In this document: in pieces, positions 1 through 45,448 of the stretch | Numbering within the stretch: the stretch's first letter is position 1 | Layout of the letters: each line of letters opens with the position of its first letter | Source of the DNA: an uncultured Candidatus Saccharibacteria bacterium | Lineage (GTDB): Bacteria > Patescibacteriota > Saccharimonadia > Saccharimonadales > CALMSM01 | Direction: 5' to 3' | Assembly: GCA_937872425.1 (NCBI GenBank) | Contig: CALMSM010000181.1 | Span: 1 to 45,448 of the forward strand | DNA length: 45,448 nt | Made by a program: the position numbers and the translations under genes | Notes under the pieces: model-generated | Databases searched by the model: none | What the model was told of the DNA's origin: nothing | The model's input: the letters and a program-made list of their open reading frames with translations, nothing else

Positions 1-84
1 CGCTCTGGTCAGCCTGCGCTGCGTTTGAAAATTAAGACTCAACAAAGGTAGAAGAGATGTTTACGTGTGCTGCCATTACACTAA

Positions 85-105
85 GGCGGCAAACAGTAAG
101 CCGCC
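85..105 (-). terminator. possible hairpin terminator after the tRNA cluster
   Basis: GGCGGC-ttactgttt-GCCGCC followed by TTAGTGT on the minus strand. The U-tract is poor. Confidence 0.25.
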
Positions 106-169
106 CCCTGGAGTCGAACCAAGACCACGATCTTAGGATGATGTAATCCCTTCAAAGCATTTGAGTCAG

Positions 170-240
170 TGGGCCTTGAGGGAATCGAACCCTCAACTTC
201 GGTTTAAGAGACCGCTGCTTGACCTTCAAGCTAAAAGCCC
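170..240 (-). tRNA. tRNA-Lys (anticodon CTT)
   Basis: Minus-strand cloverleaf: GGGCTTT/TA/GCTT-GAAGGTC-AAGC/A/GCGGT-CTCTTAA-ACCGA/AGTT/GAGGG-TTCGATT-CCCTC/AAGGCCC plus discriminator A. The 7-bp acceptor has one G.U pair, the T-loop is canonical, and the anticodon loop is CT-CTT-AA. No CCA is encoded. Confidence 0.8.
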
Positions 241-345
241 AAAATTGCTGTATTCACTTTTCAACCTGCGAACTGCGCCGTCCAACCAGTGTTGTTCGGC
301 TTGAGGCTTTCTACCACACTTCGTTCTGCTTCGTCAACTACTTTG

Positions 346-416
346 TGCCGATTGACAGAATCGAACTGTCGCGTCCGTCTTACGAGGGCGGCGTACTTCC
401 ACTATACGAAGTCGGC
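346..416 (-). tRNA. tRNA-Thr (anticodon CGT)
   Basis: Minus-strand cloverleaf: GCCGACT/TC/GTAT-AGTGGAA-GTAC/G/CCGCC-CTCGTAA-GACGG/ACGC/GACAG-TTCGATT-CTGTC/AATCGGC plus A. There is one mismatch in the acceptor stem and one in the anticodon stem. The T-arm is canonical. Confidence 0.75.
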
Positions 417-811
417 GACGATCTTCTTGTTTTTGTGCGAAGTCGGTGGCAATTTGCGCAGACGATTTCGCACTTACTGATTTCTTTCAAAACATCTTCC
501 CACGGACGATGCTTCATGTCTGATACGTTATGTTTTTTGTCTCGGAGGCGGTCGAAATCCATGCAAACGGGGTCGTACTTTACGTTGCAATCAGCACAGG
601 GGCGCGACTTGACTTCTTCGATTTTGCGCTTGAAATCTGCTCTTTCTCTAAAGTTCCGTTTTCGTTGCTCTTTACTTCTTTTCTCTCGGTGCTTAGAGTA
701 CCAGGCTTTATGGTACTCCGCATCGCACTCAAGACACCGTCTTCGTTTTTTACCTTTGCGGCTACCGAACTCTGTATCTTGCTTCTCTCGCTCGCACTTG
801 ATGCATTTCAT
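380..811 (-). CDS. HNH homing-type endonuclease (paralog 1)
   Basis: 143 aa. It has an N-terminal CxxC...CxxC ribbon (CIKC, CLEC), a basic linker, and the HNH core CADC...MDFDRLRDKKHNV...ISKCEIVCANCH. The ATG at 811 is preceded by AGTAATCT plus 7 nt. The 3' end overlaps tRNA-Thr by 37 nt. Confidence 0.8.
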   Translation of the reverse strand: MKCIKCEREKQDTEFGSRKGKKRRRCLECDAEYHKAWYSKHREKRSKEQRKRNFRERADFKRKIEEVKSRPCADCNVKYDPVCMDFDRLRDKKHNVSDMKHRPWEDVLKEISKCEIVCANCHRLRTKTRRSSPTSYSGSTPPS

Positions 812-818
812 ACTACCC

Positions 819-826
819 AGATTACT
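819..826 (-). promoter_or_regulatory. AGTAATCT motif (-10-like TAATCT) 7 nt upstream of the HNH ATG
   Basis: The minus strand reads ACAGTAATCT-gggtagt-ATG. No Shine-Dalgarno sequence is present. Confidence 0.45.
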
Positions 827-859
827 GTTCGTAAACCTCTTGTTGTTTACGAGAGCATT

Positions 860-1243
860 CTACTCGTCGTCTCTCCGACTGTCAAGCCTTCTTTGCTGCG
901 TTCTTTCAGCGTGGCAGTTGGCACATACTACTTCGCACTTCGAGATTTCTTCTACCAAAAGAAGAAGGGGTCCGTCGACTTCTTGACCGATTTCAAACTT
1001 TTTGTCTCGCAGGTGGTCAAACTGCATCACGTACGGCGGATACCGAACTCCACAGTCGGCGCACTGCTTATTCTTTTGTTCGTCAATCCACTCTCGACGC
1101 TTAGCTCTCCATCTTTTTTGCTTTTCACGAAAAAGCTTTTTGTCTTTAGCTGCGTATCGTTCTCGATCGTTTTGTTGTCGGCACGGTCGACACCACGAAT
1201 GTCTATCTTGGTGTTCTTGTTCACATTTGGTACATTTTCTCAT
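860..1243 (-). CDS. HNH homing-type endonuclease (paralog 2)
   Basis: The ORF track (860..1255) starts at a TTG; the first ATG is at 1243 (MRKCTKCEQ...). The architecture matches 380..811: CTKC/CRPC ribbon, then CADC...MQFDHLRDKKFEI...ISKCEVVCANCH. Confidence 0.75.
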   Translation of the reverse strand: MRKCTKCEQEHQDRHSWCRPCRQQNDRERYAAKDKKLFREKQKRWRAKRREWIDEQKNKQCADCGVRYPPYVMQFDHLRDKKFEIGQEVDGPLLLLVEEISKCEVVCANCHAERTQQRRLDSRRDDE

Positions 1244-1254
1244 ATCGGGAAACA

Positions 1255-1262
1255 AGATTACT
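1255..1262 (-). promoter_or_regulatory. AGTAATCT motif 11 nt upstream of the HNH ATG at 1243
   Basis: The minus strand reads ACAGTAATCT-tgtttcccgat-ATG. The 11-mer AACAGTAATCT is shared with the 819 copy. Confidence 0.4.
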
Positions 1263-1276
1263 GTTTCCTGATTGTG

Positions 1277-1349
1277 TCAGGGAGGCTGGAGTTGCACCAG
1301 CTACCTCTCGGATCCCGACCGAGTATTCACCTGCATGAAATTCACCCTG
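1277..1349 (-). ncRNA. non-canonical tRNA-like cloverleaf (possible degenerate tRNA or structured RNA)
   Basis: The minus strand folds as CAGGGTG/AAT/TTCA-TGCAGG-TGAA/TA/CTCGG-TCGGGAT-CCGAG/AGGTA/GCTGG-TGCAACT-CCAGC/CTCCCTG plus A (73 nt). 6 of 7 acceptor pairs form. Spacer lengths are irregular, position 33 is C, and the T-loop is TGCAACT rather than TTCRANT. It lies about 30 nt downstream of a consensus promoter at 1381-1409. Confidence 0.25.
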
Positions 1350-1380
1350 ATGTGCAGCCTGTTATTCACTTGTGGGACCC

Positions 1381-1409
1381 CTTATACACGCCAGGTCCAG
1401 AAACGTCAA
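1381..1409 (-). promoter_or_regulatory. sigma70-consensus promoter with no downstream ORF
   Basis: The minus strand reads TTGACG-N17-TATAAG, the same hexamers as the promoter at 14585-14613. No ATG lies within 10 nt. The next element downstream is a tRNA-like fold. Confidence 0.5.
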
Positions 1410-1526
1410 GACCCGGTCACCTTTTCGGGGCGCCGGGTCCTTGGGTCCAAGAGGACGTAGCGGCGCCATTCCCTTTAAGTAGGGCGAATTTCCTTCACTG
1501 GCGTCGCTTTTGCGTTCATAGGCTGG

Positions 1527-1534
1527 AGATTACT
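1527..1534 (-). promoter_or_regulatory. AGTAATCT motif overlapping the stop codon of 1530..1886
   Basis: The minus strand reads GAGAAGTAATCT-ccagcct-ATG. The ATG opens only a 14-codon ORF. Confidence 0.35.
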
Positions 1535-1886
1535 TCTCTGTTGGGGGCTTCTTCTTGCTGGGGTGCTCGCAGCAGTCTTTGTCGTGACCTACGGACATTA
1601 GGTCCTTGATGTCGCACTCGCACTGGCCAGGGTGTTCGGGGTAGCCGCCCGGGATTAAGAAGTCGACGTGTACGAAGGACAACGCCACCGGGAGCTTGAT
1701 GTCGCACCAGCATTCTTGCTGGTGCTGGCGTGCGTGGGCCTCAAGTTCTTCCACGGGGTCCGTCTTCATACGGGGGTCGTCACCTAACGGGTAGTAGCCC
1801 GTCCCCTGAACGAGCTTTGTGGGAGCGGCGTTGTAGTTGCCTGCTTCGAGAGCTTTGAGCAGGGCCTGAGTGAGTTCGCTGGTCAT
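1530..1886 (-). CDS. Cys/His-rich small protein carrying a major-capsid-protein-like N-terminal leader
   Basis: 118 aa. The first 28 aa (MTSELTQALLKALEAGNYNAAPTKLVQG) nearly duplicate the MCP N-terminus. The remainder is rich in C/H clusters (ECWCD, HPGQCECD, HDKDCCEHP). It lies 13 nt downstream of the tailspike gene. Confidence 0.7.
   Translation of the reverse strand: MTSELTQALLKALEAGNYNAAPTKLVQGTGYYPLGDDPRMKTDPVEELEAHARQHQQECWCDIKLPVALSFVHVDFLIPGGYPEHPGQCECDIKDLMSVGHDKDCCEHPSKKKPPTEK
1821..1886. repeat. 66-nt direct repeat, copy A (5' end of 1530..1886)
   Basis: 59/66 identical to 6069-6134 at a constant offset of 4248 nt, including a 26-nt perfect run (1828-1853 = 6076-6101). Confidence 0.85.
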
Positions 1887-1898
1887 GGAGCCATCATA

Positions 1899-3551
1899 TC
1901 ACGCCGAGATGGCGCCGAAGGTCTTCCAGGTCCCCGGAGTACCCGAAGCCGTGCAGACCCACCCGATGAAGCCGCTGGCTGAGGGGTCGGTGTTGAAGAC
2001 GATGTCGCCTCGGACCCAGGTCCCTGCCACGGGAATGCTGGCAGCCCTACGGAGCTTCTGGGTGTCAATGGCCAGGCCGGTGACAGCGACCAATTCGTCG
2101 TCGGTCTTGAGTTGGTTGGCGGCCGAGCGATACAAATTCGTGTCAAGGGGGAACGTGTTGGCGCCCCACTCCATCTTCCCGTCAGCGTACCGAATCCAGT
2201 AAGGATAGATGTTCTGGTAAATCTGCGAGAACTCGATGTATTCCCCAGCAGCGCCAGCAAAGGACCGCCTGATTTCGGAAGCACCGGTCGTAGCAAGCCA
2301 CTGGACCTTGGTGTTCATCATCTGGTTCTGACCCACGCAAGTACCTGTCACTCCAGCGTTAATCAGGAGGTCGTGGTTAGTGCCCTTGAGCAGGTTGCCG
2401 TCGACCACGTTGTCGTTGGACAACAAGGCGATGGCATACTGCTGATTCCAGGTCCCCGTTCCTGTATCTACGACCCGGTTGCCGGTGATGAGGTTGCCGC
2501 CCTCACCTGCGACCTGGATGCCAGAGACGTTGGGGTTACCTGCCTTGCAGCAATCGGTGACGGTGTTGTTGGAGACGATGTTGTTCTTGACGACGTGGAG
2601 CCCCACGTCGTGAGTCAAGTAAATACCGCCACCATCACAGCGCCTGATGGTGTTGCCGGAAATCGTACCGTACACAAAAGCATTGTTGCCCAGGATGCCA
2701 ATGCCGTCACATCCGTCGATGTTGTTCCCGAGGACCTGACTACCGGGAGCTTCGAAGTTATTGACGGTGTTGCCGCCGACGGAAATGCCACAAACAAGGG
2801 CGTTCTTGATGGTGTTGTTCTGAATCAGCACGCCCGTACCTGCGCACTCGAAGCCCTCTGAGTTGTAGAGCCTGTTGTTCGTCAAAATCGTCCAATTGCC
2901 GTTGACGTTGATACCGTTGGCACAGTTCTTGGTGACACAATCGAAGATGTGGGTTCTTTCGCTGTTGCCGTCTTCATGGATGCTGAAGCCATGGAGGTTC
3001 TCGAAGTAGCACCCCTTCACGACGAGGTCCTCGCCCGTGATGGCGTAGATGCAAGTCGATTGGGCGTTCTTGTTGAACACGAACGGGTCGTTCGTGCCGA
3101 CGAACGACAGATTTTCGTAGCGGACCTTCGTGTATCCGAACAGTGAAGAAAAGCAATAGTAGTAGGGTTCTGCGGGGTACGCTTCCGAGCCACCACGCGT
3201 GTCGCCCTCCCACTTGATGACCGTTCGTGTTCCGTCGCCTCTGATGACGAAGTTGGAAGGTACGATGACTGCGGCGTCGGCTGAATTGAGGCCAGCGGCG
3301 GTGATTCGGTAGGTCCCAGCGGGGAGGTACAGGGTGTTCCTCCCGTTTGCGACGGCGAGGTCAATGGCTTTCTGGATGGTCTTGGTGTCGTCAGCGAGAC
3401 CGTCGCCTACGCAGCCATTCAAGAGGGCGTTGACGGCGCCGCCAAATTCTCCCGTTCCGAAAGGCGAAGGAACCAGGCCGCCGGGTGAAAAGAATACGCT
3501 CAGTTTGCGCCAAGCATCGTCCCAATACCGCTTCGATTTCAAGTCAGCCAT
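1899..3551 (-). CDS. tailspike / tail fibre with pectate-lyase-type right-handed beta-helix (putative depolymerase)
   Basis: 550 aa. The N-terminal segment GAVNALLNGCVGDGLADDTKTIQKAIDLA...NTLYLPAGTYRI is the pectate-lyase-3-type signature seen in tailspikes. It is followed by a long run of G/N-rich rungs (NNT, GNN, NGN repeats). The C-terminus reads GFIGWVCTASGTPGTWKTFG. GGAG sits 6 nt before the ATG. Confidence 0.8.
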   Translation of the reverse strand: MADLKSKRYWDDAWRKLSVFFSPGGLVPSPFGTGEFGGAVNALLNGCVGDGLADDTKTIQKAIDLAVANGRNTLYLPAGTYRITAAGLNSADAAVIVPSNFVIRGDGTRTVIKWEGDTRGGSEAYPAEPYYYCFSSLFGYTKVRYENLSFVGTNDPFVFNKNAQSTCIYAITGEDLVVKGCYFENLHGFSIHEDGNSERTHIFDCVTKNCANGINVNGNWTILTNNRLYNSEGFECAGTGVLIQNNTIKNALVCGISVGGNTVNNFEAPGSQVLGNNIDGCDGIGILGNNAFVYGTISGNTIRRCDGGGIYLTHDVGLHVVKNNIVSNNTVTDCCKAGNPNVSGIQVAGEGGNLITGNRVVDTGTGTWNQQYAIALLSNDNVVDGNLLKGTNHDLLINAGVTGTCVGQNQMMNTKVQWLATTGASEIRRSFAGAAGEYIEFSQIYQNIYPYWIRYADGKMEWGANTFPLDTNLYRSAANQLKTDDELVAVTGLAIDTQKLRRAASIPVAGTWVRGDIVFNTDPSASGFIGWVCTASGTPGTWKTFGAISA

Positions 3552-3566
3552 TTAGTGCTCCAAAAG

Positions 3567-3601
3567 AAAAAAAACGCCGATGCCGTTCAGGGGCAGCGGC
3601 G
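3567..3601 (-). terminator. rho-independent terminator after 3629..3985
   Basis: The minus strand reads CGCCGCTGCC-cctgaac-GGCATCGGCG followed by TTTTTTTT. The 10-bp stem has one mismatch. Confidence 0.8.
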
Positions 3602-3628
3602 TTTGGTTAATCCGGCCGTTGAGCCCGA

Positions 3629-3985
3629 TTAGAACTTTTCAGTCGTTACAGCGGCAGCCAGAGGGGCTACGACCGAACGGATGACCATGTAGGCGTTACC
3701 GACGACAGCGGCCTGCCCAAGGTTGCCTGCGACAGCGATAGGGCCGATTTGGTCAGCCGAACCTGCAGTGGCGGGAATCATCATGACCTGGTCGCCAACT
3801 CGGAGAATACCGAAGTCGACAGTCTGGCTGACGTTCGTCGCGATGATGAGCGAAACCAGCCTGTGAGTCGCGCCATCGGCGAGAGCGTCGGCCTGGTTGA
3901 GCTTGGTGGCCACATCGTTGCCCTCGGTCTGACCGAGTACAGCCGACATGATGTTCTTTACGGTCTGAGTAGTGAGCTTTGCCAT
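3629..3985 (-). CDS. abundant small virion protein (head decoration or similar), function unknown
   Basis: 118-aa Ala/Val/Gly-rich ORF. It forms a monocistronic cassette: AGTAATCT motif at 4025-4032, GGAG RBS, then a strong rho-independent terminator at 3567-3601. Confidence 0.65.
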   Translation of the reverse strand: MAKLTTQTVKNIMSAVLGQTEGNDVATKLNQADALADGATHRLVSLIIATNVSQTVDFGILRVGDQVMMIPATAGSADQIGPIAVAGNLGQAAVVGNAYMVIRSVVAPLAAAVTTEKF

Positions 3986-4024
3986 TTGAGTACTCCAAAA
4001 GAGGTGAACTGCGAGACGAACTAC

Positions 4025-4032
4025 AGATTACT
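4025..4032 (-). promoter_or_regulatory. AGTAATCT motif upstream of 3629..3985
   Basis: The minus strand reads CAGAAGTAATCT, where TAA is the GIY-YIG stop codon. A 37-nt leader with GGAG follows before the ATG at 3985. Confidence 0.4.
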
Positions 4033-4663
4033 TCTGAGCCAGATATACGAAGGTCAAACCACCGGCCGTTTTCCGCCTTCCCTTCAAGCAATGGACGATG
4101 TTCCCAGGAGGAATCTTCCAACGCTCAGAGGCCTCCTTAATGGTCTTGTAGACACGTCCGTGTTGATCCTGGAAAGGCGGGATTGCTCTTGCGGCTGCGT
4201 GGCTGACGAGTTGTTCTGGAGTCAAGGGAAGGCCCTTTTTGGGACTTGGGCGACCCGTGAGAGTGGCTGAGATTTTTGCTTTGTGAGCTTCCGTTTTTGG
4301 AACGCCTCGAAAGTGAGCGGCACGTCTCTCGATAGTTTCTGGGGAGTCTTTATGTCCTCTACGACCACAGCCACCATCGGTAAGATTAGTAAGCGGCAAA
4401 TTTCGCCGACGCATCTCTGCAATCCAATAGATTTCGGCAGCGTCAAGATACTTAGGTCCGGGCAATTGAACCAGTACAACGAACTTGGGCTTTAGTCCTT
4501 GGTCCAGTAAAGACTGAACCCAGAACTTTTTGTGCCGGGAAGAATCACGACACTTTATCCCTTGTAGATGCTCTTGGAAGCGTGCCGACCCCTTAGAAGA
4601 TTGCCCCACATATCGGGGACAACCGCATTTCGGACAAAGCAAGGCGTAAAGGATGTGTTTCAT
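4028..4663 (-). CDS. GIY-YIG homing endonuclease (I-TevI-like, with NUMOD-type repeats)
   Basis: Start reassigned to the ATG at 4663 (MKHILYALLCPKCGCPRYVGQS...), because the TTG start at 4693 in the track lies inside the MCP terminator hairpin. Motifs: ILYAL...RYVGQS, R..EH, and E in AAEIYWI. The C-terminal repeated G.P.S.E...KIS/G.PL.PE segments resemble NUMOD3. TGTGATAATCT sits 7 nt before the ATG. Confidence 0.8.
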   Translation of the reverse strand: MKHILYALLCPKCGCPRYVGQSSKGSARFQEHLQGIKCRDSSRHKKFWVQSLLDQGLKPKFVVLVQLPGPKYLDAAEIYWIAEMRRRNLPLTNLTDGGCGRRGHKDSPETIERRAAHFRGVPKTEAHKAKISATLTGRPSPKKGLPLTPEQLVSHAAARAIPPFQDQHGRVYKTIKEASERWKIPPGNIVHCLKGRRKTAGGLTFVYLAQK

Positions 4664-4670
4664 ACCCACC

Positions 4671-4681
4671 AGATTATCACA
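4671..4681 (-). promoter_or_regulatory. extended -10 promoter, leaderless layout (GIY-YIG gene)
   Basis: The minus strand reads TGTGATAATCT-ggtgggt-ATG (4663). Confidence 0.5.
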
Positions 4682-4691
4682 CTTTGGTCGC

Positions 4692-4711
4692 AAAAAGGCC
4701 CGTGCGGGCCC
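4692..4711 (-). terminator. rho-independent terminator after the major capsid protein gene
   Basis: The minus strand reads GGCCC-gcac-GGGCC followed by TTTTT, about 40 nt after the MCP stop. Confidence 0.7.
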
Positions 4712-4748
4712 AGTTGCTTCATCTAATCAGCTAACTACTTGAAATCAC

Positions 4749-6134
4749 TCAAAAACTTCCGACAAGGTTGTCCAGGAGGACGTTCTTGCGAGGCTGGAGG
4801 ACGGCGAGGGTGCAGAAGCGGAAGTGCGCTTCAGGCAGGCTGAGGTCCGTGACGGCCAGCTTCATACGCGAGTACGGAGCAAGCTCCTTCATGGTCATGG
4901 TGTCCTTCTGGAGGAGGAACCCAGTCACGAAGCCCGGCTTCTTGTTGCCGAGGTCGGTGAACACAGTCGTCGCAGCGCCCGAGTTCGCGACACGGCCGAT
5001 GAACTTCGCGGTCGCGGCAGGAGCACCAGCGTTGGTGCGGTACACGTTGAAGTACCGAACAGCGCCAGCGGCAGGGGTGATGGTCACGGAGACCTGGTCA
5101 CCGGCAGCAGCAGCCTGCGAGCCCGAGGCCGACAGAGGCGACTCACCAAGCTCGTTCACCGAAGTGGCGAGATAGATGTAGGTACCAGCGGTCAGGGCCG
5201 AAGTACCACCGGCAGTGCCGAGGGAGATGCTGGGAGCAGCAGGACCGACAGCGCGAGCAGCGGCAGGGCCAGTCTTGCCCGAGAGGAAGCGCGAGGCCTC
5301 AACCGAGACAGTACCACCCGAAACCCACTGACGCTTCAGGTCAGCGGCGGTTGCGTCCTGGGGCGAACCAGCGAGCACGATGCGCTCCTTGCCGAAGGAA
5401 ATCTTGTTGTAGGCCGACAGAACCTTGGGGTCGACGTACAGCGTCTCAGCTTCACCGTGCTGCATGATGCTCTTGACGTGTGCATCTTCGATGGCGTCCT
5501 GGGTCAGGGTACCACCGACGCTCACGACCACGGACTCGTTCGAGCCGTATTCAGCGAACATCAGGTCGGTCGTGTTGCGCTCAGTGTCCGACATGCGGAT
5601 CTGGGCATCGAGGCCGAGGAGGTTGGGCAGCGAGGGGTACGCAGCCATGTTGCCGTCGAACACACCAGCGTTCGAGAAGTCGCTCTTACCACGGAACAAG
5701 TCGAACTCGATGTCAGCCGAGAGCTTCTTGGCAGCGTCAGCAGCAGCGCGGTCTTCAGCCTTCTGGCCGTCGATCGTCTGAATCATGTTCGCAACTACGG
5801 TCACACGACGAACGTGCGAGTAAAAGGCCATGGGGACGACGATACGTACGAACTGGCTGTCTTCCTCGACGCCGACTGCGCCTTCCTGGGTGGCAGTACC
5901 ACCGAAGATGCCGTACGAAAGCTGACGGTCGAACTGTGCGAGGGTCGACTTGCACGATTCGGTCTTCATGCCCTTCTGGAGCTTGATGGACTTCTCTTCA
6001 AACGTGACGACCTGCATTACTGACGCAAGGTCTTCAATCTGGAGAGCGCCACCCTGGACGAGAGACGAGGGCGCTGCGTTGTAGTTGCCTGCTTCGAGAG
6101 CCTTCAGCAGGGCCTGAGTGACTTCACTGGACAT
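4749..6134 (-). CDS. major capsid protein
   Basis: 461 aa, placed immediately after the scaffold gene and followed by a terminator. The composition and position are typical of an HK97-fold MCP. The N-terminal leader MSSEVTQALLKALEAGNYNAAPSSLVQGGALQIEDL is shared with two other proteins in the window. Confidence 0.8.
   Translation of the reverse strand: MSSEVTQALLKALEAGNYNAAPSSLVQGGALQIEDLASVMQVVTFEEKSIKLQKGMKTESCKSTLAQFDRQLSYGIFGGTATQEGAVGVEEDSQFVRIVVPMAFYSHVRRVTVVANMIQTIDGQKAEDRAAADAAKKLSADIEFDLFRGKSDFSNAGVFDGNMAAYPSLPNLLGLDAQIRMSDTERNTTDLMFAEYGSNESVVVSVGGTLTQDAIEDAHVKSIMQHGEAETLYVDPKVLSAYNKISFGKERIVLAGSPQDATAADLKRQWVSGGTVSVEASRFLSGKTGPAAARAVGPAAPSISLGTAGGTSALTAGTYIYLATSVNELGESPLSASGSQAAAAGDQVSVTITPAAGAVRYFNVYRTNAGAPAATAKFIGRVANSGAATTVFTDLGNKKPGFVTGFLLQKDTMTMKELAPYSRMKLAVTDLSLPEAHFRFCTLAVLQPRKNVLLDNLVGSF
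6069..6134. repeat. 66-nt direct repeat, copy B (5' end of the MCP gene)
   Basis: See copy A. A shorter related stretch, GCGGCGTTGTAGTTaCCTGC, occurs at 11974-11993 inside the protease polyprotein gene. Confidence 0.85.
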
Positions 6135-6170
6135 GGGATTTCTCCTTGATACGAAAAACTGGGGTTGGGT

Positions 6171-7109
6171 TTACTTGATTTTGTCGAAGATGGACGCGAG
6201 GGCGTCGACCTTGACCTTGCCGGAGTAGAAATCGAGAATGAGACCGCGTTCGGACTTCGACAGGCTGGGGATGAGTTCGTTCAGCTTGGCCTTTGCTTCG
6301 GCAGGGCTGAATGCCTTGGTAGGAGCCGAAGGTGCGCTTTCGGTCTTCTTCAAGTAAGAGATTCCGGTGACGGCCTTGCGCTCAGGGCGCTCGACAACCA
6401 TCGTGATGGCCTTGGTGAGGTTCTCGACGTCTTCCTTGTACGACTTTTGGAGAGCGGCGATTTCAGCGGCCTGGGCGTTCTTGATTGCAGCGAGTTCGGC
6501 CTTGAAGTCGACTTCCGACTTGACCATTCCGCCATTGGCCTGCTTGTGCGAGGACATTTCCTTCTTCATCGCGGGAGGCATCATCTGCTGGTCGGGCGAA
6601 GGCGAAGCTGCAGGGCCAGCGGCTGCGGGAGGGGGAGGTCCGCCGGGCGAAGCGCCAGGAGGAGGCGAGGCGCCGGGAGGGCCACCAGCAGCACCGGCAC
6701 CGGCAGAAGCTGCGAGAGCTTCCTTGGCAGCGAGGGCGGCTTGGATGTGCATGTCCAGTTCCTCAGGAGGAAGCTGGGCATACTCGGCCTGGAGGGCTTC
6801 GGGGGTCAGGGGCTGTTCGCCCTGCTGAGGAGCGGCAGGGTCTGCCTGAGGAGCGGGGGCCGAGGTACCGGCCATATCGCCCGGGGGAGCAGAAGCGCTG
6901 GCGTCAGCACCAGGAGGCGCGTCCGAAGCGGGCGAAGCCGAGTCAGAAGCGGGAGGCGAAGCAGAGTCGTCGCTTGGCTCAGAAGGTTCCTTCGGCTCGT
7001 CGCCGTCGGCCTTCATGAGCGAACCCTTGGAAGCCTCGAAGGCCTCGTTGAGGTCCGCTTCCAAGGCGGCGATGACCTGCTTGAGGTCAGAATCCTTGAT
7101 TTTCGACAT
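6171..7109 (-). CDS. scaffolding protein
   Basis: 312 aa, directly upstream of the MCP gene. Helical charged ends flank a long Pro/Ala/Ser/Gly low-complexity core (SASPPASDSASPASDAPPGADASASAPPG...GGPPGASPPPGASPGGPPPPAAAG). Confidence 0.65.
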   Translation of the reverse strand: MSKIKDSDLKQVIAALEADLNEAFEASKGSLMKADGDEPKEPSEPSDDSASPPASDSASPASDAPPGADASASAPPGDMAGTSAPAPQADPAAPQQGEQPLTPEALQAEYAQLPPEELDMHIQAALAAKEALAASAGAGAAGGPPGASPPPGASPGGPPPPAAAGPAASPSPDQQMMPPAMKKEMSSHKQANGGMVKSEVDFKAELAAIKNAQAAEIAALQKSYKEDVENLTKAITMVVERPERKAVTGISYLKKTESAPSAPTKAFSPAEAKAKLNELIPSLSKSERGLILDFYSGKVKVDALASIFDKIK

Positions 7110-7136
7110 GGAGTAATCTCCTTTTCAATCAAGAAC

Positions 7137-7580
7137 TTAAATCTGCGACTGAAGCTTGTTCTTCATGTCAGGGTCGAAGGTGGCCTTGAGGTTACCCGAG
7201 ACGATGTCCGAGACTTCGACGGCGTTGGTGTTGGCCGACATGTAGAGTTCAACGCGGGCACCACGGACGCCAAGCTCACCAAGCAGAGGGAGCAGGTTTG
7301 CGCCGAGAAGCAGCGGGGTGTTGGCGATGGTCGAGGTCTCCAGAACAACCTGGACAACCACGGGGTTGCCATACGCACGCTGGGTCAGGCCGATACCGTC
7401 AACGCCAAGAGGCGCGAAGTCGATGACGCGGATGAATGCGCTCTGCGAACCGGCCGTACCAGCACCGATGAGAATCGTGGGGTTCGCAGAAGCATCGAAC
7501 CCGACCGCCGAAATGGTGGCGAAACGACGAGCAAGGTCGTCACGGAGTTCGGCAGCGAAAGAAAGGGACTTGGCGCTCAT
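7137..7580 (-). CDS. head-module structural protein, function unknown
   Basis: 147-aa ORF and the first gene of the scaffold/MCP transcription unit. It has a strong AAGGAG RBS 8 nt before the ATG and an AGTAATCT motif at 7622-7629. Confidence 0.65.
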   Translation of the reverse strand: MSAKSLSFAAELRDDLARRFATISAVGFDASANPTILIGAGTAGSQSAFIRVIDFAPLGVDGIGLTQRAYGNPVVVQVVLETSTIANTPLLLGANLLPLLGELGVRGARVELYMSANTNAVEVSDIVSGNLKATFDPDMKNKLQSQI

Positions 7581-7621
7581 GTGTATCTCCTTGGAGAGTG
7601 GAAAATCTGTTTACGCACTAG

Positions 7622-7629
7622 AGATTACT
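7622..7629 (-). promoter_or_regulatory. AGTAATCT motif upstream of the head-protein/scaffold/MCP unit
   Basis: The minus strand reads CACAAGTAATCT. A roughly 41-nt leader containing AAGGAG follows before the ATG at 7580. The motif is back-to-back with the plus-strand promoter at 7629-7658. Confidence 0.45.
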
Positions 7630-7658
7630 TGTGCCCAAATCCCGCCCAGTGGTAATCT
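7629..7658 (+). promoter_or_regulatory. promoter, leaderless layout (zinc-ribbon gene)
   Basis: TTGTGC-N18-(TGG)TAATCT, then 8 nt to the ATG at 7667. No SD. Confidence 0.5.
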
Positions 7659-7666
7659 GAGGGCCA

Positions 7667-7960
7667 ATGACAGGACCCAAGCAGTGCCCAACGTGTGGGA
7701 AAGAGTACCGAAGGCGCTGTGGGCCGTGTAGACGCACCAAATACCAAGTCGAGAACTCAGGTCTCGTACTCGGAATGTGCAAACGATGCCTGGAGCCTAG
7801 AGCGCTCTACAGGAACGGGCAATGCAAGGTCTGCATGAAAACCCAGGGCCTTTGCGAATGCAAGGCGTGCGGGCTCTCATTTGTAGCCGAAATCCATCCT
7901 CGCCGGGGAATCTGCAAAGAGTGCAGAAACCGTTCAAGGCGGGTCAGTCGACAGGAATAA
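7667..7960 (+). CDS. multi-CxxC zinc-ribbon protein (moron-like, opposite strand to surrounding genes)
   Basis: 97 aa with six CxxC pairs (CPTC, CGPC, CKRC, CKVC, CKAC, CKEC). It has its own promoter, TTGTGC-N18-TGGTAATCT, 8 nt before the ATG. The 3' end overlaps the convergent GGDEF gene by 17 nt. Confidence 0.65.
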   Translation: MTGPKQCPTCGKEYRRRCGPCRRTKYQVENSGLVLGMCKRCLEPRALYRNGQCKVCMKTQGLCECKACGLSFVAEIHPRRGICKECRNRSRRVSRQE

Positions 7961-9095
7961 TCCCCTCACGGCCGGGCATTCTGCTGGCTGCGTGGGTCTT
8001 GGCCTGGCCCAGAGGTGCGTTGGCGGCCTTCTTGGCAGCCTTGGCGTCCTTGAGAGCCTCTTCAGCGTGGTCGCGGGTCGGACCGAAGCCCAGAGACATG
8101 CTCAGGCGGTGCGTGCCACGAATGGCGGGGATGCCTTCGAACTTGGACCGCAACGAGCGAGCGAAGAGTGCTGCGTGCTCATGGCTAGGTACGTGGGCAA
8201 CGAATTCGTCGCCACCGGTCCTGAAGAGCTTGCCGTTCTTGCGACCTACAGACTCATCCATGGCCTGCCTGAGTGCTCGACCCATGGCAGTGATGGCATG
8301 GTTGCCGGTTTCGTGGTCGTGCATTTTGTTGATGGACCCGAAGTCGTTGCCGTCGAGATGGACGTGGACGCCTTCACGGGGCCTGGACAAAAAGTCGTTG
8401 TAGGCAGCCTTGTTCCCGATGCTAGGAATCATGGTGTCGGTGAACAGGGTTTGGTTGACAGTCTTGAGGGCGTCTGGGTGGACGTGACCTCTCTTGACGG
8501 CCTCGCGAATTTGACCGAGGGCCGCTTCGAGATGGGGCTCAATCTTGGCGAGACTTTCGGACTTCGCCATCGAGGTCTTGACCGAAGGGCGAATGAGGGC
8601 CTTGCCGCTCTTGAGGTGTTCCATGACGAGCTTGGACTCATCGGGCTGCAGGGCCTGGTCGTCGAGGTACATCTGAGAGCCAGAGACCTTGAGGGTCTGA
8701 GGACCGGGCATGCCAGTTCTGTGGTACTCGAATTCGCTGACCTTCGGCCCCGGGAGCTTTTCGGTGATTTGACTGTGGAGTGCTTCGCCCAGGTCTGTCG
8801 GCAAATCGCCGTGACGTGGAGTTTTGGGGAGCAACTCGGGGTACTCGCCTGTGCGAAGGTCGTGGCTCGTGGCAACGACACGTCGCTGAGAAGTCATCAT
8901 GCGCTTGATGATTCGGGCGGCGGATTCGGGAGGCATCTTCGAGAGGTCCTGGTCACCGGCCATACCGTGGTCTTCGAGGACGGACATTTTGCCATCCTTC
9001 ATCCAAAGCTTCCCCAGCAACGTGTGATGCACGTCGTCTTTTTCTTCATGAGGGTGTACGCCAAATACGTAGACGATGTGTTTGTGGTGGTCCAT
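7944..9095 (-). CDS. GGDEF-domain protein (diguanylate-cyclase-like nucleotide cyclase) with His-rich N-terminal domain
   Basis: 383 aa. The C-terminal roughly 110 aa read HVHLDGNDFGSINKMHDHETGNHAI...LFRTGGDEFVAHV...SMSLGFGP...AEEALKDAKAAKK, which matches the GGDEF palm-domain pattern. GGDEF is encoded at 8202-8216. The gene lies in the same operon as the prohead protease. Confidence 0.75.
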   Translation of the reverse strand: MDHHKHIVYVFGVHPHEEKDDVHHTLLGKLWMKDGKMSVLEDHGMAGDQDLSKMPPESAARIIKRMMTSQRRVVATSHDLRTGEYPELLPKTPRHGDLPTDLGEALHSQITEKLPGPKVSEFEYHRTGMPGPQTLKVSGSQMYLDDQALQPDESKLVMEHLKSGKALIRPSVKTSMAKSESLAKIEPHLEAALGQIREAVKRGHVHPDALKTVNQTLFTDTMIPSIGNKAAYNDFLSRPREGVHVHLDGNDFGSINKMHDHETGNHAITAMGRALRQAMDESVGRKNGKLFRTGGDEFVAHVPSHEHAALFARSLRSKFEGIPAIRGTHRLSMSLGFGPTRDHAEEALKDAKAAKKAANAPLGQAKTHAASRMPGREGIIPVD

Positions 9096-9104
9096 CTTTA
9101 GCTT

Positions 9105-12100
9105 TCAATCAAAACGGAAACGGACTCCATTGCGGCGCTGAGCAGCAACTTCGTTCATGGCCTGGCGTGTGCCCTTGTATCGAGAGATATCGGGGGTGAG
9201 CTTGAATTGTGTCTGAAGAGCCTTCAGGCGACTGACCGCTTCTTTGACTGCCTTGTGTGGCATCTCGTGACGGTGCAGTTGAGCTTCCAGTTCGGTGGCA
9301 TCGAGCTTCGACAGCCAATCGAGGGCGGCTGGATGAACCGGTTCTGCGTAGGTCCCCGAGCTACCGAATTCGTTCGGCCAGCGGTCGGCCTCGGCTGCGA
9401 GATGGGGGTTCTTCACCTTGTTGTAGGCGTTCATGTAGTCCGCTACGAAGGGGTCGTACCCCCAGGCTCCGGTCTCACCCAACACGATGTTGTGGTCAAT
9501 CAGATTCAGGGCTCGGTTCTTTCGGTCAACAAGATAGTTCTGGCCGTGACGGTCGTTGTTGCCCATGACACGGTTCATGAACTGAAGCTTGTCGAGTTCT
9601 CCCGAGTCAGCGTGTTCGCGAAGGATGTTTTGGTGGTCGGGGTCCTTGGGGTCGTACTCTTTGCCTGCACGGCGCTCGATGATAGCATGTTCAACGCCGG
9701 TCTGTGGGTGGCGGACTACCGCGACAGCGGGTGTGTACTGGCCCAGACCGAAGAAATCTCGGGCGAGGTTGGCATACATACCTTCTTGTCGTACTTCCGG
9801 AATCAGCAAGTGGTGCTGACTGCCCCTTCCGGGTTCGGACTTGACGTACACCCTTTTGCCACTGGGGCCCTTCGACCAGAACGAATATGCCTTACGGCTA
9901 CCCTTTTTGGCCTTTACGGGCTCAGTCGCAAAATCAAAACCCTCTGCAAGTGCTTTTGCGTCGGGGTGGTAATTGAATTCACCGACGCCGTGGTCCTTGA
10001 CCGACACACGAGTGCCCGTCTCTTTGTGTACGGGCGTATGCTTGATTTCAAGGGGGTTCGCGGAGCGGGGGAACGTCACGATGTCTTCTGGTTTGAAGTC
10101 GTGGAAGTGTTCCTTGCGAACGGCGACGATGTCCTTCGGTCCCATGTCCAGGACGTGGTATTCTGCAGGTGCCTCGCCCCGAGTGTGGTGGTGCAGTGCG
10201 TAACCGGGCTGAACCTGCTTGCCGTTCCATTCAACCGCCTCAGGAGTGAGGTCGACCTGCACGGTCTTCGTCTTCGTGGCGGCCTTTCTCAGCGCAACCA
10301 GCGTGTCGACCTGGAGTTCCTCGAAGCGGCGCAAAACATACTCGCCCTTCTTGGCTTCGTTGGCCGTGAGCTTGGGTACCAAGTACCGGTAGTACAAGCC
10401 CAGAGCATGGACGGGGCCGTACTGTTCCAGCCAGCGGTGGTGCTGCATTGCCGTTCTGAAGTGGAGTTCGGGGTCGTACTCTGCGCCTGGCGTTTCAGCC
10501 TTCTTCAGCAGTGGGTTGACAGCGTCCCAGAAGGGCGCGTGGTCGGTCTCAGCGTTGGACGAACCCGAGTGAGGTGTACCAATGCGGCGCTCGTGGCCGG
10601 GGATGCTAATCCAGTGCCACCAAAATGCCGGGAACACAGACTGCTCTTCGCGCCCCTTGAAGTAGGGCCCGATTGCGGGGTCATTCAAGACCGCCTTGAC
10701 GGCGTCGTGGTTCTGGTAATAGTGCTTGTCGATTCCTTCGAGCAAATCGTGCGAGCTTGAGCTTGACAGCAGCGAATTCTTGAGGTGTTCTTGGGTCTCG
10801 GAGTCGACCGAGGTGTTCGAACCTGGGGCGATGGGCTGCGAGCCGAAATAATGTCGGATGAAGTGGGTGTCGGGTACGACCATGTTGCCTGCACCCATCA
10901 TGCCAAGCAAATACCGGGACAGCTTGGGTGCAATACCACGCACGTCGGTCAGGCGCCGGGCAACCTTGCTTGCGTCGCCCTTGGCCGCTCGAATGGTCTG
11001 GACGATGTCGTTGTGGTGGTTGTTGATGTATTCACCAAAATATTTGGCGAACTGGTTGGGTTTGTTGTAGCCCTGCATCGCACCGGTCTGGGTCGTGAGT
11101 TCCTTCTCAATCGACGTAAATGCACCCAGCATCGGCTTCCCCGCAGGGTCCATGACGTCGTTTCCGCTTGCATCCGTGACCTTCTTGGCGGGGTCAAAAT
11201 ACTCTTTGGTGTAGTGACTGTTGGAGTGCTTGGGGAGGCCCGTGCGGTTTCTGGCCATCCAGCCCTTGACGGTTTCGTCCCACTTAGCCGGGTCGGCGTG
11301 TGTCAGGCCCTGGGAGTGGAGTTGGTCCATGAAGTGCCCGTACATGAACTCTTGCATCGGAACGGGAATGCCGGGGCTCATCAGAGCGAAAGCGACGGCG
11401 TGAGATACCACGCCAGGGTGAATGTCGCCCTTCGAGAACCGGTCATTGACGACGAACCAGTTCCGCATCGCACGCTGGTGGTGCGTGCGACGGTCTGCGA
11501 GTTCATCCTGGAAGTGCTGAGCGATTTCCGGGGCGCCCTTGCCCGTGTGTGCCATCAGGTGGGGGTGGGGGTTCGAAGGAGTCGAGGCCTGGAAGACGCC
11601 TTGACGTGTCGTCAGAACACCCTTGTCGAAGCCGAGTTTGCTCTTCTCGGGAGGCGCATTGACTGGACGTCCCTGGACGGTGAACGTCGAGGGCTTAGGT
11701 TCGGGCGGCTTGACCAGCTTGGCGGGCTTTTTGCCAGCCTTCGCCATCTCGCGCAGAACTTCCTCGGCCTTCTTGACCTTGAAGATGTGGCTGTCAACGA
11801 TTTCCTGGAAGTGGTCCAGGAATTCATCGCTGGCCTCTGGCAACCTGGCCTTGAGGAACTTCTTGAAGGGGGTGACCCTGTTCCAGTCGCGGAACGCAGC
11901 AAGGGCGAGGGCGCGGTGCTTCCGCGACTGGTCTTCGACTTGCAGGGCTGCACCGCCGGTCAGAGTACCTGGTGCGGCGTTGTAGTTACCTGCAGCCATA
12001 GCCTTGGAGATTTCAGTACCGTAAATGGCCTCAGAGCCCCCGAGACGAACGAATCGTGGGTCGACGTGCTCGCCCTTCTTGGTCGAGGTCGTAGGGACCA

Positions 12101-12659
12101 TGGCGAGCAAGTCGGCCGCGACGGGGTTCTTGTCGTAGCCCTCAGGTGCGTTGGGGTCTGCGAGCAGGCCCGATACGGCAGTCTTGTTGCAGGGGCGCAG
12201 GGTCAGAGCGACACGACGCGCGATGGTGGTCTTGAGACGGTTGGTCTTCGAGTCCTTTTCGAGCGTCGAGCCTTCAATCGAGAACCCGACGATGATGGGC
12301 TCGTTGTTCGCATGGGAGTCACGGATGATGGCAGCGAGAGCCTTGGCGCCTTCGTGGCCAGCCCCGTCATAGAGACGGATGATGCCGTAAAGAAAGGGGA
12401 TTTTGACCTTGCCCCAGAACAGCTTCTCGCGGTCGTTCGAACAGTCGGACGAACTGTAAATCTTCTTGGCAAAAACCACCTTGCCGACGATCTCTTGACC
12501 TTGATTGTTCTCGTTGTCGTGGCCTTGATGTTCATAGTTGCATACCCCTTTCCCATCATCAAAGTCCGAGATATCGATACCTTTTACGTCAAGAATTTCT
12601 CCAGAAGAATCAATTGCTTCCGAAGCAAAGACGCCATCCATCAGCAGACCAGTACTCAC
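9105..12659 (-). CDS. prohead protease fused to a large internal-virion polyprotein with C-terminal PI3/4-kinase/HipA-like kinase-fold module
   Basis: 1184 aa with a GTG start. Residues 1 to about 175 resemble HK97-family prohead proteases (GVFASEAIDSSGEILD...NYEH...VGFSIEG). Residues 216-243 (EISKAMAAGNYNAAPGTLTGGAALQVED) repeat the MCP leader. The mid region contains a helix-hairpin-helix-like stretch, VRGIAPKLSRYLLGMMGAGNMVVPDTHFIRHYFG. The C-terminal stretch LQFMNRVMGNNDRHGQNYLV...LNLIDHNIVLG matches the G-x-x-DRH-x-x-N / IDH(F)G catalytic pattern of PI3/4-kinase-like and HipA-like kinases. Confidence 0.7.
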   Translation of the reverse strand: MSTGLLMDGVFASEAIDSSGEILDVKGIDISDFDDGKGVCNYEHQGHDNENNQGQEIVGKVVFAKKIYSSSDCSNDREKLFWGKVKIPFLYGIIRLYDGAGHEGAKALAAIIRDSHANNEPIIVGFSIEGSTLEKDSKTNRLKTTIARRVALTLRPCNKTAVSGLLADPNAPEGYDKNPVAADLLAMVPTTSTKKGEHVDPRFVRLGGSEAIYGTEISKAMAAGNYNAAPGTLTGGAALQVEDQSRKHRALALAAFRDWNRVTPFKKFLKARLPEASDEFLDHFQEIVDSHIFKVKKAEEVLREMAKAGKKPAKLVKPPEPKPSTFTVQGRPVNAPPEKSKLGFDKGVLTTRQGVFQASTPSNPHPHLMAHTGKGAPEIAQHFQDELADRRTHHQRAMRNWFVVNDRFSKGDIHPGVVSHAVAFALMSPGIPVPMQEFMYGHFMDQLHSQGLTHADPAKWDETVKGWMARNRTGLPKHSNSHYTKEYFDPAKKVTDASGNDVMDPAGKPMLGAFTSIEKELTTQTGAMQGYNKPNQFAKYFGEYINNHHNDIVQTIRAAKGDASKVARRLTDVRGIAPKLSRYLLGMMGAGNMVVPDTHFIRHYFGSQPIAPGSNTSVDSETQEHLKNSLLSSSSSHDLLEGIDKHYYQNHDAVKAVLNDPAIGPYFKGREEQSVFPAFWWHWISIPGHERRIGTPHSGSSNAETDHAPFWDAVNPLLKKAETPGAEYDPELHFRTAMQHHRWLEQYGPVHALGLYYRYLVPKLTANEAKKGEYVLRRFEELQVDTLVALRKAATKTKTVQVDLTPEAVEWNGKQVQPGYALHHHTRGEAPAEYHVLDMGPKDIVAVRKEHFHDFKPEDIVTFPRSANPLEIKHTPVHKETGTRVSVKDHGVGEFNYHPDAKALAEGFDFATEPVKAKKGSRKAYSFWSKGPSGKRVYVKSEPGRGSQHHLLIPEVRQEGMYANLARDFFGLGQYTPAVAVVRHPQTGVEHAIIERRAGKEYDPKDPDHQNILREHADSGELDKLQFMNRVMGNNDRHGQNYLVDRKNRALNLIDHNIVLGETGAWGYDPFVADYMNAYNKVKNPHLAAEADRWPNEFGSSGTYAEPVHPAALDWLSKLDATELEAQLHRHEMPHKAVKEAVSRLKALQTQFKLTPDISRYKGTRQAMNEVAAQRRNGVRFRFD

Positions 12660-13234
12660 TTTGCCACCATCCCACGACCAGGTACAAATACGAACGATTC
12701 AGACGCGGACTTCTTGGGTCGGACTTGCACACCGTGCCGTTTCAAAATTCCAAAAACATGACTTGAAGAGGTATCAAACTCGGCTGCGACAGCGCGCAAA
12801 GTCGCCCCCGTTTGATACCGAGCAATTACTTGAGTGTCATCAAGACGCTCTTCGCGACCCCAACGCTGATAAGCGCTAGCTCTCATGCGACCGACCGTTT
12901 CCACCGTCTTCTTGTGGCCAGGGGTGCCGTCCCCACCGTCCGTAAGATTCGTGAGTCTGCACCCAAGAGCACGGTAGTAAGCAATCCAAAACCGTTCGGC
13001 TTCATCCAACTCCTGAGAATCGACCACAGACTCTAAGACTTCGATCTCTGGGCGAAGACCCACCGCAACAAGACCTTTTACCCAGTTCCCCTTGTGGGTA
13101 AAATCCTTAATCACTCTCGTTGGGTTTGCGTGCTGCCGAGCGCGACGCTTCCCCGAACACGACTTGCCGACATACCTCAACTGCCCGTCTCGCGGGTCTA
13201 CCAGACCGTAGACGATAAAGAGTCCTGTCGACAT
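12656..13234 (-). CDS. GIY-YIG homing endonuclease
   Basis: 192 aa. Motifs: FIVYGLVDPRDGQLRYVGKS...RRARQH...EAERFWIAYY...NLTDGG. The C-terminal helix-turn-helix-like segment is IARYQTGATLRAVAAEFDTSSSHVFGILKRHG. Its stop overlaps the protease start by 4 nt. Confidence 0.8.
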   Translation of the reverse strand: MSTGLFIVYGLVDPRDGQLRYVGKSCSGKRRARQHANPTRVIKDFTHKGNWVKGLVAVGLRPEIEVLESVVDSQELDEAERFWIAYYRALGCRLTNLTDGGDGTPGHKKTVETVGRMRASAYQRWGREERLDDTQVIARYQTGATLRAVAAEFDTSSSHVFGILKRHGVQVRPKKSASESFVFVPGRGMVAK

Positions 13235-13253
13235 TGTGGCGACCTCAATTCCA

Positions 13254-13262
13254 TGGTAAGAT
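13254..13262 (+). promoter_or_regulatory. extended -10 element upstream of the SLOG gene
   Basis: TGGTAAGAT, with a roughly 50-nt leader to the ATG at 13316. It overlaps the minus-strand AGTAATCT (13259-13266), giving a face-to-face divergent pair. Confidence 0.4.
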
Positions 13263-13266
13263 TACT
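13259..13266 (-). promoter_or_regulatory. AGTAATCT motif upstream of the GIY-YIG/protease/GGDEF unit
   Basis: The minus strand reads CCAGTAATCT. A 24-nt leader with GAGG follows before the ATG at 13234. Confidence 0.4.
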
Positions 13267-13315
13267 GGAACGAGAGTTTAACACTTTCGAGCTTTTACCT
13301 GAAGGGCCCCAAAGA

Positions 13316-13663
13316 ATGAGAATCTTGATTTGTGGCACTCGGAATCGCCAACCGGTAGAAATCCTTCGGAAGATTATCGACCTGTTTCCAGTCGGTACGG
13401 TTGTCATCCACGGAGGTGCCCGTGGCGTCGATTCCACAGCGGGCCAAGTCGCGAGCCAGCGTGGGCTCAAAACTGAAGTCTATCTTGCCGAATGGGACAT
13501 CTACGGACCTGGTGCGGGGCCCAAACGAAACCAGCAAATGCTCGAAGCGAGGCCCGACATCGTCATCGCGGTTCACAACGAGCCCGAACTTGGCAAGGGC
13601 ACAGCCGACATGGTGAAGCGCTCTAGAGGCGCGGATTTGCCGGTATTTGTGTTCGGGTGTTGA
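13316..13663 (+). CDS. SLOG-superfamily protein (DUF2493 / YspA-like)
   Basis: Start set at MRILICGTRN. The sequence ...VVIHGGARGVDSTAGQVA...AEWDIYGPGAGPKRNQQML...PDIVIAVH...GKGTADMVKRS...LPVFVF follows the DUF2493 pattern (C-G-R...hGGA-G-D...W...AG..RN..M...GT..M). Confidence 0.75.
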   Translation: MRILICGTRNRQPVEILRKIIDLFPVGTVVIHGGARGVDSTAGQVASQRGLKTEVYLAEWDIYGPGAGPKRNQQMLEARPDIVIAVHNEPELGKGTADMVKRSRGADLPVFVFGC

Positions 13664-13690
13664 CAAAATAGGTCGCGGTAGTGTATAAAT
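13660..13690 (+). promoter_or_regulatory. sigma70-consensus promoter, leaderless layout
   Basis: TTGACA-N18-TATAAA(T), preceded by TG, then 6-7 nt to the ATG at 13697. The -35 hexamer contains the stop codon of the SLOG gene. Confidence 0.6.
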
Positions 13691-13696
13691 CGAGCC

Positions 13697-13879
13697 ATGA
13701 AACTCAACGATCTCGGAACAACAGGTCTCGCAGCCTATGTCCGCGAAGCCAAGAACGGTCGCGCGAAGAACATTCGGCGAATGCACGCCGAACGGGTCTT
13801 GAAGGCGCGCTATCCGCTTTCGAGCTTCTTCGCGGTCGAGCGGTTCAGAAACCTCATCTGCCTCCCGGTGTCACCATGA
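13697..13879 (+). CDS. hypothetical protein
   Basis: 60-aa ORF. Its ATG lies 6 nt after the consensus promoter TTGACA-N18-TATAAA(T). It has an ATGA overlap with the next ORF. This ORF is preferred over the out-of-context 13681..14181 reading. Confidence 0.5.
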   Translation: MKLNDLGTTGLAAYVREAKNGRAKNIRRMHAERVLKARYPLSSFFAVERFRNLICLPVSP

Positions 13880-14181
13880 CTGCGCACCTTGAAGGGCGAA
13901 TCGTTGGCCAGGGGCTCTGTGAGGCGTCCGGCCACACCGAGCGTTTGCTGCACCACGTGACGTGCCCGCAATGTCTCGTGGTGCTCGACGTCATGATGAC
14001 GCAGGGGTTCAAGCCGAAGCGGGTCTACGGGGCGAAGGCGACGACACGCTCCTGGCATTGGCGGCCGGGACCCAAGCGGCCGTTCGCAGCGCTGTTCGTG
14101 CGGGGCGCTGCAGTGCGTGGCTGGCTTGAGGCCCGCAACATGAAGCAACCGAGCGACGTACTGGTCGCCAATCCCACCTAA
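13876..14181 (+). CDS. hypothetical protein (CxxC-containing)
   Basis: 101 aa (MTAHLEGRIVG...HHVTCPQCLVV...). It is translationally coupled to 13697..13879 by an ATGA overlap. Confidence 0.5.
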   Translation: MTAHLEGRIVGQGLCEASGHTERLLHHVTCPQCLVVLDVMMTQGFKPKRVYGAKATTRSWHWRPGPKRPFAALFVRGAAVRGWLEARNMKQPSDVLVANPT

Positions 14182-14193
14182 GCTGGAGTGCTC

Positions 14194-14580
14194 ATGAAGG
14201 TTGAACCGGCAGAGATGCAGGTCCTGGAAATCTGGCCAGAGCCCAAGAAGGCCGACTGGAAGATTCGAATGGGTTCTATCGTTCGAATCGGCCAGTCGAG
14301 TGACGGGACCTGGTACGTCGAAATCGACGCCATGCGCCAGTCACGGGGCCGGGGGGCGGCATATACCCGTACTTACAGGACCCACAAGACCAAGACCAAG
14401 TTTCGGGCGGCCGAAGAGGTTGACGCTTTCTTCGATGCGCTCATCACCATCAAAGAGATGATGGCTTCAGGTGAGTCGCTGAGTACCCACTTCAAGGCTC
14501 GTGCCACCAACGAGGCCCACAAAAACGCGGTCATCGAAGAGGGTCAGCGTGTACCCAGAGTCATCGCGAACTTCGAGTGA
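14194..14580 (+). CDS. hypothetical protein
   Basis: 128 aa from the ATG at 14194, with GGAG 5 nt upstream. The ORF track starts at the GTG at 14188. Confidence 0.6.
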   Translation: MKVEPAEMQVLEIWPEPKKADWKIRMGSIVRIGQSSDGTWYVEIDAMRQSRGRGAAYTRTYRTHKTKTKFRAAEEVDAFFDALITIKEMMASGESLSTHFKARATNEAHKNAVIEEGQRVPRVIANFE

Positions 14581-14584
14581 TGTG

Positions 14585-14613
14585 TTGACGCGCAGCACTA
14601 AATAGTCTATAAG
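14585..14613 (+). promoter_or_regulatory. sigma70-consensus promoter, leaderless layout
   Basis: TTGACG-N17-TATAAG, then 6 nt to the ATG at 14620. Confidence 0.6.
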
Positions 14614-14619
14614 TGCTGC

Positions 14620-14823
14620 ATGACCGAATACGCCATCGAGACCATCTTCCTTCGCCCGGGTACGGTCGTCACGTACCTCGTCGATGGCGTGAAGGTGACC
14701 GAAGTGGTCGCCGAAGAGATTGAGGTCCTGCTCGTCGTCGGACTTCAAGGTACGGCGTCTATCGTCAAGTGGCCTGCCGCTCCTGGCGGCGAGGCGACGG
14801 CGGTCGAGCCTACTCTTTCTTGA
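14620..14823 (+). CDS. hypothetical small protein
   Basis: 67 aa. The ATG is 6 nt after TTGACG-N17-TATAAG. The 3' end overlaps the convergent MuF-like gene by 14 nt. Confidence 0.5.
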   Translation: MTEYAIETIFLRPGTVVTYLVDGVKVTEVVAEEIEVLLVVGLQGTASIVKWPAAPGGEATAVEPTLS

Positions 14824-16147
14824 CCAGCTTCACCGGTACATGGGTCATGCCCGTATCGCGTGCAGCTTGCAAGATGTGGTGATTGCTGAGAGTTCCGTAA
14901 GAACCTGCGCCCAATTCCATGACCTCGACATGAGGTATGGCTTGTCCGGACTTCAGTTTCTTGACGGCATCGGCGTGAAGTCGCCCATCCGAAACACCAC
15001 CCTCTTCCATGACTTCAATAGGCAGGTGAGTCTCGGCTCCGGGGGCTTGCCAGGTCTTCATCGAAGGACCCGTAGGTTCGGGCGGCTTTGCGTGTCCAGA
15101 CTTGACGTAGTGGGCGAAATAGGGATGGTTCGGGTCAGCTACCACCTTATTCTGGCGATTTCTCAGCAACCCAGCTTCGCCAAGATGCTGGTCCACCCAC
15201 TGCCAGTCGTAATCCCCTGTGTACGCTCTCTGGAACGGGATTTTTGCGCCGATGGTTGGGTGTTCCAACATGTCGTGGCCACCACCAGCCTTGTCTACCC
15301 ACCCGAAACCCCTCAAGATACCCTTGAGTTGCGGCTGCTTGAGGCCCTTTTCCAAGGTCTCGAACACTTCGCTTTCGCGCTTTTGGATTCCTTGCTGGTT
15401 TTCGTACTCGTCGTGACCAGCAGCGATGTAGGTCACGCGCCCTGAAGCGTCGAAGCCGTATCCTGGCAGCAAATGGGTCAGCATGCACCTACAGTGAGGG
15501 TGCAGACCGCCGACCTTCGGTTGAGACTGGCCTCTTTTGTGGTAGCCCGAACCGACGTCGCTGAGCTTCCACACCCTCGGCGTGACCTGGTCAGGCATCA
15601 TGTGCAGACGAGTGCATTCGTCGCAGCGGTGCTGGTCGCGGACGGTCACGAAAAACACGTTCGGGTCTTTTTTGCCGCTCAGAGCGCCGATCCGGCCAAT
15701 GGCGTCAAAAATGCCGACATTCCTGGCTGTGGTGGTCTCGGTCTCAACGATTCTCTTGACGTCGACCTTGACGTCTGCCCACAAGTCCGCCAACTGGCCG
15801 CCAAGGACCGTCTTGACGTCGGTCTTGATGCCCTGGTTCTGGGCATCGGCCATGTACGCCTGGACCTGCTGAAGAACCCTGGCCTTGGTCTTCTCGCGGC
15901 TGGAATCCAGATAGGCCCCTGCGATGCGCTGGAGCGACCTAAGGATTTCTTCACGAGGCTCGACCCCTTCTTGCCGACCTGCGGCCAGAAAGAGCCCAGA
16001 GAGGCTGTAGAGCGGGTTAAACGAGATTTCCAAGCGCTTCCCGGTCGGGACACCCAAGAGGCGGGTCTTCGCGCGGTCGAACAAGGCGTCGACCGCTGCG
16101 TGGATTGCCTTTTGAGCCGCTGGGCCAAGGACCGTTGAACGAGCCAC
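14810..16147 (-). CDS. MuF / SPP1 gp7-like head morphogenesis protein with C-terminal HicA-like and ParB-N-like extensions
   Basis: 445 aa, directly downstream of the portal gene. MuF core: ETETTTARN...FFVTVRDQHRCDECTRL...GGLHPHCRCM. Residues 274-328 (LKGILRGFGWVDKAGGGHDMLEHP...IPF...LGEAGLL) follow the HicA pattern. Residues 383-442 (...IPHVEVMELGAGSYGTLSNHHILQAARDTGMTHVPVKLV) follow the ParB-N/sulfiredoxin pattern. Confidence 0.75.
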   Translation of the reverse strand: MARSTVLGPAAQKAIHAAVDALFDRAKTRLLGVPTGKRLEISFNPLYSLSGLFLAAGRQEGVEPREEILRSLQRIAGAYLDSSREKTKARVLQQVQAYMADAQNQGIKTDVKTVLGGQLADLWADVKVDVKRIVETETTTARNVGIFDAIGRIGALSGKKDPNVFFVTVRDQHRCDECTRLHMMPDQVTPRVWKLSDVGSGYHKRGQSQPKVGGLHPHCRCMLTHLLPGYGFDASGRVTYIAAGHDEYENQQGIQKRESEVFETLEKGLKQPQLKGILRGFGWVDKAGGGHDMLEHPTIGAKIPFQRAYTGDYDWQWVDQHLGEAGLLRNRQNKVVADPNHPYFAHYVKSGHAKPPEPTGPSMKTWQAPGAETHLPIEVMEEGGVSDGRLHADAVKKLKSGQAIPHVEVMELGAGSYGTLSNHHILQAARDTGMTHVPVKLVKKE

Positions 16148-16150
16148 GGA

Positions 16151-18211
16151 TTACTCCTTGTGCTTGTCGGGCATGTAGTGGTCAATTACAGCAGCGATTT
16201 CGTCCGTTGCCTTTTGGGCGTCGGCTTCGAGCCCGTGGAGGACGTGCTGGATGACCTGGCGCTGATGATGCAAGAGCATTTTCTTGCTAGAAGGAAGCTG
16301 CTGCTCGGACTTCGACATCATCCCTGCGAACTGGTCGACGGTGTTCGTGAGGTCGCCCTGCTGGTCTTTCTGTTCCTGTTGCTGCTGACCCTGCTGTTGC
16401 TGGGCCTGCTGCTGCTGCATTTGCTGCTGCTGCTGCATTTGTTGCTGTTCCATCTGCATCTGTTGCCACTGGAACCAGTTTGGGTTGTTGACGAACTGGA
16501 ACCTGGGGTCCTTGGAGGCGCCCTCGATGCCGAAGAAGAACTCCAGAATCTCGCCGACCAAGAAGTACTTGTCGACGACGGCCTGCCACTGGGGGTTCAG
16601 CAAGAACCGACCAGCCCAACGGCGACCGACGGGGTGCTTTTCGACCTTCTCCAAGACTTCATCCATGGTCATGTGAACGGCCATGTCCTGCTGGAGTCGG
16701 GTCGATTCCTTTTCGGCGGTGTCGACGTCGAGGCCAACGAACTTGAGGGAGCAAGAGTCGGCGAGGTCGGGTGCGAGCAGAGGCAGAACGCGAGCGTTGA
16801 GGAAGTTCTGGAACTGGGCAATCAGAGGCCTGATGCCGACGTCACGATGAGCTTCGAGCTTGTACTCGTTGTTGCTTTCGGACATGGCCTGGTTGTTCGT
16901 ACCACGGCTCAGGTGAGCGTAGCCGGGGAGTTCTTCAGGCGACATCTGGTAGGCCGACAGAATCACACGAGCGTTGGTGTCGCTGAGGTACTGGAACTCC
17001 ATGTCTCGTGACGAGTTGTCGATGGGGTACCAGTTGATTTCATCGTCAGTACCGACACCGAAAATTGGCATACGCCAAGCGTTGCCGACCGAGTTGATGG
17101 ACGCGTTGAATTGCTGACGAACGAACGACACTACGTTCTCGTCAACGTCATCCGACTTGATGACAATCATGCCGCGAGCAGCACGACCAGACTGGAAATA
17201 CAGCTTGTTGTGCGTCCCGATGTTGATGTGCGTGGTGACGGCCGTGATGACCGTGTCGAGAGGGGTGATGGGGTACCCATCAAGCTCGACGTCGGTGCTC
17301 GGGTAGAAATTGTGGACGAAGCATTCGTCGCTCGTGAAGGCCTGGATGGGCTGTCCTTCGACGACCTGGACCCACGAATACTCGTCGGCCACGTACTTCT
17401 CGGGGACGAGCTTCTTGTTCTTGAGGCGTGCGAGGTGGTGAAGGGCCTGCTTACGGACGGCGTCACCGGCTTCCTTGTACGGGGCTGCGCGGAAAATCGT
17501 ACCCGCGTCGATTGGGCGGAACGAGTGGAACTTGCGACCCGATGGGGTGTCAACCCAAATCATTTCCGTGGCTGCCCGTCCGAAGACGACGGCATTGCGG
17601 GCCGACATGAAAAGGTACTGTCCGAAGGTGAGGGCCTCTTGGTCATCCCACCCACGGGTTTCACCGCACGTCATCAGAAGCTGTTCGACCTCAGCGATTC
17701 TCTTCTGAAGGGCTTCCTTCTGTTCGCTCTTCAGGTTCTCGGTGAAGCGAGGCTTGGGTTCAAGACGTACGCCGGTCGAGAACCGGTCTGGCTGGGGGCG
17801 TCCAAAGGCTGCGAGTTGGTTGCTGCGGGTGTTGACGATTGCGGCGACCAGGTCGTCTTGAATCGAAATGCGCTTCAGGACTTCGTCCGGCAGCAGGCGC
17901 AGCTTTCGCTTCCACAGAGAAGCGTAGACGTTCTGCGAGTTCGGCTGCGTGTCGAAGGCGAGGCGCTCGATAGAGTCACCCGGGCCGTTGAGTACGTTCA
18001 AGACCGACTTGATGAGCGGGTTCGAGTCCGCCATCGCTTGCTCATGAGACTTGAGGTCCGACTTCGACAGCGGCTTCGAGGTCTCAGCGGCGGCGAAATA
18101 CGGGTCAGCGAAGGCCATGCTGACCTTGTTCTTGCGAGGTGCTTCTTGGGTAGGGACGTCGGAGAACTGTTCCAGGATACCCCGCTGGAAAGCCGTGAGT
18201 TTCTTGGCCAT
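16151..18211 (-). CDS. portal protein
   Basis: 686 aa, located between the terminase-proximal gene and the MuF-like gene. Its size and position fit a portal. The C-terminal region carries a poly-Gln tract (QQQMQQQQQMQQQQAQQQQGQQQQEQ). Confidence 0.75.
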   Translation of the reverse strand: MAKKLTAFQRGILEQFSDVPTQEAPRKNKVSMAFADPYFAAAETSKPLSKSDLKSHEQAMADSNPLIKSVLNVLNGPGDSIERLAFDTQPNSQNVYASLWKRKLRLLPDEVLKRISIQDDLVAAIVNTRSNQLAAFGRPQPDRFSTGVRLEPKPRFTENLKSEQKEALQKRIAEVEQLLMTCGETRGWDDQEALTFGQYLFMSARNAVVFGRAATEMIWVDTPSGRKFHSFRPIDAGTIFRAAPYKEAGDAVRKQALHHLARLKNKKLVPEKYVADEYSWVQVVEGQPIQAFTSDECFVHNFYPSTDVELDGYPITPLDTVITAVTTHINIGTHNKLYFQSGRAARGMIVIKSDDVDENVVSFVRQQFNASINSVGNAWRMPIFGVGTDDEINWYPIDNSSRDMEFQYLSDTNARVILSAYQMSPEELPGYAHLSRGTNNQAMSESNNEYKLEAHRDVGIRPLIAQFQNFLNARVLPLLAPDLADSCSLKFVGLDVDTAEKESTRLQQDMAVHMTMDEVLEKVEKHPVGRRWAGRFLLNPQWQAVVDKYFLVGEILEFFFGIEGASKDPRFQFVNNPNWFQWQQMQMEQQQMQQQQQMQQQQAQQQQGQQQQEQKDQQGDLTNTVDQFAGMMSKSEQQLPSSKKMLLHHQRQVIQHVLHGLEADAQKATDEIAAVIDHYMPDKHKE
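16358..16468. repeat. CTG/TTG (CAG/CAA on the coding strand) low-complexity tract encoding poly-Gln
   Basis: The plus strand reads ctgctg...ctgctgttgctgggcctgctgctgctgcatttgctgctgctgctgcatttgttgctg, inside the portal gene. Confidence 0.8.
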
Positions 18212-18215
18212 GAAT

Positions 18216-19202
18216 TTATCCTACCATCAGAACTGTGACGTCAGCGGCGACCGCAGAACGGTTGAAAATCACCAGCGACCAGGTCGGACCGAGACGGGCG
18301 TAGAACCCAGGCTTGGTCGGGTCGCTGGAATCGAAGGGGGTGGTCCTCTGGAAGTCCCCGGTATCGCCATTGACACGGGGGACGACTTCTTGGGTAGATT
18401 CGATGTACAAAAGCCTCTTGGCTTCCGTGAAAAAGCTCATACCGGCGGCACCAGGAACGATGGCGGTCTGCGTAGCCAGAGGCGTGGTGCTGACGAACTC
18501 GACAAAAAGGTCGGTGACAGCGGTGACCTTGAAAATCTGTCGAGCGGAGGCAGAGAACCCTGCAGTGATGTCGAGGGAGTCCCCAATCTGGACGCCAGCG
18601 GCGCTGTAAATCCGGAGTTGGTCGTTGCTGACCGGTGACACGACTTCGCCGATACCTTCAAAGCCCTGGCCCGTGGGTCGCACGAGGGTGATGATTTGTG
18701 AGCTTGTCACGCCGAGAACGGTCCAGTACCCCGCGTTCAGGACTGAAATGACGTTGGCGGCGTCGCCGGTCGTCGTGTGGGGGATGAACACATGGTCGCC
18801 CACGGCTACGGAGCCAAAAATGGCCGAGGCTGCGTTCACGGTCATCGTCGCGTTCGCATTGACGGTGAAGGTGAGAGCTACCCCGCTGGCGGCGATAGCT
18901 CGCCCGGTACGGAGACCTGGGTTGGCCCCACCAGTGTGGGTGATTCGGTACGTGCTGGCATTTTCGACGACCAGCAGGCCGAGTCCGAATGCGGTAGTCC
19001 CGTCAATCGTGGTCGGTCTGACGCCCGTGAAGATGGTCAACGCCTGACCAGGTTCAATCCGATGTGCCTCGATTTTGGGGTCGGTGACGGCAATACCGCT
19101 GACGTCACGAGTCCAGTCCAAAAACCGCAAACGGGGGTTGCTGCTGGCCTGAGCATCGCCGAAAGCGACGATTTTTGCTGTAAAATTGAGGGTAGCTTGC
19201 AT
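18216..19202 (-). CDS. virion-module protein, function unknown
   Basis: Start reassigned to the ATG at 19202 (MQATLNFTAK...), with GGAG 5 nt upstream and 19 nt after the terminase stop. 328 aa, beta-rich and Thr/Val/Gly-rich. Confidence 0.6.
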   Translation of the reverse strand: MQATLNFTAKIVAFGDAQASSNPRLRFLDWTRDVSGIAVTDPKIEAHRIEPGQALTIFTGVRPTTIDGTTAFGLGLLVVENASTYRITHTGGANPGLRTGRAIAASGVALTFTVNANATMTVNAASAIFGSVAVGDHVFIPHTTTGDAANVISVLNAGYWTVLGVTSSQIITLVRPTGQGFEGIGEVVSPVSNDQLRIYSAAGVQIGDSLDITAGFSASARQIFKVTAVTDLFVEFVSTTPLATQTAIVPGAAGMSFFTEAKRLLYIESTQEVVPRVNGDTGDFQRTTPFDSSDPTKPGFYARLGPTWSLVIFNRSAVAADVTVLMVG

Positions 19203-19221
19203 GGAATCTCCGGGGCGTAGA

Positions 19222-21147
19222 TTATCCGTCCCAAACGAAGCGGTTTTTCTTGACTGTGGTGCCAGAAACTGTGGTGCCGCTAGAGCTACCGGACATCGAG
19301 CCGGTCTCACGTCGAATGAGGTCGGTCATCCAGTTCTGTTGACTATTTGGATGCTTCGACTCGGGTGCTGCGTGAGCTTCGACTGTCAAGGCTGTTCGGG
19401 TGTCTTCTTTGAGGGCGCCCTTGGAGCCTAGCACATTCATGATGACGTAACGCAGCGCGTCGGCTTCGTCGTCGTCGGTGCCGTCAGGTTCTTCGGTAGG
19501 TAGCCCGTCGTTGGTGACCACGAGCTTGTACTTCTTGAGGTTTTTCCAGAGCTTGTCGCTGACGCCGGAATCCTCAGACAAGAAGAACAACCTGGTCTTT
19601 CCTCGGCCCGACATCAGCAGCGAGCGAATGATTTCGATACCGGCCTTGACACTGAAGGGCTTCTTTTCCCAGTCAATCATCCTGAAGCCGCGCTTCGAGA
19701 AAGTCTTGATGGACCCCGGGTAGGCGGGGTCTGCGTAGACGCGGGGGTTGTTGAACATGAGCTTGATGTACTCGGAGTTCGCGGTCTGGTCGTCGAGTTC
19801 CAGACCTGGCTGGGAGTAACAGTCAAGGACAAAGACATACTGGCCGAACGTCGCAATCGTGACGATGGCGAAGGGGTGGGTGAACCCGAAGTCCATGCCG
19901 GTATAGAACCGGGCCCCTTTGCTCATCAGCAACTGAATGAGCGAGGTCTTGGTATAGTTCTTGACTTCGTCTTCGGCCAGGACCATGGCTGCCATCTGGT
20001 TGGCGGTCTTTTTGTGGAGGTCTTCTGACAGGCGCGGGAACACAAGACCGCTGGCGTCAGGCTTGCGGCACAGATACTCGGTCGTGATGAAGTCCGGGCT
20101 CGGAGCTTGCTGGAACTTTTCGATTGCGAACGAAATGGGCTTGAGCATCGGGCTCTTGGAAGTCTGGTTGGTAGCCAGACGTCCCTTGCATGCCGCAAAG
20201 ATGCGACAGTTTTTACAGCCCGCGAAGCCCTCTTTGGTGTACCAGCCCTTTTGTTCACCGGGGCTAAGGCCGTCGAACTGGTCCTTGGTGATGTGGCGGA
20301 CCTGGTCGTCGTTGATGTAGTACTCTTGCTTGGGCTCGTCGGGCTTGTGACGAGCGGGTTCGCAAGCGTGCGTTACGTCAATCAGGTTCCAGTGCTTGAT
20401 TTTGAGCTTGGTGCGGTCCGACTCGTCGATTTCGTGCTGTACGAGCCCCGTACGAGACTTACGAGTCGACGTGAGGAGTGTGAGCGGCAACATGCCGTCA
20501 CGGGGGTCGGGGATGTTCTGGGCCTGGTGGTAAGCCGCGATGTTTTGCTTGGGTACGACGTCGACTTCGTCAATGACGAAAAACTCGACGTGGTCGCTGT
20601 TCGCGCCAGCCATTGTACAAACGACGATTTTGAGGTAATTGTCCCTGCGGTGATATTCTTGCTGCTGGGCAAGTGTCAGGGCAGAGAACTCCGTATCGTT
20701 GAGGATTTCACCGGTCTTTTTGTGGGCGAATCGAACGAGCTTGATTTCTCGGGAGTTGTCTCCGACGACGAAGTCCTTGAGGACGGGCCGACGGAAGAAG
20801 TCCTTGATGTAGCTGGCCGACTTCTTGGACTGGGCCTCGATGGCGGCCATGTGACCGATGTTGCGGGTCGTATGCAACAAAGCCATCGTTTCGAGTACGG
20901 CTGCGGACAGCGTCTTGAAACCACCTCGATTGGCGTAGGTCATGACCTTCGAGCTACCGGCCAGGTCGTTCCTCAGAATGCGGTCGTAGTACTCCCAAGC
21001 GGCGTCAAGGGGTGACGAGTTCGATTCGTCCTCTACGACGATGCAGTCGGGGAAGTCGATTTTCAGGAAGTGGATAATCCACGACTTGAAGTGAGCCCTG
21101 GTCGTACATGGGGTAAAGAGAAGCTTGCGATTTTCCTGGAGATTCAT
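19222..21147 (-). CDS. terL: terminase large subunit
   Basis: 641 aa. Walker-A-like YANRGGFKT, Walker-B FFVIDEVD, a C-terminal RNaseH-like nuclease region with acidic residues (YADPAYPG, DDDEADALRY), and an ATGA overlap with the upstream small ORF. Confidence 0.85.
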   Translation of the reverse strand: MNLQENRKLLFTPCTTRAHFKSWIIHFLKIDFPDCIVVEDESNSSPLDAAWEYYDRILRNDLAGSSKVMTYANRGGFKTLSAAVLETMALLHTTRNIGHMAAIEAQSKKSASYIKDFFRRPVLKDFVVGDNSREIKLVRFAHKKTGEILNDTEFSALTLAQQQEYHRRDNYLKIVVCTMAGANSDHVEFFVIDEVDVVPKQNIAAYHQAQNIPDPRDGMLPLTLLTSTRKSRTGLVQHEIDESDRTKLKIKHWNLIDVTHACEPARHKPDEPKQEYYINDDQVRHITKDQFDGLSPGEQKGWYTKEGFAGCKNCRIFAACKGRLATNQTSKSPMLKPISFAIEKFQQAPSPDFITTEYLCRKPDASGLVFPRLSEDLHKKTANQMAAMVLAEDEVKNYTKTSLIQLLMSKGARFYTGMDFGFTHPFAIVTIATFGQYVFVLDCYSQPGLELDDQTANSEYIKLMFNNPRVYADPAYPGSIKTFSKRGFRMIDWEKKPFSVKAGIEIIRSLLMSGRGKTRLFFLSEDSGVSDKLWKNLKKYKLVVTNDGLPTEEPDGTDDDEADALRYVIMNVLGSKGALKEDTRTALTVEAHAAPESKHPNSQQNWMTDLIRRETGSMSGSSSGTTVSGTTVKKNRFVWDG

Positions 21148-21785
21148 TGCTTCATCACCAAGAACTCAAGCATTTTGGCTGCTTCGGCAGCTTCAACCGG
21201 CCGATCGGCGGCAAGCTGCGGACGAACCAATTCAGCGTCGACGACGTCAGGCTCGTTGGCGACGTAAGTCGTCCGCTGAGGCTGTTGGGGCGTTGGATTG
21301 GCACTGGTGAGTTGGTGCATGATGCCAATCAAGTCCTTGTAGGTCTTGAAAGACATCTCCTTGAACTCGCCAAGGTCTTCTGGGTTGCCGGTCTGCAGAT
21401 ACCGCTTGAAACGGTCACCGACGAGCTTCCGGTACACAGCCATGCCGTCAGCGGCGAATTGAATCGACTCAAGAGCGGACTTTTCGACTGTCTGCTTGAC
21501 AGTCGACATCAAGTCGGCGACGTACTCGTCCCTCAGGCGGTCCCAATCGTGCTCAATCCTGGCCCTGACGATGAGCCCCAGGCCGAGCGACCCGTAGTTC
21601 GGGTTAAGTCGCTGAATTTCCTCGGTAGAATACCCCTGGAGGAACAACCCAAACAACTGGATAGCCGTTTGGGTCGAAAGGAATTTATCGCTTGCGAGCT
21701 TTGCGAGCGCTTCTTTTTCCTTTGGATTTAGCAGGCTTTCGGCCCTTGCTAGCTGGTCGGGGGTCATCTTGATTGATAGTACCAC
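21144..21785 (-). CDS. putative terminase small subunit
   Basis: 213-aa helical ORF immediately upstream of terL and coupled to it. The call rests on position only. The start could instead be the Met at 21767. Confidence 0.4.
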   Translation of the reverse strand: MVLSIKMTPDQLARAESLLNPKEKEALAKLASDKFLSTQTAIQLFGLFLQGYSTEEIQRLNPNYGSLGLGLIVRARIEHDWDRLRDEYVADLMSTVKQTVEKSALESIQFAADGMAVYRKLVGDRFKRYLQTGNPEDLGEFKEMSFKTYKDLIGIMHQLTSANPTPQQPQRTTYVANEPDVVDAELVRPQLAADRPVEAAEAAKMLEFLVMKQ

Positions 21786-22128
21786 GGTCCACAGTCCATT
21801 TCGGACCTAGCACTTGACAAACAAGAGCTTCCATCATCTGCTGAACGTCCTCAAGGGTCCGTTCGAATCCACGCGGAGCAGGTCCACCTGAATAGGTTAC
21901 GTGCTGCTTGTCAGTGTCAACTCCCAAAACAACTTTCGAGCCCATGATGAGCATCGCGTTGCGCTTCAGAGTGACAAGCTGGGCTTCGTAGACCTGGCCA
22001 GTCCAGGTCGCGGTCTGCCGCAAGGTCTCGAAGAGCCCGATGCGGGGGTCCCCTGGCTGGGTGACACCACGGCGGGCGGCGGCATTGAGAAGTGGCTTTA
22101 CATCGACTCCGTCGTTTTCTTCAGACAT
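21685..22128 (-). CDS. hypothetical protein with highly basic C-terminal tail
   Basis: Start set at MSEENDGVDV (22128). 147 aa, ending in PASKGRKPAKSKGKRSARKARKR. The last 83-101 nt overlap the next gene in another frame. Confidence 0.5.
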   Translation of the reverse strand: MSEENDGVDVKPLLNAAARRGVTQPGDPRIGLFETLRQTATWTGQVYEAQLVTLKRNAMLIMGSKVVLGVDTDKQHVTYSGGPAPRGFERTLEDVQQMMEALVCQVLGPKWTVDRGTINQDDPRPASKGRKPAKSKGKRSARKARKR

Positions 22129-23113
22129 GAATTCTCTCCGCGACCATGCTCTGCAACAGGGCCAGGTCTGTGCCGTTGGGAGGCGTAAACGCCTCAAGGT
22201 GCTTCATGAGGGCTGCACGTACGCCGATGGACTCCCGAACCTCGTTCTTCGTCGTACGGGTCGGGAAGGTGGCTACGTTGGCCTTCCAGAACCCCTTCCT
22301 GTTGTCGACGTAAGCTTGAGAGCCACGGATGTTGACGTACAGGGTACGTGGCTCTGGGAACGTGGGGGTGGTCGCGGGGATGACACCTTCGATGTCGTCG
22401 TGGATGTAAATCGCGTTGCAGAACCCTTCCATGGGGAAGTATTCGGACGCGCCCGTTTCGGTGTCGTAGAACATCAAGTGCCGTGACTGGTTCGCATCCG
22501 ACATCGTCCGCCAGCGAGGCGCTCCGACGTACTCGATGTTCGCGAAGGACTGGGGCTTGTGGATGTGGCCCGAGATGACCTTCTCGAAGTGGGAGACGAC
22601 GGACGTGTCTACGCCATCCGGAGCGTAAAACCCGTTCTCGTACTTGGCACCGTTGAAGGTCTGGTGGCAAACCAGCGTCTTGGGACGGACACCTGCGGTC
22701 GAGACGGGAGACCTGACAGCTTCGATGAACTTGTCGTTCGGCATCCAAGGAACGAAAAGAACGTTATCGATGGCGGTGGCGCGGTCAACAACGAGGCACT
22801 GGTCCTTGTACAGCAACCCATGACCTTCATATGCGTGGTCATGGGGTCTGTCGTGATTTCCAACCAGCATGGCGACTTTGGGGTTCCAGCGATTGTGCGG
22901 AACCGCCAGGTCCAGAGAGGCGAGGGCGTCGCGCCAAAAGTGAACGACCTCAACGCGCAGCAAAGAGTGGTTGTGGTGCTGGTCGCCCAGCAGGCAAATC
23001 AGGTCGAGTTTTTCGATTTGCCTGGCTGCCTGGATGACACGGTAAATCATCTGCCGCGAATCCGACAGTTCGTCGACCGTGACGTGGGGGTCTCCAACGA
23101 ACAGAATCCGCAT
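22121..23113 (-). CDS. calcineurin-like metallophosphoesterase (Mre11/SbcD-type nuclease candidate)
   Basis: Start at MRILFVGDPH (23113). Motifs appear in order: GDPH, LLGDQHHN, VGNHD, CHQ, SGHIH. Confidence 0.75.
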   Translation of the reverse strand: MRILFVGDPHVTVDELSDSRQMIYRVIQAARQIEKLDLICLLGDQHHNHSLLRVEVVHFWRDALASLDLAVPHNRWNPKVAMLVGNHDRPHDHAYEGHGLLYKDQCLVVDRATAIDNVLFVPWMPNDKFIEAVRSPVSTAGVRPKTLVCHQTFNGAKYENGFYAPDGVDTSVVSHFEKVISGHIHKPQSFANIEYVGAPRWRTMSDANQSRHLMFYDTETGASEYFPMEGFCNAIYIHDDIEGVIPATTPTFPEPRTLYVNIRGSQAYVDNRKGFWKANVATFPTRTTKNEVRESIGVRAALMKHLEAFTPPNGTDLALLQSMVAERIHV

Positions 23114-23250
23114 TATCCCACCACATCGCATCTTGTGAGGTCTGGTCCGTACATCTCACCGTGAAAACCCACGGCGGTCACTACGATGACTTCTTTCCCG
23201 ACGACGAACTCCGACTGTACCAGCCGCTTGGCTTTTTTCTTACTCGTCAT
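23113..23250 (-). CDS. hypothetical small protein
   Basis: 45-aa ORF (MTSKKKAKRLVQSEF...) that fills the gap between flanking genes, overlapping both at start and stop. Support is weak. Confidence 0.3.
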   Translation of the reverse strand: MTSKKKAKRLVQSEFVVGKEVIVVTAVGFHGEMYGPDLTRCDVVG

Positions 23251-23494
23251 AGGCCTCGTCTTCCGGATGGCCCAGGGTCTCCAATGAGGTGTCTTCGAAG
23301 CGACCCCACACATGAACTCGCCCGTACATCTCCAAGGAAATCTTCGCCATGCCGCGACCTGAGACCTCAATCTTCACGGCGGAAACATTTCCTTGCTTCA
23401 CGCCATCGATGAACAATTCGGTGTTGGCCCCCGTCATGGGGCCGGTTGCGCCTTCGCGCTGCTTCAACTCAAAAAGCGGAAAATCTTTACTCAT
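23240..23494 (-). CDS. hypothetical protein
   Basis: 84-aa ORF with an ATGA overlap with the upstream gene. Confidence 0.55.
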   Translation of the reverse strand: MSKDFPLFELKQREGATGPMTGANTELFIDGVKQGNVSAVKIEVSGRGMAKISLEMYGRVHVWGRFEDTSLETLGHPEDEAYDE

Positions 23495-23736
23495 CGCTCC
23501 ACCATGCTGTCATAAAGTACAGTCTTTTCTTCTGGGTCATAGTCCGGGTCGATACCGCGACGTGCCAGGCCCAACTCGATGAGTTCTTCGTCGCACTCCA
23601 TGTCGGAAGGATGAAAGTCGTAAGGCAACTGAGAACACCACATGAACTTCACGTGCGGGTCTTTCTTGGAGCACTTCAACTTCGCGGCGTTGCGGAAAAA
23701 ATCACCGAAGATTCTTGCCGATGTCGAGTCACCCAT
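23491..23736 (-). CDS. hypothetical protein
   Basis: 81-aa acidic ORF. Its start abuts the stop of a 40-aa membrane ORF (TAAATG). Confidence 0.55.
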   Translation of the reverse strand: MGDSTSARIFGDFFRNAAKLKCSKKDPHVKFMWCSQLPYDFHPSDMECDEELIELGLARRGIDPDYDPEEKTVLYDSMVER

Positions 23737-23859
23737 TTAGAACCTCCCTGCGACCGAAAAAGCAACGACGGCGCCCAGAAGGACTCCCACTGCGAGTGCA
23801 GTTAAGATGACTACGGCAGCGATCTTCCTGAACATCGAAAAGACGATATCTTGGTCCAT
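23737..23859 (-). CDS. small single-pass membrane protein (below the 60-aa cutoff of the ORF track)
   Basis: Hand translation gives MDQDIVFSMFRKIAAVVILTALAVGVLLGAVVAFSVAGRF (40 aa) with one clear hydrophobic helix. An AAGGGA RBS sits about 5 nt upstream. The ORF exactly fills the gap between two genes. Confidence 0.45.
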   Translation of the reverse strand: MDQDIVFSMFRKIAAVVILTALAVGVLLGAVVAFSVAGRF

Positions 23860-23869
23860 GGTTTTCCCT

Positions 23870-24211
23870 TTAAATCACCGGAAAAGTGTACTCCTGCAGA
23901 CAACGACCCACGATTTCCACGGCGACTTCGGGGACCAAGATAAACTCGGGCAGGTCGGGCAAGGTGAAGATTTCCTTTGCCCACTGGCTCGTGTAGCTGG
24001 TGCCGCGAACAAAGACGGAGTCGCCCGGAACCAGAGTCCAGCGTTCCGTTGCATACTCGGTCAAGACCTTCAGTTCGACCAGCGAGATTTTGTTGTCGAG
24101 TCGTGCGACCTTGACGGTACCCGCACCTTCCAGGACGGTCTTGGTCGCCATGTCGCGCATTGGCTCGCACACGATTTTGTTGTTGAATCCCAGCGTGTAT
24201 CTCTTGGTCAT
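23870..24211 (-). CDS. GroES / T4 gp31-like co-chaperonin candidate
   Basis: 113 aa. The pattern NKIVCEP...ATKTVLEGAG (mobile-loop-like)...ELKVL...LVPGDSVFV...EFILVPEVAVEIVG parallels GroES (RVIVK..ETKSAGGIVL...EVLAVG...VKVGDIVIF...EVLIMSESDILAIV). The similarity was judged by eye only. Confidence 0.4.
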   Translation of the reverse strand: MTKRYTLGFNNKIVCEPMRDMATKTVLEGAGTVKVARLDNKISLVELKVLTEYATERWTLVPGDSVFVRGTSYTSQWAKEIFTLPDLPEFILVPEVAVEIVGRCLQEYTFPVI

Positions 24212-25248
24212 GTTCGAATCCCCTTCAAGCGTAGCAGCTTCTGTTCCAGCAAGTCAAGTCCCGAGATTTTGTCGACCATGGCGCCGATGGCTTGGTCCAT
24301 CTCAAGATTTTCTTCGGTGTTCGTCGTGTCGGCGTAGGAATCCGCAACGGACTCGCCTTCTGGGTCGGGACTGTAGTCCGCGCTTACAGTGCTTCCGGCA
24401 GCGAGCAAGTCCTGGATTTCGTTCGAGGTCGTAGTGACTTTGGCATCCTGCAAATGCTTGTTGACGTTGTCGGCCAGTTCCCCATAGTCGACTTCGCCAG
24501 TCTTGCGTCGAAGGAGCTTGTTCGCGGCGTACATTCTGAGGCGGTCCTTGGGGTAAAAATGCAGCAACGTTTCGGAGTACGCATTGACCCGGTCTCGGGT
24601 CATGATGCCGATGGCGACGGCCCTGAAGGTCCGGTACCTGGCCAACGATTCCCGCTCCGACATGCGTTTGTCGTTGGGCGGTACGAATTTGTCGACAGCG
24701 AGCAACATGCCTTGGCACTGGATTTGAACGATGTCCATGTAGGACAAATGCGAGGGCGGGGTGGCGTTCCAGAACTGGCGAGCTTGGCTGATGGCCAAAG
24801 GTAGGTTCTGTTCGACGATTTCGATTCGCTGCTTGCGGATTTGGTTGGCGAGAGCCAGAATGGGCGAACCTGGACGCCACTTGCGGGCTTTGACGACCCA
24901 CTCGACGAAACTCCAATTGATTCGGTACTTGTAAAGGGTCTTGTCATTCCGCTCCTTCAAGGCGGGGCTGATTGACGCCGTGAAGACCTTCGAGCGCTCT
25001 CTGAAGAACGGTCGAGCGGCCAGGATGTTGGCTCGGGTCTCGACGATGTAGGTCACAAAGTCCCGGTAGACGTTCAAGCCCCAGCGGTGACGAATCAGAG
25101 CGTCCCTGAACTGGGCTTCCAGGTCGATGAGGTTCCGAAGCTGCTTGCGCTGACGCGGAAGGAGTTCTTCTTCGGGGTCCTGAGAAGCCTCGTGGGCGGC
25201 CAGGAGTCCTTCGAGGTTGCTGCAGAAGTTTTTGAATGTATTGTCCAC
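24208..25248 (-). CDS. sigma-70-family RNA polymerase sigma factor lacking region 4.2
   Basis: 346 aa. Region 2 reads IVEQNLPLAISQARQF...YMDIVQIQCQGMLLAVDKF. A region-3-like segment follows, and the protein ends at ...LDLLEQKLLRLKGIRT*. That is just after a region-4.1-like helix, with no 4.2 HTH. Confidence 0.75.
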   Translation of the reverse strand: MDNTFKNFCSNLEGLLAAHEASQDPEEELLPRQRKQLRNLIDLEAQFRDALIRHRWGLNVYRDFVTYIVETRANILAARPFFRERSKVFTASISPALKERNDKTLYKYRINWSFVEWVVKARKWRPGSPILALANQIRKQRIEIVEQNLPLAISQARQFWNATPPSHLSYMDIVQIQCQGMLLAVDKFVPPNDKRMSERESLARYRTFRAVAIGIMTRDRVNAYSETLLHFYPKDRLRMYAANKLLRRKTGEVDYGELADNVNKHLQDAKVTTTSNEIQDLLAAGSTVSADYSPDPEGESVADSYADTTNTEENLEMDQAIGAMVDKISGLDLLEQKLLRLKGIRT

Positions 25249-25260
25249 AACGAGAGAGTA

Positions 25261-26754
25261 TCATATCTCGTCTTCAAGAACGGGGCCGTACAGGTCGTTG
25301 TAAATCTCGATTCGCTCGGAAGCGTGCTTGCCCAGAACCCAGTTCTTGGTGGTTGTCTCACCGCTCGGGTCACGGACCCAAAAGTCCACGACGTGGCAAT
25401 GGGTCTTGTCAGGAGTCAAGCGTGTGCTTCGACCAATGGCTTGTTTGACCTGGATTTCCGACTTGCCACCCTGCCAGTAAATCAGGAACTTCACGGCCTT
25501 GATGTCGGTACCAGTGGAAATGCACGAAGTCCCAACAAGGATGGGAATTTTCTTGGCATTGAAGTCGTCAACGAGCTTGTTCGGGTCCGAGTCGTGGAAC
25601 TCAGGTGGTACCTTGGCCTTGTTTTCGGCGAGAGGTCCATGGGCAAAACCGACCTCAAAGCGCAAGTAAGGCAACAAGTTGGTGAACTGTTGGACTTCCT
25701 CGATGAGGACCAGGACTGGCATCCCGGCTTTGGCTGCGGTGTTGCAGAGCTTGCCAACGTGGGCTGTGATGGCCGGGTTGTAGTACAAATGCTTCCTGGT
25801 CATCACGTTGACGTCGGGAGACCTGAATTCCCCGTTTGCAGGAACGGAGGTCATGTGAAAAATCGGCTTGGCAAGGTACTTGCCATCGACGCCTTCACGG
25901 ACGGTCATCTCGAAGACGATTGGACCGGTGATTGCATCAAGCAAAAGCTCAGACCCGTCATTCCGAACCTGGGTCGCTGAGAAGAAAAATCTGTAAGGAG
26001 CCTTTGCAAGTAGCCCGAAGCAGACTGACGCCAGGGTCTTGGCAGGACACTGATGGCTTTCGTCTGCAATGAAAACCTCGGTCTTCGACAGCAAGTCCCA
26101 ATGGTCAGACTCAGGAGTGATTCGGGTGAAAGACTGGGAAGTGCCGATAACGATTAGCTTCTTCGGCTCTTTTTTCCCATCGAAGTACGAACCAACGTAC
26201 TTTTTGCCGAACCATTTCGTAAAGTCCCTTACCAGTTGCTCGGCAATACTCGCACTGGGAGCCATGATGACCGTCTTGAGGCCGTAGGCTTTCGTGACGT
26301 TGGCAATGATGAAGGATTTCCCAAGGCCAGTTCCCATTTGAACTCCCCCATGTCTGGCCTCAAGGAGTTTCTCCATGGCACTGACCTGGTAGGGGTACAT
26401 CTCGTAGGAGGGTTTCTCCGACCAAGGCAAGAGCTTGGGTTCAGGGTATGTAAATTCCTTGACAAGAACCTTCGTGTTCAGGACTCTCTCGACGACTGGC
26501 TGAAGGCCACTGTAAGTCCAAAACTGGTTTTCTTCCTCGAAGAGGATGCAAACCTTCGTCTGACTTTTCAGTTCAGCTTTCTTCTCTTCGAAGATTTCCT
26601 CAGAGTACCAGTGAGCATTCCTTTTGAGCTTTGCAAGCTCAAAGACGGATTTCTGGTCAGTGTAGGTCAAAGCAGTTCTGAGTTGGTCTACCTGCAGACT
26701 TGACAGGTCTTCCTTCGGAATCACGATTTTCGTTGGAGACACAAGTCTGAGCAT
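25261..26754 (-). CDS. superfamily-2 DEAD/DEAH-type DNA helicase
   Basis: 497 aa. Motifs: YPYQ, Walker A MGTGLGKS, DEAH-like ADESHQC, SAT, and motif VI QAIGRSTR. It is the first gene of the leftward arm. Confidence 0.85.
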   Translation of the reverse strand: MLRLVSPTKIVIPKEDLSSLQVDQLRTALTYTDQKSVFELAKLKRNAHWYSEEIFEEKKAELKSQTKVCILFEEENQFWTYSGLQPVVERVLNTKVLVKEFTYPEPKLLPWSEKPSYEMYPYQVSAMEKLLEARHGGVQMGTGLGKSFIIANVTKAYGLKTVIMAPSASIAEQLVRDFTKWFGKKYVGSYFDGKKEPKKLIVIGTSQSFTRITPESDHWDLLSKTEVFIADESHQCPAKTLASVCFGLLAKAPYRFFFSATQVRNDGSELLLDAITGPIVFEMTVREGVDGKYLAKPIFHMTSVPANGEFRSPDVNVMTRKHLYYNPAITAHVGKLCNTAAKAGMPVLVLIEEVQQFTNLLPYLRFEVGFAHGPLAENKAKVPPEFHDSDPNKLVDDFNAKKIPILVGTSCISTGTDIKAVKFLIYWQGGKSEIQVKQAIGRSTRLTPDKTHCHVVDFWVRDPSGETTTKNWVLGKHASERIEIYNDLYGPVLEDEI

Positions 26755-26760
26755 CTCCGG

Positions 26761-26790
26761 ATGGTATCACGAACGCCATCGAAGATGCAA
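26761..26790 (-). promoter_or_regulatory. leftward-arm promoter, leaderless layout (helicase)
   Basis: The minus strand reads TTGCAT-N18-(TGA)TACCAT-ccggag-ATG (26754). Confidence 0.5.
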
Positions 26791-26866
26791 CATCCTGGAA
26801 TTAGTTGCGCGACCCCTTATATTTCCTATTATCTAGTACTTATCTAGATGAATATTTCTTAAAGCG

Positions 26867-26882
26867 GCACCTTCGAAGGTGC
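26867..26882. repeat. perfect 16-bp palindrome
   Basis: GCACCTTCGAAGGTGC, next to an AT-rich stretch (26815-26860) that contains ATCTAG-N6-ATCTAGAT. Confidence 0.6.
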
Positions 26883-27000
26883 TCCACGCGGGTGTACCTT
26901 ATAGCATGCATCTTTCCTTTACAACCATTGGGGTTTCCCGAGTTATTTCATAGCTCTTCGAACGGGGGTCCAATTAGTTCGGTTTGAACCAGACTTCCTG

Positions 27001-27099
27001 TTGGTAAATTCTTGTAAACTTGTAAACCGCCAACCACTGAGAACTACTGTAAACGGCGTGTAAATCTGGGGGTGGTTTTAATTGTCAAACCTGTAAATC
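27001..27099. repeat. array of seven TGTAAA(C/T)-type iteron-like repeats
   Basis: Copies: tTGGTAAAT 27001, cTTGTAAAC 27011, tTGTAAACc 27020, cTGTAAACg 27048, gTGTAAATc 27058, tTGTCAAAC 27082, cTGTAAATc 27091. Confidence 0.7.
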
Positions 27100-27226
27100 G
27101 ACTATATCGACCCGCTAAGTACCCAGAATTACGAAGACGAATTACACAGCGAAACGCAAGTTGTGGATGTTCTTAGTGTAGGTACTTTCCGTACGGGTGT
27201 AGTTTGCCTCACTTTGGACCACGATA

Positions 27227-27288
27227 TGGAATTTGTGGAGTTCGGGGTGGAATTTGTGGAAATTTACAAGCTGTCAACGATTTACAAG
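27227..27288. repeat. two pairs of direct repeats abutting the rightward promoter
   Basis: TGGAATTTGTGGA occurs at 27227-27239 and 27248-27260 (21-nt phasing). ATTTACAAG occurs at 27262-27270 and 27280-27288. The second repeat is the reverse complement of CTTGTAAAT, the iteron motif of 27001-27099. Confidence 0.7.
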
Positions 27289-27289
27289 T

Positions 27290-27318
27290 TTGACCCAGGT
27301 TGCTTCAGGTGGTATCCT
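27290..27318 (+). promoter_or_regulatory. rightward-arm promoter, leaderless layout
   Basis: TTGACC-N17-(TGG)TATCCT-gtcgacc-ATG (27326). Direct repeats abut the -35 hexamer. Confidence 0.55.
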
Positions 27319-27325
27319 GTCGACC

Positions 27326-27826
27326 ATGTCAGAATTCATTGTGTACGCCCTCAAGGATGCGAACGGGGTGTACTACTTCGTGGGAAAATCCCAGACAGGT
27401 CTCAGACGGCCACGTCAACTCAAAACTGGACCCTGCTCGAAAGCACTTCGAAAGGCGATTGACGCCGCGAACCATTTTGAGATTGAAGTCTTGGTCGAGC
27501 TACCGACCGCAGAAGGCCTCTCAGAGGCTCTACAGGCCACGCAGAAGACCTTGACCGGGTTCGGGTACCAACTGGTGCCCAGTTTCAGTTCTAGCGCGAC
27601 CCTGGAGGCCTTGCATGCGGGTGCCAGAGACCACGGCGACGCCCAAAGAGCCAAGGTGCTCGATTTGGTCCGAGCAAACCCCAAGGCAACAAATGCCGAA
27701 CTGGCCTCCAAGATGGGGCTTCTCGGTAAACGTGCGATCGGGCTCTACCTGAGGCAACTACGCGACCTGGGGCTCATTGAATCCCGCCGGTCGAAGTCGG
27801 GAAGAACTCTCCGTGTGCTAGAATGA
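27326..27826 (+). CDS. GIY-YIG-like N-terminal domain fused to winged-helix DNA-binding domain
   Basis: Start set at MSEFIVYALKDANGVYYFVGKSQTGLRRPRQ, 7 nt after TTGACC-N17-TATCCT. The C-terminus VLDLVRANPKATNAELASKMGLLGKRAIGLYLRQLRDLGLIESRR resembles a MarR/wHTH domain. It is the first gene of the rightward arm. Confidence 0.6.
   Translation: MSEFIVYALKDANGVYYFVGKSQTGLRRPRQLKTGPCSKALRKAIDAANHFEIEVLVELPTAEGLSEALQATQKTLTGFGYQLVPSFSSSATLEALHAGARDHGDAQRAKVLDLVRANPKATNAELASKMGLLGKRAIGLYLRQLRDLGLIESRRSKSGRTLRVLE
27814..27824 (+). promoter_or_regulatory. extended -10 element, leaderless layout (chaperonin)
   Basis: TGTGCTAGAAT-gaccgacc-ATG (27833). No SD. The stop of the upstream gene lies inside the element. 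Confidence 0.45.
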
Positions 27827-27832
27827 CCGACC

Positions 27833-29605
27833 ATGGGAATTCAATACCAAAAAGTCAAGTCTGCTGCAAAAGTCATGCGAGGTCGCGGTAACCAGCTTCA
27901 GTCTTCGGTTCTTGAGACCTTGAAGACCTGTAGCGACCTGGTCGGCTCAACTCTCGGACCCGGTGGCCGTTCGGTCATCATCGAGCACCAGGACCCCGCA
28001 ATGCCACCGGTCATCACGAAGGACGGCGTCACGGTCTTCAGGTCCTTGGGTTTTACTGACCCGACGAAGCAGGTCCTCATGGAGGCCGCACGGGACTCGT
28101 CGATTCGAACCGCGAGCGAAGCAGGTGACGGTACTACGACCGCCACCATCCTGGCCGAGGCTTTCACTCGAAATATCATGGAGTTCTGCGAAAAGAACCC
28201 CCACGAGTCACCTCAGCGGGTTGCCCGGTTTGTCCAGTCGGAGTACCAAAGCTCAATGGTCCCGATGATTGAGGCTCTCAAGCTCAAGCCGGACTTGTAC
28301 TCCGAGACCGGCAAGGCCCAGCTTCGTGCTGTCGCCAAGATTTCCGCGAACGGTGACGAGCCGCTCGCCACTGCGGTCATGAAGGCCTTCGACGTCATCG
28401 GTGATGCCGGTAACGTGACGATTTCAGAGGCCAACGGTCCTTCTGGGTACCACGTGCAGTTGATTGAGGGTTACCCGGTCGGTATCGGCTACGAAGACGC
28501 GTGTGGCCCGTTCTATCAGAAATTCGTCAACGACGTCGGTACCCAGCAAACGGTCCTTGAGCGGCCCAGCTTCATTTTGCACCACGGCAGAATCAGCGAC
28601 TTCAACGCGATTTTCCCCGCCCTGGCCCAAATCGCCAACCTGGTCAGCGAGGGCACGCAAATCGACGGCAAAAAGCTGACCCACAACGTGGTGCTGGTCG
28701 CCACCGGTTTCAGTGAGGTCGTTCTCGCGCATCTTGCGGCAGGCTTCGTGCAGGAAGGTACGCTGAACATTTTCCCGCTGTTGGTTCCCCCGAGCCCCAT
28801 CAAGACCGGCCAGTATGACTTCTTGTGCGACCTGGCGGCTTTGACTGGTGCGGCCATCTTCGACCCCCTGGAACTCCCTCTGCAGAACTTCGTTCCCGAG
28901 CACATCGGTGTCGGTCCCCGCCTGTTCGAGGCTGGCAGGTTCAGGTCCAACGTCATCGGCAACCGCGACTCGCTGCTGGTTCTTGAGCGGGTCGACCAAA
29001 TCACCAAGCAACTCAGCGGTGAGGCGACCTCCGACCTGGAGAAGACCTTGCTCCGCGAACGTGTCGCCAAGCTGACGAGCGGTATCGCGAAGATTGTCGT
29101 GCAGGGTTCGAGCTACGGTGAAATCAAGGAACGCCGCGACCGTGTCGAAGACGCGATTTGCGCCGTCAGAGAAGCCATCAAGCACGGGGCTCTGCCCGGT
29201 GGTGGTGTGACGCTCGCGGTACTCAGCAAGCACTACACTCAGGTGGATTCGCCGATCGCCCAGGAAATCATCGCGCCTTCACTCCTGGAACCTGTAAAGC
29301 GCCTTTACTCGAATGCTGGATACTTGACGGCAGAAATCGACGGCTTCATCGCCGGGCTCTCGAAGGACCAGTCGTTCGACGTCATGCTGGGTAGGTCTGT
29401 CGACCCCGCACAAAGTGGGTTGCTGGATTCCTTGCCCGCCGTTCGGGAGGCCTTGAAGAACGCGATTTCGATTGCGGGACTTCTGGGTACCTGCGGCGGT
29501 ACCGTTGTGTTCCCACGTGACGGAGACCTGGAGCGCAGCGAAGCAAGTGATACGGCAGAATGGCTCCGCAACGCGAGCGTAAATGAGGCGAATGAGAGGG
29601 GCTAA
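27833..29605 (+). CDS. GroEL-like chaperonin (Cpn60 family)
   Basis: 590 aa. TLGPGGRSVIIE...PVITKDGVTV...EAGDGTTTATILAEAF aligns with GroEL TLGPKGRNVVL...PTITKDGVSV...AAGDGTTTATVLAQAI. GALPGGGV also aligns with GroEL GVVAGGGV. Confidence 0.9.
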   Translation: MGIQYQKVKSAAKVMRGRGNQLQSSVLETLKTCSDLVGSTLGPGGRSVIIEHQDPAMPPVITKDGVTVFRSLGFTDPTKQVLMEAARDSSIRTASEAGDGTTTATILAEAFTRNIMEFCEKNPHESPQRVARFVQSEYQSSMVPMIEALKLKPDLYSETGKAQLRAVAKISANGDEPLATAVMKAFDVIGDAGNVTISEANGPSGYHVQLIEGYPVGIGYEDACGPFYQKFVNDVGTQQTVLERPSFILHHGRISDFNAIFPALAQIANLVSEGTQIDGKKLTHNVVLVATGFSEVVLAHLAAGFVQEGTLNIFPLLVPPSPIKTGQYDFLCDLAALTGAAIFDPLELPLQNFVPEHIGVGPRLFEAGRFRSNVIGNRDSLLVLERVDQITKQLSGEATSDLEKTLLRERVAKLTSGIAKIVVQGSSYGEIKERRDRVEDAICAVREAIKHGALPGGGVTLAVLSKHYTQVDSPIAQEIIAPSLLEPVKRLYSNAGYLTAEIDGFIAGLSKDQSFDVMLGRSVDPAQSGLLDSLPAVREALKNAISIAGLLGTCGGTVVFPRDGDLERSEASDTAEWLRNASVNEANERG

Positions 29606-29874
29606 TGCCTTTGTTCAAATGGAAGTGCGGGGTGTGCGGAACTAAGACCCGCATGCTCTTGACGCAAATCCCCTTGTGTTCACCGACCTGTCCGAACTGT
29701 CCGACCGAACCTCTGCCAGAACTCATGGAACCTGACCACGACGGCTCGACCAGCGTCATGGAATCTCTTGACAACGGGATTATGCCTCGCAAGGTCGAGC
29801 GGTACCGGGACATCGAAGAATTGCGGCACAGCCACGCAGAGTTGACAAAACCCAAAGACGAAGGCATAGTGTGA
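29605..29874 (+). CDS. FmdB-type zinc-ribbon protein
   Basis: 89 aa. FKWKCGVCG...CPNCP matches the CxxC-x(n)-CxxC putative regulatory zinc ribbon. TAATG overlap with the chaperonin gene. Confidence 0.6.
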   Translation: MPLFKWKCGVCGTKTRMLLTQIPLCSPTCPNCPTEPLPELMEPDHDGSTSVMESLDNGIMPRKVERYRDIEELRHSHAELTKPKDEGIV

Positions 29875-30077
29875 CGATGAAAACGCATCAGATTTGTTGT
29901 TCCTGTGCTCAGCAGGACGAAGTCGACCGCCTTGAAAAAGACCGGAAAGCGCTTTACGCAGCACTCAAGGAACTTGTCGAGCGTCGCGAGCGCGTGGCAG
30001 GTGTCGGCAACGAAGGAAGCGACGGACGCTACGCAAGAGCCCGTGCGGCACTGCGTACGTCTGAGGAACTTGGATGA
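29871..30077 (+). CDS. hypothetical protein
   Basis: 68-aa ORF with 4-nt overlaps with both neighbours. Confidence 0.5.
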   Translation: MTMKTHQICCSCAQQDEVDRLEKDRKALYAALKELVERRERVAGVGNEGSDGRYARARAALRTSEELG

Positions 30078-30361
30078 GCGAAGAAGCTACATGTGACGTG
30101 TGTGGCAAAGCTGGTCGGCGTCGGCGGGGGTATTTGGCGCCGGACGATTGGTTGTTTGGAGAGAGCAAGCACTGTGATACTGGCGAAGTCTATGTCGTTT
30201 GGGCATGCTCAAAGACATGTGCTTCATCGTTCTTCAGGCCTGGGCCCTTGAAGTACACTACCGGTACAGACAAAGAGCCAGAGTTGAAGTGCGTAGAGCC
30301 CGGTTGCAACGGAACCGTCCTTAGCGAGGGACAATTTTGCACCGGCTGTGTCCCTTTCTGA
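30074..30361 (+). CDS. hypothetical Cys-rich protein
   Basis: 95-aa ORF with CDVC, C..TC, C..GC and CTGC motifs. Confidence 0.55.
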   Translation: MSEEATCDVCGKAGRRRRGYLAPDDWLFGESKHCDTGEVYVVWACSKTCASSFFRPGPLKYTTGTDKEPELKCVEPGCNGTVLSEGQFCTGCVPF

Positions 30362-30370
30362 GGTGTAAAA

Positions 30371-32278
30371 GTGCGACTCAAGAAGCTAAGAATCCAGAAC
30401 TTTCGAAGCTTCTTAGACTCGACGGTCGAGTTCCCCGAACGTGGCATGGTCCTGATTCGTGGACGAGACCGCACCAGCGGCGAGTCTTCAGGTACGGGCA
30501 AGACTGCCATTTTTTTGGCCATTGCGTACGCCCTCGATTGTCTTCCGTCTGGCTTCACGGCTAAGGCTCTGCAGAACTGGTTCTCGAACGAAGACCTTCA
30601 GGTGACTTTGACCCTTGAGGTCAATGGCAAAGAAGTCGTGCTCTCTCGCGGCACGAAGACCCAGGTCGATTACGGCGACCGTCAAGTCAAAGGTGCCAAG
30701 TCCTACCCCGAAGAGCTTGTGCGCCTGGTCAAGGTTCCGCTCGCATTCATGGGCGCCCTGACATTCCGGCCCCAGGACACCAAGGGTCTATTCCCCTCGA
30801 TGGGTCCGACCGAAAAGTTGGAGTTCCTGAGCGAGCTACTCGGCCTGGGCCAGATTGAGGTCGCCGTTGACAAGGCCGAAGTGACGGCGCGAGGTCTGGC
30901 GACCAAGTATGCGGAGCTTCAGGCTTCCGCAGCGGCAAGCAAGCAGTCCCTTGAGCTTCTTGAATCAACCAAGCCGTTGGAGCCCGAAGGAAACCAGGAA
31001 GAACTGATTGCGACAAGGACCGCTGCGGCAAGCGCTCTGAATACGTTTGACACCATGCTCGCCCAACTGAAGCTTCGGGTCCAGGAAGCCACCAAAGACC
31101 AGACCGACGCCATTTACAGGCGTGTCAAGGAACTTGACAACGAGATTCTCCAGTCTCGCAAGTTCGAGGCCAATCTCTTGGAGCTTGACCGCAGCCGTCA
31201 AGTCGAGCACCAGGCTGCTGCGGCGAAGGTCTTTATCAAGGAAACCGAACTCAGAAGAGTCTGGTTCGCTGCCAAGGCCAATCTCTCCAGTGCAGAAAAG
31301 ACCGTGTCGCGGCTACAGCAAAATCGGTGCCCGACCTGTGACCAGACTTGGGATAGCGCTAAGGAAGAACTCCAGCGGCAACTCGCCATTGTCACCCAAG
31401 AGACCCGAGAAATCCCTGCCCTCGAAGAAGAACTCCGGGTCCTTCAAGAGTCCCGACTCCCCGAGTTCTTGCCCGACCCCAAAATCGCGGCGTGTCGGGA
31501 AATCACCCGCAAGTTGACCGATGAAAAATTCAAGGTGGGCTCTACCCAGGTCACGACCCCTCCAGACATGCTTGAGCGTCTGGTCGCCCTGACTCGTTCG
31601 GTAGAGGAAACCTCAGCCATCAAGCTCAAGGCCGACTGGGAAATTCAGGTCCTTGAAAAAGCTCGCCTGAACTATGAGTCGCAACTGGTCAAGTACACCC
31701 AAGCGGTCGCCTCGCTGCAGGTCAACCGTGGCCTCGCTCTTGACGACCTTCAGACCATCCAGACCAAGCTGAACGCAGAGCGCGACTTCATCGCTCTGAT
31801 GGGCAAGCAGGGGTTCTTGGGGCGTATCGTGGAAGAGGTCCTGGCTGAGATTTCAGACGAGGCCACCAAGTGGCTTGGTCGCATGGCCAACGTGAACCGA
31901 GTCAACATCGTGTTCACGACTGAGAACGAAAAGGGCCGCCAGCAGATTCAGACCTGGGTCGACGTACGGGGAAACCGGGCAAAGCCGGAAGCCGTCCTCA
32001 GTGGCGGACAACTCACTTCGGTCGCTCAGGCCGTCGACCTTGCCGTCATGTCGGTCATCACTCGCCGCAGAGGTGGCGTTGTCCCCGGGTGGCTTTGCTT
32101 GGACGAAGTCTTCAATGGCCAGGGCCAGGTCACCAAGGACGCCAGCCTCGAAATCCTGAAAGAAATCTCCGCTGACAGGCTCGTGATGGTAATCGACCAC
32201 GGGACCGAGACAAAAGAGTCTTTTTCGCGTACAATCGATATCGAGTTCAACGAAGGCATCAGCGAGGTCGTCCAATGA
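30371..32278 (+). CDS. Rad50 / SbcC / T4 gp46-like recombination ATPase
   Basis: 635 aa with a GTG start after GAGGTG. N-terminal LRIQNFRSF...GESSGTGKTAIF (Walker A), a long coiled coil with a central CPTC zinc hook, signature LSGGQ, and Walker B LCLDEVF. Confidence 0.85.
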   Translation: MRLKKLRIQNFRSFLDSTVEFPERGMVLIRGRDRTSGESSGTGKTAIFLAIAYALDCLPSGFTAKALQNWFSNEDLQVTLTLEVNGKEVVLSRGTKTQVDYGDRQVKGAKSYPEELVRLVKVPLAFMGALTFRPQDTKGLFPSMGPTEKLEFLSELLGLGQIEVAVDKAEVTARGLATKYAELQASAAASKQSLELLESTKPLEPEGNQEELIATRTAAASALNTFDTMLAQLKLRVQEATKDQTDAIYRRVKELDNEILQSRKFEANLLELDRSRQVEHQAAAAKVFIKETELRRVWFAAKANLSSAEKTVSRLQQNRCPTCDQTWDSAKEELQRQLAIVTQETREIPALEEELRVLQESRLPEFLPDPKIAACREITRKLTDEKFKVGSTQVTTPPDMLERLVALTRSVEETSAIKLKADWEIQVLEKARLNYESQLVKYTQAVASLQVNRGLALDDLQTIQTKLNAERDFIALMGKQGFLGRIVEEVLAEISDEATKWLGRMANVNRVNIVFTTENEKGRQQIQTWVDVRGNRAKPEAVLSGGQLTSVAQAVDLAVMSVITRRRGGVVPGWLCLDEVFNGQGQVTKDASLEILKEISADRLVMVIDHGTETKESFSRTIDIEFNEGISEVVQ

Positions 32279-32535
32279 AGCTGACTGAGCAGGAGTTGTT
32301 GACAATTGCTTCAGTAGCGCGTAGTAACTGGCACAACATCCCGACCCAAGCGAAGCTGGCTGGAGCCAAGCACTCACATCTCGATGGAGAGCAGCGAGTG
32401 ACGGTTGCCTGGGTCGAAGCTGTAGTTGACATGCTTTCACGAAAGAACTTGATCGACGCTTATTCCAATCCCGGTCTGGGGAAATTGGTCGATCTCGAAA
32501 TCCCAGACCTTGAACCCGACACCGACGGAGCGTAA
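32275..32535 (+). CDS. hypothetical protein
   Basis: 86-aa ORF with an ATGA overlap with the Rad50-like gene. Confidence 0.55.
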   Translation: MKLTEQELLTIASVARSNWHNIPTQAKLAGAKHSHLDGEQRVTVAWVEAVVDMLSRKNLIDAYSNPGLGKLVDLEIPDLEPDTDGA

Positions 32536-32536
32536 A

Positions 32537-32806
32537 ATGAAGAACGCCGACGACCCTTTTGCAGCATTGCCCGAAGAGTTCCGCGACAAGATGGCCAGTT
32601 CGTCGCCTGAAGAAATCAAGGCCGAAATCGCCAGAATTGCCATGGCTGACCAGGACCTGCGTCAGGCCCAGAAGGACGACCAGGACCTGACTGACAAGAA
32701 GGAGCAGGTCAAGTACGCCAACGAGCCCTACAAGGAGGGCTTCAAGGCCAACCGTCTGCAAATCAGCTACCTCAAGCAGGTCCTTGAGGACAAGGGCAAG
32801 GCGTAA
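32537..32806 (+). CDS. hypothetical coiled-coil protein
   Basis: Start at MKNADDPF, with GGAG 6 nt upstream. 89 aa and highly charged. Confidence 0.55.
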   Translation: MKNADDPFAALPEEFRDKMASSSPEEIKAEIARIAMADQDLRQAQKDDQDLTDKKEQVKYANEPYKEGFKANRLQISYLKQVLEDKGKA

Positions 32807-32811
32807 AATCG

Positions 32812-32822
32812 TGTGGTAAGAT
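32812..32822 (+). promoter_or_regulatory. extended -10 element, leaderless layout (ruvC)
   Basis: TGTGGTAAGAT-gtcgag-ATG (32829). Confidence 0.45.
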
Positions 32823-32828
32823 GTCGAG

Positions 32829-33566
32829 ATGAAGATTCTTGCTCTCGACATCTCAACAAAGACCGGCTGGGCGATCTTCGAAACCGGAGTCGCCCAGCCG
32901 GTTGCTTTTGGGGTCTTTGAAAACCCCATCGCAGCGAATTCCATGCCTTATCCGGCAAGCTTCTTGAAGGTCGCAAGGGCTCATGCGTCCTGGCTGAAGG
33001 ACGCAGTCAGGTTTGATCCCGCCAGGACGGTCTTCACCGAGAAAATAGAAATGTGGCCCAACCGTTTCAGCGCCGTCGTCATCGAAGAGACGAACAAGAC
33101 TGGCCGATTCGGGTCACGCCACTCGCAGAAGCTACTTGAGTTTTTGCACTACGCGACAGTAGAAGTTCTTTTGGAGAGCTACCGGGTCGACCAAATCAAG
33201 TATGTCAACACCTCGGACTGGCGCAAGAAGCTCAACCTCAGTGTCGCCGAGACCAAAAAGCTCGCCAAGCCTGCCCTCCGCGAATTTGAAGCGGCCAAGA
33301 AAGCCTTGCTGTCGGAAAAAGACCGAGCTAAGAAGCTCGTTTTGAAGGGTAACCTTGAAACCCTCAAGCGAGACCTCAAGGCGCGCTGTATCCATGGCAA
33401 AATCGACAAAAAATCCATCGCAGTCGCCTTTGCCAACGCTAATTGGGGCCTCACGCTCAAGAAGGGCGACAACGACATTGCGGACGCTTTGTGTTTGGGC
33501 GAAGCGTATCGGCGTGGAGTCCACACGCTCACCAATTCGGACATTTTCGACAGGAAAAACAAATGA
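32829..33566 (+). CDS. ruvC: RuvC-fold Holliday-junction resolvase
   Basis: 245 aa. Catalytic-residue pattern: MKILALDISTKTGWAIF (D), VVIEETN (E), DIADALCLGEA (D). TGTGGTAAGAT sits 6 nt before the ATG. Confidence 0.75.
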   Translation: MKILALDISTKTGWAIFETGVAQPVAFGVFENPIAANSMPYPASFLKVARAHASWLKDAVRFDPARTVFTEKIEMWPNRFSAVVIEETNKTGRFGSRHSQKLLEFLHYATVEVLLESYRVDQIKYVNTSDWRKKLNLSVAETKKLAKPALREFEAAKKALLSEKDRAKKLVLKGNLETLKRDLKARCIHGKIDKKSIAVAFANANWGLTLKKGDNDIADALCLGEAYRRGVHTLTNSDIFDRKNK

Positions 33567-35446
33567 CACAGTGGTCCAACCTAGCCAAAGTGGTGTATTA
33601 CCGGACGTACTCGCGGCACGACGAAGGGAAGCAGGAAAACTGGAAAGACACCGTCAAGCGTGTCATCGCCGGGAACGTCCAGGACCACAAACTCGCTTCG
33701 GGCGAAGCGAGGAACCTTGAGTACTTGCTGTTGAATCGGAAAGCCGGACCTGCTGGTCGCGGTTTTTGGTTCTCGGGTGCTGCTGGTCATCGTGACCTGG
33801 GCGGCGTAGCCCTGAACAACTGCTGGTTCACGACCGCTGAGGACTGGATGAACTTCGTCCTCGCACAGGACCTGCTGATGCTGGGCGGCGGTGTCGGGTT
33901 GTCAGTCGAGTACAAGTACACCTCCAAGCTTCCCATGGTGAAGCGCGGCGTCAATGTCGTCCACAAGTTCACCAAGGATGCCGACTTCATCGTTCCTGAC
34001 AGCCGTGAGGGCTGGAACGAGCTTGTCCGCCGCACCCTTGAGTCCTTCTTGGTCACGGGCAAGTCTTTCAGCTACTCGACCTACGTCATTCGACCCGCAG
34101 GAGAACCCATCAAGGGCTTCGGAGGCAAGGCCTCGGGCCCGCAACCCCTCATCACTCTCGTCGAGAAGATTTCCGGCATCTTGAGGGCCCGTGAGGGCAA
34201 GAAGATTCGTCCTATCGACGCGATGGACATTTTGTGCGCCATCGGCGAAATGGTCGTCTCGGGTAATGTCCGTCGTTCGGCCATCATCATCCTGGGCGAC
34301 CCCTGGGACAAGGACTACCTGAAGGCCAAGCGTTGGGACCTCGGCAACGTGCCGAACCAGCGTGCCATGGCGAACCTTTCGGTCGTCGTAGACGACGTGG
34401 AAGACCTGCACCCGCTGTTCTGGAAGACGTACGAGGCCGGTGAGCCGTTCGGCATCGTCAACCGCACCAACATCCAGAAGTATGGGCGTATGGGCGAACT
34501 GAAGAAGGACACCGCCATCGGCGTCAATCCGTGTGCTGAGGCAACCCTGGAAGGCGGACCTCTCGTCGCAGAGCCCTGTAATCTCCAAGAACTCCCGCTC
34601 CCCAACATCGAAGACGAAGACGAGTTCGTCCTTGCGGCACGTATGATGCACCGCTGGGGCAAGCGCGTCACGATGGAAAAATACCACTGGGGTGGCATTG
34701 ACGAGGTTGTCAAGCGCAACCGCCGAATCGGTACCGGAATTACGGGCTGCCTGCAGAGCCCGCTCTTCAATCCGAAGTCGCTGGACCGTGCGTACCACGC
34801 CATCCAAGAAGAAAACCGCAAGTATTCCAAGGAACTCGGCATCCCCGAGTCGATTCGCACGACCGTGGTCAAGCCATCGGGCACGATGTCCAAGGTGTTC
34901 GATATGCGCGGGTACGAAGGCATTCACCCCGCGTATTCGAGGCACTACATCCAGCGTGTGCGTTTCTCCTCCAATGACCCTCTCGTGCCGATGCTGCGCT
35001 TGGCAGGGCACTACGTCGAGCCTGTACAGCGTTTCGACGGCACGCTTGATTCAAGCACCGTTGTGGTAGACTTCTACGAACAAGCGCCCCAGGGAGCCCC
35101 GGTAGCGGACGAAGACTGGGACACCTGGAAGCAGCTTGACACTCTTTTGATGGCTCAGCGGCACTGGGCAGACCAGGCCGTCTCCGTCACCGTGTACTAC
35201 AAGCGAGAGGACCTGGCCAAGCTCAAGGTCTGGCTGGCAGAAAACCTGAAGAGCCTGAAGTCCATCAGTTTTTTGTGCCACTCCGACCACGGCTTCACCC
35301 AGGCACCCAAGGAAGCCATCGACGCCGATACGTACGCAGAACTTTCTGCAAAAATCAAACCCATCAAGATTGACAGCGACGTCAGTTCGAGCGAAGATCT
35401 ACTCGACGGTCTGGAATGCATGGGGGGAGTGTGTCCGGTAAAGTAG
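33563..35446 (+). CDS. nrdJ: class II (adenosylcobalamin-dependent) ribonucleotide reductase
   Basis: Start at MTQWSNLAKVVYYRTYSR, with an ATGA overlap with ruvC. Active-site NPCAE and the C-terminal Cys pair CMGGVCPV are present. The roughly 627-aa monomeric size is typical of NrdJ. Confidence 0.8.
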   Translation: MTQWSNLAKVVYYRTYSRHDEGKQENWKDTVKRVIAGNVQDHKLASGEARNLEYLLLNRKAGPAGRGFWFSGAAGHRDLGGVALNNCWFTTAEDWMNFVLAQDLLMLGGGVGLSVEYKYTSKLPMVKRGVNVVHKFTKDADFIVPDSREGWNELVRRTLESFLVTGKSFSYSTYVIRPAGEPIKGFGGKASGPQPLITLVEKISGILRAREGKKIRPIDAMDILCAIGEMVVSGNVRRSAIIILGDPWDKDYLKAKRWDLGNVPNQRAMANLSVVVDDVEDLHPLFWKTYEAGEPFGIVNRTNIQKYGRMGELKKDTAIGVNPCAEATLEGGPLVAEPCNLQELPLPNIEDEDEFVLAARMMHRWGKRVTMEKYHWGGIDEVVKRNRRIGTGITGCLQSPLFNPKSLDRAYHAIQEENRKYSKELGIPESIRTTVVKPSGTMSKVFDMRGYEGIHPAYSRHYIQRVRFSSNDPLVPMLRLAGHYVEPVQRFDGTLDSSTVVVDFYEQAPQGAPVADEDWDTWKQLDTLLMAQRHWADQAVSVTVYYKREDLAKLKVWLAENLKSLKSISFLCHSDHGFTQAPKEAIDADTYAELSAKIKPIKIDSDVSSSEDLLDGLECMGGVCPVK

Positions 35447-35457
35447 TGAATGTCCGA

Positions 35458-35466
35458 TGGTAATCT
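35458..35466 (+). promoter_or_regulatory. extended -10 element, leaderless layout (HNH)
   Basis: TGGTAATCT-gtagggc-ATG (35474). Confidence 0.45.
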
Positions 35467-35473
35467 GTAGGGC

Positions 35474-36040
35474 ATGAACCGGATAAAACTTGAAGGAACG
35501 AAGATTGGTAAATGGTCCGTTGTTACCCAAGGAGAGTCGGCTCGCGGAATGACTAGATATGTCTGCAGGTGCGAGTGCGGTAGAGAGGCTTTGGTCTATT
35601 CTAAGCATTTGCTCTCTGGTAGCACCCGAGGGTGTCGTCCGTGCTCTGCAAAAGCAGGACGACGCCACCCGCAATTTAAGGGTGTTGGGGAAATAAGCGC
35701 CGACTGGTGGGTAAGTCATCCAGGAAGAAGTGTGACTCTGCACGCTAGAAGACCTATCGAGCTTGCAATCACGATCCAACAGGCCTGGGAATTATTCCTT
35801 GCTCAAGGAAGAAAATGTGCCTTAAGTGGCGAGCCAATTGCGTTCCCTCGGATTAACGCAGAAAAGGGAACAGCCTCGCTTGATCGAATTGACAGCAACT
35901 TGGGTTACGTGCTAGGAAACGTCCAGTGGGTACATAAAGACGTCAATATCATGAAAAACAAATTCGATCAAGACTACTTCATCGGACTTTGTGTCAAAAT
36001 AGCAAGTAAAGGAACTCTATGTACGGATACGAAAAACTGA
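35474..36040 (+). CDS. HNH homing endonuclease (free-standing, between nrdJ and dut)
   Basis: 188 aa. SLDRIDSNLGYVLGNVQWVHKDVNIMKNKF is an HNH/HNN core. The gene is visibly more AT-rich than its neighbours. TGGTAATCT sits 7 nt before the ATG. The 3' end overlaps dut by 22 nt. Confidence 0.8.
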   Translation: MNRIKLEGTKIGKWSVVTQGESARGMTRYVCRCECGREALVYSKHLLSGSTRGCRPCSAKAGRRHPQFKGVGEISADWWVSHPGRSVTLHARRPIELAITIQQAWELFLAQGRKCALSGEPIAFPRINAEKGTASLDRIDSNLGYVLGNVQWVHKDVNIMKNKFDQDYFIGLCVKIASKGTLCTDTKN

Positions 36041-36480
36041 TTGGATACGAGGCCGTCAAGGTCAAGCGACTGAATGACCTGGCTCAGTTGCCCACCAAAG
36101 CAACCGAGGGGTCCTCGGGCTTCGACCTGCGTGCGTCTAAGGACGTCGTCCTCGCTCCGGGCTGCTGCGCCATGGTGGAGACGGGTCTGAGCTTCGAAAT
36201 GGATGCTGGTCTTGAAATTCAGATCCGCTCAAGGTCGGGTCTCGCCGCCAAGCACGGTGTGGTCGTCTTGAATTCACCCGGAACCATCGACAGCGACTAC
36301 CGTGGTGAAGTCAAGGTGATTCTGATGAACCATGGCGCTTTGCCGCTGATGGTGTATGCTGGCGACAGAATCGCCCAGGCGGTCGTTTGCTACCTCCCCA
36401 AGGTCTACCTGGCCGAGGAATCCGACCTTTCTGCCACAGACCGTGGTGTAGGCGGCTTCGGTAGCACTGGAGTCAAGTAA
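36019..36480 (+). CDS. dut: dUTP diphosphatase
   Basis: 153 aa carrying the five dUTPase motifs: SSGFDLRA, RSGLAAKHG, GTIDSDYRGEV, GDRIAQ, RGVGGFGSTG. Confidence 0.9.
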   Translation: MYGYEKLIGYEAVKVKRLNDLAQLPTKATEGSSGFDLRASKDVVLAPGCCAMVETGLSFEMDAGLEIQIRSRSGLAAKHGVVVLNSPGTIDSDYRGEVKVILMNHGALPLMVYAGDRIAQAVVCYLPKVYLAEESDLSATDRGVGGFGSTGVK

Positions 36481-37271
36481 TGTCCTTCTTTGGCATGCAA
36501 GATGAAGAGCAGCAGGAAATCTCCGTTCAGGTCGTCAGCGCTCCACCCAAAACCGAAGAGACCTCGGTCGACGACATGTTGCAAGAGGCTGAGCGCCGCT
36601 TTGCCAAGGCCAGGTACTACGAAATCCTCATCAAGGAGCCCATCTTCGAGGACGACACCTCACCGTTCGCAGTCGAAGTGGTGGGTGAAATCCAGCGGTA
36701 TGCCCGGGAACGACTTTCAGTGCTTTTGGGCATCACGAGCGAACGCAAGGCCACTCCAGACCAGTTCACGGCAGACGAGGTCGCCATCCTGAAGGCGATG
36801 GCTTCGAAGTTGCTGAAGAAGCCGGAAATCGGCGGTCTTCAGAACTCTGCGCCGGTACTCAAGAGGGCTTCGAGCCCCAACACTCCAGCCCTCAAGAAGT
36901 CCCAGGGTCTCAAGAAGTCCGAGTCGACTCCACAATCGGCACCCAAGCCGAAGGTTGAGAAAAAACCGACGGACGAACTCATGCGGATCCCCCAAAGGGA
37001 CGGGACATTCAGGGAGTACCGCAAGGTTCTTGAAAACGGCAAGGAATTCTATTATTCTGCTGAAGGCAATAGGTACGTCCTCGCCCAGAACGGTGCGGGG
37101 GAGTACTACATGAGGTCTGCAGCCCGACAAGCGAAGCCTGTCGGAGTAAAGCCCTTGCCTCCGCTCACAAGTGATGCTATGGCTGCGGTTGCAGCACAGC
37201 ACGTACGGGTCGCCATGGCCCAAGACCCAGTAGCAAATAGTGGCGCAACCAATCAACTCACCGAAGGATAA
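36480..37271 (+). CDS. hypothetical protein
   Basis: 263-aa ORF with a TAATG overlap with dut. The central region is basic and Pro/Lys-rich. Confidence 0.6.
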   Translation: MSFFGMQDEEQQEISVQVVSAPPKTEETSVDDMLQEAERRFAKARYYEILIKEPIFEDDTSPFAVEVVGEIQRYARERLSVLLGITSERKATPDQFTADEVAILKAMASKLLKKPEIGGLQNSAPVLKRASSPNTPALKKSQGLKKSESTPQSAPKPKVEKKPTDELMRIPQRDGTFREYRKVLENGKEFYYSAEGNRYVLAQNGAGEYYMRSAARQAKPVGVKPLPPLTSDAMAAVAAQHVRVAMAQDPVANSGATNQLTEG

Positions 37272-37277
37272 ACCCAA

Positions 37278-37823
37278 ATGTCGCAAGTCGAAACAGTAGC
37301 TCGTATGGCCGGTTCCACAGCACGCAACGCACTGCAGCGCGTTCAGGACATCGAAGAGACGATGCAGCAGGTCGTCTTCCAGTTCAACCAGGAAATCACC
37401 AAAATCAACGAGAACGCAGCAGTGCTCGTTGAGATGCTTGGCGAGGACGCCTTCAAGGCGGCCCTCAAGGCTCGTCGCGACAGAACCGAAGAGACCACTG
37501 TCGGTGCCCAGAAGGCAGCCATTGCCGACGCCGTCGCTGCGGGCACCCTGAAGTCGGGCGATGTGGTTGCAGCCAGTTCGCTGCTCATCCTGACCGAGAA
37601 GCTGGCCGATGGCACGGTGCTTCCGTACGGTTCGCGGGTCCAGTTGCCCGTGGGTCAAATCAAGGAGCCTCTCCGTGGCCAGTTCCTCGGCAAGAAGGTC
37701 GGCGAGGCAGTCGCAACCGAGCCTGGCGGACACCTGTTCGAGGTCACCGAAATCTACGAGCCCCAGCAGGCTCCTGCGCCCGTGGTTCCGGTAGTGGAGA
37801 GCCTCCCTGAGCAGGTGAAGTAA
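37278..37823 (+). CDS. hypothetical protein
   Basis: 181-aa ORF. The C-terminal half (GDVV...DGTVL...VQLPVGQ...LGKKVGE) is only vaguely FKBP/GreA-C-like, so no function is called. Confidence 0.6.
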   Translation: MSQVETVARMAGSTARNALQRVQDIEETMQQVVFQFNQEITKINENAAVLVEMLGEDAFKAALKARRDRTEETTVGAQKAAIADAVAAGTLKSGDVVAASSLLILTEKLADGTVLPYGSRVQLPVGQIKEPLRGQFLGKKVGEAVATEPGGHLFEVTEIYEPQQAPAPVVPVVESLPEQVK

Positions 37824-38968
37824 TGGGCCGGGGTTCTCGCGAGGAAAGACTGGAACGGCTGCTCGCTGGCCAGTCGTACCTTGAGGGCGAGGTTCAAGAC
37901 CTCGTCGCCAAGCACGGGAAGCGCAAGACCGAAACGCAACTCAAGGCGTTGGTCCGCAACGACACGCTGATGCGGTCCCTTGAGAAGCTCTTCGAAGAGC
38001 ACCCCTGGCCCGCCGCAGAAGAAGTTCGGGTCGCCCGGTCTTTCAAGAAGAAGGGCAAGAAGACCAAGAAGGCGGGACACAAGCGCATCCTGAACCTGAT
38101 GCTCTCTGACCTGCACTACGGGTCCGACATCGGTATCGAAGAAACAGGTACCCAGTACGGACCCGTAGAAGAGTCTCGCCGTACCGCAGCGGTGGTTGCC
38201 GAAGTCGCGAAGTGGAAGCGCCAGTACCGCGACGAAACGGTGCTGTATGTCCACCTCCTGGGCGACATCATCGAAGGCAAGCTCCACGACCCCGAATCCG
38301 CCGCACCGATGACCGAGCAGGTCTATCGTGCGTGGTGGGTCCTTGGCCAGGCCCTGCGGTTTCTGTCTACGCAATTCCAGCAGGTCAAGGTGTTCTGCAC
38401 ACCAGGTAACCACGGTCGCCGCAAGGACCGTCATCCTGGCCGAGCCGTCAATCAGAAGTGGGACTCCATCGAGACCATGATTTACGGCGGCCTGAAGCTG
38501 GCTCTGGCGGACCACAAAAACGTCAAGTTCGAAATTCCCCTGACGCCGTACTACCGGTACAAGGCGTTCGACAAGACCGGCTTCATGACGCACGGCGACA
38601 CGGTCCTCAACGTCGGTTACCCCAACAGGGCCATCAACGTCGAAGGTATCCGTCGTCAAATCAACGAAATCAACGCGAAGGAGCACTGCGACCTGTTTGG
38701 CGCAGGTCACGTTCACGTTGCTTCGACCGTGAGACTCCCCAACGGACCGATGCTGATTACCAACGGGTGTCTGGTGCCGAGCGGCGAGTATGGTCAGTCC
38801 ATCGGCATCATGCACACAGGCTGTTGCCAGCAAATCTGGGAATCCGTTCCTGGAATCATCTGCGGCCACCGCATGGAAATCATCGTCAATGAATCCAACG
38901 ACAAGGACGCCTCACTCGACAAAATCATCAGTCCATATCCTGGGATGCAAGCCTTTGGCCAGCTATGA
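37823..38968 (+). CDS. calcineurin-like metallophosphoesterase (second Mre11/SbcD-type candidate)
   Basis: 381 aa. Motifs in order: LSDLHYG, LLGDIIEG, PGNHG, THGD, GAGHVH. Confidence 0.75.
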   Translation: MGRGSREERLERLLAGQSYLEGEVQDLVAKHGKRKTETQLKALVRNDTLMRSLEKLFEEHPWPAAEEVRVARSFKKKGKKTKKAGHKRILNLMLSDLHYGSDIGIEETGTQYGPVEESRRTAAVVAEVAKWKRQYRDETVLYVHLLGDIIEGKLHDPESAAPMTEQVYRAWWVLGQALRFLSTQFQQVKVFCTPGNHGRRKDRHPGRAVNQKWDSIETMIYGGLKLALADHKNVKFEIPLTPYYRYKAFDKTGFMTHGDTVLNVGYPNRAINVEGIRRQINEINAKEHCDLFGAGHVHVASTVRLPNGPMLITNGCLVPSGEYGQSIGIMHTGCCQQIWESVPGIICGHRMEIIVNESNDKDASLDKIISPYPGMQAFGQL

Positions 38969-39375
38969 CCGAAGACGATGTAGAAGCAGCCCAGTTTGAG
39001 ATTGACCTGAAGAAGTCGGACCTCGAAGACATTCGGTCAAGGATTCAAGACTGCAAGACGACTGGCGCTGCTGCTGGTCGTCTTGTTGCGTCTTTGGTGG
39101 CTTCGATCGAGTCGATGAACCGCTCGAAGGTTGTGTCTGCCGCCGAGTACGTCACGGTGCGTCGCAACTGGGAGCGCGCCAAACAGGTCGTCAAGGACTG
39201 CGAAGCCAAGCTGAAAGAACTGGCCGGTCACGCAGATACCCAAGAAAAACAAATACTTGCGGATGAGAAGGCTTTACAACGCGCTCTCGCTGAAGTAAGC
39301 TCGATTCCGCCTCAAGCAACAATATTGGAATTCAAAAATGGCATCAGACGAGACGAAGAAGAAGATTTTGAGTGA
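38965..39375 (+). CDS. hypothetical coiled-coil protein
   Basis: 136-aa ORF with an ATGA overlap with the upstream gene. Confidence 0.55.
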   Translation: MTEDDVEAAQFEIDLKKSDLEDIRSRIQDCKTTGAAAGRLVASLVASIESMNRSKVVSAAEYVTVRRNWERAKQVVKDCEAKLKELAGHADTQEKQILADEKALQRALAEVSSIPPQATILEFKNGIRRDEEEDFE

Positions 39376-39562
39376 CCCCGACTTTGTCAACCTCAAACGG
39401 TACGGGTACAGCGTGAGTAAAGTCCTTGACAGGTTTCCGGAAGGTGCGCCTACAAAGCTGATCGCCCAGGGGTTGATGCTTTCCGAAGAGCAGGTCGAAG
39501 AATTACTCGCGTCGGTCATCCTGAAACTTCGTACAGCACTCAAAGTCGAAGTAGAGGCTTGA
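39338..39562 (+). CDS. stand-alone sigma-70 region-4-like helix-turn-helix protein
   Basis: 74 aa. FVNLKRYGYS...PTKLIAQGLMLSEEQVEELLASVILKLRTAL follows the region 4.1-4.2 pattern (vl.LRyGl....t..eIA..lg.S...V......a..KLR). It overlaps the upstream ORF by 38 nt. Confidence 0.5.
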   Translation: MASDETKKKILSDPDFVNLKRYGYSVSKVLDRFPEGAPTKLIAQGLMLSEEQVEELLASVILKLRTALKVEVEA

Positions 39563-39587
39563 TGTAGTAAAAACAGCGTGGTAGTGA
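39559..39587 (+). promoter_or_regulatory. possible promoter, leaderless layout (dnaE)
   Basis: TTGATG-N17-(TGG)TAGTGA-ggtccta-ATG (39595). The -10 is weaker because its last base is A. Confidence 0.35.
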
Positions 39588-39594
39588 GGTCCTA

Positions 39595-42500
39595 ATGAAA
39601 GCCTTTGTCACCCCGCACTGTCACGTCAAGTCCCTCGATTCCGCCAGTAGCCCCGAAAAGTTCGCTCAGCGTGAGCTTGAGCTTGGAACGGGCTACTTGA
39701 CGGTCACCGACCACGGGACGCTGGAGGCCACCAGGCAGGTCTACGACCTTCTGCGGGACAAGAAGGCGTATAGCTCCATCAAGCCCATCCTGGGCCTTGA
39801 GGGCTACTTCAGGGACGACAACTGTTCCATCTTGGCAGGTAACAACGCTGCCAGGTCGCCGGACGGAACGTTCCGGGACGCAATCAAGTACACCCACATC
39901 ACTCTCCACGCCATGGATGAGCCTGCGTACTCGACTCTGTCGAAGGTCTTGTCGCAGGCCGACCTTAGGGCCGAGAAACACGGGCAGGAGCGCAAGCCTC
40001 TGTTCACGTGGGAGAACCTCGAAGAGCTTGGCGCCCAGAACATGACCGCCACGAGCGGATGCCTCATCGGCATGGTCGGTCGGCATCTACTCAAGAACAA
40101 CGACTTCGATTCGGCGGTCAAGTACTACCGCAAGCTCCGCAGCGTGTTCAAGCCTGGGAATTTCTACGTCGAGATTTTCCCCCACGTCTGCGACCGCAAC
40201 TGGGAAGTCAAAATTACCGTCACGGACTCCTTCGGTAAGCAGACTGACTATCCCTACTGGAAGAAGGTCAAGACCCTCGGTGCTCCTGACGGTATCAAGC
40301 TGGAGGAACTGGCCACCCAGTTCAAGACCAACGCCCAGAAGGCTGCGGCCCTGCACACCGCCATCGTGGAAGTGACCGAGAACCGCAAGAGCGTGCCTCT
40401 GGCGGAACCTCTTATGCTCGTCAACGTCGTACGTCACGAGGGCTGGCTGCACAACGAGTGCCGACCGTGGTCGCCTGACGGTGACGTCCAGTTGGGCGTC
40501 AACAAGTTCTTGCTGAAGCTCGCGGCCATGCACAACGACCCCGTGCTGATTAGCGACGACAGCCACTTCGCGTTCCCGGAAGAGAAAATTGTCCAGGACA
40601 TTCGTCTTGGCCAGAACGGCACGTGGAAGTTTTCGAACAGCCACCACCGCATGTCGACCGACGAGGCCCTGGACTACTTCAAGTCGCGAATGGACATGTC
40701 CGAGGGCCAGGTCGAGAAGATGGTCGAGACCTCTCACGAGTGGGCGTCGCGCTTCCGCGACTTTAAGTTCGGCTCCAGGAAGTCTCTGCCGACGTCGTTC
40801 TACCCCGAGAACACCCTCAAGCACACCCTGGCGCTCATCAAGCACCACGGTCGCATGGACTGGACCAACCCGGAACGTGTCGCCCGGCTCGATGCAGAAA
40901 TCAACCTTCTTTACAAGAACGGCACCGTCGATTTGTTGCCGTACTTCATGATTGACGAAGAAGTCTGCCGTCTGTACGCAAAGAACGGCCTTTTGACGGG
41001 TCCCGGTCGAGGTTCGGCCGCAGGCCTTTCGTTGGCGTATTACCTCGGCATCACGCACTGCGACCCGATGAAGTACAAGCTTTCGATGGACCGGTTCTTG
41101 ACGATTGACCGCGTTCAGACCGGCAAACTCCCAGACATTGACCAGGACCTTCCTTCACGCGACCTGCTGGTCGGCACAGACGAGCAGGGTGGCTGGCTCC
41201 AGAAGCGCTTTGGGGACCATGTCGCTCAGATTTCCACCGACACGACCATGAAGCTCAAGTCGGCCATCAAGGACACCTTCCGGGCCATGGACCGTGAAGC
41301 GGGGAACCCCGACCCGAAGGTGCCAGACCACATCGAAGCCTTCTGCAAGGGCCTTCCAAACCCCCCACAGGGCATTCCTGACCGGGACTACGTGTTCGGG
41401 TACAAGGACAACGACGGGCACTGGATTCCGGGTCTTCTGGAGACCGATGTGCGTCTCCAGGAGTTCACGACCAAGTACCCCAAAGAGTGGAACGTCGTGC
41501 AGATGCTGCTCGGGCTCCCTCGTCAGAAGTCACGCCACGCCTGCGCCTACGTCATCAGCGACTCGCCCATTTCAAGCTTCATCCCGCTGATGACGGTCGG
41601 TGGTGTTCGCGTCACGTCGTTCACTGCCGCTGGAGTCGAGGCTGCGGGCGGTCTGAAGATGGACTTCCTGGTCGTGAACTCGATCCTCGACATCGGCAGA
41701 GCCCTGAAGCTCGTACGCGACCGCCACACCGAAGGGGACATGTGCCCCGAGGACGAAGATGGCATCCCCTACGTAGAAATCAAGGGCAAGAAGGTACCCC
41801 TGATTCGTGCCGTGCCCTTCAACGGCGAATGGGTCGACGTCTGGGACCTTCCCGAAGACCCCGACGTGTTCAAGGACATCTGCGAGGGGCGGGTCGAGAC
41901 GGTATTCCAGTTCGACGCAGGCGCCGCTCGTCAGGGCCTCAAGTATTTTCATCCAGAGCCCGGGACACCTCTACCACTGAGCACCATCGAAGGTCTTTCT
42001 GCCTTCACGGCGTTGGACCGCCCAGGTCCTCTGGACGCCAACGTGAAGGACGAGTTCGGCAACGAGCACAACATGCTTGTCGAGTACTCGAATCGAGCAC
42101 GAGGCCAGAAAGCCATCGGCAATTTGCCCGTCCTGGACAAGCTTTTGCCTGAGACCTACGGCGTCATCGTGTACCAAGAGCAGCTACAGTACGTCTTCCA
42201 GACGATTGGCAACACAACCGCCATCGAAGCCAACAACTTCCGCAACCGTATCTCGAAGAAGAAGATGGTTGAGGTCAACAAAATCGACAAGCCCCTGTTC
42301 ATGAAGGGCGCCATCGAGTCTTTGGGTCTGGAAGTGGCTGAGGTGTTGTGGTCGCAGATGCAGACCTTCGGACAGTACGGCTTCAACAAGTCGCACGCAG
42401 TTTGTTACGTCACCATCGCCTACGCCTGCGCCTGGCTGAAGCACCACTACCCGCTCGAATGGTGGTGTGCCGTTCTCAGCAACGCAGACCGCAACGAAAT

Positions 42501-43494
42501 CGACGAGAAGTTCTGGCGGTACTGCGGACACCTCATTGCGCTGCCTGACATTCAGATGTCCAAGCACGATTTCACCATCGAGGGCACCAAAATCCGGGCA
42601 CCGTTGTCCTTGCTGAAGGGCCTGGGCGAAAAGGCTCACCAGCAGCTTCTGGCTGGCGCTCCGTACGAGTCGATTCAGGACCTGTTGGCGAAGGTTGAGG
42701 CCTGGCGCGTCAACAACCCCCGCGTCGTCAACCGCAAGGACAAGAAGACCGGCGAAGTCCGCCCTACTGCCTGCAAGGGTGTGTCTGCGCTGAACGCCAC
42801 GGTCCTCCAGAACCTGATTGTCTCGGGCTCGATGGACAGCTTGTTCCCGAACCCCGACGACCCGAACGCCGAACCCCTTGCCACGGTCGACCAGTTGACC
42901 GCCTTCGCGTTCGCATTCAGGGACGCCAACCCCAAGGCCAAATTTGTGTCGATCGCCAGCAAGTTCGACCTTGAATCTCCGCTTGTGCAGTACCAGCTAC
43001 GGAAGAAGATTCTGCCTGCTTTCAGCCAGCCGCTTTTGCCCTTGGTGTCTCGCCGTTCGAATCAAATTAGCACCAAAACTAACTCGTTCCTGACCTTCAA
43101 CCAGGACTTGTCCGTAAAGGCCGAGTGGAAGCTCGTGAGCGGTACCCAGTTCAAGGGTCTTGAAGCCTTGGGTCCTCTTGAGGGTAACCTCAACGTGTGT
43201 ATGCTGGGATATGTCGTCGGCCAGCGGCTTTTTGACTATGTTCAGAAGACCACTGGTGACAAAAAGACGGCGTGCGAACTCGACATCGATGTCGATGGCA
43301 CCCGTATCCAGTTGGTCCGTTGGCCCAGCAAAGATGGCCTCCCAGAAGCTTTCAAGGAGAATCTGGCTGGCGCTGTGGTAGCATCACAACTCGTACGTGG
43401 CGCAGGGTCTACAAGCTTCTTCTTGGCAGACGTAACCGTCCTTGCGCCTCCACTCAAAAACAAAGCCGAAGAAGAAGAGGAAAGCCCACTATGA
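39595..43494 (+). CDS. dnaE: DNA polymerase III alpha-subunit-type replicative polymerase
   Basis: 1299 aa. N-terminal PHP domain (FVTPHCHVKSLDSAS, TDHGTL), palm GRGSAAGLSLAYYLGITHCDP, DIDQD, FNKSHA, and a C-terminal OB-like region. Confidence 0.9.
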   Translation: MKAFVTPHCHVKSLDSASSPEKFAQRELELGTGYLTVTDHGTLEATRQVYDLLRDKKAYSSIKPILGLEGYFRDDNCSILAGNNAARSPDGTFRDAIKYTHITLHAMDEPAYSTLSKVLSQADLRAEKHGQERKPLFTWENLEELGAQNMTATSGCLIGMVGRHLLKNNDFDSAVKYYRKLRSVFKPGNFYVEIFPHVCDRNWEVKITVTDSFGKQTDYPYWKKVKTLGAPDGIKLEELATQFKTNAQKAAALHTAIVEVTENRKSVPLAEPLMLVNVVRHEGWLHNECRPWSPDGDVQLGVNKFLLKLAAMHNDPVLISDDSHFAFPEEKIVQDIRLGQNGTWKFSNSHHRMSTDEALDYFKSRMDMSEGQVEKMVETSHEWASRFRDFKFGSRKSLPTSFYPENTLKHTLALIKHHGRMDWTNPERVARLDAEINLLYKNGTVDLLPYFMIDEEVCRLYAKNGLLTGPGRGSAAGLSLAYYLGITHCDPMKYKLSMDRFLTIDRVQTGKLPDIDQDLPSRDLLVGTDEQGGWLQKRFGDHVAQISTDTTMKLKSAIKDTFRAMDREAGNPDPKVPDHIEAFCKGLPNPPQGIPDRDYVFGYKDNDGHWIPGLLETDVRLQEFTTKYPKEWNVVQMLLGLPRQKSRHACAYVISDSPISSFIPLMTVGGVRVTSFTAAGVEAAGGLKMDFLVVNSILDIGRALKLVRDRHTEGDMCPEDEDGIPYVEIKGKKVPLIRAVPFNGEWVDVWDLPEDPDVFKDICEGRVETVFQFDAGAARQGLKYFHPEPGTPLPLSTIEGLSAFTALDRPGPLDANVKDEFGNEHNMLVEYSNRARGQKAIGNLPVLDKLLPETYGVIVYQEQLQYVFQTIGNTTAIEANNFRNRISKKKMVEVNKIDKPLFMKGAIESLGLEVAEVLWSQMQTFGQYGFNKSHAVCYVTIAYACAWLKHHYPLEWWCAVLSNADRNEIDEKFWRYCGHLIALPDIQMSKHDFTIEGTKIRAPLSLLKGLGEKAHQQLLAGAPYESIQDLLAKVEAWRVNNPRVVNRKDKKTGEVRPTACKGVSALNATVLQNLIVSGSMDSLFPNPDDPNAEPLATVDQLTAFAFAFRDANPKAKFVSIASKFDLESPLVQYQLRKKILPAFSQPLLPLVSRRSNQISTKTNSFLTFNQDLSVKAEWKLVSGTQFKGLEALGPLEGNLNVCMLGYVVGQRLFDYVQKTTGDKKTACELDIDVDGTRIQLVRWPSKDGLPEAFKENLAGAVVASQLVRGAGSTSFFLADVTVLAPPLKNKAEEEEESPL

Positions 43495-44231
43495 CACCGA
43501 TGAATGAAGCCCTTCAGAAGTACCGCGAGACACGTAATCTGGCCGATACCGAAGTGTTTGGGGACCCCCGGACACGGCCTGGCCACGAAATGCGTCGAAG
43601 ACAAGCTCAACAAGAACTGCCTATGCTGACCAAAGAAGTTGCTGCACAATTCAAGAAGGTCGGCTTCCCGGTTTTTGTCTCGGGTCCCAATGTCGATGGT
43701 TTCCTGCGCGTCGCGACTGAAATCAACGAATGCGTCAACGTCAGCTTCGGCAAGGCAATCGCTCCAGTCGTTGATGCGGTCGAGGCAGCCCTCGGACAGC
43801 GCAACCGCGAATTTTCTCCCAGTGCATTTTCGTCCATGGTGCGCGAGATTCGTCAGGTCGGTGCTGCGTTGGGCTTGACTTCCATCCCCGCCCTGAACTA
43901 CGATGGACCTGTCTTCCTCACAGGTCGCGAGGAGACGGGTCAGTTGGTGAATTCGTACATCGTGAAGTATGTCGGTGTGGGATTCCTGGCTGGCATGATT
44001 GAACAGGCGGCTCTCGAAGAGGCGAAGAATCTCAAGGGCGACACGCCCGTTATCCCAGTCGTTGTTTCAGGTCTCTCAGAAGACCTCTACGACTCGGTCA
44101 GCCAGGGCATGTTCCAAGGCAAGTTTGTCACAGCGGAGGCCAGTGCGGACGTTTCGCAGGAAGCCGTGACGAAGGTCTTCAAGACCATCCGTAATACACG
44201 TAAGACCAAGAAAGAAGAACAACCACAATGA
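43491..44231 (+). CDS. hypothetical replication-module protein
   Basis: Start at MTPMNEALQK, with an ATGA overlap with dnaE. 246 aa, no recognisable motif. Confidence 0.6.
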   Translation: MTPMNEALQKYRETRNLADTEVFGDPRTRPGHEMRRRQAQQELPMLTKEVAAQFKKVGFPVFVSGPNVDGFLRVATEINECVNVSFGKAIAPVVDAVEAALGQRNREFSPSAFSSMVREIRQVGAALGLTSIPALNYDGPVFLTGREETGQLVNSYIVKYVGVGFLAGMIEQAALEEAKNLKGDTPVIPVVVSGLSEDLYDSVSQGMFQGKFVTAEASADVSQEAVTKVFKTIRNTRKTKKEEQPQ

Positions 44232-45430
44232 CCACAGAAAATCAGACGCAGCAGCCCTTCGCAATCGGTAAGCCCAACTACGCAGGCGGTGGAGACCAGT
44301 CGGGCAGGCAGTCCCTGACCTTCCACAAGCTCGGCCACAAGGAACCCAAGAACCGGGTTCTCGTCGTTCGCATCGCGCCCCCTGTCGGGCCTCTTGCTGA
44401 ACGGGGCATTTGGGCCCTGTACGTGAAGCAGCACTTCGGGTACTCCATCCCCTTCACGAACCGCAACGGAGAGGTCAAGAAGATTCCCGTGACCTTCCGC
44501 TGTCTGGAGCGTCAGGACCGGAACGGGAACATCACTCAGCGTTGCCCCGAGTGCGACGAAATCAACCGCCAGAAGGAGAAGTTGGCCGCCAAGGAGAAGG
44601 AACTCAGCGCCAAGGGTCTGTCCGAGGACGACATCAAGGCCCAGACCGCCTTCGTCAGGATGTGGCTCAAGGAGCACAACCTCGACCGCAAGTGGAACAT
44701 GGTCGCCAAGGACAACGGCAGTCGGTGGGGCTTCCTGACCATCAGCCACGCGTGCTTCAAGCTCCTCAAGGGCAACGAGCAGGCTCCTGGGCTGATTGAC
44801 ACGCTCATCGCCAACGGCATCGACCCCCTGAGCCCCGACAAGGGCCTCTGGATTCGGTTCACCCGCAACGGCACCGCGTTCAACGAAATCCGCGACATCC
44901 CGACGGTCGAGACCGAGTCGGTCACTCGCGATGGTGAGACCTACGAGCGCAAGAAGTACGACGCTCTGACTCAGGCCGACATCGATGCGATTTCGAAGCT
45001 CCCCGCACTGGACACTCTCGGTCGCGAACTGACCTTCGATGCCATCAAGCGCATCGTCGAGTCGGGTGGCGACGAAGAAATCCTGCGCGACGTCATGAAC
45101 ATGCCCCGCCAGGCTCCTCGCTCGGCTCAGGGTACCGCCCCTGCAGCAACCCCTGCCGCCGCAGCACCTCAGCACGAAGAGGAACCGACCGAGATGTCGG
45201 CATCGCTCAGCAAGGCCCCCGCGAAGGCTCCTGAGATGTCCGAAATCGAGCGCCTGAAGGCACAGTTGGCCCTGCTGCAGGCAGCACAGACCCCGCAGGC
45301 CGCCGCGCCCGCCGCACCCAACGCGATGACCGCTGCAGTCAAGGGTACCAACGCTCCGACTCCGACGCCTGCTCTGGCCAAGGAATTGTCTGCGATGGAC
45401 ATGGACGCTTTCCTCGCGAAGTACCAGTAA
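44228..45430 (+). CDS. T4 gp32-like single-stranded-DNA-binding protein candidate
   Basis: 400 aa. An OB-like N-terminal half (VLVVRIAPPVG...YVKQHFGY) is followed by an embedded zinc motif (FRCLE...QRCPECDE). The tail is low-complexity Ala/Pro with a short acidic/hydrophobic end (MDMDAFLAKYQ). The gene sits beside dnaE. This call rests on pattern recognition only. Confidence 0.4.
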   Translation: MTTENQTQQPFAIGKPNYAGGGDQSGRQSLTFHKLGHKEPKNRVLVVRIAPPVGPLAERGIWALYVKQHFGYSIPFTNRNGEVKKIPVTFRCLERQDRNGNITQRCPECDEINRQKEKLAAKEKELSAKGLSEDDIKAQTAFVRMWLKEHNLDRKWNMVAKDNGSRWGFLTISHACFKLLKGNEQAPGLIDTLIANGIDPLSPDKGLWIRFTRNGTAFNEIRDIPTVETESVTRDGETYERKKYDALTQADIDAISKLPALDTLGRELTFDAIKRIVESGGDEEILRDVMNMPRQAPRSAQGTAPAATPAAAAPQHEEEPTEMSASLSKAPAKAPEMSEIERLKAQLALLQAAQTPQAAAPAAPNAMTAAVKGTNAPTPTPALAKELSAMDMDAFLAKYQ

Positions 45431-45448
45431 AACATCCGCACTTGACAG

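Follow-up and report, generated by a model that had tools for sequence, protein, structure and literature searches.

A small Cys/His-rich gene closes the late block of an Mx1-like phage

We analysed a 45,448-nt stretch of DNA (the window), which belongs to a large Mx1-like myophage with genes for a portal, a DnaE-type polymerase, GroEL, ribonucleotide reductase and SbcCD. Its major capsid protein (MCP) is 57% identical to that of Myxococcus phage Mx1 and matches SPO1 Gp6.1 (9vel, E 1.5e-17) and the phage 812 MCP (5lii, 9row) in the PDB. Felix O1 was rejected as a relative because its MCP comes from a different family. The head module is syntenic with that of Mx1 (1239-aa 'putative prohead protease', nucleotide cyclase, two unknown genes, MCP). 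Over its ~220 N-terminal residues, the 1184-aa protein aligns with proteins annotated as proteases in Mx1, Bacillus phage Nachito and Pseudomonas phage Dolphis. The protease alignment (A3) shows no variation at His44 or Ser127, and a homologue within it matches Pfam Peptidase_S78 (E 3.9e-7). The C-terminal part contains a PI3/PI4-kinase-like catalytic loop. The positions of all features are collected in Table 1.

Table 1 Features of the small gene and the head module in the window; slashes mark predicted cuts.
Feature	Position	Strand	Details
Small gene, 118 aa	1530..1886	minus	MCP-junction leader, variable linker, C-terminal Cys/His knuckle
Leader, residues 1-28 (MTSELTQALLKALEAGNYNAAPTKLVQG)	1803..1886	minus	predicted scissile bond Lys11/Ala12; Lys11 codon 1854..1856
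Half-knuckle ECWCDIK (residues 58-64)	1695..1715	minus	partial duplicate of knuckle start
Insert LPVALSFVHVDFLIPGGYPEHPGQ (residues 65-88)	1623..1694	minus	one subtype only; common to P0003 and P0005
18-nt direct repeat, CDIK codons	1605-1622 and 1695-1712		89% identity
Conserved knuckle C89-x-C91-x8-G100-H101-x3-C105 (CECDIKDLMSVGHDKDC)	1572..1622	minus	columns invariant in alignments A2 and A4
C106, H108 and Lys-rich tail after knuckle	1530..1571 (tail)	minus	
MCP, 461 aa	4749..6134	minus	SPO1 / phage 812 / Mx1 type; phrog_752, E 1e-39
MCP junction copy (MSSEVTQALLK/ALEAGNYNAAPSSLVQG)	6051..6134	minus	
1184-aa protein	9105..12659	minus	N-terminal S78-like prohead protease and ~960-aa C-terminal part
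S78-like protease domain, residues 1 to ~219	12003..12659	minus	phrog_1028 head maturation protease, E 1.7e-6
Protease-fusion junction copy (EISK219/AMAAGNYNAAPGTLTGGAALQVED)	11931..12014	minus	

The small gene is the final protein gene of the late block, ahead of the tRNA genes. Its ORF starts with ATG, only 4 codons after an in-frame stop, and 12 nt separate the stop of the fibre gene from this start. A weak Shine-Dalgarno sequence precedes the gene, and no promoter or terminator matches were found near it. The encoded protein is acidic overall except for its tail, as counted from the translation. A search of 5.8 billion proteins returned 10 metagenomic relatives, and since these conserve the gene we consider it real. 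It is syntenic in L001-L009 and L014, where it also closes the late block with the tRNA array next. The distant member P0011 (L010-L013) lies directly upstream of the gene in the position of the Mx1 terminase large subunit, in a stretch that is syntenic with window positions 25248..16151. The gene is placed in the late/packaging block, after the fibre gene in the window and immediately ahead of the gene at the terminase position in L010. Its neighbours are gained and lost between relatives, and homing endonuclease genes lie on the flanks of the region.

Mx1, the nearest cultured phage, has no equivalent of the small gene. A megablast search with 12.7 kb gave no match among cultured phages, and neither megablast nor tblastn found a cultured phage that carries the gene. 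Contigs of two wastewater RNA-seq runs, which cannot show absence, held only scraps of the MCP and left the small gene uncovered. A leader copy on a zinc-knuckle protein was observed in uncultured Mx1-like phages only, with wastewater, freshwater, groundwater and activated sludge as the sources.

The leader matches the N-terminus of the capsid protein

The small protein and the MCP are identical at 24 of their first 28 residues (BLASTP, E 5e-14). A preliminary description of this DNA had recognized the match, with a count of 23, and had called the two sequences unrelated past residue 28; BLASTP indeed shows no similarity beyond that point. The 84 nt that encode the leader are 83% identical between the two genes. 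Since the flanks are unrelated (28% identity over 60 nt upstream and 35% over 60 nt downstream), the DNA similarity starts at the ATG and ends at codon 28. The two copies differ by 8.5 synonymous and 5.5 non-synonymous changes (pS 0.40, pN 0.088; pN/pS ~0.22), which indicates that the leader peptide is maintained by selection while its DNA drifted. A fresh duplication of the leader and borrowed expression signals, such as a borrowed ribosome-binding region, were both rejected on account of the high synonymous divergence and the unrelated flanks.

Scanning the window with a leader HMM recovered exactly three copies, in the small protein (E 2.7e-15), the MCP and the 1184-aa protein. The third copy (EISKAMAAGNYNAAPGTLTGGAALQVED) occupies residues 216-243 of the latter, which locates the core that the preliminary description had noticed there; the cognate protease of the window thus carries the same junction as the small protein. 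The small protein is the same as the window MCP over TQALLKALEAGNYNAAP, with P5 to P11' (TQALLK/ALEAGNYNAAP) identical, and it has the junction sequence of a conserved Lys followed by (A/S)(L/M)xAG.(Y/F)...P. It diverges after LVQG and lacks the second junction half (GGALQ.ED/SL), which the MCP and the protease have in common as GGALQIEDL; among the relatives only P0011 keeps FQIEDL. AF2 places a helix at leader residues 3-15 with a pLDDT of about 69. The AF2 model of the whole small protein has a pLDDT of 49 and is unusable.

All 10 relatives keep the leader, with A12, L13, A15, A20 and P22 invariant, and they also keep the knuckle core (C89, C91, G100, H101 and C105 invariant). The linker between the two varies in length and sequence. 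The leader similarity extends to related genomes; a lack of such conservation had been named in the preliminary description as an outcome that would refute its tag reading.

The junction is shared by capsid protein and protease across the capsid lineage

In every relative checked (Mx1, Dolphis, Nachito, a Kayvirus and 12 IMG/VR genomes), the junction of the phage's own MCP is repeated just after the S78-type protease domain. The capsid lineage with this arrangement includes Mx1-like and Dolphis-like phages as well as Herelleviridae such as SPO1 and phage K/812. The MCP and protease copies are LLKALEAGNYNAAPSSLVQGGALQIED and SKAMAAGNYNAAPGTLTGGAALQVED in the window, RKAMEAGNFNAKPSTLVQGSAMQIED and AKAMEAGNFNAAPSTLQGGSALQSES in Mx1, IKALEASNYQTDVSQLEGGGALGIQSLDT and AKALEASYATDAAAKTGGAALGMRSLDT in Dolphis, SKALEAGYATTPETQSNGGAFRVESLEN and SKSLEAGYATSPLEQSGGGAHRTESLES in Nachito, and VVKSFQTGYGITPDTQIDAGALRRE and VIKSFLTGHGTSPDTQEDAGALRKE in Kayvirus Clo6. 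MCP and protease copies evolve in concert within genomes: their identity is 50-59% within a genome and ~31% on average between genomes. A Lys stands just before (A/S/T)(L/M/F)x(A/T)G in 25/25 MCP and 12/12 protease copies, including those of IMG/VR genomes of 160-180 kb. The protease-tail profile from alignment A3 matches SPO1 MCP residues 20-69 (E 1.7e-5), and 731 Herelleviridae records contain the motif 1428 times, about two per genome.

The preliminary description had tied the leader to processing by a prohead protease. This link is strengthened by the homology of the leader to the propeptide/mature junction of the Herelleviridae MCP and by its position after an S78-type domain in the relatives. 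On this comparison, the first 28 residues of the small protein are a paralogous copy of the MCP propeptide/N-arm junction and not a free-standing tag. The junctions of Herelleviridae (phage K/812, SPO1) and Mx1 are homologous to it, with the pattern K/(A/S)(L/F)x(A/T)G..(Y)...P......G(G)A(L/F)..E at the MCP maturation site and directly after the protease domain. Whereas Herelleviridae and Mx1 have two copies per genome, the lineage of the window adds a third, and sometimes more, on accessory proteins. The MCP/protease junction itself is ancient and is found in Herelleviridae as well.

A cut is predicted directly after the conserved lysine

To place the cut site we relied on the chain boundaries deposited in the PDB for a distant relative, phage 812. 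In 9row/9rox/9roz, the 439-aa MCP chain starts at S25 of the 463-aa precursor (...DVVK/SFQTGYGITPDT). This start (K24/S25) directly follows the Lys that aligns with K11 of the window, with 26% identity over the motif. A literature search turned up no paper in which the mature MCP N-terminus of Herelleviridae is stated explicitly. We infer that the window MCP and the small protein would be cut at ALLK11/A12LEAGNYNAAP, and the protease fusion at ISK219/A220MAAGNYNAAP. T4-like L/I-x-E and phiKZ-like A/S/G-x-E cut sites were rejected because a Glu is not conserved across the junction copies.

A cut after Lys11 would remove only 11 residues and leave AGNYNAAP..LVQG as the new N-terminus. Phage K virions contain the peptide SFQTGYGITPDTQIDAGALR (PMC5258805), from which it follows that the junction core is retained in mature capsids. 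Removal of the whole 28-aa leader, as the preliminary description implied, is therefore unlikely, given the phage 812 homology and the equivalent segment that stays in phage K virions. In Kayvirus, Nachito, Dolphis and P0036, the MCP has an extension of 24 to 165 residues before the motif; the same cut in these proteins would free a longer propeptide.

The C-terminal part is a mosaic that ends in a conserved knuckle

Within residues 29-118 lie 6 Cys and 6 His, many of them in the clusters ECWCD, QCECD and HDKDCCEH. These clusters had been reported in the preliminary description, and they are present; across the relatives, only one C-C-H-C set is conserved, whereas the other clusters are lineage-specific. 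The four putative ligands of this set (C89, C91, H101 and C105) show no variation among 11 sequences or among 47. The knuckle is a separate portable module that presumably binds zinc. With the 47 sequences, AF2 modelled it at a pLDDT of 78-84 across the core, and Foldseek found no match for this model in the PDB. Pfam (cut-offs E 0.01 to 0.1) and PHROGs gave no family for the small protein or for 10 knuckle proteins, and tblastn of both knuckle types against cultured phages returned only chance matches (E 9). Like the retroviral-type CCHC zinc knuckle, this is a short Cys-Cys-His-Cys module beside a basic tail. Unlike it, the window knuckle has a different spacing (C-x-C-x9-H-x3-C against C-x2-C-x4-H-x4-C of zf-CCHC, PF00098), no match to that profile or any other in Pfam, and no fold match. 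The knuckle is a previously undescribed Cys/His module that is widespread in environmental phages.

The small protein of the window is itself a mosaic. Residues 1-64 are P0002-like (94% identity) and residues 65-118 are P0003/P0005-like, and the two parts are joined at the CDIK repeat. Segments that resemble the insert (KLPxxxxFxxxDF) also occur in P0017 and P0051.

Leader and knuckle recur on many accessory proteins

When 1.84 billion representative proteins were scanned exhaustively by HMMER with the family profile, 71 matches at E up to 1e-3 were obtained, in three classes. In the first class of matches, leader and knuckle occur together, frequently on small proteins; some of these pairs follow large unrelated N-terminal domains (P0012, 466 aa; P0051, 385 aa; P0040, 310 aa; P0021; P0019). 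The second class has the knuckle without the leader, mostly at the extreme C-terminus of many unrelated proteins of 60-240 aa. The third has the leader with other Cys-rich ends or with none (P0025, P0038, P0047, P0073 and P0075); it also takes in P0055, P0058 and P0071, which are no more than truncated MCP ORFs. Two flavours of the knuckle exist, CxCDIKDLMSTGHxxxCPEKK and CECGxxKx(3-10)HSxWCP, and it is present on dozens of accessory proteins. At 50% identity, the leader is found on >20 clusters of distinct proteins.

The peptide is portable, as had been proposed: it is under purifying selection and is present on the MCP, the protease fusion, the small protein and many other accessory proteins of related uncultured phages. 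Its description as an N-terminal leader does not hold strictly. The motif is internal in P0005, P0010, P0012, P0019, P0021, P0040 and P0051, with 70-95 additional residues ahead of it in P0005 and P0010, and is thus a junction and not strictly a leader at the N-terminus.

The preliminary description had also proposed to check whether the leader co-varies among the three genes in related phages, and this is true in part. MCP and protease copies co-evolve, as described above. The window has TQALLK in both the small protein and its own MCP, and IMGVR_UViG_3300019458_000002 (L031 and L035) has IQQLVK before the Lys site in both an accessory protein and its own MCP. In L001-L004, however, the leader of the small protein has drifted (LLKALAAGGYHAHPTKEGFY) with no change in the MCP leader, so strict co-variation fails.

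These data bear on whether the leader has a function at all. The mosaic structure of the gene, with an 18-nt repeat at the CDIK codons that joins two subtypes, would fit a relic of the 5' end of the MCP gene that was left by illegitimate or homing-endonuclease-driven recombination; so would the homing endonuclease genes on its flanks and the neighbouring genes that come and go. A functionless leader is nevertheless at odds with a pN/pS of ~0.22 at 40% synonymous divergence, with leader residues that stay invariant though the linkers differ, and with the recurrence of the module on so many distinct proteins. Selection and recurrence together make a recombination relic very improbable.

Several family members contain further MCP-like peptides, namely SFYSHVRRV, DLFRGKADFS and a C-terminal F.F..L..P.KN.LL.NL, although some of these matches are weak. 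The mimicked segments correspond to MCP residues 1-50, 103-111 (FYSHVRRV), 142-156 (DLFRGKADFS) and 433-457 (C-terminal). A 171.7-kb IMG/VR genome encodes a 337-aa Cys/His-rich protein with a 50-residue mimic of the MCP N-terminus, 64 kb from the MCP gene; its residues ahead of the cut (IQQLVK) are those of its own MCP. Some leader and knuckle genes lie among early-type small genes and not among head genes (P0012 in L019; L035).

We considered whether such mimicry could be aimed beyond the capsid, at the phage GroEL-type chaperonin or at a host capsid sensor, with the small protein acting in the cytoplasm. The variety of MCP segments that are mimicked, the many family members among early-type genes and the chaperonin that the phage itself encodes are in keeping with this idea. 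It is, however, wholly inferential, several of the secondary matches are short and weak (E 0.005-0.04), and in the window the small gene closes the structural block. The link between junction and protease is the only one with comparative support, and we consider a target outside the capsid unlikely. On a broader and still doubtful reading, uncultured Mx1-like phages might possess an accessory toolkit, in which an MCP-segment mimic is combined with a zinc knuckle. Such modular 'capsid-peptide mimicry' could dock varied cargo domains in the lattice of the procapsid or serve to intercept factors by which capsid protein is recognized. If this were true, the junction would offer a natural tag for loading and processing that could be used in Herelleviridae such as phage K.

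Proposed processing and loading of the small protein

We propose a model in which the S78-type prohead protease would recognize the junction and cut after the conserved Lys. The MCP would be trimmed at K11/A12, and the protease would be released from its C-terminal partner at K219/A220. Since P5 to P11' are the same in the small protein as in the MCP, the small protein would be trimmed in the same way at K11/A12, given the same compartment as the MCP. The retained AGNYNAAP..LVQG would then mimic the N-arm of the MCP and would probably dock at the N-arm site, or at the site of the protease tail, in the procapsid, on a neighbouring MCP or on the scaffold, whose putative gene lies at 6171..7109. 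As such a docking segment offers a plausible route into the procapsid, we favour the small protein as a minor head protein, internal or accessory, that the head protease would process and that would be loaded into the capsid, a reading in which we have about even confidence. The place of the gene in the late/packaging block and the accessory copies that match their own MCP before the cut speak for it. Against it stand the drifted leader in L001-L004, the accessory copies that lack the P1 Lys, the family members among early-type genes, the missing GGALQIEDL half and the lack of such a gene in Mx1.

The same sequence could also serve regulation. As a pseudo-substrate, the small protein might occupy the protease or the N-arm docking site and time maturation, without becoming part of the virion. 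It reproduces the MCP site exactly from P5 to P11' but does not have the GGALQIEDL half that leads into the capsid fold. The weak Shine-Dalgarno sequence of its gene, and the mere 12 nt between this gene and the fibre gene, suggest that expression is low and coupled. The P1 Lys is moreover missing in 7/44 accessory copies, which have A, E, Q, R or T instead. Cleavage therefore cannot be obligatory, and these copies are possibly uncleavable binders. Against a regulator of assembly or of the protease, the leader is also attached to large and varied N-terminal domains (P0012, P0051 and P0040), which resembles the tagging of cargo. Mx1 and Herelleviridae assemble without the small protein, and we found no precedent for such a regulator, which we regard as improbable.

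Comparison with known head-targeting systems

The processed head protein that we favour has parallels in other phages. The capsid targeting sequence (CTS) of T4 is not known to copy the MCP N-terminus, and the T4 cut follows L/I-x-E. In both the T4 CTS (IPI-III, Alt), which the T4 prohead protease trims, and the signal of P1 DarB, a short portable N-terminal peptide sends unrelated proteins into the procapsid; the 30-residue N-terminal packaging signal of DarB suffices to load a reporter (PMC9024508). Neither is related in sequence to the leader of the window. Unlike the T4 CTS, the window leader is an MCP maturation junction that is also found in the protease, may be internal and is predicted to be mostly retained, and packaging is here proposed from sequence. 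The small protein does not resemble a T4-type CTS protein, as it matches no Pfam or PHROGs family and its leader matches the MCP.

The protease fusion recalls the protease-scaffold fusions of herpesviruses and lambda-type phages, in which self-cleavage frees the protease from a capsid-binding tail. By analogy, a protease, a self-cleavage junction and a shell-associated C-terminal part are combined in one protein, although cleavage in the window is predicted. It differs from them in that the junction mimics the MCP N-terminus and that the 960-aa C-terminal part is kinase-like and not a canonical scaffold. In 80alpha, similarly, two head proteins (capsid and scaffold) have an N-terminal peptide in common, and it is cleaved off at the same position in both. 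There, a host protease cuts at a ribosomal-protein-L27-like site, whereas the motif of the window is unrelated in sequence and stands on the protease that the phage itself encodes.

Should the junction serve both as a recognition site of the protease and as a docking peptide, this would explain how the protease is recruited and then released in this large capsid lineage, which includes therapeutic staphylococcal and Listeria phages. The junction would then also provide a short natural tag with which proteins could be loaded into such capsids. With our analysis, it becomes possible to test whether accessory proteins reach capsids through copied pieces of the capsid protein. In conclusion, the analysis provides a concrete, testable tag-and-cut model for a capsid lineage that is widespread, and it defines a small module that is new.

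Variable genes around the small Cys/His-rich gene

We observed that the homing-endonuclease-like gene has the major capsid protein (MCP) gene on one side and a 118-aa gene (3629..3985) on the other, and that two related loci, L004 and L014, lack it at the equivalent position; it is therefore a mobile insertion. Loci L001-L003 lack the beta-helix fibre or spike gene that adjoins the small gene (contig joint 1903->3570 in run X9), and L006 and L014 carry a 478-aa gene instead; the fibre or spike gene is therefore a swappable receptor-binding cassette. The tRNA array (window 1..1300) is short here, with 12-15 tRNAs at the same place in relatives.

Features of the window and of one related genome
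Feature	Position	Strand	Remarks
tRNA-Lys	169-240		in array downstream of small gene
tRNA-Thr	345-416		in array downstream of small gene
Cys-rich HNH-like ORF	380..811	-	interrupts tRNA array
Cys-rich HNH-like ORF	860..1255	-	interrupts tRNA array
Pectate-lyase-like beta-helix fibre or spike gene	1899..3551	-	
Homing-endonuclease-like gene	4028..4693	-	I-HmuI NUMOD-like domain
GGDEF/Cas10-palm-like nucleotide cyclase, 383 aa	7944..9095	-	inside head module
Prohead protease fused to ~960-aa C-terminal part	9105..12659	-	
GroEL-type chaperonin, phage-encoded	27833..29605	+	Cpn60_TCP1, E 4e-38
337-aa Cys/His-rich protein	L035 9596..10609	+	genome IMGVR_UViG_3300019458_000002

MCP-like segments in related proteins

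Inside the 337-aa protein of the metagenomic locus L035, a stretch of 50 residues mimics the N-terminus of that genome's own MCP; 64 kb separate the two genes. The protein's C-terminal ending (CxxC...CHxxC) is unlike the window's knuckle, the C-x-C-x9-GH-x3-C module. Three knuckle-only metagenomic proteins (P0026, P0032 and P0054) showed an MCP-C-terminus-like segment, LPEAHFRF..L.PRKNVLLDNL, directly before the knuckle; for P0026 and P0054 the resemblance has E-values from 4e-4 to 9e-3.

Other head-module genes and a chaperonin gene

The nucleotide cyclase gene is located between the protease and MCP genes and is kept in L001-L004 and in Myxococcus phage Mx1, where it is annotated 'nucleotide cyclase'. 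Elsewhere in the window, the chaperonin could be relevant to MCP folding. The giant protease fusion shares its architecture with a 1239-aa protein of Mx1 and with ORFs of 1131-1342 aa in IMG/VR relatives. Its C-terminal part terminates in a PI3/PI4-kinase-like catalytic loop, NNDRHGQNYLV...IDHN (residues 1022-1064; Pfam E 4.5e-4), and may be a capsid-delivered kinase-like protein.

Follow-up and report, generated by a model that had tools for sequence, protein, structure and literature searches.

Position of the TAnnnT box relative to start codons

Many genes at this locus carry a TG-extended TAnnnT box a few nucleotides before their start codon, which raises the question of whether these boxes are promoters and where the RNA would begin. 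The window, i.e., the whole 45,448-nt stretch that was analysed, has a base composition of 57% GC and is part of an uncultured ~165-kb phage akin to Myxococcus phage Mx1 (57% protein identity for MCP and 47% for Pol III alpha), binned into a Saccharibacteria MAG. The phage comprises nine contigs, those outside the window totaling 121,754 bp, and its DNA comes from wastewater, groundwater, and freshwater. The reading favored here, with a probability of about 0.8, is that many phage genes possess sigma-70-type promoters placed so that RNA should begin at the A of the start codon or 1–2 nt 5′ of it.

A preliminary description had listed ten such elements and one promoter called ORF-less. All ten, given in the first ten lines below, were recovered with the same coordinates and spacings.

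7629–7669, plus strand: promoter of a 97-aa Cys-rich ORF (ATG 7667), TTGTGC-18-(TG)G-TAATCT-8-ATG; contains GTAATCT, class L
13660–13699, plus strand: class E promoter of a 60-aa ORF (ATG 13697), TTGACA-18-TATAAA-7-ATG
14585–14622, plus strand: class E promoter of a 67-aa ORF (ATG 14620), TTGACG-17-TATAAG-6-ATG
26752–26790, minus strand: class M promoter of the helicase, head of the leftward arm (ATG 26754), TTGCAT-18-TGATACCAT-6-ATG
27290–27328, plus strand: promoter of the gene that heads the rightward arm, coding for an HTH protein of 166 aa (ATG 27326), TTGACC-17-TGGTATCCT-7-ATG
27814–27835, plus strand: box of the GroEL-like chaperonin (ATG 27833), TGTGCTAGAAT-8-ATG, without a −35; the previous gene ends 6 nt before
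32812–32831, plus strand: box of the RuvC-like resolvase (ATG 32829), TGTGGTAAGAT-6-ATG
35458–35476, plus strand: box of the HNH endonuclease (ATG 35474), class L, TGGTAATCT-7-ATG
39559–39597, plus strand: box of Pol III alpha (ATG 39595), the weakest site, TTGATG-17-TGGTAGTGA-7-ATG
4661–4720, minus strand: terminator hairpin (GGGCCC-GCAC-GGGCC + U5; −16.5 kcal/mol, z = −2.95), then the homing-endonuclease box (ATG 4663), TGTGATAATCT-7-ATG
1381–1409, minus strand: the ORF-less promoter, TTGACG-17-TATAAG; GTAATCT (1261–1255) and a 127-aa ORF lie downstream

The TTGnnn hexamer reported at 17–18 nt is indeed present at 7667, 13697, 14620, 27326, 39595, and 26754, as well as at the minus-strand promoter 1409–1381, and the TGTG sites 27833, 32829, and 4663 do without it. 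The last box base is not T at 13697 (TATAAA) and 14620 (TATAAG), and the box at 39595 (TAGTGA) ends in A.

The window holds 37 copies of TGNTANNNT, both strands included. When only ATGs opening ORFs of ≥50 codons were counted, independently of curated gene calls, the motif paired with an ATG at 0–30 nt in 14 cases, 10 of which lie at 6, 7, or 8 nt (4, 3, and 3, respectively). The gene-first comparison points the same way: TGnTAnnnT ends 6–8 nt 5′ of 11 of the 48 curated starts and of 0 of 1,085 other ATGs (Fisher p = 2e-16), where at the starts 4663, 21767, and 27326 the box-adjacent ATG had been preferred, in knowledge of the box, to a longer ORF beginning with TTG or GTG. This choice of starts leaves the motif-first test unaffected. 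When the sequences upstream of the 48 starts were dinucleotide-shuffled 2,000 times, the count averaged 0.11 and never exceeded 2, which puts the 11 seen well outside chance. TG is present at all 11 TANNNT boxes standing 6–8 nt from curated starts. A generic −35/−10 scan showed no excess over shuffles (5 vs 4.5, 4 vs 4.2, and 5 vs 3.1).

Box classes and further sites

The boxes form three classes, which the ten sites of the preliminary description lump together. Class E (TTGAC[G/A]-17/18-TATAAn) is found ahead of small ORFs, most of them in the tRNA-rich part of contig C185, and in its boxes the consensus final T is often replaced by A, G, or C. Class M, (TG)TGnTAnnnT with a weak −35 or none, stands before genes for replication and recombination and before the phage sigma gene. 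Class L is a near-invariant GTAATCT found before structural genes and homing endonucleases, either 7–8 nt from the ATG or 16–50 nt upstream of a Shine–Dalgarno sequence (SD). In an unbiased k-mer test, GTAATCT ranked first among the 7-mers of the 60 nt 5′ of ORF starts, where 28 of its 44 genomic copies lie (12-fold enrichment, p = 7e-21). The following copies of the GTAATCT type precede SD-led genes:

7622–7628, minus strand: GTAATCT, head of the capsid module, 41 nt 5′ of ATG 7580; in the relative G001, ATAATCT at 50 nt
4025–4031, minus strand: GTAATCT, 39 nt 5′ of ATG 3985; in G001, GTAATCT at 49 nt
13259–13265, minus strand: GTAATCT, HNH-like gene, 24 nt 5′ of ATG 13234; in G001, GTAATCT at 17 nt
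19219–19225, minus strand: ATAATCT, 16 nt 5′ of ATG 19202; in G001, GTAATCT at 17 nt

Five further start-adjacent sites, all on the minus strand (1886, 18211, 21767, 25248 with a GTG start, and 811), and a promoter upstream of tRNA genes were also found:

1884–1901, minus strand: box of a 118-aa ORF, TGATATGAT-6-ATG; its TGA also terminates the tail-spike gene
18209–18226, minus strand: portal gene box, ambiguous, TGGTAGGAT-6-ATG
21765–21784, minus strand: box of a 207-aa ORF upstream of TerL, TGGTACTAT-8-ATG
24208–25263, minus strand: sigma-70-family gene of 346 aa (24208–25248) with its box, TGATACTCT-6-GTG
809–885, minus strand: TTGACA-17-TAGAAT (885–857), then the box of a Cys-rich 143-aa ORF, GTAATCT-7-ATG (811)
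169–416, minus strand: tRNA-Lys(CTT) and tRNA-Thr(CGT), with TTGACG-18-TGTGGTAGAAA at 337–308, 5′ of tRNA-Lys

The class E box of the last entry lies ~67 nt 5′ of the tRNA-Lys gene. The occurrence of the same boxes before SD-led genes and upstream of tRNA-Lys points to a signal for transcription rather than translation.

SD use and gene runs

The contrast in SD use drawn in the preliminary description holds roughly: a core SD at 4–12 nt is present at 2 of the 11 box-bearing starts, compared with 22 of the 37 others, and of the 15 SD-less starts without a box, 9 overlap the upstream stop codon. SD-like cores occur near or inside the box at 7667 (GAGG, 4 nt 5′ of the ATG) and 18211 (AGGA within the box, a possible SD), and an SD is also present at 39595 (GAGG, 5 nt 5′ of the ATG).

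The claim of a near-complete operon map was overstated. The box sites are real, but 6 of the 10 do not open runs: 4663, 14620, 27833, 32829, 35474, and 39595 lie within co-oriented runs, 6–85 nt past the previous gene. The map also lacked the five further sites, and the structural heads 7580, 3985, 13234, and 19202 are SD-led from a separate GTAATCT-type box 16–41 nt upstream. Because several sites stand 4–12 nt past the previous gene without a terminator, read-through transcripts must also exist.

Conservation beyond the window

On the other contigs of the phage, 54 class E motifs were found; an ATG follows 6 of them at 6 nt and 8 of them at 7 nt, and every other distance from 0 to 40 nt has at most 2. 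Starts with a box of class E, M, or L were counted at 6–8 nt and at the control distances of 12–14 and 0–2 nt:

Phage, nine contigs including the window: 47 at 6–8 nt, 6 at 12–14 nt, 9 at 0–2 nt
G001: 58 at 6–8 nt, 9 at 12–14 nt, 2 at 0–2 nt
Mx1: 5 at 6–8 nt, 4 at 12–14 nt, 1 at 0–2 nt

Boxes are kept at orthologous genes of relatives despite diverged flanks. In G001, a box 6 nt 5′ of the ATG is retained at the helicase (TGTGATACTCT-6-ATG), the RuvC-like resolvase (TGTGTTAGAAT-6), and the 21767 gene (TGTGGTAGAAT-6-ATG), whose proteins share 40–59% identity. The resolvase box recurs in Mx1 (GGCTAGTCT-6) and is kept in the relative G002, where the upstream flank is unalignable. At the 27326 site, G002 retains both hexamers and both spacings (TTGACC-17-TACCGT-7) with a diverged spacer. 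The 13660–13699 promoter has a 43-nt copy, 88% identical, on C185. The HNH endonuclease gene is missing in G002, the 39595 site is without a counterpart in G001, and G001 has no conserved site at the portal gene. At two genes, GroEL and the sigma gene, G001 keeps the TGTGnTACAAT box but has SD leaders of 22–25 nt to the same start codon; at GroEL the box is TGTGCTACAAT and the leader a 22-nt AGGAG one.

Mx1 shares TTGACn-17-TGnTAnnnT promoters and a syntenic gene order, with the helicase, sigma-like gene, SbcD, TerL, portal, and capsid on one arm, and GroEL, SbcC, and Pol III alpha on the other. It differs in its ribonucleotide reductase (class Ia, vs class II in the window phage), in the enrichment of CAATCT(T) rather than TAATCT, and in promoter placement: its class E peak lies 25–27 nt from the ATG, with a GGAG-containing leader (~20-nt SD leaders), and only 5 starts fall at 6–8 nt vs 47 and 58. 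The preliminary description had also taken the layout as a hint of host type; no link of the phage to Actinobacteria or Deinococcus-Thermus was found. Its closest cultured relative, Mx1, infects Myxococcus and itself has the leadered layout.

Leaderless transcription and its alternatives

The proposed promoters adjoining the ATG are borne out by the sharp spacing peak, the TG and −35 spacing, and conservation; as for the 5′ ends, we infer from the box–ATG geometry that the mRNAs are probably leaderless and SD-less. Sigma region 2 would bind the TAnnnT box, and region 3.0 would bind the TG, so that a −35 would not be needed; examples are the TGTG sites 27833, 32829, and 4663. RNA would start ~7 nt 3′ of the box, and the 5′-AUG would be translated without SD pairing, while later genes of each unit would use GGAG-type SDs or stop–start overlap. 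A spacing of 7–8 nt could yield a 1–2-nt leader.

The boxes might instead be promoters of mRNAs that are not leaderless, either because the true starts lie further downstream or because the genes are transcribed mainly from promoters farther upstream. Several sites do lie only 4–32 nt past a co-oriented gene, and G001, G002, and Mx1 all lack homologues of the small ORFs at 7667, 13697, and 14620. This alternative is nevertheless unlikely: orthologue alignments extend to residue 1–3 for the helicase, GroEL, the RuvC-like resolvase, and the sigma gene; the SD-led GroEL and sigma starts of G001 align to the same codon; M1 of sigma is invariant in an alignment of 26 sequences; and the spacing peak is too sharp if the ATGs were irrelevant.

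It is very improbable that the TA-rich box is a non-Shine–Dalgarno ribosome-binding signal on leadered mRNAs and no promoter at all. Its distance is that of ribosome-binding sites and the genes bearing it mostly lack an SD, but the box has TG one base 5′ and TTGACN at 17–18 nt, and boxes of the same kind stand 16–50 nt before genes with their own SD and, in one case, 5′ of a tRNA gene. A coincidental pairing of box and ATG, at 57% GC, would fit the overall count of TGNTANNNT, which is not over-represented against ~55 copies expected (an estimate from base composition). Yet the control ATGs and shuffles do not reproduce the pattern. Chance, the least probable explanation by far, was rejected on the motif-first peak, the gene-first test, and the recurrence on other contigs and in G001.

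The phage sigma factor and the GTAATCT box

Sequence comparison indicates that the gene at 24208–25248 codes for a divergent phage sigma factor. Its 13 NCBIfam sigma-70 matches are weak (best E = 2.7e-4); with the family profile, 55 of the 57 matched PDB sequences are sigma factors, the best being RpoD (E = 4.9e-6, regions 2–4). The Mx1 orthologue is annotated as a putative sigma factor. Among the sigma-family orthologues with an aligned N-terminus, 12 of 62 have a TG-extended box 6 nt 5′ of the start.

Judging from co-occurrence, the phage sigma may read class L. Classes E, M, and L would represent an early, middle, and late programme, a temporal order that we infer. It is possible, if rather doubtful, that the host primary sigma recognizes class L as it does the other boxes, the phage sigma having another role or an unseen motif. 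GTAATCT is compatible with TAnnnT; the −14 position (two bases before TAATCT) is G in most other-contig copies, resembling an extended −10; TG(G/A)TAATCT occurs in three window copies; and only co-occurrence ties the sigma protein to the motif. On the other hand, the six TAATCT positions and the preceding purine are fixed in class L, whereas class M varies at positions 3–5. GTAATCT is also associated with structural genes and shows a strand bias (36 of 40 G001 copies on the plus strand), and its counterpart in Mx1 is CAATCT(T), whose first-position C is unusual in a primary-sigma box.

Comparison with known systems

The layout is real and widespread in the phage, and is of a kind already known from other phages and bacteria. 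"Group C" bacteria (GeneMarkS-2) likewise have a Pribnow box 6–8 nt from an SD-less start, a layout also termed "−10 region adjacent to ORFs" in Deinococcus-Thermus (PMC6028130, PMC3160421, PMC12340547); in M. tuberculosis, the Pribnow box is 6–8 nt away from the starts of leaderless genes (PMC6028130). The window phage differs from these bacteria in having three box types and many sites inside gene runs, not only at operon heads.

Among Thermus phages, phiYS40 has leaderless transcripts, and P23-45 has extended −10 middle and late promoters. Most Lalka27a transcripts are leaderless, like those of YS40, and transcripts of both begin at the initiator codon (bioRxiv 10.64898/2026.04.20.719267). 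Further likenesses are TAnnnT boxes of host type, a part of which have a TGn extension but lack a −35, and temporal promoter classes with a distinct late −10 (bioRxiv 10.64898/2026.04.20.719267, PMC7403470), the leaderless starts and the stages here being predicted. The window phage, known from sequence alone, is set apart by its relation to Mx1, its candidate late box GTAATCT, and its own sigma-70-family protein.

Late promoters are read by phage sigmas in T4 (gp55, with TATAAATA) and SPO1 (gp28, gp33/34). The window phage resembles these in combining a divergent phage-encoded sigma with a short near-invariant −10-like box, without a −35, before structural genes. It differs from them in that the sigma–box pairing is drawn from co-occurrence and its sigma aligns to primary-sigma regions 2–4.

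Position of the −10 boxes relative to start codons

The preliminary description listed ten gene starts at which an extended −10 box, and not a Shine-Dalgarno (SD) sequence, precedes the ATG by 6–8 nt. This observation is confirmed and extends beyond the ten sites. All ten elements (10/10) are present at the following positions and spacings, and the TTGnnn hexamers reported 17–18 nt from six of them, as well as from a minus-strand promoter, were likewise recovered.

Extended −10 boxes of the window (start-codon position, strand, distance to the ATG, −35-like partner)
4663, minus, 7 nt
7667, plus, 8 nt, TTGnnn
13697, plus, 6 nt, TTGnnn
14620, plus, 6 nt, TTGnnn
26754, minus, 6 nt, TTGnnn
27326, plus, 7 nt, TTGnnn
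27833, plus, 8 nt
32829, plus, 6 nt
35474, plus, 7 nt
39595, plus, 7 nt, TTGnnn
1409–1381, minus, promoter, TTGnnn
Sites overlooked in the preliminary description: 811, 1886, 18211, 21767 and 25248, all minus

The spacing was assessed in two ways. A motif-first test needed no gene calls and counted an ATG only if it opened an ORF of 50 codons or more. The window contains 37 copies of the motif TGNTANNNT, both strands included, and 10 of its 14 pairings with an ATG within 0–30 nt fall at 6, 7 or 8 nt. A gene-first test used 48 starts curated by codon-usage score, SD context and orthologue alignments, three of which (4663, 21767 and 27326) were selected with the box in view; TGnTAnnnT stands at 6–8 nt in 11 of these 48 starts versus 0 of 1,085 other ATGs. 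The enrichment also withstood comparison with 2,000 dinucleotide shuffles, in which the count averaged 0.11 and never exceeded 2, against the 11 observed. TG is present at all 11 TANNNT boxes located 6–8 nt from a start, and TGTG at three.

A core SD at 4–12 nt was found in 2 of the 11 box-bearing starts versus 22 of the 37 others, in rough agreement with the proposed contrast between box-led and internal genes. The two exceptions are 7667, with GAGG 4 nt before the start, and 18211, where AGGA lies within the box; the remaining nine have no core SD at this distance. Among the 15 SD-less starts without a box, nine overlap the stop codon of the upstream gene. At 39595, the box ends in A, GAGG is found at 5 nt, and there is no counterpart in G001, a relative from IMG/VR. 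Generic promoter-like and terminator-like counts in the window showed no excess over shuffles; the generic scan misses most box sites because it demands a −35 element and a final T.

The boxes are closely packed with neighboring genes in places. On the minus strand, at 1899–1901 and 25261–25263, the upstream gene (tail spike and helicase, respectively) ends in a TGA that doubles as the TG(A) of the next extended −10 element. The box-led start of gene 21144–21767 (minus) is overlapped by 83 nt by a 147-aa ORF (21685–22128, minus) with its own GGAG SD; since this ORF has orthologues in G001 and in a second IMG/VR relative, G002, both genes may be real. Two terminator hairpins, one upstream of the 4663 box (−16.5 kcal/mol, z = −2.95, then U5) and one upstream of 3551 (−18.3 kcal/mol, z = −3.9, then U8), mark the ends of transcription units. 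The near-complete operon map drawn from the ten starts was overstated, as five further sites had been overlooked.

The phage and its metagenomic bin

Scanning 50 candidate ORFs of the window with Pfam and PHROG revealed phage genes in two arms.

Gene content of the window
Leftward arm: tail spike, homing endonucleases, major capsid protein, GGDEF-like cyclase, 1,184-aa protein (prohead protease by Mx1 annotation), portal, large terminase, SbcD, helicase
Rightward arm: GroEL-like chaperonin, SbcC, RuvC-like resolvase, class II ribonucleotide reductase, HNH endonuclease, dUTPase, exonuclease, Pol III alpha

Among named phages, Myxococcus phage Mx1 (169.6 kb) is the nearest; it has gene order in common with the window and shows 57% identity in the capsid protein and 47% in Pol III alpha. 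The two differ in their ribonucleotide reductase, which is class II (B12-dependent) in the window (33563–35446) and class Ia, with alpha and beta subunits, in Mx1 (record positions 160745–163419). G001 (164,882 bp, complete by CheckV) has a protein identity of 57–63% to the window phage, and G002 (58,725 bp) shares ~89–95% nucleotide identity with window positions 17480–45448. A distant-mode blastn search of positions 27000–34900 against a phage collection gave no match. The 19 runs listed for the window, none of them marked as RNA (17 probably DNA, two of unknown kind), are from wastewater, groundwater, freshwater, biofilm and sludge.

The window is the entire contig C181 of a metagenome-assembled genome (MAG) of 1.59 Mb and 287 contigs, at least eight further contigs of which were assigned to the same phage. 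Seven (C164, C242, C143, C252, C281, C50 and C215) were assigned through protein matches to G001, and C185, which carries 17 tRNA genes, through a 32-nt end in common with C143 and a copy of the promoter at 13657–13699 with 88% identity. Including the window, the nine contigs total 167,202 bp. The core of the MAG is Candidatus Saccharibacteria, with an rpoB fragment 94% identical to that of a Saccharibacteria MAG, and consists of 188 contigs below 53% GC. Other higher-GC contigs lie outside both this core and the Mx1-like phage; genes of another tailed phage (terminase, portal and a 2,756-aa tape measure) were found on both contigs sampled, C189 and C123. Collectively, the MAG appears to be chimeric, with ~1.10 Mb of Saccharibacteria, ~167 kb of Mx1-like phage and ~325 kb of other contigs.

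Three classes of box

The boxes are divided into three classes.

Box classes in the window
Class E: TTGAC[G/A]-17/18-TATAAn, agreeing with the sigma-70 pattern with hexamers 17 ± 1 bp apart; 13697, 14620 and 1409 (minus)
Class M: (TG)TGnTAnnnT, −35 weak or absent; helicase, HTH protein, GroEL, RuvC-like gene, 21767 gene and sigma-like gene
Class L: GTAATCT type; 7–8 nt before 4663, 7667, 35474 and 811, and 16–41 nt before the SD-led starts 7580, 3985, 13234 and 19202

The phage's other contigs contain 54 TTGACN-16..18-TANNNN motifs, 16 of which have an ATG at 5–8 nt (at 6 nt in six and at 7 nt in eight, with no other distance within 40 nt represented more than twice); eight of these are on C185. 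The final −10 base of class E is frequently not T. As for the −35 region, the TGTG sites 27833, 32829 and 4663 are without a TTG at 16–19 nt, and six other sites have one. The low-GC region at 1–1500 (minus) holds tRNA-Lys(CTT), tRNA-Thr(CGT), three strong class E promoters (1409, 885 and 337) and two small CxxC ORFs (380–811 and 860–1243) with poor coding scores, each preceded by GTAATCT. ORF 380–811 and tRNA-Thr overlap by 37 nt.

When 7-mers were counted without bias over the 60 nt preceding first-ATG ORFs (90 codons or longer), GTAATCT ranked first: these regions contain 28 of the 44 copies in the genome, a 12-fold excess (p = 7e-21). On the other contigs, it precedes the nearest ORF start (ATG/GTG) by 7 nt in eight cases, by 8 nt in three, and by 16–31 nt in 12, many of the last with an SD-like stretch between. 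All four SD-led heads of the window that were compared with G001 have the box in common at a similar distance. The G001 form is [A/G]TAATCT, with 36 of 40 copies on the plus strand and 16 located 7–9 nt before an ORF start. In Mx1, by contrast, TAATCT is not enriched (31 observed versus 51 expected), and CAATCT(T) is enriched instead. The HNH endonuclease gene at 35474–36040, with its own TGGTAATCT box, is missing from the ~95%-identical G002. TAATCT boxes are also found at other endonuclease-like genes (4663 and 13234, with PHROG homing-endonuclease matches) and at the small CxxC ORFs 811 and 1243, which are grouped with them.

A tRNA gene shows a comparable arrangement. At 9790–9876 of C185, TTGACG lies 18 nt before a GTAATCT that ends 7 nt before the 5′ end of a putative tRNA-Gln(CTG) predicted by ARAGORN; the tRNA transcript would thus have no 5′ leader.

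A phage-encoded sigma factor

The ORF at 24208–25248 (minus) gave 13 weak sigma-70 matches in NCBIfam, all in region 2 (best E = 2.7e-4). It has 313 homologues of ~350 aa on metagenomic contigs, the longest of ~171 kb, and many of these proteins are named sigma subunit by JGI. A profile built from 26 sequences and searched against PDB sequences returned 57 matches, 55 of which are sigma factors, the best being RpoD (E = 4.9e-6, regions 2–4). The start of the gene itself carries a class M box. With a sigma-family protein encoded by the phage and a distinct conserved box before structural genes, class L is a candidate late class; the phage sigma may be made in the middle phase and may read class L.

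Promoters or ribosome sites

Lying so close to start codons that mostly lack an SD, the boxes might be taken for ribosome sites, but the TG and the −35 partners at promoter spacing argue against this. The same boxes also occur far upstream of genes with their own SD, a class E box lies ~67 nt upstream of tRNA-Lys, and TGTGnTACAAT is kept in the GroEL and sigma orthologues of G001 despite their SD leaders. Indeed, in these orthologues (window positions 27814–27835 and 25246–25263, respectively), a 22–25-nt SD leader precedes the same start codon, indicating that a leader was gained or lost without the start moving. As to the start codons, alignments extend to residues 1–3 for the helicase, GroEL, the RuvC-like gene and the sigma gene, and M1 of the sigma protein is invariant in 26 homologues. 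Position, promoter grammar and conservation together provide good support for the prediction that the box-led mRNAs are leaderless.

Distribution among relatives

The layout was further compared by counting ATG/GTG starts of ORFs of at least 40 codons that carry a class E, M or L box at 6–8 nt or at the control distances of 12–14 and 0–2 nt.

Starts with a box, by distance (6–8 nt; 12–14 nt; 0–2 nt)
Phage, nine contigs (167,202 bp): 47; 6; 9
G001: 58; 9; 2
Mx1: 5; 4; 1

Whereas the window phage and G001 peak at 6–8 nt, the class E motif of Mx1 peaks at 25–27 nt, with a conserved GGAG-containing leader. The sigma profile collected 76 family loci (L114–L189) with GC contents of 33–69% on contigs of up to ~180 kb; this spread and these sizes imply many different hosts. 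Per-locus box counts were too few to classify single loci, and orthologous start sites were used instead. Among 62 sigma orthologues with an aligned N-terminus and usable upstream sequence, a TG-extended box stands 6 nt upstream in 12, a box at 18–25 nt together with an SD in three, and an SD alone in 20; 27 were classed as other. All 12 boxes at 6 nt belong to the 21 orthologues at least 46% identical to the window protein, compared with 0 of the 41 below that value, indicating that the layout characterizes a single branch within the family. This one gene alternates between a leaderless and a leadered form.

Host

Kinship with Mx1 points to a Myxococcota host, and the box-at-ATG layout suggests a host that readily handles leaderless mRNA. 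The same signature is present in the Saccharibacteria core: before first-ATG ORFs of 100 codons or more, TANNNT is found 111, 81, 65 and 53 times at 6, 7, 8 and 9 nt, versus ~30 elsewhere, TG accompanies 73 of 192 boxes at 6–7 nt, and TATACT, TACAAT and TATAAT are the most frequent hexamers. The GC content of the phage is 8 points above that of the core. The hint about host type in the preliminary description was overstated.

Co-binning was rejected as host evidence because the bin also contains the different tailed phage on C189 and C123. The box-at-ATG peak was not found in the ~325 kb of other higher-GC contigs, and the presence in one bin of unrelated phage contigs without the signature makes co-binning a weak argument. 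When the phage contigs, G001, G002 and Mx1 were compared with the remainder of the MAG by blastn-short, five matches and no spacer link emerged; four were on C185, later assigned to the phage, and one was tRNA-like. When 20 kb of the window was searched against 401 genomes of the MAG's class, 47 genomes gave matches, all of them short and most falling repeatedly on a handful of places within the dUTPase and Pol III alpha genes, and none was read as a spacer. The ribonucleotide reductase was discarded as a host clue, since its nearest Atlas clusters are viral only. The part of a myxophage CRISPR preprint accessible to us contained nothing on hosts of Mx1-like phages. In the literature covered, the term leaderless appeared for Saccharibacteria only in a reference list, and nothing judged relevant emerged for leaderless mRNA and transcription start sites in Myxococcus xanthus.

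In Mx1 and similar relatives, the same boxes are retained but stand ~20 nt upstream, together with an SD. A joint reading of the data, to which we assign a probability of roughly 0.15, is that one branch slid its promoters against the start codons, that leader loss marks a switch to a host with efficient translation of leaderless mRNA, possibly the co-binned Saccharibacteria (CPR), and that GTAATCT is a −10-only promoter read by the phage sigma.

Implications and known systems

The spacing between promoter and ATG appears to shift readily, as Mx1 has leaders that are lacking here and in G001 and as GroEL and sigma gain or lose theirs; it is a possible marker of host translation habits. If the joint reading were true, box-to-ATG spacing could be used as a host-prediction feature, and, if the host were Saccharibacteria, the phage would be unusually large for one infecting CPR bacteria. 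For annotation, the boxes fix starts mis-set by length-based calling (4663, 21767 and 27326, chosen with the box in view) and expose small genes with poor coding scores, e.g., 7667 and 811. An early/middle/late hypothesis for the uncultured family containing Mx1 can be framed from the three types of box plus the phage sigma.

The gain is descriptive, since the mechanism itself is already known. Thermus phage Lalka27a, and earlier YS40, are described as having mostly leaderless transcripts, with promoters comprising TAxxxT boxes, some of them TGx-extended without a −35 element, and a distinct late box (bioRxiv 10.64898/2026.04.20.719267), and P23-45's middle and late promoters as belonging to the extended −10 class (PMC7403470). 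"Group C" bacteria are defined by a Pribnow box 6–8 nt from SD-less starts (PMC6028130, PMC3160421). A box ending 6–8 nt before the start, mostly with no SD, is common to group C units and the window phage.

Follow-up and report, generated by a model that had tools for sequence, protein, structure and literature searches.

A nucleotide-cyclase-like GGDEF protein encoded within the head-assembly operon of a Myxococcus-phage-Mx1-like virus

Canonical GGDEF cyclases, such as PleD, WspR, SadC, SiaD and DgcB (Pfam PF00990), share a common fold, the GGDEF signature, a metal-binding Asp, a sugar-face Asn, a phosphate-binding Lys and a helical stalk that precedes the domain. In bacteria, the catalytic domain is typically joined to REC, PAS, GAF or transmembrane sensors. 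A role has also been described for a cross-dimer Arg (Arg300 in PleD), which is present in 94% of predicted cyclases (PMC6456294). The Hypr GGDEF enzymes GacA, GacB and Bd0367, which make 3',3'-cGAMP, carry Ser or Thr instead of Asp at the Watson-Crick base-contact position and a residue other than Arg at the cross-dimer position, while the central residue of their signature is always Asp and is required for the non-Asp variants. A related palm fold with a GGDEF-like motif is found in Cas10 and mCpol of type III CRISPR and Panoptes, respectively, both of them enzymes of host defence with (cyclic) oligoadenylates or 2',3'-c-di-AMP as products.

Phages are known to interfere with the signalling nucleotides of their hosts by degradation or sequestration and, in one case, by stimulation of a host cyclase; the Yip peptide is a phage route to raised host c-di-GMP. 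Enzymes may also travel in the virion. T4 Alt and the internal proteins of T4, as well as the ejection proteins of phiKZ and SPN3US, are late products that enter the prohead, undergo processing by the prohead protease and leave the head together with the DNA, and Alt acts before phage transcription starts. Co-assembly with a prohead protease, however, often leads to degradation and expulsion of a protein before DNA packaging rather than to its ejection, as for the core proteins of T4. GGDEF domains were predicted in 2017 in presumably packaged phage 'polyvalent proteins', in which enzymatic domains, occasionally a GGDEF domain among them, are co-encoded with head components such as MuF or portal or joined to them, are shuffled among relatives, and have packaging and injection as their predicted fate (Iyer et al. 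2017, PMC5512222). In the myxophage Mx1 (OR576727.2), a gene between the prohead protease and the major capsid protein (MCP) bears the GenBank label 'nucleotide cyclase' (WNM70324.1); the Mx1 genome announcement neither discusses this homologue nor reports experiments on it. Our literature search returned no paper on an experimentally studied phage-encoded GGDEF enzyme or on one linked to a prohead protease, and no proteomic study of virions from Mx1 or its relatives.

The window, i.e., the whole analysed stretch of 45,448 nucleotides, belongs to a large Mx1-like virus. Its minus strand contains, at 7944..9095, a complete gene for a 383-aa protein, and the ORF list and translation confirm the ORF given in an earlier note on this DNA, with an ATG start (stop codon 7944-7946). 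The protein consists of an N-terminal module (aa 1-172; 8580..9095), a linker with a two-helix stalk (aa 173-219; 8439..8579) and a GGDEF, or palm, domain (aa 220-383; 7947..8438), the last being delimited by Pfam PF00990, profile matches and Foldseek. The landmarks named in that note are all found in the translation, in the order claimed: DGNDFGSIN at aa 248-256 (nt 8328-8354), HETGNHAI at aa 261-268, RTGGDEF at aa 292-298, SLGFG at aa 334-338 and AEEALKDAK at aa 344-352. Nucleotides 8202-8216 encode the GGDEF part, in agreement with the note, and the whole motif with RT occupies 8202-8222. One extent required revision: the last ~110 aa are too short for the domain, which spans about 160 aa and includes an N-terminal helix with GNKAAY, the counterpart of GLxNRR.

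A profile-HMM search and a structure prediction followed by a fold search, both suggested earlier as checks, recovered the GGDEF family. The protein scores 33.8 bits against PF00990, above the gathering score of 23.8 (E = 3.5e-8), with aa 242-357 aligned to profile positions 33-150 of 161, and a profile of the 59-sequence close family matches 38 solved GGDEF proteins. Unlike canonical cyclases, it remains below the cut-off of the NCBIfam model TIGR00254 'diguanylate cyclase' (28.5 bits against 37.4), the sequence being divergent. The AlphaFold2 model of the 383-aa protein has a pLDDT of 90.4, and all of its best 50 Foldseek matches in the PDB are diguanylate cyclases. Isolated GGDEF domains superimpose on the model at TM 0.6-0.7 and rmsd 3-4 Å, for example 4wxw (TM 0.69, rmsd 3.0) and 3i5b (TM 0.64-0.66); several matches, including SiaD, WspR and DgcB, extend over the helical stalk, and the Hypr structure 6d9m is also present among them. 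The earlier identification of a nucleotide-cyclase-like GGDEF protein encoded among the head-assembly genes is thus fully supported.

As judged from the alignment, the catalytic residues of the window protein are intact, and the active site appears to be under selection in the 59-member close family. Asp248 (8352..8354), which aligns with the first D of DxDxFK in solved cyclases and corresponds to the metal-binding Asp327 of PleD, is kept in 56 of 59 close homologues. The signature Gly294-Gly295-Asp296-Glu297-Phe298 (8202..8216), which comprises the metal-binding Asp296 and the general-base Glu297, is kept in 53-59 of 59; Gly295 and Asp296 are each found in 59/59 and Glu297 in 56/59. Similarly, the phosphate-binding Lys352 (PleD Lys442) is conserved in 58, the guanine sugar-face Asn256 (PleD Asn335) in all 59 and Arg292 in 56. 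The counterpart of PleD Arg446 is ambiguous at an 8-residue insertion, where Lys355 is present in 58 of 59.

The substrate-binding segment, on the other hand, departs from solved cyclases. The Lys of DxDxFK is replaced by Gly253, a Gly by Asp260, the guanine-contact Asp by Asn265 and the cross-dimer Arg by Lys229 (K 45, R 9, L 4 and Q 1 in the family). The Asn reported earlier at the guanine-contact position is correct, as Asn265 (8301..8303) aligns with Asp344 of PleD and Ser348 of GacA. Across the close family, this position is N in 34, D in 24 and T in 1, with about 11 Asn/Asp switches on a neighbour-joining tree whose inferred root state is D; given this alternation with the canonical Asp, Asn is not a fixed feature. 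The window protein resembles the Hypr enzymes in its non-Asp residue at the Watson-Crick position, in a central Asp that never changes in the family (the motif is never GGEEF) and in a cross-dimer residue other than Arg, whereas it carries Asn instead of Ser/Thr, its family toggles between Asn and Asp, and a REC domain is absent. No literature on Asn variants at the Watson-Crick position of GGDEF enzymes was found. The RxxD I-site, an optional inhibitory element located five residues ahead of the signature, is indeed missing, as had been stated: aa 285-288 read RKNG, and position 288 of the family is G in 38 or A in 18 and never D, so that the enzyme would not be feedback-limited. Together with the sub-cut-off TIGR00254 score, the deviations in substrate binding imply that cyclase activity could be weak or altered.

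The non-canonical base-contact residues Asn265, Lys229 and Gly253 raise the possibility of a different chemistry, in which a Cas10/mCpol-like or other nucleotidyltransferase palm would make cyclic oligoadenylates, linear pppNpN or another nucleotide, and this product could mislead or antagonise signalling in the CBASS or type III CRISPR systems of the host. Weak Cas10 palm matches point in the same direction (Pfam Cas10-Cmr2_palm2, 19.1 bits; PADLOC Cas10, E = 7e-5 and 20 bits). These scores, however, are all under threshold and well under the GGDEF score: the Cas10-Cmr2_palm2 cut-off is 27 bits, TIGR02577 yields 11.6 bits against 79.4, and an mCpol profile search with the window protein gave no match; membership in the Cas10/mCpol group was therefore rejected. 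The structural neighbours are exclusively diguanylate cyclases, the guanine sugar-face Asn256 is invariant, and, to our knowledge, no phage counter-defence works through the synthesis of such signal nucleotides. Consequently, a different chemistry is regarded as very unlikely, even though an M. xanthus island with CBASS and type III-B CRISPR protects against Mx4 but not Mx1 (PMC11506125). In a ddvA deletion strain, this island is constitutively expressed.

The genomic setting is that of head morphogenesis. The start of the gene (9095) lies 9 nt from the stop codon (9105-9107) of an upstream 1184-aa prohead-protease polyprotein (9105..12659, minus strand), in agreement with the gap reported earlier. 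The polyprotein begins with a protease domain (~aa 1-215) and ends with a part that resembles PI3/PI4 kinases (aa ~810-1184; nt 9108-10232), with a middle region between them; the kinase-like part scores 22.6 bits for PI3_PI4_kinase, under the cut-off of 27.1. The protease assignment is based on PHROG 1028 'head maturation protease' (E = 8.4e-9; 5/7 relatives match too), on the invariant NYEH and SIEG motifs, on gene position and on the Mx1 counterpart WNM70322, which is annotated as 'putative prohead protease'; sequence searches of the PDB with the full-length polyprotein and an N-terminal profile gave no matches. Downstream, also on the minus strand (4749..7580), follow genes for a 147-aa protein, p147 (7137-7580), a 312-aa Pro/Ala-rich scaffold-like protein (6171-7109) and the MCP (4749-6134; PHROG 752 major head protein, E = 1e-39), in an order shared with Mx1 and metagenomic relatives.

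Homologues comprise 64 close, full-length proteins (38-100% identity) and 44 divergent representatives, and the gene is confined to a narrow viral family within one phage clade, of which Mx1 is the sole cultured member. In every context inspected, i.e., Mx1, contigs of ~170 kb, a 55-kb contig and shorter contigs, it directly follows the giant prohead-protease polyprotein and lies upstream of the scaffold and MCP genes, its start codon being 0-9 nt from the polyprotein stop in the window, Mx1 and relatives. In Mx1, the GGDEF domain (45% identity to that of the window protein) occupies the identical position and carries the canonical Asp at the base-contact position. Unlike in the window, it is encoded by an ORF separate from, and overlapping, that of the N-module homologue, a 150-aa hypothetical protein (WNM70323.1; E = 6e-9), and the split falls at the linker boundary, in the region of window aa 173-219. 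Programmed read-through from protease to GGDEF was considered, as the two window genes are in frame and separated by TGA and three codons; relatives, however, use out-of-frame overlaps or short gaps, which indicates that no read-through signal is conserved.

The N-module is family-specific: in an exhaustive HMMER search, its occurrence was confined to the N-termini of GGDEF-type proteins and to short or split ORFs. It takes the place of the sensor domains typical of bacterial diguanylate cyclases. The N-terminal 235 aa had been described as His-rich and devoid of a recognised motif, and they contain 16 His (6.8%) and no Pfam match. The N-module itself is predicted (pLDDT 87) to form two His-rich beta-beta-beta-alpha-beta sub-domains with a disordered loop between them, and neither Pfam nor a Foldseek search of the PDB gave a match (best E = 0.13). 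Although the model contains two such units, an internal tandem duplication is unsupported at the sequence level (hhalign 2.8%), and the idea of a recurring adaptor that also precedes the kinase-like part of the polyprotein was rejected (hhalign probability 0.6%). The stalk contains a conserved K-x-E...K-I-E-P motif (Lys178 49/59, Glu180 47/59, Glu186 43/59, Pro187 50/59) in a low-confidence loop (aa 175-183, pLDDT below 50), which might be a cleavage site.

In nine independent loci, a single ORF contains the protease region followed, in frame, by the complete N-module and GGDEF domain, with a conserved junction. Such fusion to a capsid-maturation protease argues for prohead-internal cargo and makes loading of the enzyme into the virus particle probable. 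The gene in question thus lies within a morphogenesis module and, in some members, is fused to a head component, as in polyvalent proteins, from which it differs in that the carrier is the prohead-protease polyprotein rather than MuF or portal, the GGDEF protein of the window is a separate small gene with a dedicated N-module, and the family is limited to one phage clade. Given that GGDEF domains had already been predicted for polyvalent proteins that are presumed to be packaged (PMC5512222) and that Mx1 already bore its 'nucleotide cyclase' label, the earlier remark that a structural-module location is unusual is fair as a description, although the concept has precedent. What is new is the family-wide slot, the nine protease fusions, the family-specific N-module, the approximately 11 Asn/Asp switches and the existence of degenerate relatives.

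Based on these features, we propose, with a probability of about 0.5, that the protein is a capsid-loaded, probably ejected purine cyclic-dinucleotide synthase. The virion delivery suggested in the earlier note thereby gains real, though indirect, support from the shared slot and the nine fusions. The two-part protein, with its family-specific N-module, short helical stalk and intact GGDEF palm, is a constant element of the module for head morphogenesis in the Mx1-like phages, whose genomes measure about 170 kb, and is presumably made late and translationally coupled to the polyprotein. It may enter the prohead with the polyprotein, with the N-module as its loading or docking element, and would then be retained in the mature head and pass with the DNA into the next host at ejection. 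There, it could dimerise and, ahead of any phage gene expression, join two purine NTPs in a cyclic dinucleotide, namely c-di-GMP or, considering Asn265 and Lys229, possibly a mixed or adenine-containing product. The likely pay-off would be to bring the second-messenger physiology of the host under phage control early (surface structures, motility, development or superinfection exclusion), and interference with cyclic-nucleotide immunity is less likely. The comparison with T4 Alt, the T4 internal proteins and the phiKZ and SPN3US ejection proteins is one of proposed route rather than homology, and Alt is an ADP-ribosyltransferase and not a nucleotide cyclase. The points that count against the capsid-loaded reading include degenerate relatives that keep the slot, the deviations in the substrate-binding segment, the precedent of degraded T4 core proteins, a sister subclade without the gene, and the lack of a c-di-GMP or cGAMP riboswitch in the window, where Rfam at the gathering threshold detected only two tRNAs.

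The sister subclade emerged from 73 loci that were chosen by MCP alone and had enough upstream sequence; the gene is present in 27 and absent from the 46 loci of the subclade, whose MCP is related. Within the family, 16 of the 37 divergent representatives that bear a GGDEF domain, as well as 7 syntenic loci, have lost the general-base Glu and/or the metal-binding Asp, with the slot kept (GGDKF, GGDRF, GGDNF, GGTKF, SGDK and other motifs, often accompanied by Asp248 to Asn). The loss of catalytic residues in ~40% of divergent relatives indicates that catalysis is not the family's only function and that a non-catalytic role is sufficient for retention in those lineages. This pattern, together with the nine polyprotein fusions and the rigid gene order beside the scaffold and MCP genes, would suit a structural or assembly protein, i.e., a constituent of the prohead core or of a scaffold-like kind, in the manner of T4 gp67, gp68 or the internal proteins, which serves head assembly or polyprotein loading and in which the GGDEF domain is a dimerising or nucleotide-binding block with incidental or vestigial catalysis. 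Such a role would not, however, maintain the catalytic residues, which are near-invariant in the window subfamily down to 38% identity. The fused forms, moreover, possess the most canonical residues (Asp265 and Lys/Arg253), and the related capsids of the sister subclade are built without the gene, so that it is not generally needed for assembly. A purely structural role is thus considered unlikely.

The late-operon context and the intact active site would suit an unpackaged cytoplasmic enzyme, for which the operon provides only late timing and stoichiometric co-expression and which acts in the producer cell late in infection, for example to immobilise it, block development or sporulation, or prevent superinfection. 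In Myxococcus, type IV pili, exopolysaccharide and development are under c-di-GMP control, and no capsid-targeting or MCP-like motif was recognised in the 383-aa protein. The nine in-frame fusions nevertheless locate the domain within the prohead, at least for the phages that carry them, and the effector-like accretion of domains in relatives suits delivered proteins better; an exclusively cytoplasmic enzyme is accordingly judged quite unlikely.

Capsid loading can be extended to a more specific scheme, which we hold to be possible rather than probable. Mx1-like phages would pre-load an active, feedback-insensitive synthase through an N-module docked on or fused to the polyprotein and inject it with the DNA, which would reset host second-messenger levels ahead of phage transcription, and the Asn/Asp switching would reflect changes of product, between c-di-GMP and an adenine-containing dinucleotide, driven by conflict with host sensing or immunity. 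If true, this would be the first virion-delivered second-messenger synthase, and virion carriage of a cyclic-dinucleotide synthase would represent a new takeover route in the first seconds of infection. In M. xanthus, c-di-GMP and cGAMP govern motility, exopolysaccharide and development. The narrow family, its strict tie to capsid maturation and the cultured, genetically tractable Mx1 on Myxococcus xanthus make the hypothesis directly testable. The protease fusions further point to a general way of loading cargo into large phage heads, for which a use in protein delivery is conceivable, and the intact and degenerate active sites side by side constitute a natural experiment on the passage from enzyme to structural protein.

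Domain composition varies among the relatives. The C-terminal parts of the polyprotein are swappable (kinase-like, faint ParB_N or DUF5661), and relatives have acquired DUF3626 in P0106 and a shared extra domain at differing positions in P0097 and P0103. For the latter (LLHRG...SWT...ExE), an ADP-ribosyltransferase identity is a tentative lead; Pfam, PHROG, PDB sequence and phage genome searches gave no match.

The protease/GGDEF unit is divided from the p147-scaffold-MCP unit by a 97-aa multi-CxxC ORF on the opposite strand (7667..7960, plus strand), for which Pfam yielded no match. The scaffold/MCP unit had been described earlier as separately promoted; a sigma-70 promoter and terminator scan around the gene gave hits no more numerous than in shuffled sequence, and the claim is instead based on the separation of the units by this conserved antisense gene, whose place and orientation are shared by at least 15 related loci; Mx1 is one of them, although its genome record lacks an annotation of the gene.

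The GGDEF gene (7944-9095, minus strand) has an ATG start and encodes 383 aa in the translation of the window; a long plus-strand ORF at 7992-9101 was rejected as its shadow. The landmarks claimed in the earlier note are all found in this translation and in the same order: DGNDFGSIN (aa 248-256), HETGNHAI (aa 261-268), RTGGDEF (aa 292-298, with GGDEF proper at nt 8202-8216), SLGFG (aa 334-338), and AEEALKDAK (aa 344-352). The profile search proposed there returned Pfam PF00990 with E = 3.5e-8 and 33.8 bits, above the cut-off of 23.8; with the NCBIfam domain model, which is stricter, the score stayed below the cut-off (28.5 versus 37.4), and Cas10-palm models gave sub-threshold matches only. 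A profile of 59 homologues with 38-100% identity, hereafter the close family, matches 38 solved GGDEF proteins, in which D248 is aligned to the metal-binding Asp of DxDxFK and GGDEF to GGDEF. The AlphaFold2 model built from the same alignment has a mean pLDDT of 90.4, and the fold search, likewise proposed earlier, placed diguanylate cyclases at all of the best 50 PDB matches. Isolated GGDEF domains match the model with a TM of 0.6-0.7 and an rmsd of 3-4 Å, and the stalk-containing SiaD, WspR, and DgcB do so over ~190-255 alignment columns. The viral structure library yielded one full-length relative, 'GGDEF domain, uncultured Caudovirales phage' (E = 8e-25), along with unrelated GGDEF proteins of Bacillus phages G and SP-15 and Bordetella phage CN1. 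Profile and fold both place the window protein in the GGDEF domain family.

Across the close family, the catalytic set hardly varies: N256, G295, and D296 are each conserved in 59/59 members, K352 and K355 in 58/59, and D248, R292, and E297 in 56/59. Departures from solved cyclases are concentrated in the substrate-recognition segment, where the Lys of DxDxFK is replaced by Gly253 (G in 44 members, K in 9), the cross-dimer Arg (R300 in PleD) by Lys229 (K in 45, R in 9), and the Watson-Crick contact Asp (Asp344 in PleD) by Asn265 (N in 34, D in 24, T in 1), the last as the earlier note had read it. On a neighbour-joining tree, position 265 shows ~11 changes with an inferred root state of Asp, while the adjacent positions are invariant. 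The reported lack of an RxxD I-site also holds, the window residues there being RKNG, and the motif occurs in no member of the close family. The protein therefore differs from a textbook diguanylate cyclase in Asp344, Arg300, the I-site, and the NCBIfam cut-off. A Hypr GGDEF identity was rejected because the contact residue is Asn and not Ser/Thr. Structures of Hypr-GGDEF enzymes show a central Asp as the sole combination allowing a non-Asp base-contact residue (PMC6456294), and the central residue of the GGDEF motif is Asp in 59/59 close-family members and Glu in none. The carboxamide of an Asn at 265 might in principle recognise guanine as well as adenine; a search of published work gave no data for Asn at the Watson-Crick contact.

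The window covers part of the genome of a large tailed phage, with structural and packaging genes (tailspike, MCP, scaffold-like protein, portal, and terminase), genes for replication and nucleotide metabolism (helicase, SbcC, class II ribonucleotide reductase, and Pol III alpha), and two tRNAs. The set of a GroEL-like chaperonin (27833-29605), a Pol III alpha-type replicase carrying a PHP domain (39595-43494), and a class II (B12-dependent) ribonucleotide reductase (33443-35446), all on the plus strand, is consistent with an Mx1-like genome of ~170 kb. Among the relatives, only Myxococcus phage Mx1 (169.6 kb; 55.5% GC, the window having 56.7%) is annotated; there the order is portal, prohead protease (1239 aa), N-module ORF, cyclase (labelled 'nucleotide cyclase'), two small genes, and MCP. 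The identical order is present in a 170-kb contig (53% identity) with homing-endonuclease insertions around the GGDEF gene, in an 18-kb contig (39% identity), and in three divergent representatives, one of them motif-degenerate.

The upstream gene (9105-12659, minus strand), which ends at 9105 and so leaves the 9-nt gap described earlier, encodes an 1184-aa polyprotein. Its identification as a prohead protease is based on a match to PHROG 1028 'head maturation protease' (E = 8.4e-9, with 5/7 relatives matching too), on NYEH and SIEG motifs that do not vary, on where the gene lies within the head module, and on the Mx1 annotation; PDB sequences gave no match. The C-terminal part (9108-10232, minus strand; aa ~810-1184) is PI3/PI4-kinase-like, with a catalytic-loop signature (DRHGQN...IDHN) and a PF00454 score of 22.6 bits, below the 27.1 cut-off, and is a candidate second packaged enzyme. 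This part is conserved in all unfused relatives including Mx1, and missing in the GGDEF-fused forms. A 25-aa motif, KA(M/L)xAGNYNAAPxxLxxGxALQxED, occurs on the minus strand in two copies that are 68% identical (E = 1e-11) and conserved in relatives: at 11931-12005, right after the protease domain (polyprotein aa 219-243), and at 6030-6104, at the N-terminus of the MCP (aa 11-35). The GGDEF protein lacks it; it may be a maturation-cleavage or docking motif common to polyprotein and MCP.

To score the linkage, 80 IMG/VR loci were chosen by MCP alone and then compared with the family profile. The GGDEF gene is present in 27 of the 73 loci having at least 3.5 kb upstream of MCP, always on the same strand and between the protease gene and those for p147 (a 147-aa protein; 7137-7580 in the window), scaffold, and MCP; the remaining 46 form a sister group with a short protease gene in opposite orientation and without GGDEF. 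In nine loci, one stop-free ORF comprises the protease region (window polyprotein aa 2 to ~300, mostly plus ~380-800) followed by the whole N-module and GGDEF domain (family-profile positions ~9-378), with a conserved ...ELRKA... helix ahead of the junction. These fused forms carry the canonical Asp265 and K, R, or S at 253. Since a prohead protease acts inside the prohead, its fusion partner would be brought there as well, and this Rosetta-stone argument is the strongest support for a GGDEF protein that is probably capsid-internal. In the called-gene sets of the 18-kb contig and the three divergent representatives, where both genes are directly adjacent, the GGDEF start lies 0-2 nt past the polyprotein stop, which suggests translational coupling. 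At window 9093-9107 (minus strand), the GGDEF ORF is in frame with the polyprotein, with just a TGA stop and three codons in between (...RFRFD*KLKMDHHK...). A ribosome reading through would restore the relatives' fusion, but this layout is not kept in other unfused loci and is perhaps due to chance.

The N-terminal part is His-rich, as had been stated (16 His in the first 235 aa, 6.8%). Its N-module (aa 1-172) is modelled by AlphaFold2 as two beta-beta-beta-alpha-beta units with a disordered loop between them (pLDDT 87); it belongs to no Pfam family, and the PDB fold search gave no solved-structure match (best E = 0.13). When the N-module alone was run exhaustively by HMMER against 1.84 billion cluster representatives, only 44 proteins were recovered; it is N-terminal in all of them, and its partner is always a GGDEF-type domain except in short or split ORFs. 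In Mx1, it is an ORF of its own (150 aa) overlapping the cyclase ORF. The two annotated Mx1 ORFs (8516-9699 of OR576727.2), the first labelled 'hypothetical', overlap by one base at stop and start and correspond to one protein elsewhere, which could reflect a true split or an assembly frameshift. Exactly at this split point, the linker (aa 175-187, low model confidence) contains a conserved K-x-E...K-I-E-P, which, conjecturally, may be a processing site.

In seven syntenic loci, the general-base Glu and/or the metal-binding Asp is gone while the gene is still in place (GGDKF, GGDRF, GGDNF, GGTKF, SGDK, and others), and 16/37 divergent GGDEF-type representatives have lost the same residues. The loss of catalytic residues with the slot kept implies that the family also serves a purpose for which catalysis is not needed, the simplest being a structural or loading function within the prohead; unlike these degenerate relatives, the window subfamily keeps intact enzyme residues. 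Other representatives of the wider family have gained domains: P0106 has DUF3626 at its C-terminus (aa ~600-680), P0100 a phrog_12251/YunG-like insert (aa ~190-300), and P0097 (aa ~175-420) and P0103 (aa ~390-553) a common domain of ~165-200 aa (E = 2e-18) at different insertion places. The last has no profile or structure match; its R...S-x-T...E-x-E-like motifs are reminiscent of ADP-ribosyltransferases. Such domain shuffling is typical of 'polyvalent' phage effectors, which are predicted to be packaged and injected and among which GGDEF domains have been noted (PMC5512222).

The GGDEF-fold protein has an intact catalytic set, is a fixture of the head module, and is fused to the prohead protease in relatives. 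It is probably taken up into proheads, where the N-module would serve for docking; it may then survive maturation and be ejected with the DNA, and may dimerise via its stalk to make a purine cyclic dinucleotide without product inhibition. Functionally, it resembles T4 Alt, MuF-fused toxins, and polyvalent proteins, and is a putative member of this class of packaged phage effectors. Speculatively, the benefit could be that type IV pili, exopolysaccharide, or development come under phage control early, or that superinfection is excluded: the phage-encoded peptide Yip acts on the host cyclase YfiN to raise host c-di-GMP, and raised c-di-GMP induces PlzR, by which pilus-dependent phage infection is blocked. 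Interference with cyclic-nucleotide immunity is another speculative benefit; in M. xanthus, an island of CBASS plus type III-B stops Mx4 and not Mx1 (PMC11506125). No c-di-GMP or cGAMP riboswitch was found within the window. Members already bear the label 'nucleotide cyclase' or 'GGDEF domain-containing' in GenBank and JGI; the searchable literature yielded nothing on the family itself, on its N-module, on how it is obligately linked and fused to the prohead protease, on the toggling between Asn and Asp, or on the split into intact and degenerate forms. The family would surprise a phage or c-di-GMP specialist and is directly testable with Mx1 and M. xanthus.

Homing-endonuclease-type genes are scattered over the head module: in the window, a GIY-YIG plus HTH gene (12656-13234, minus strand) lies immediately before the protease gene, and an I-HmuI/NUMOD-like gene (4028-4693, minus strand) follows MCP. 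Head modules of relatives carry LAGLIDADG, Endonuclease VII, and HTH genes around the GGDEF gene and an intein in portal (5603-6256, 9655-10008, and 11019-11969 in the 170-kb relative, L002; 853-4323 in another locus, L085). Divergent from the head operon lies a YAcAr/SLOG ORF (13094-13663, plus strand; PF10686, 36.5 bits against a cut-off of 28.2), of a class predicted to bind nucleotide-derived ligands, and L002 has a cREC_REC (PF20274) gene on the opposite strand in the portal/protease interval; both are possible nucleotide-signal partners of the cyclase. The seeming 'gap' downstream of the GGDEF gene is filled by a 97-aa multi-CxxC ORF (7667-7960, plus strand), antisense to the head genes and sharing 17 nt with the 3' end of the GGDEF gene. 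Pfam gave no match. At least 15 related loci have a homologue that is placed and oriented alike, among them Mx1 with an unannotated one (9656-10150, minus strand), and the ORF resembles a small, conserved gene of zinc-ribbon type with a possible regulatory role.
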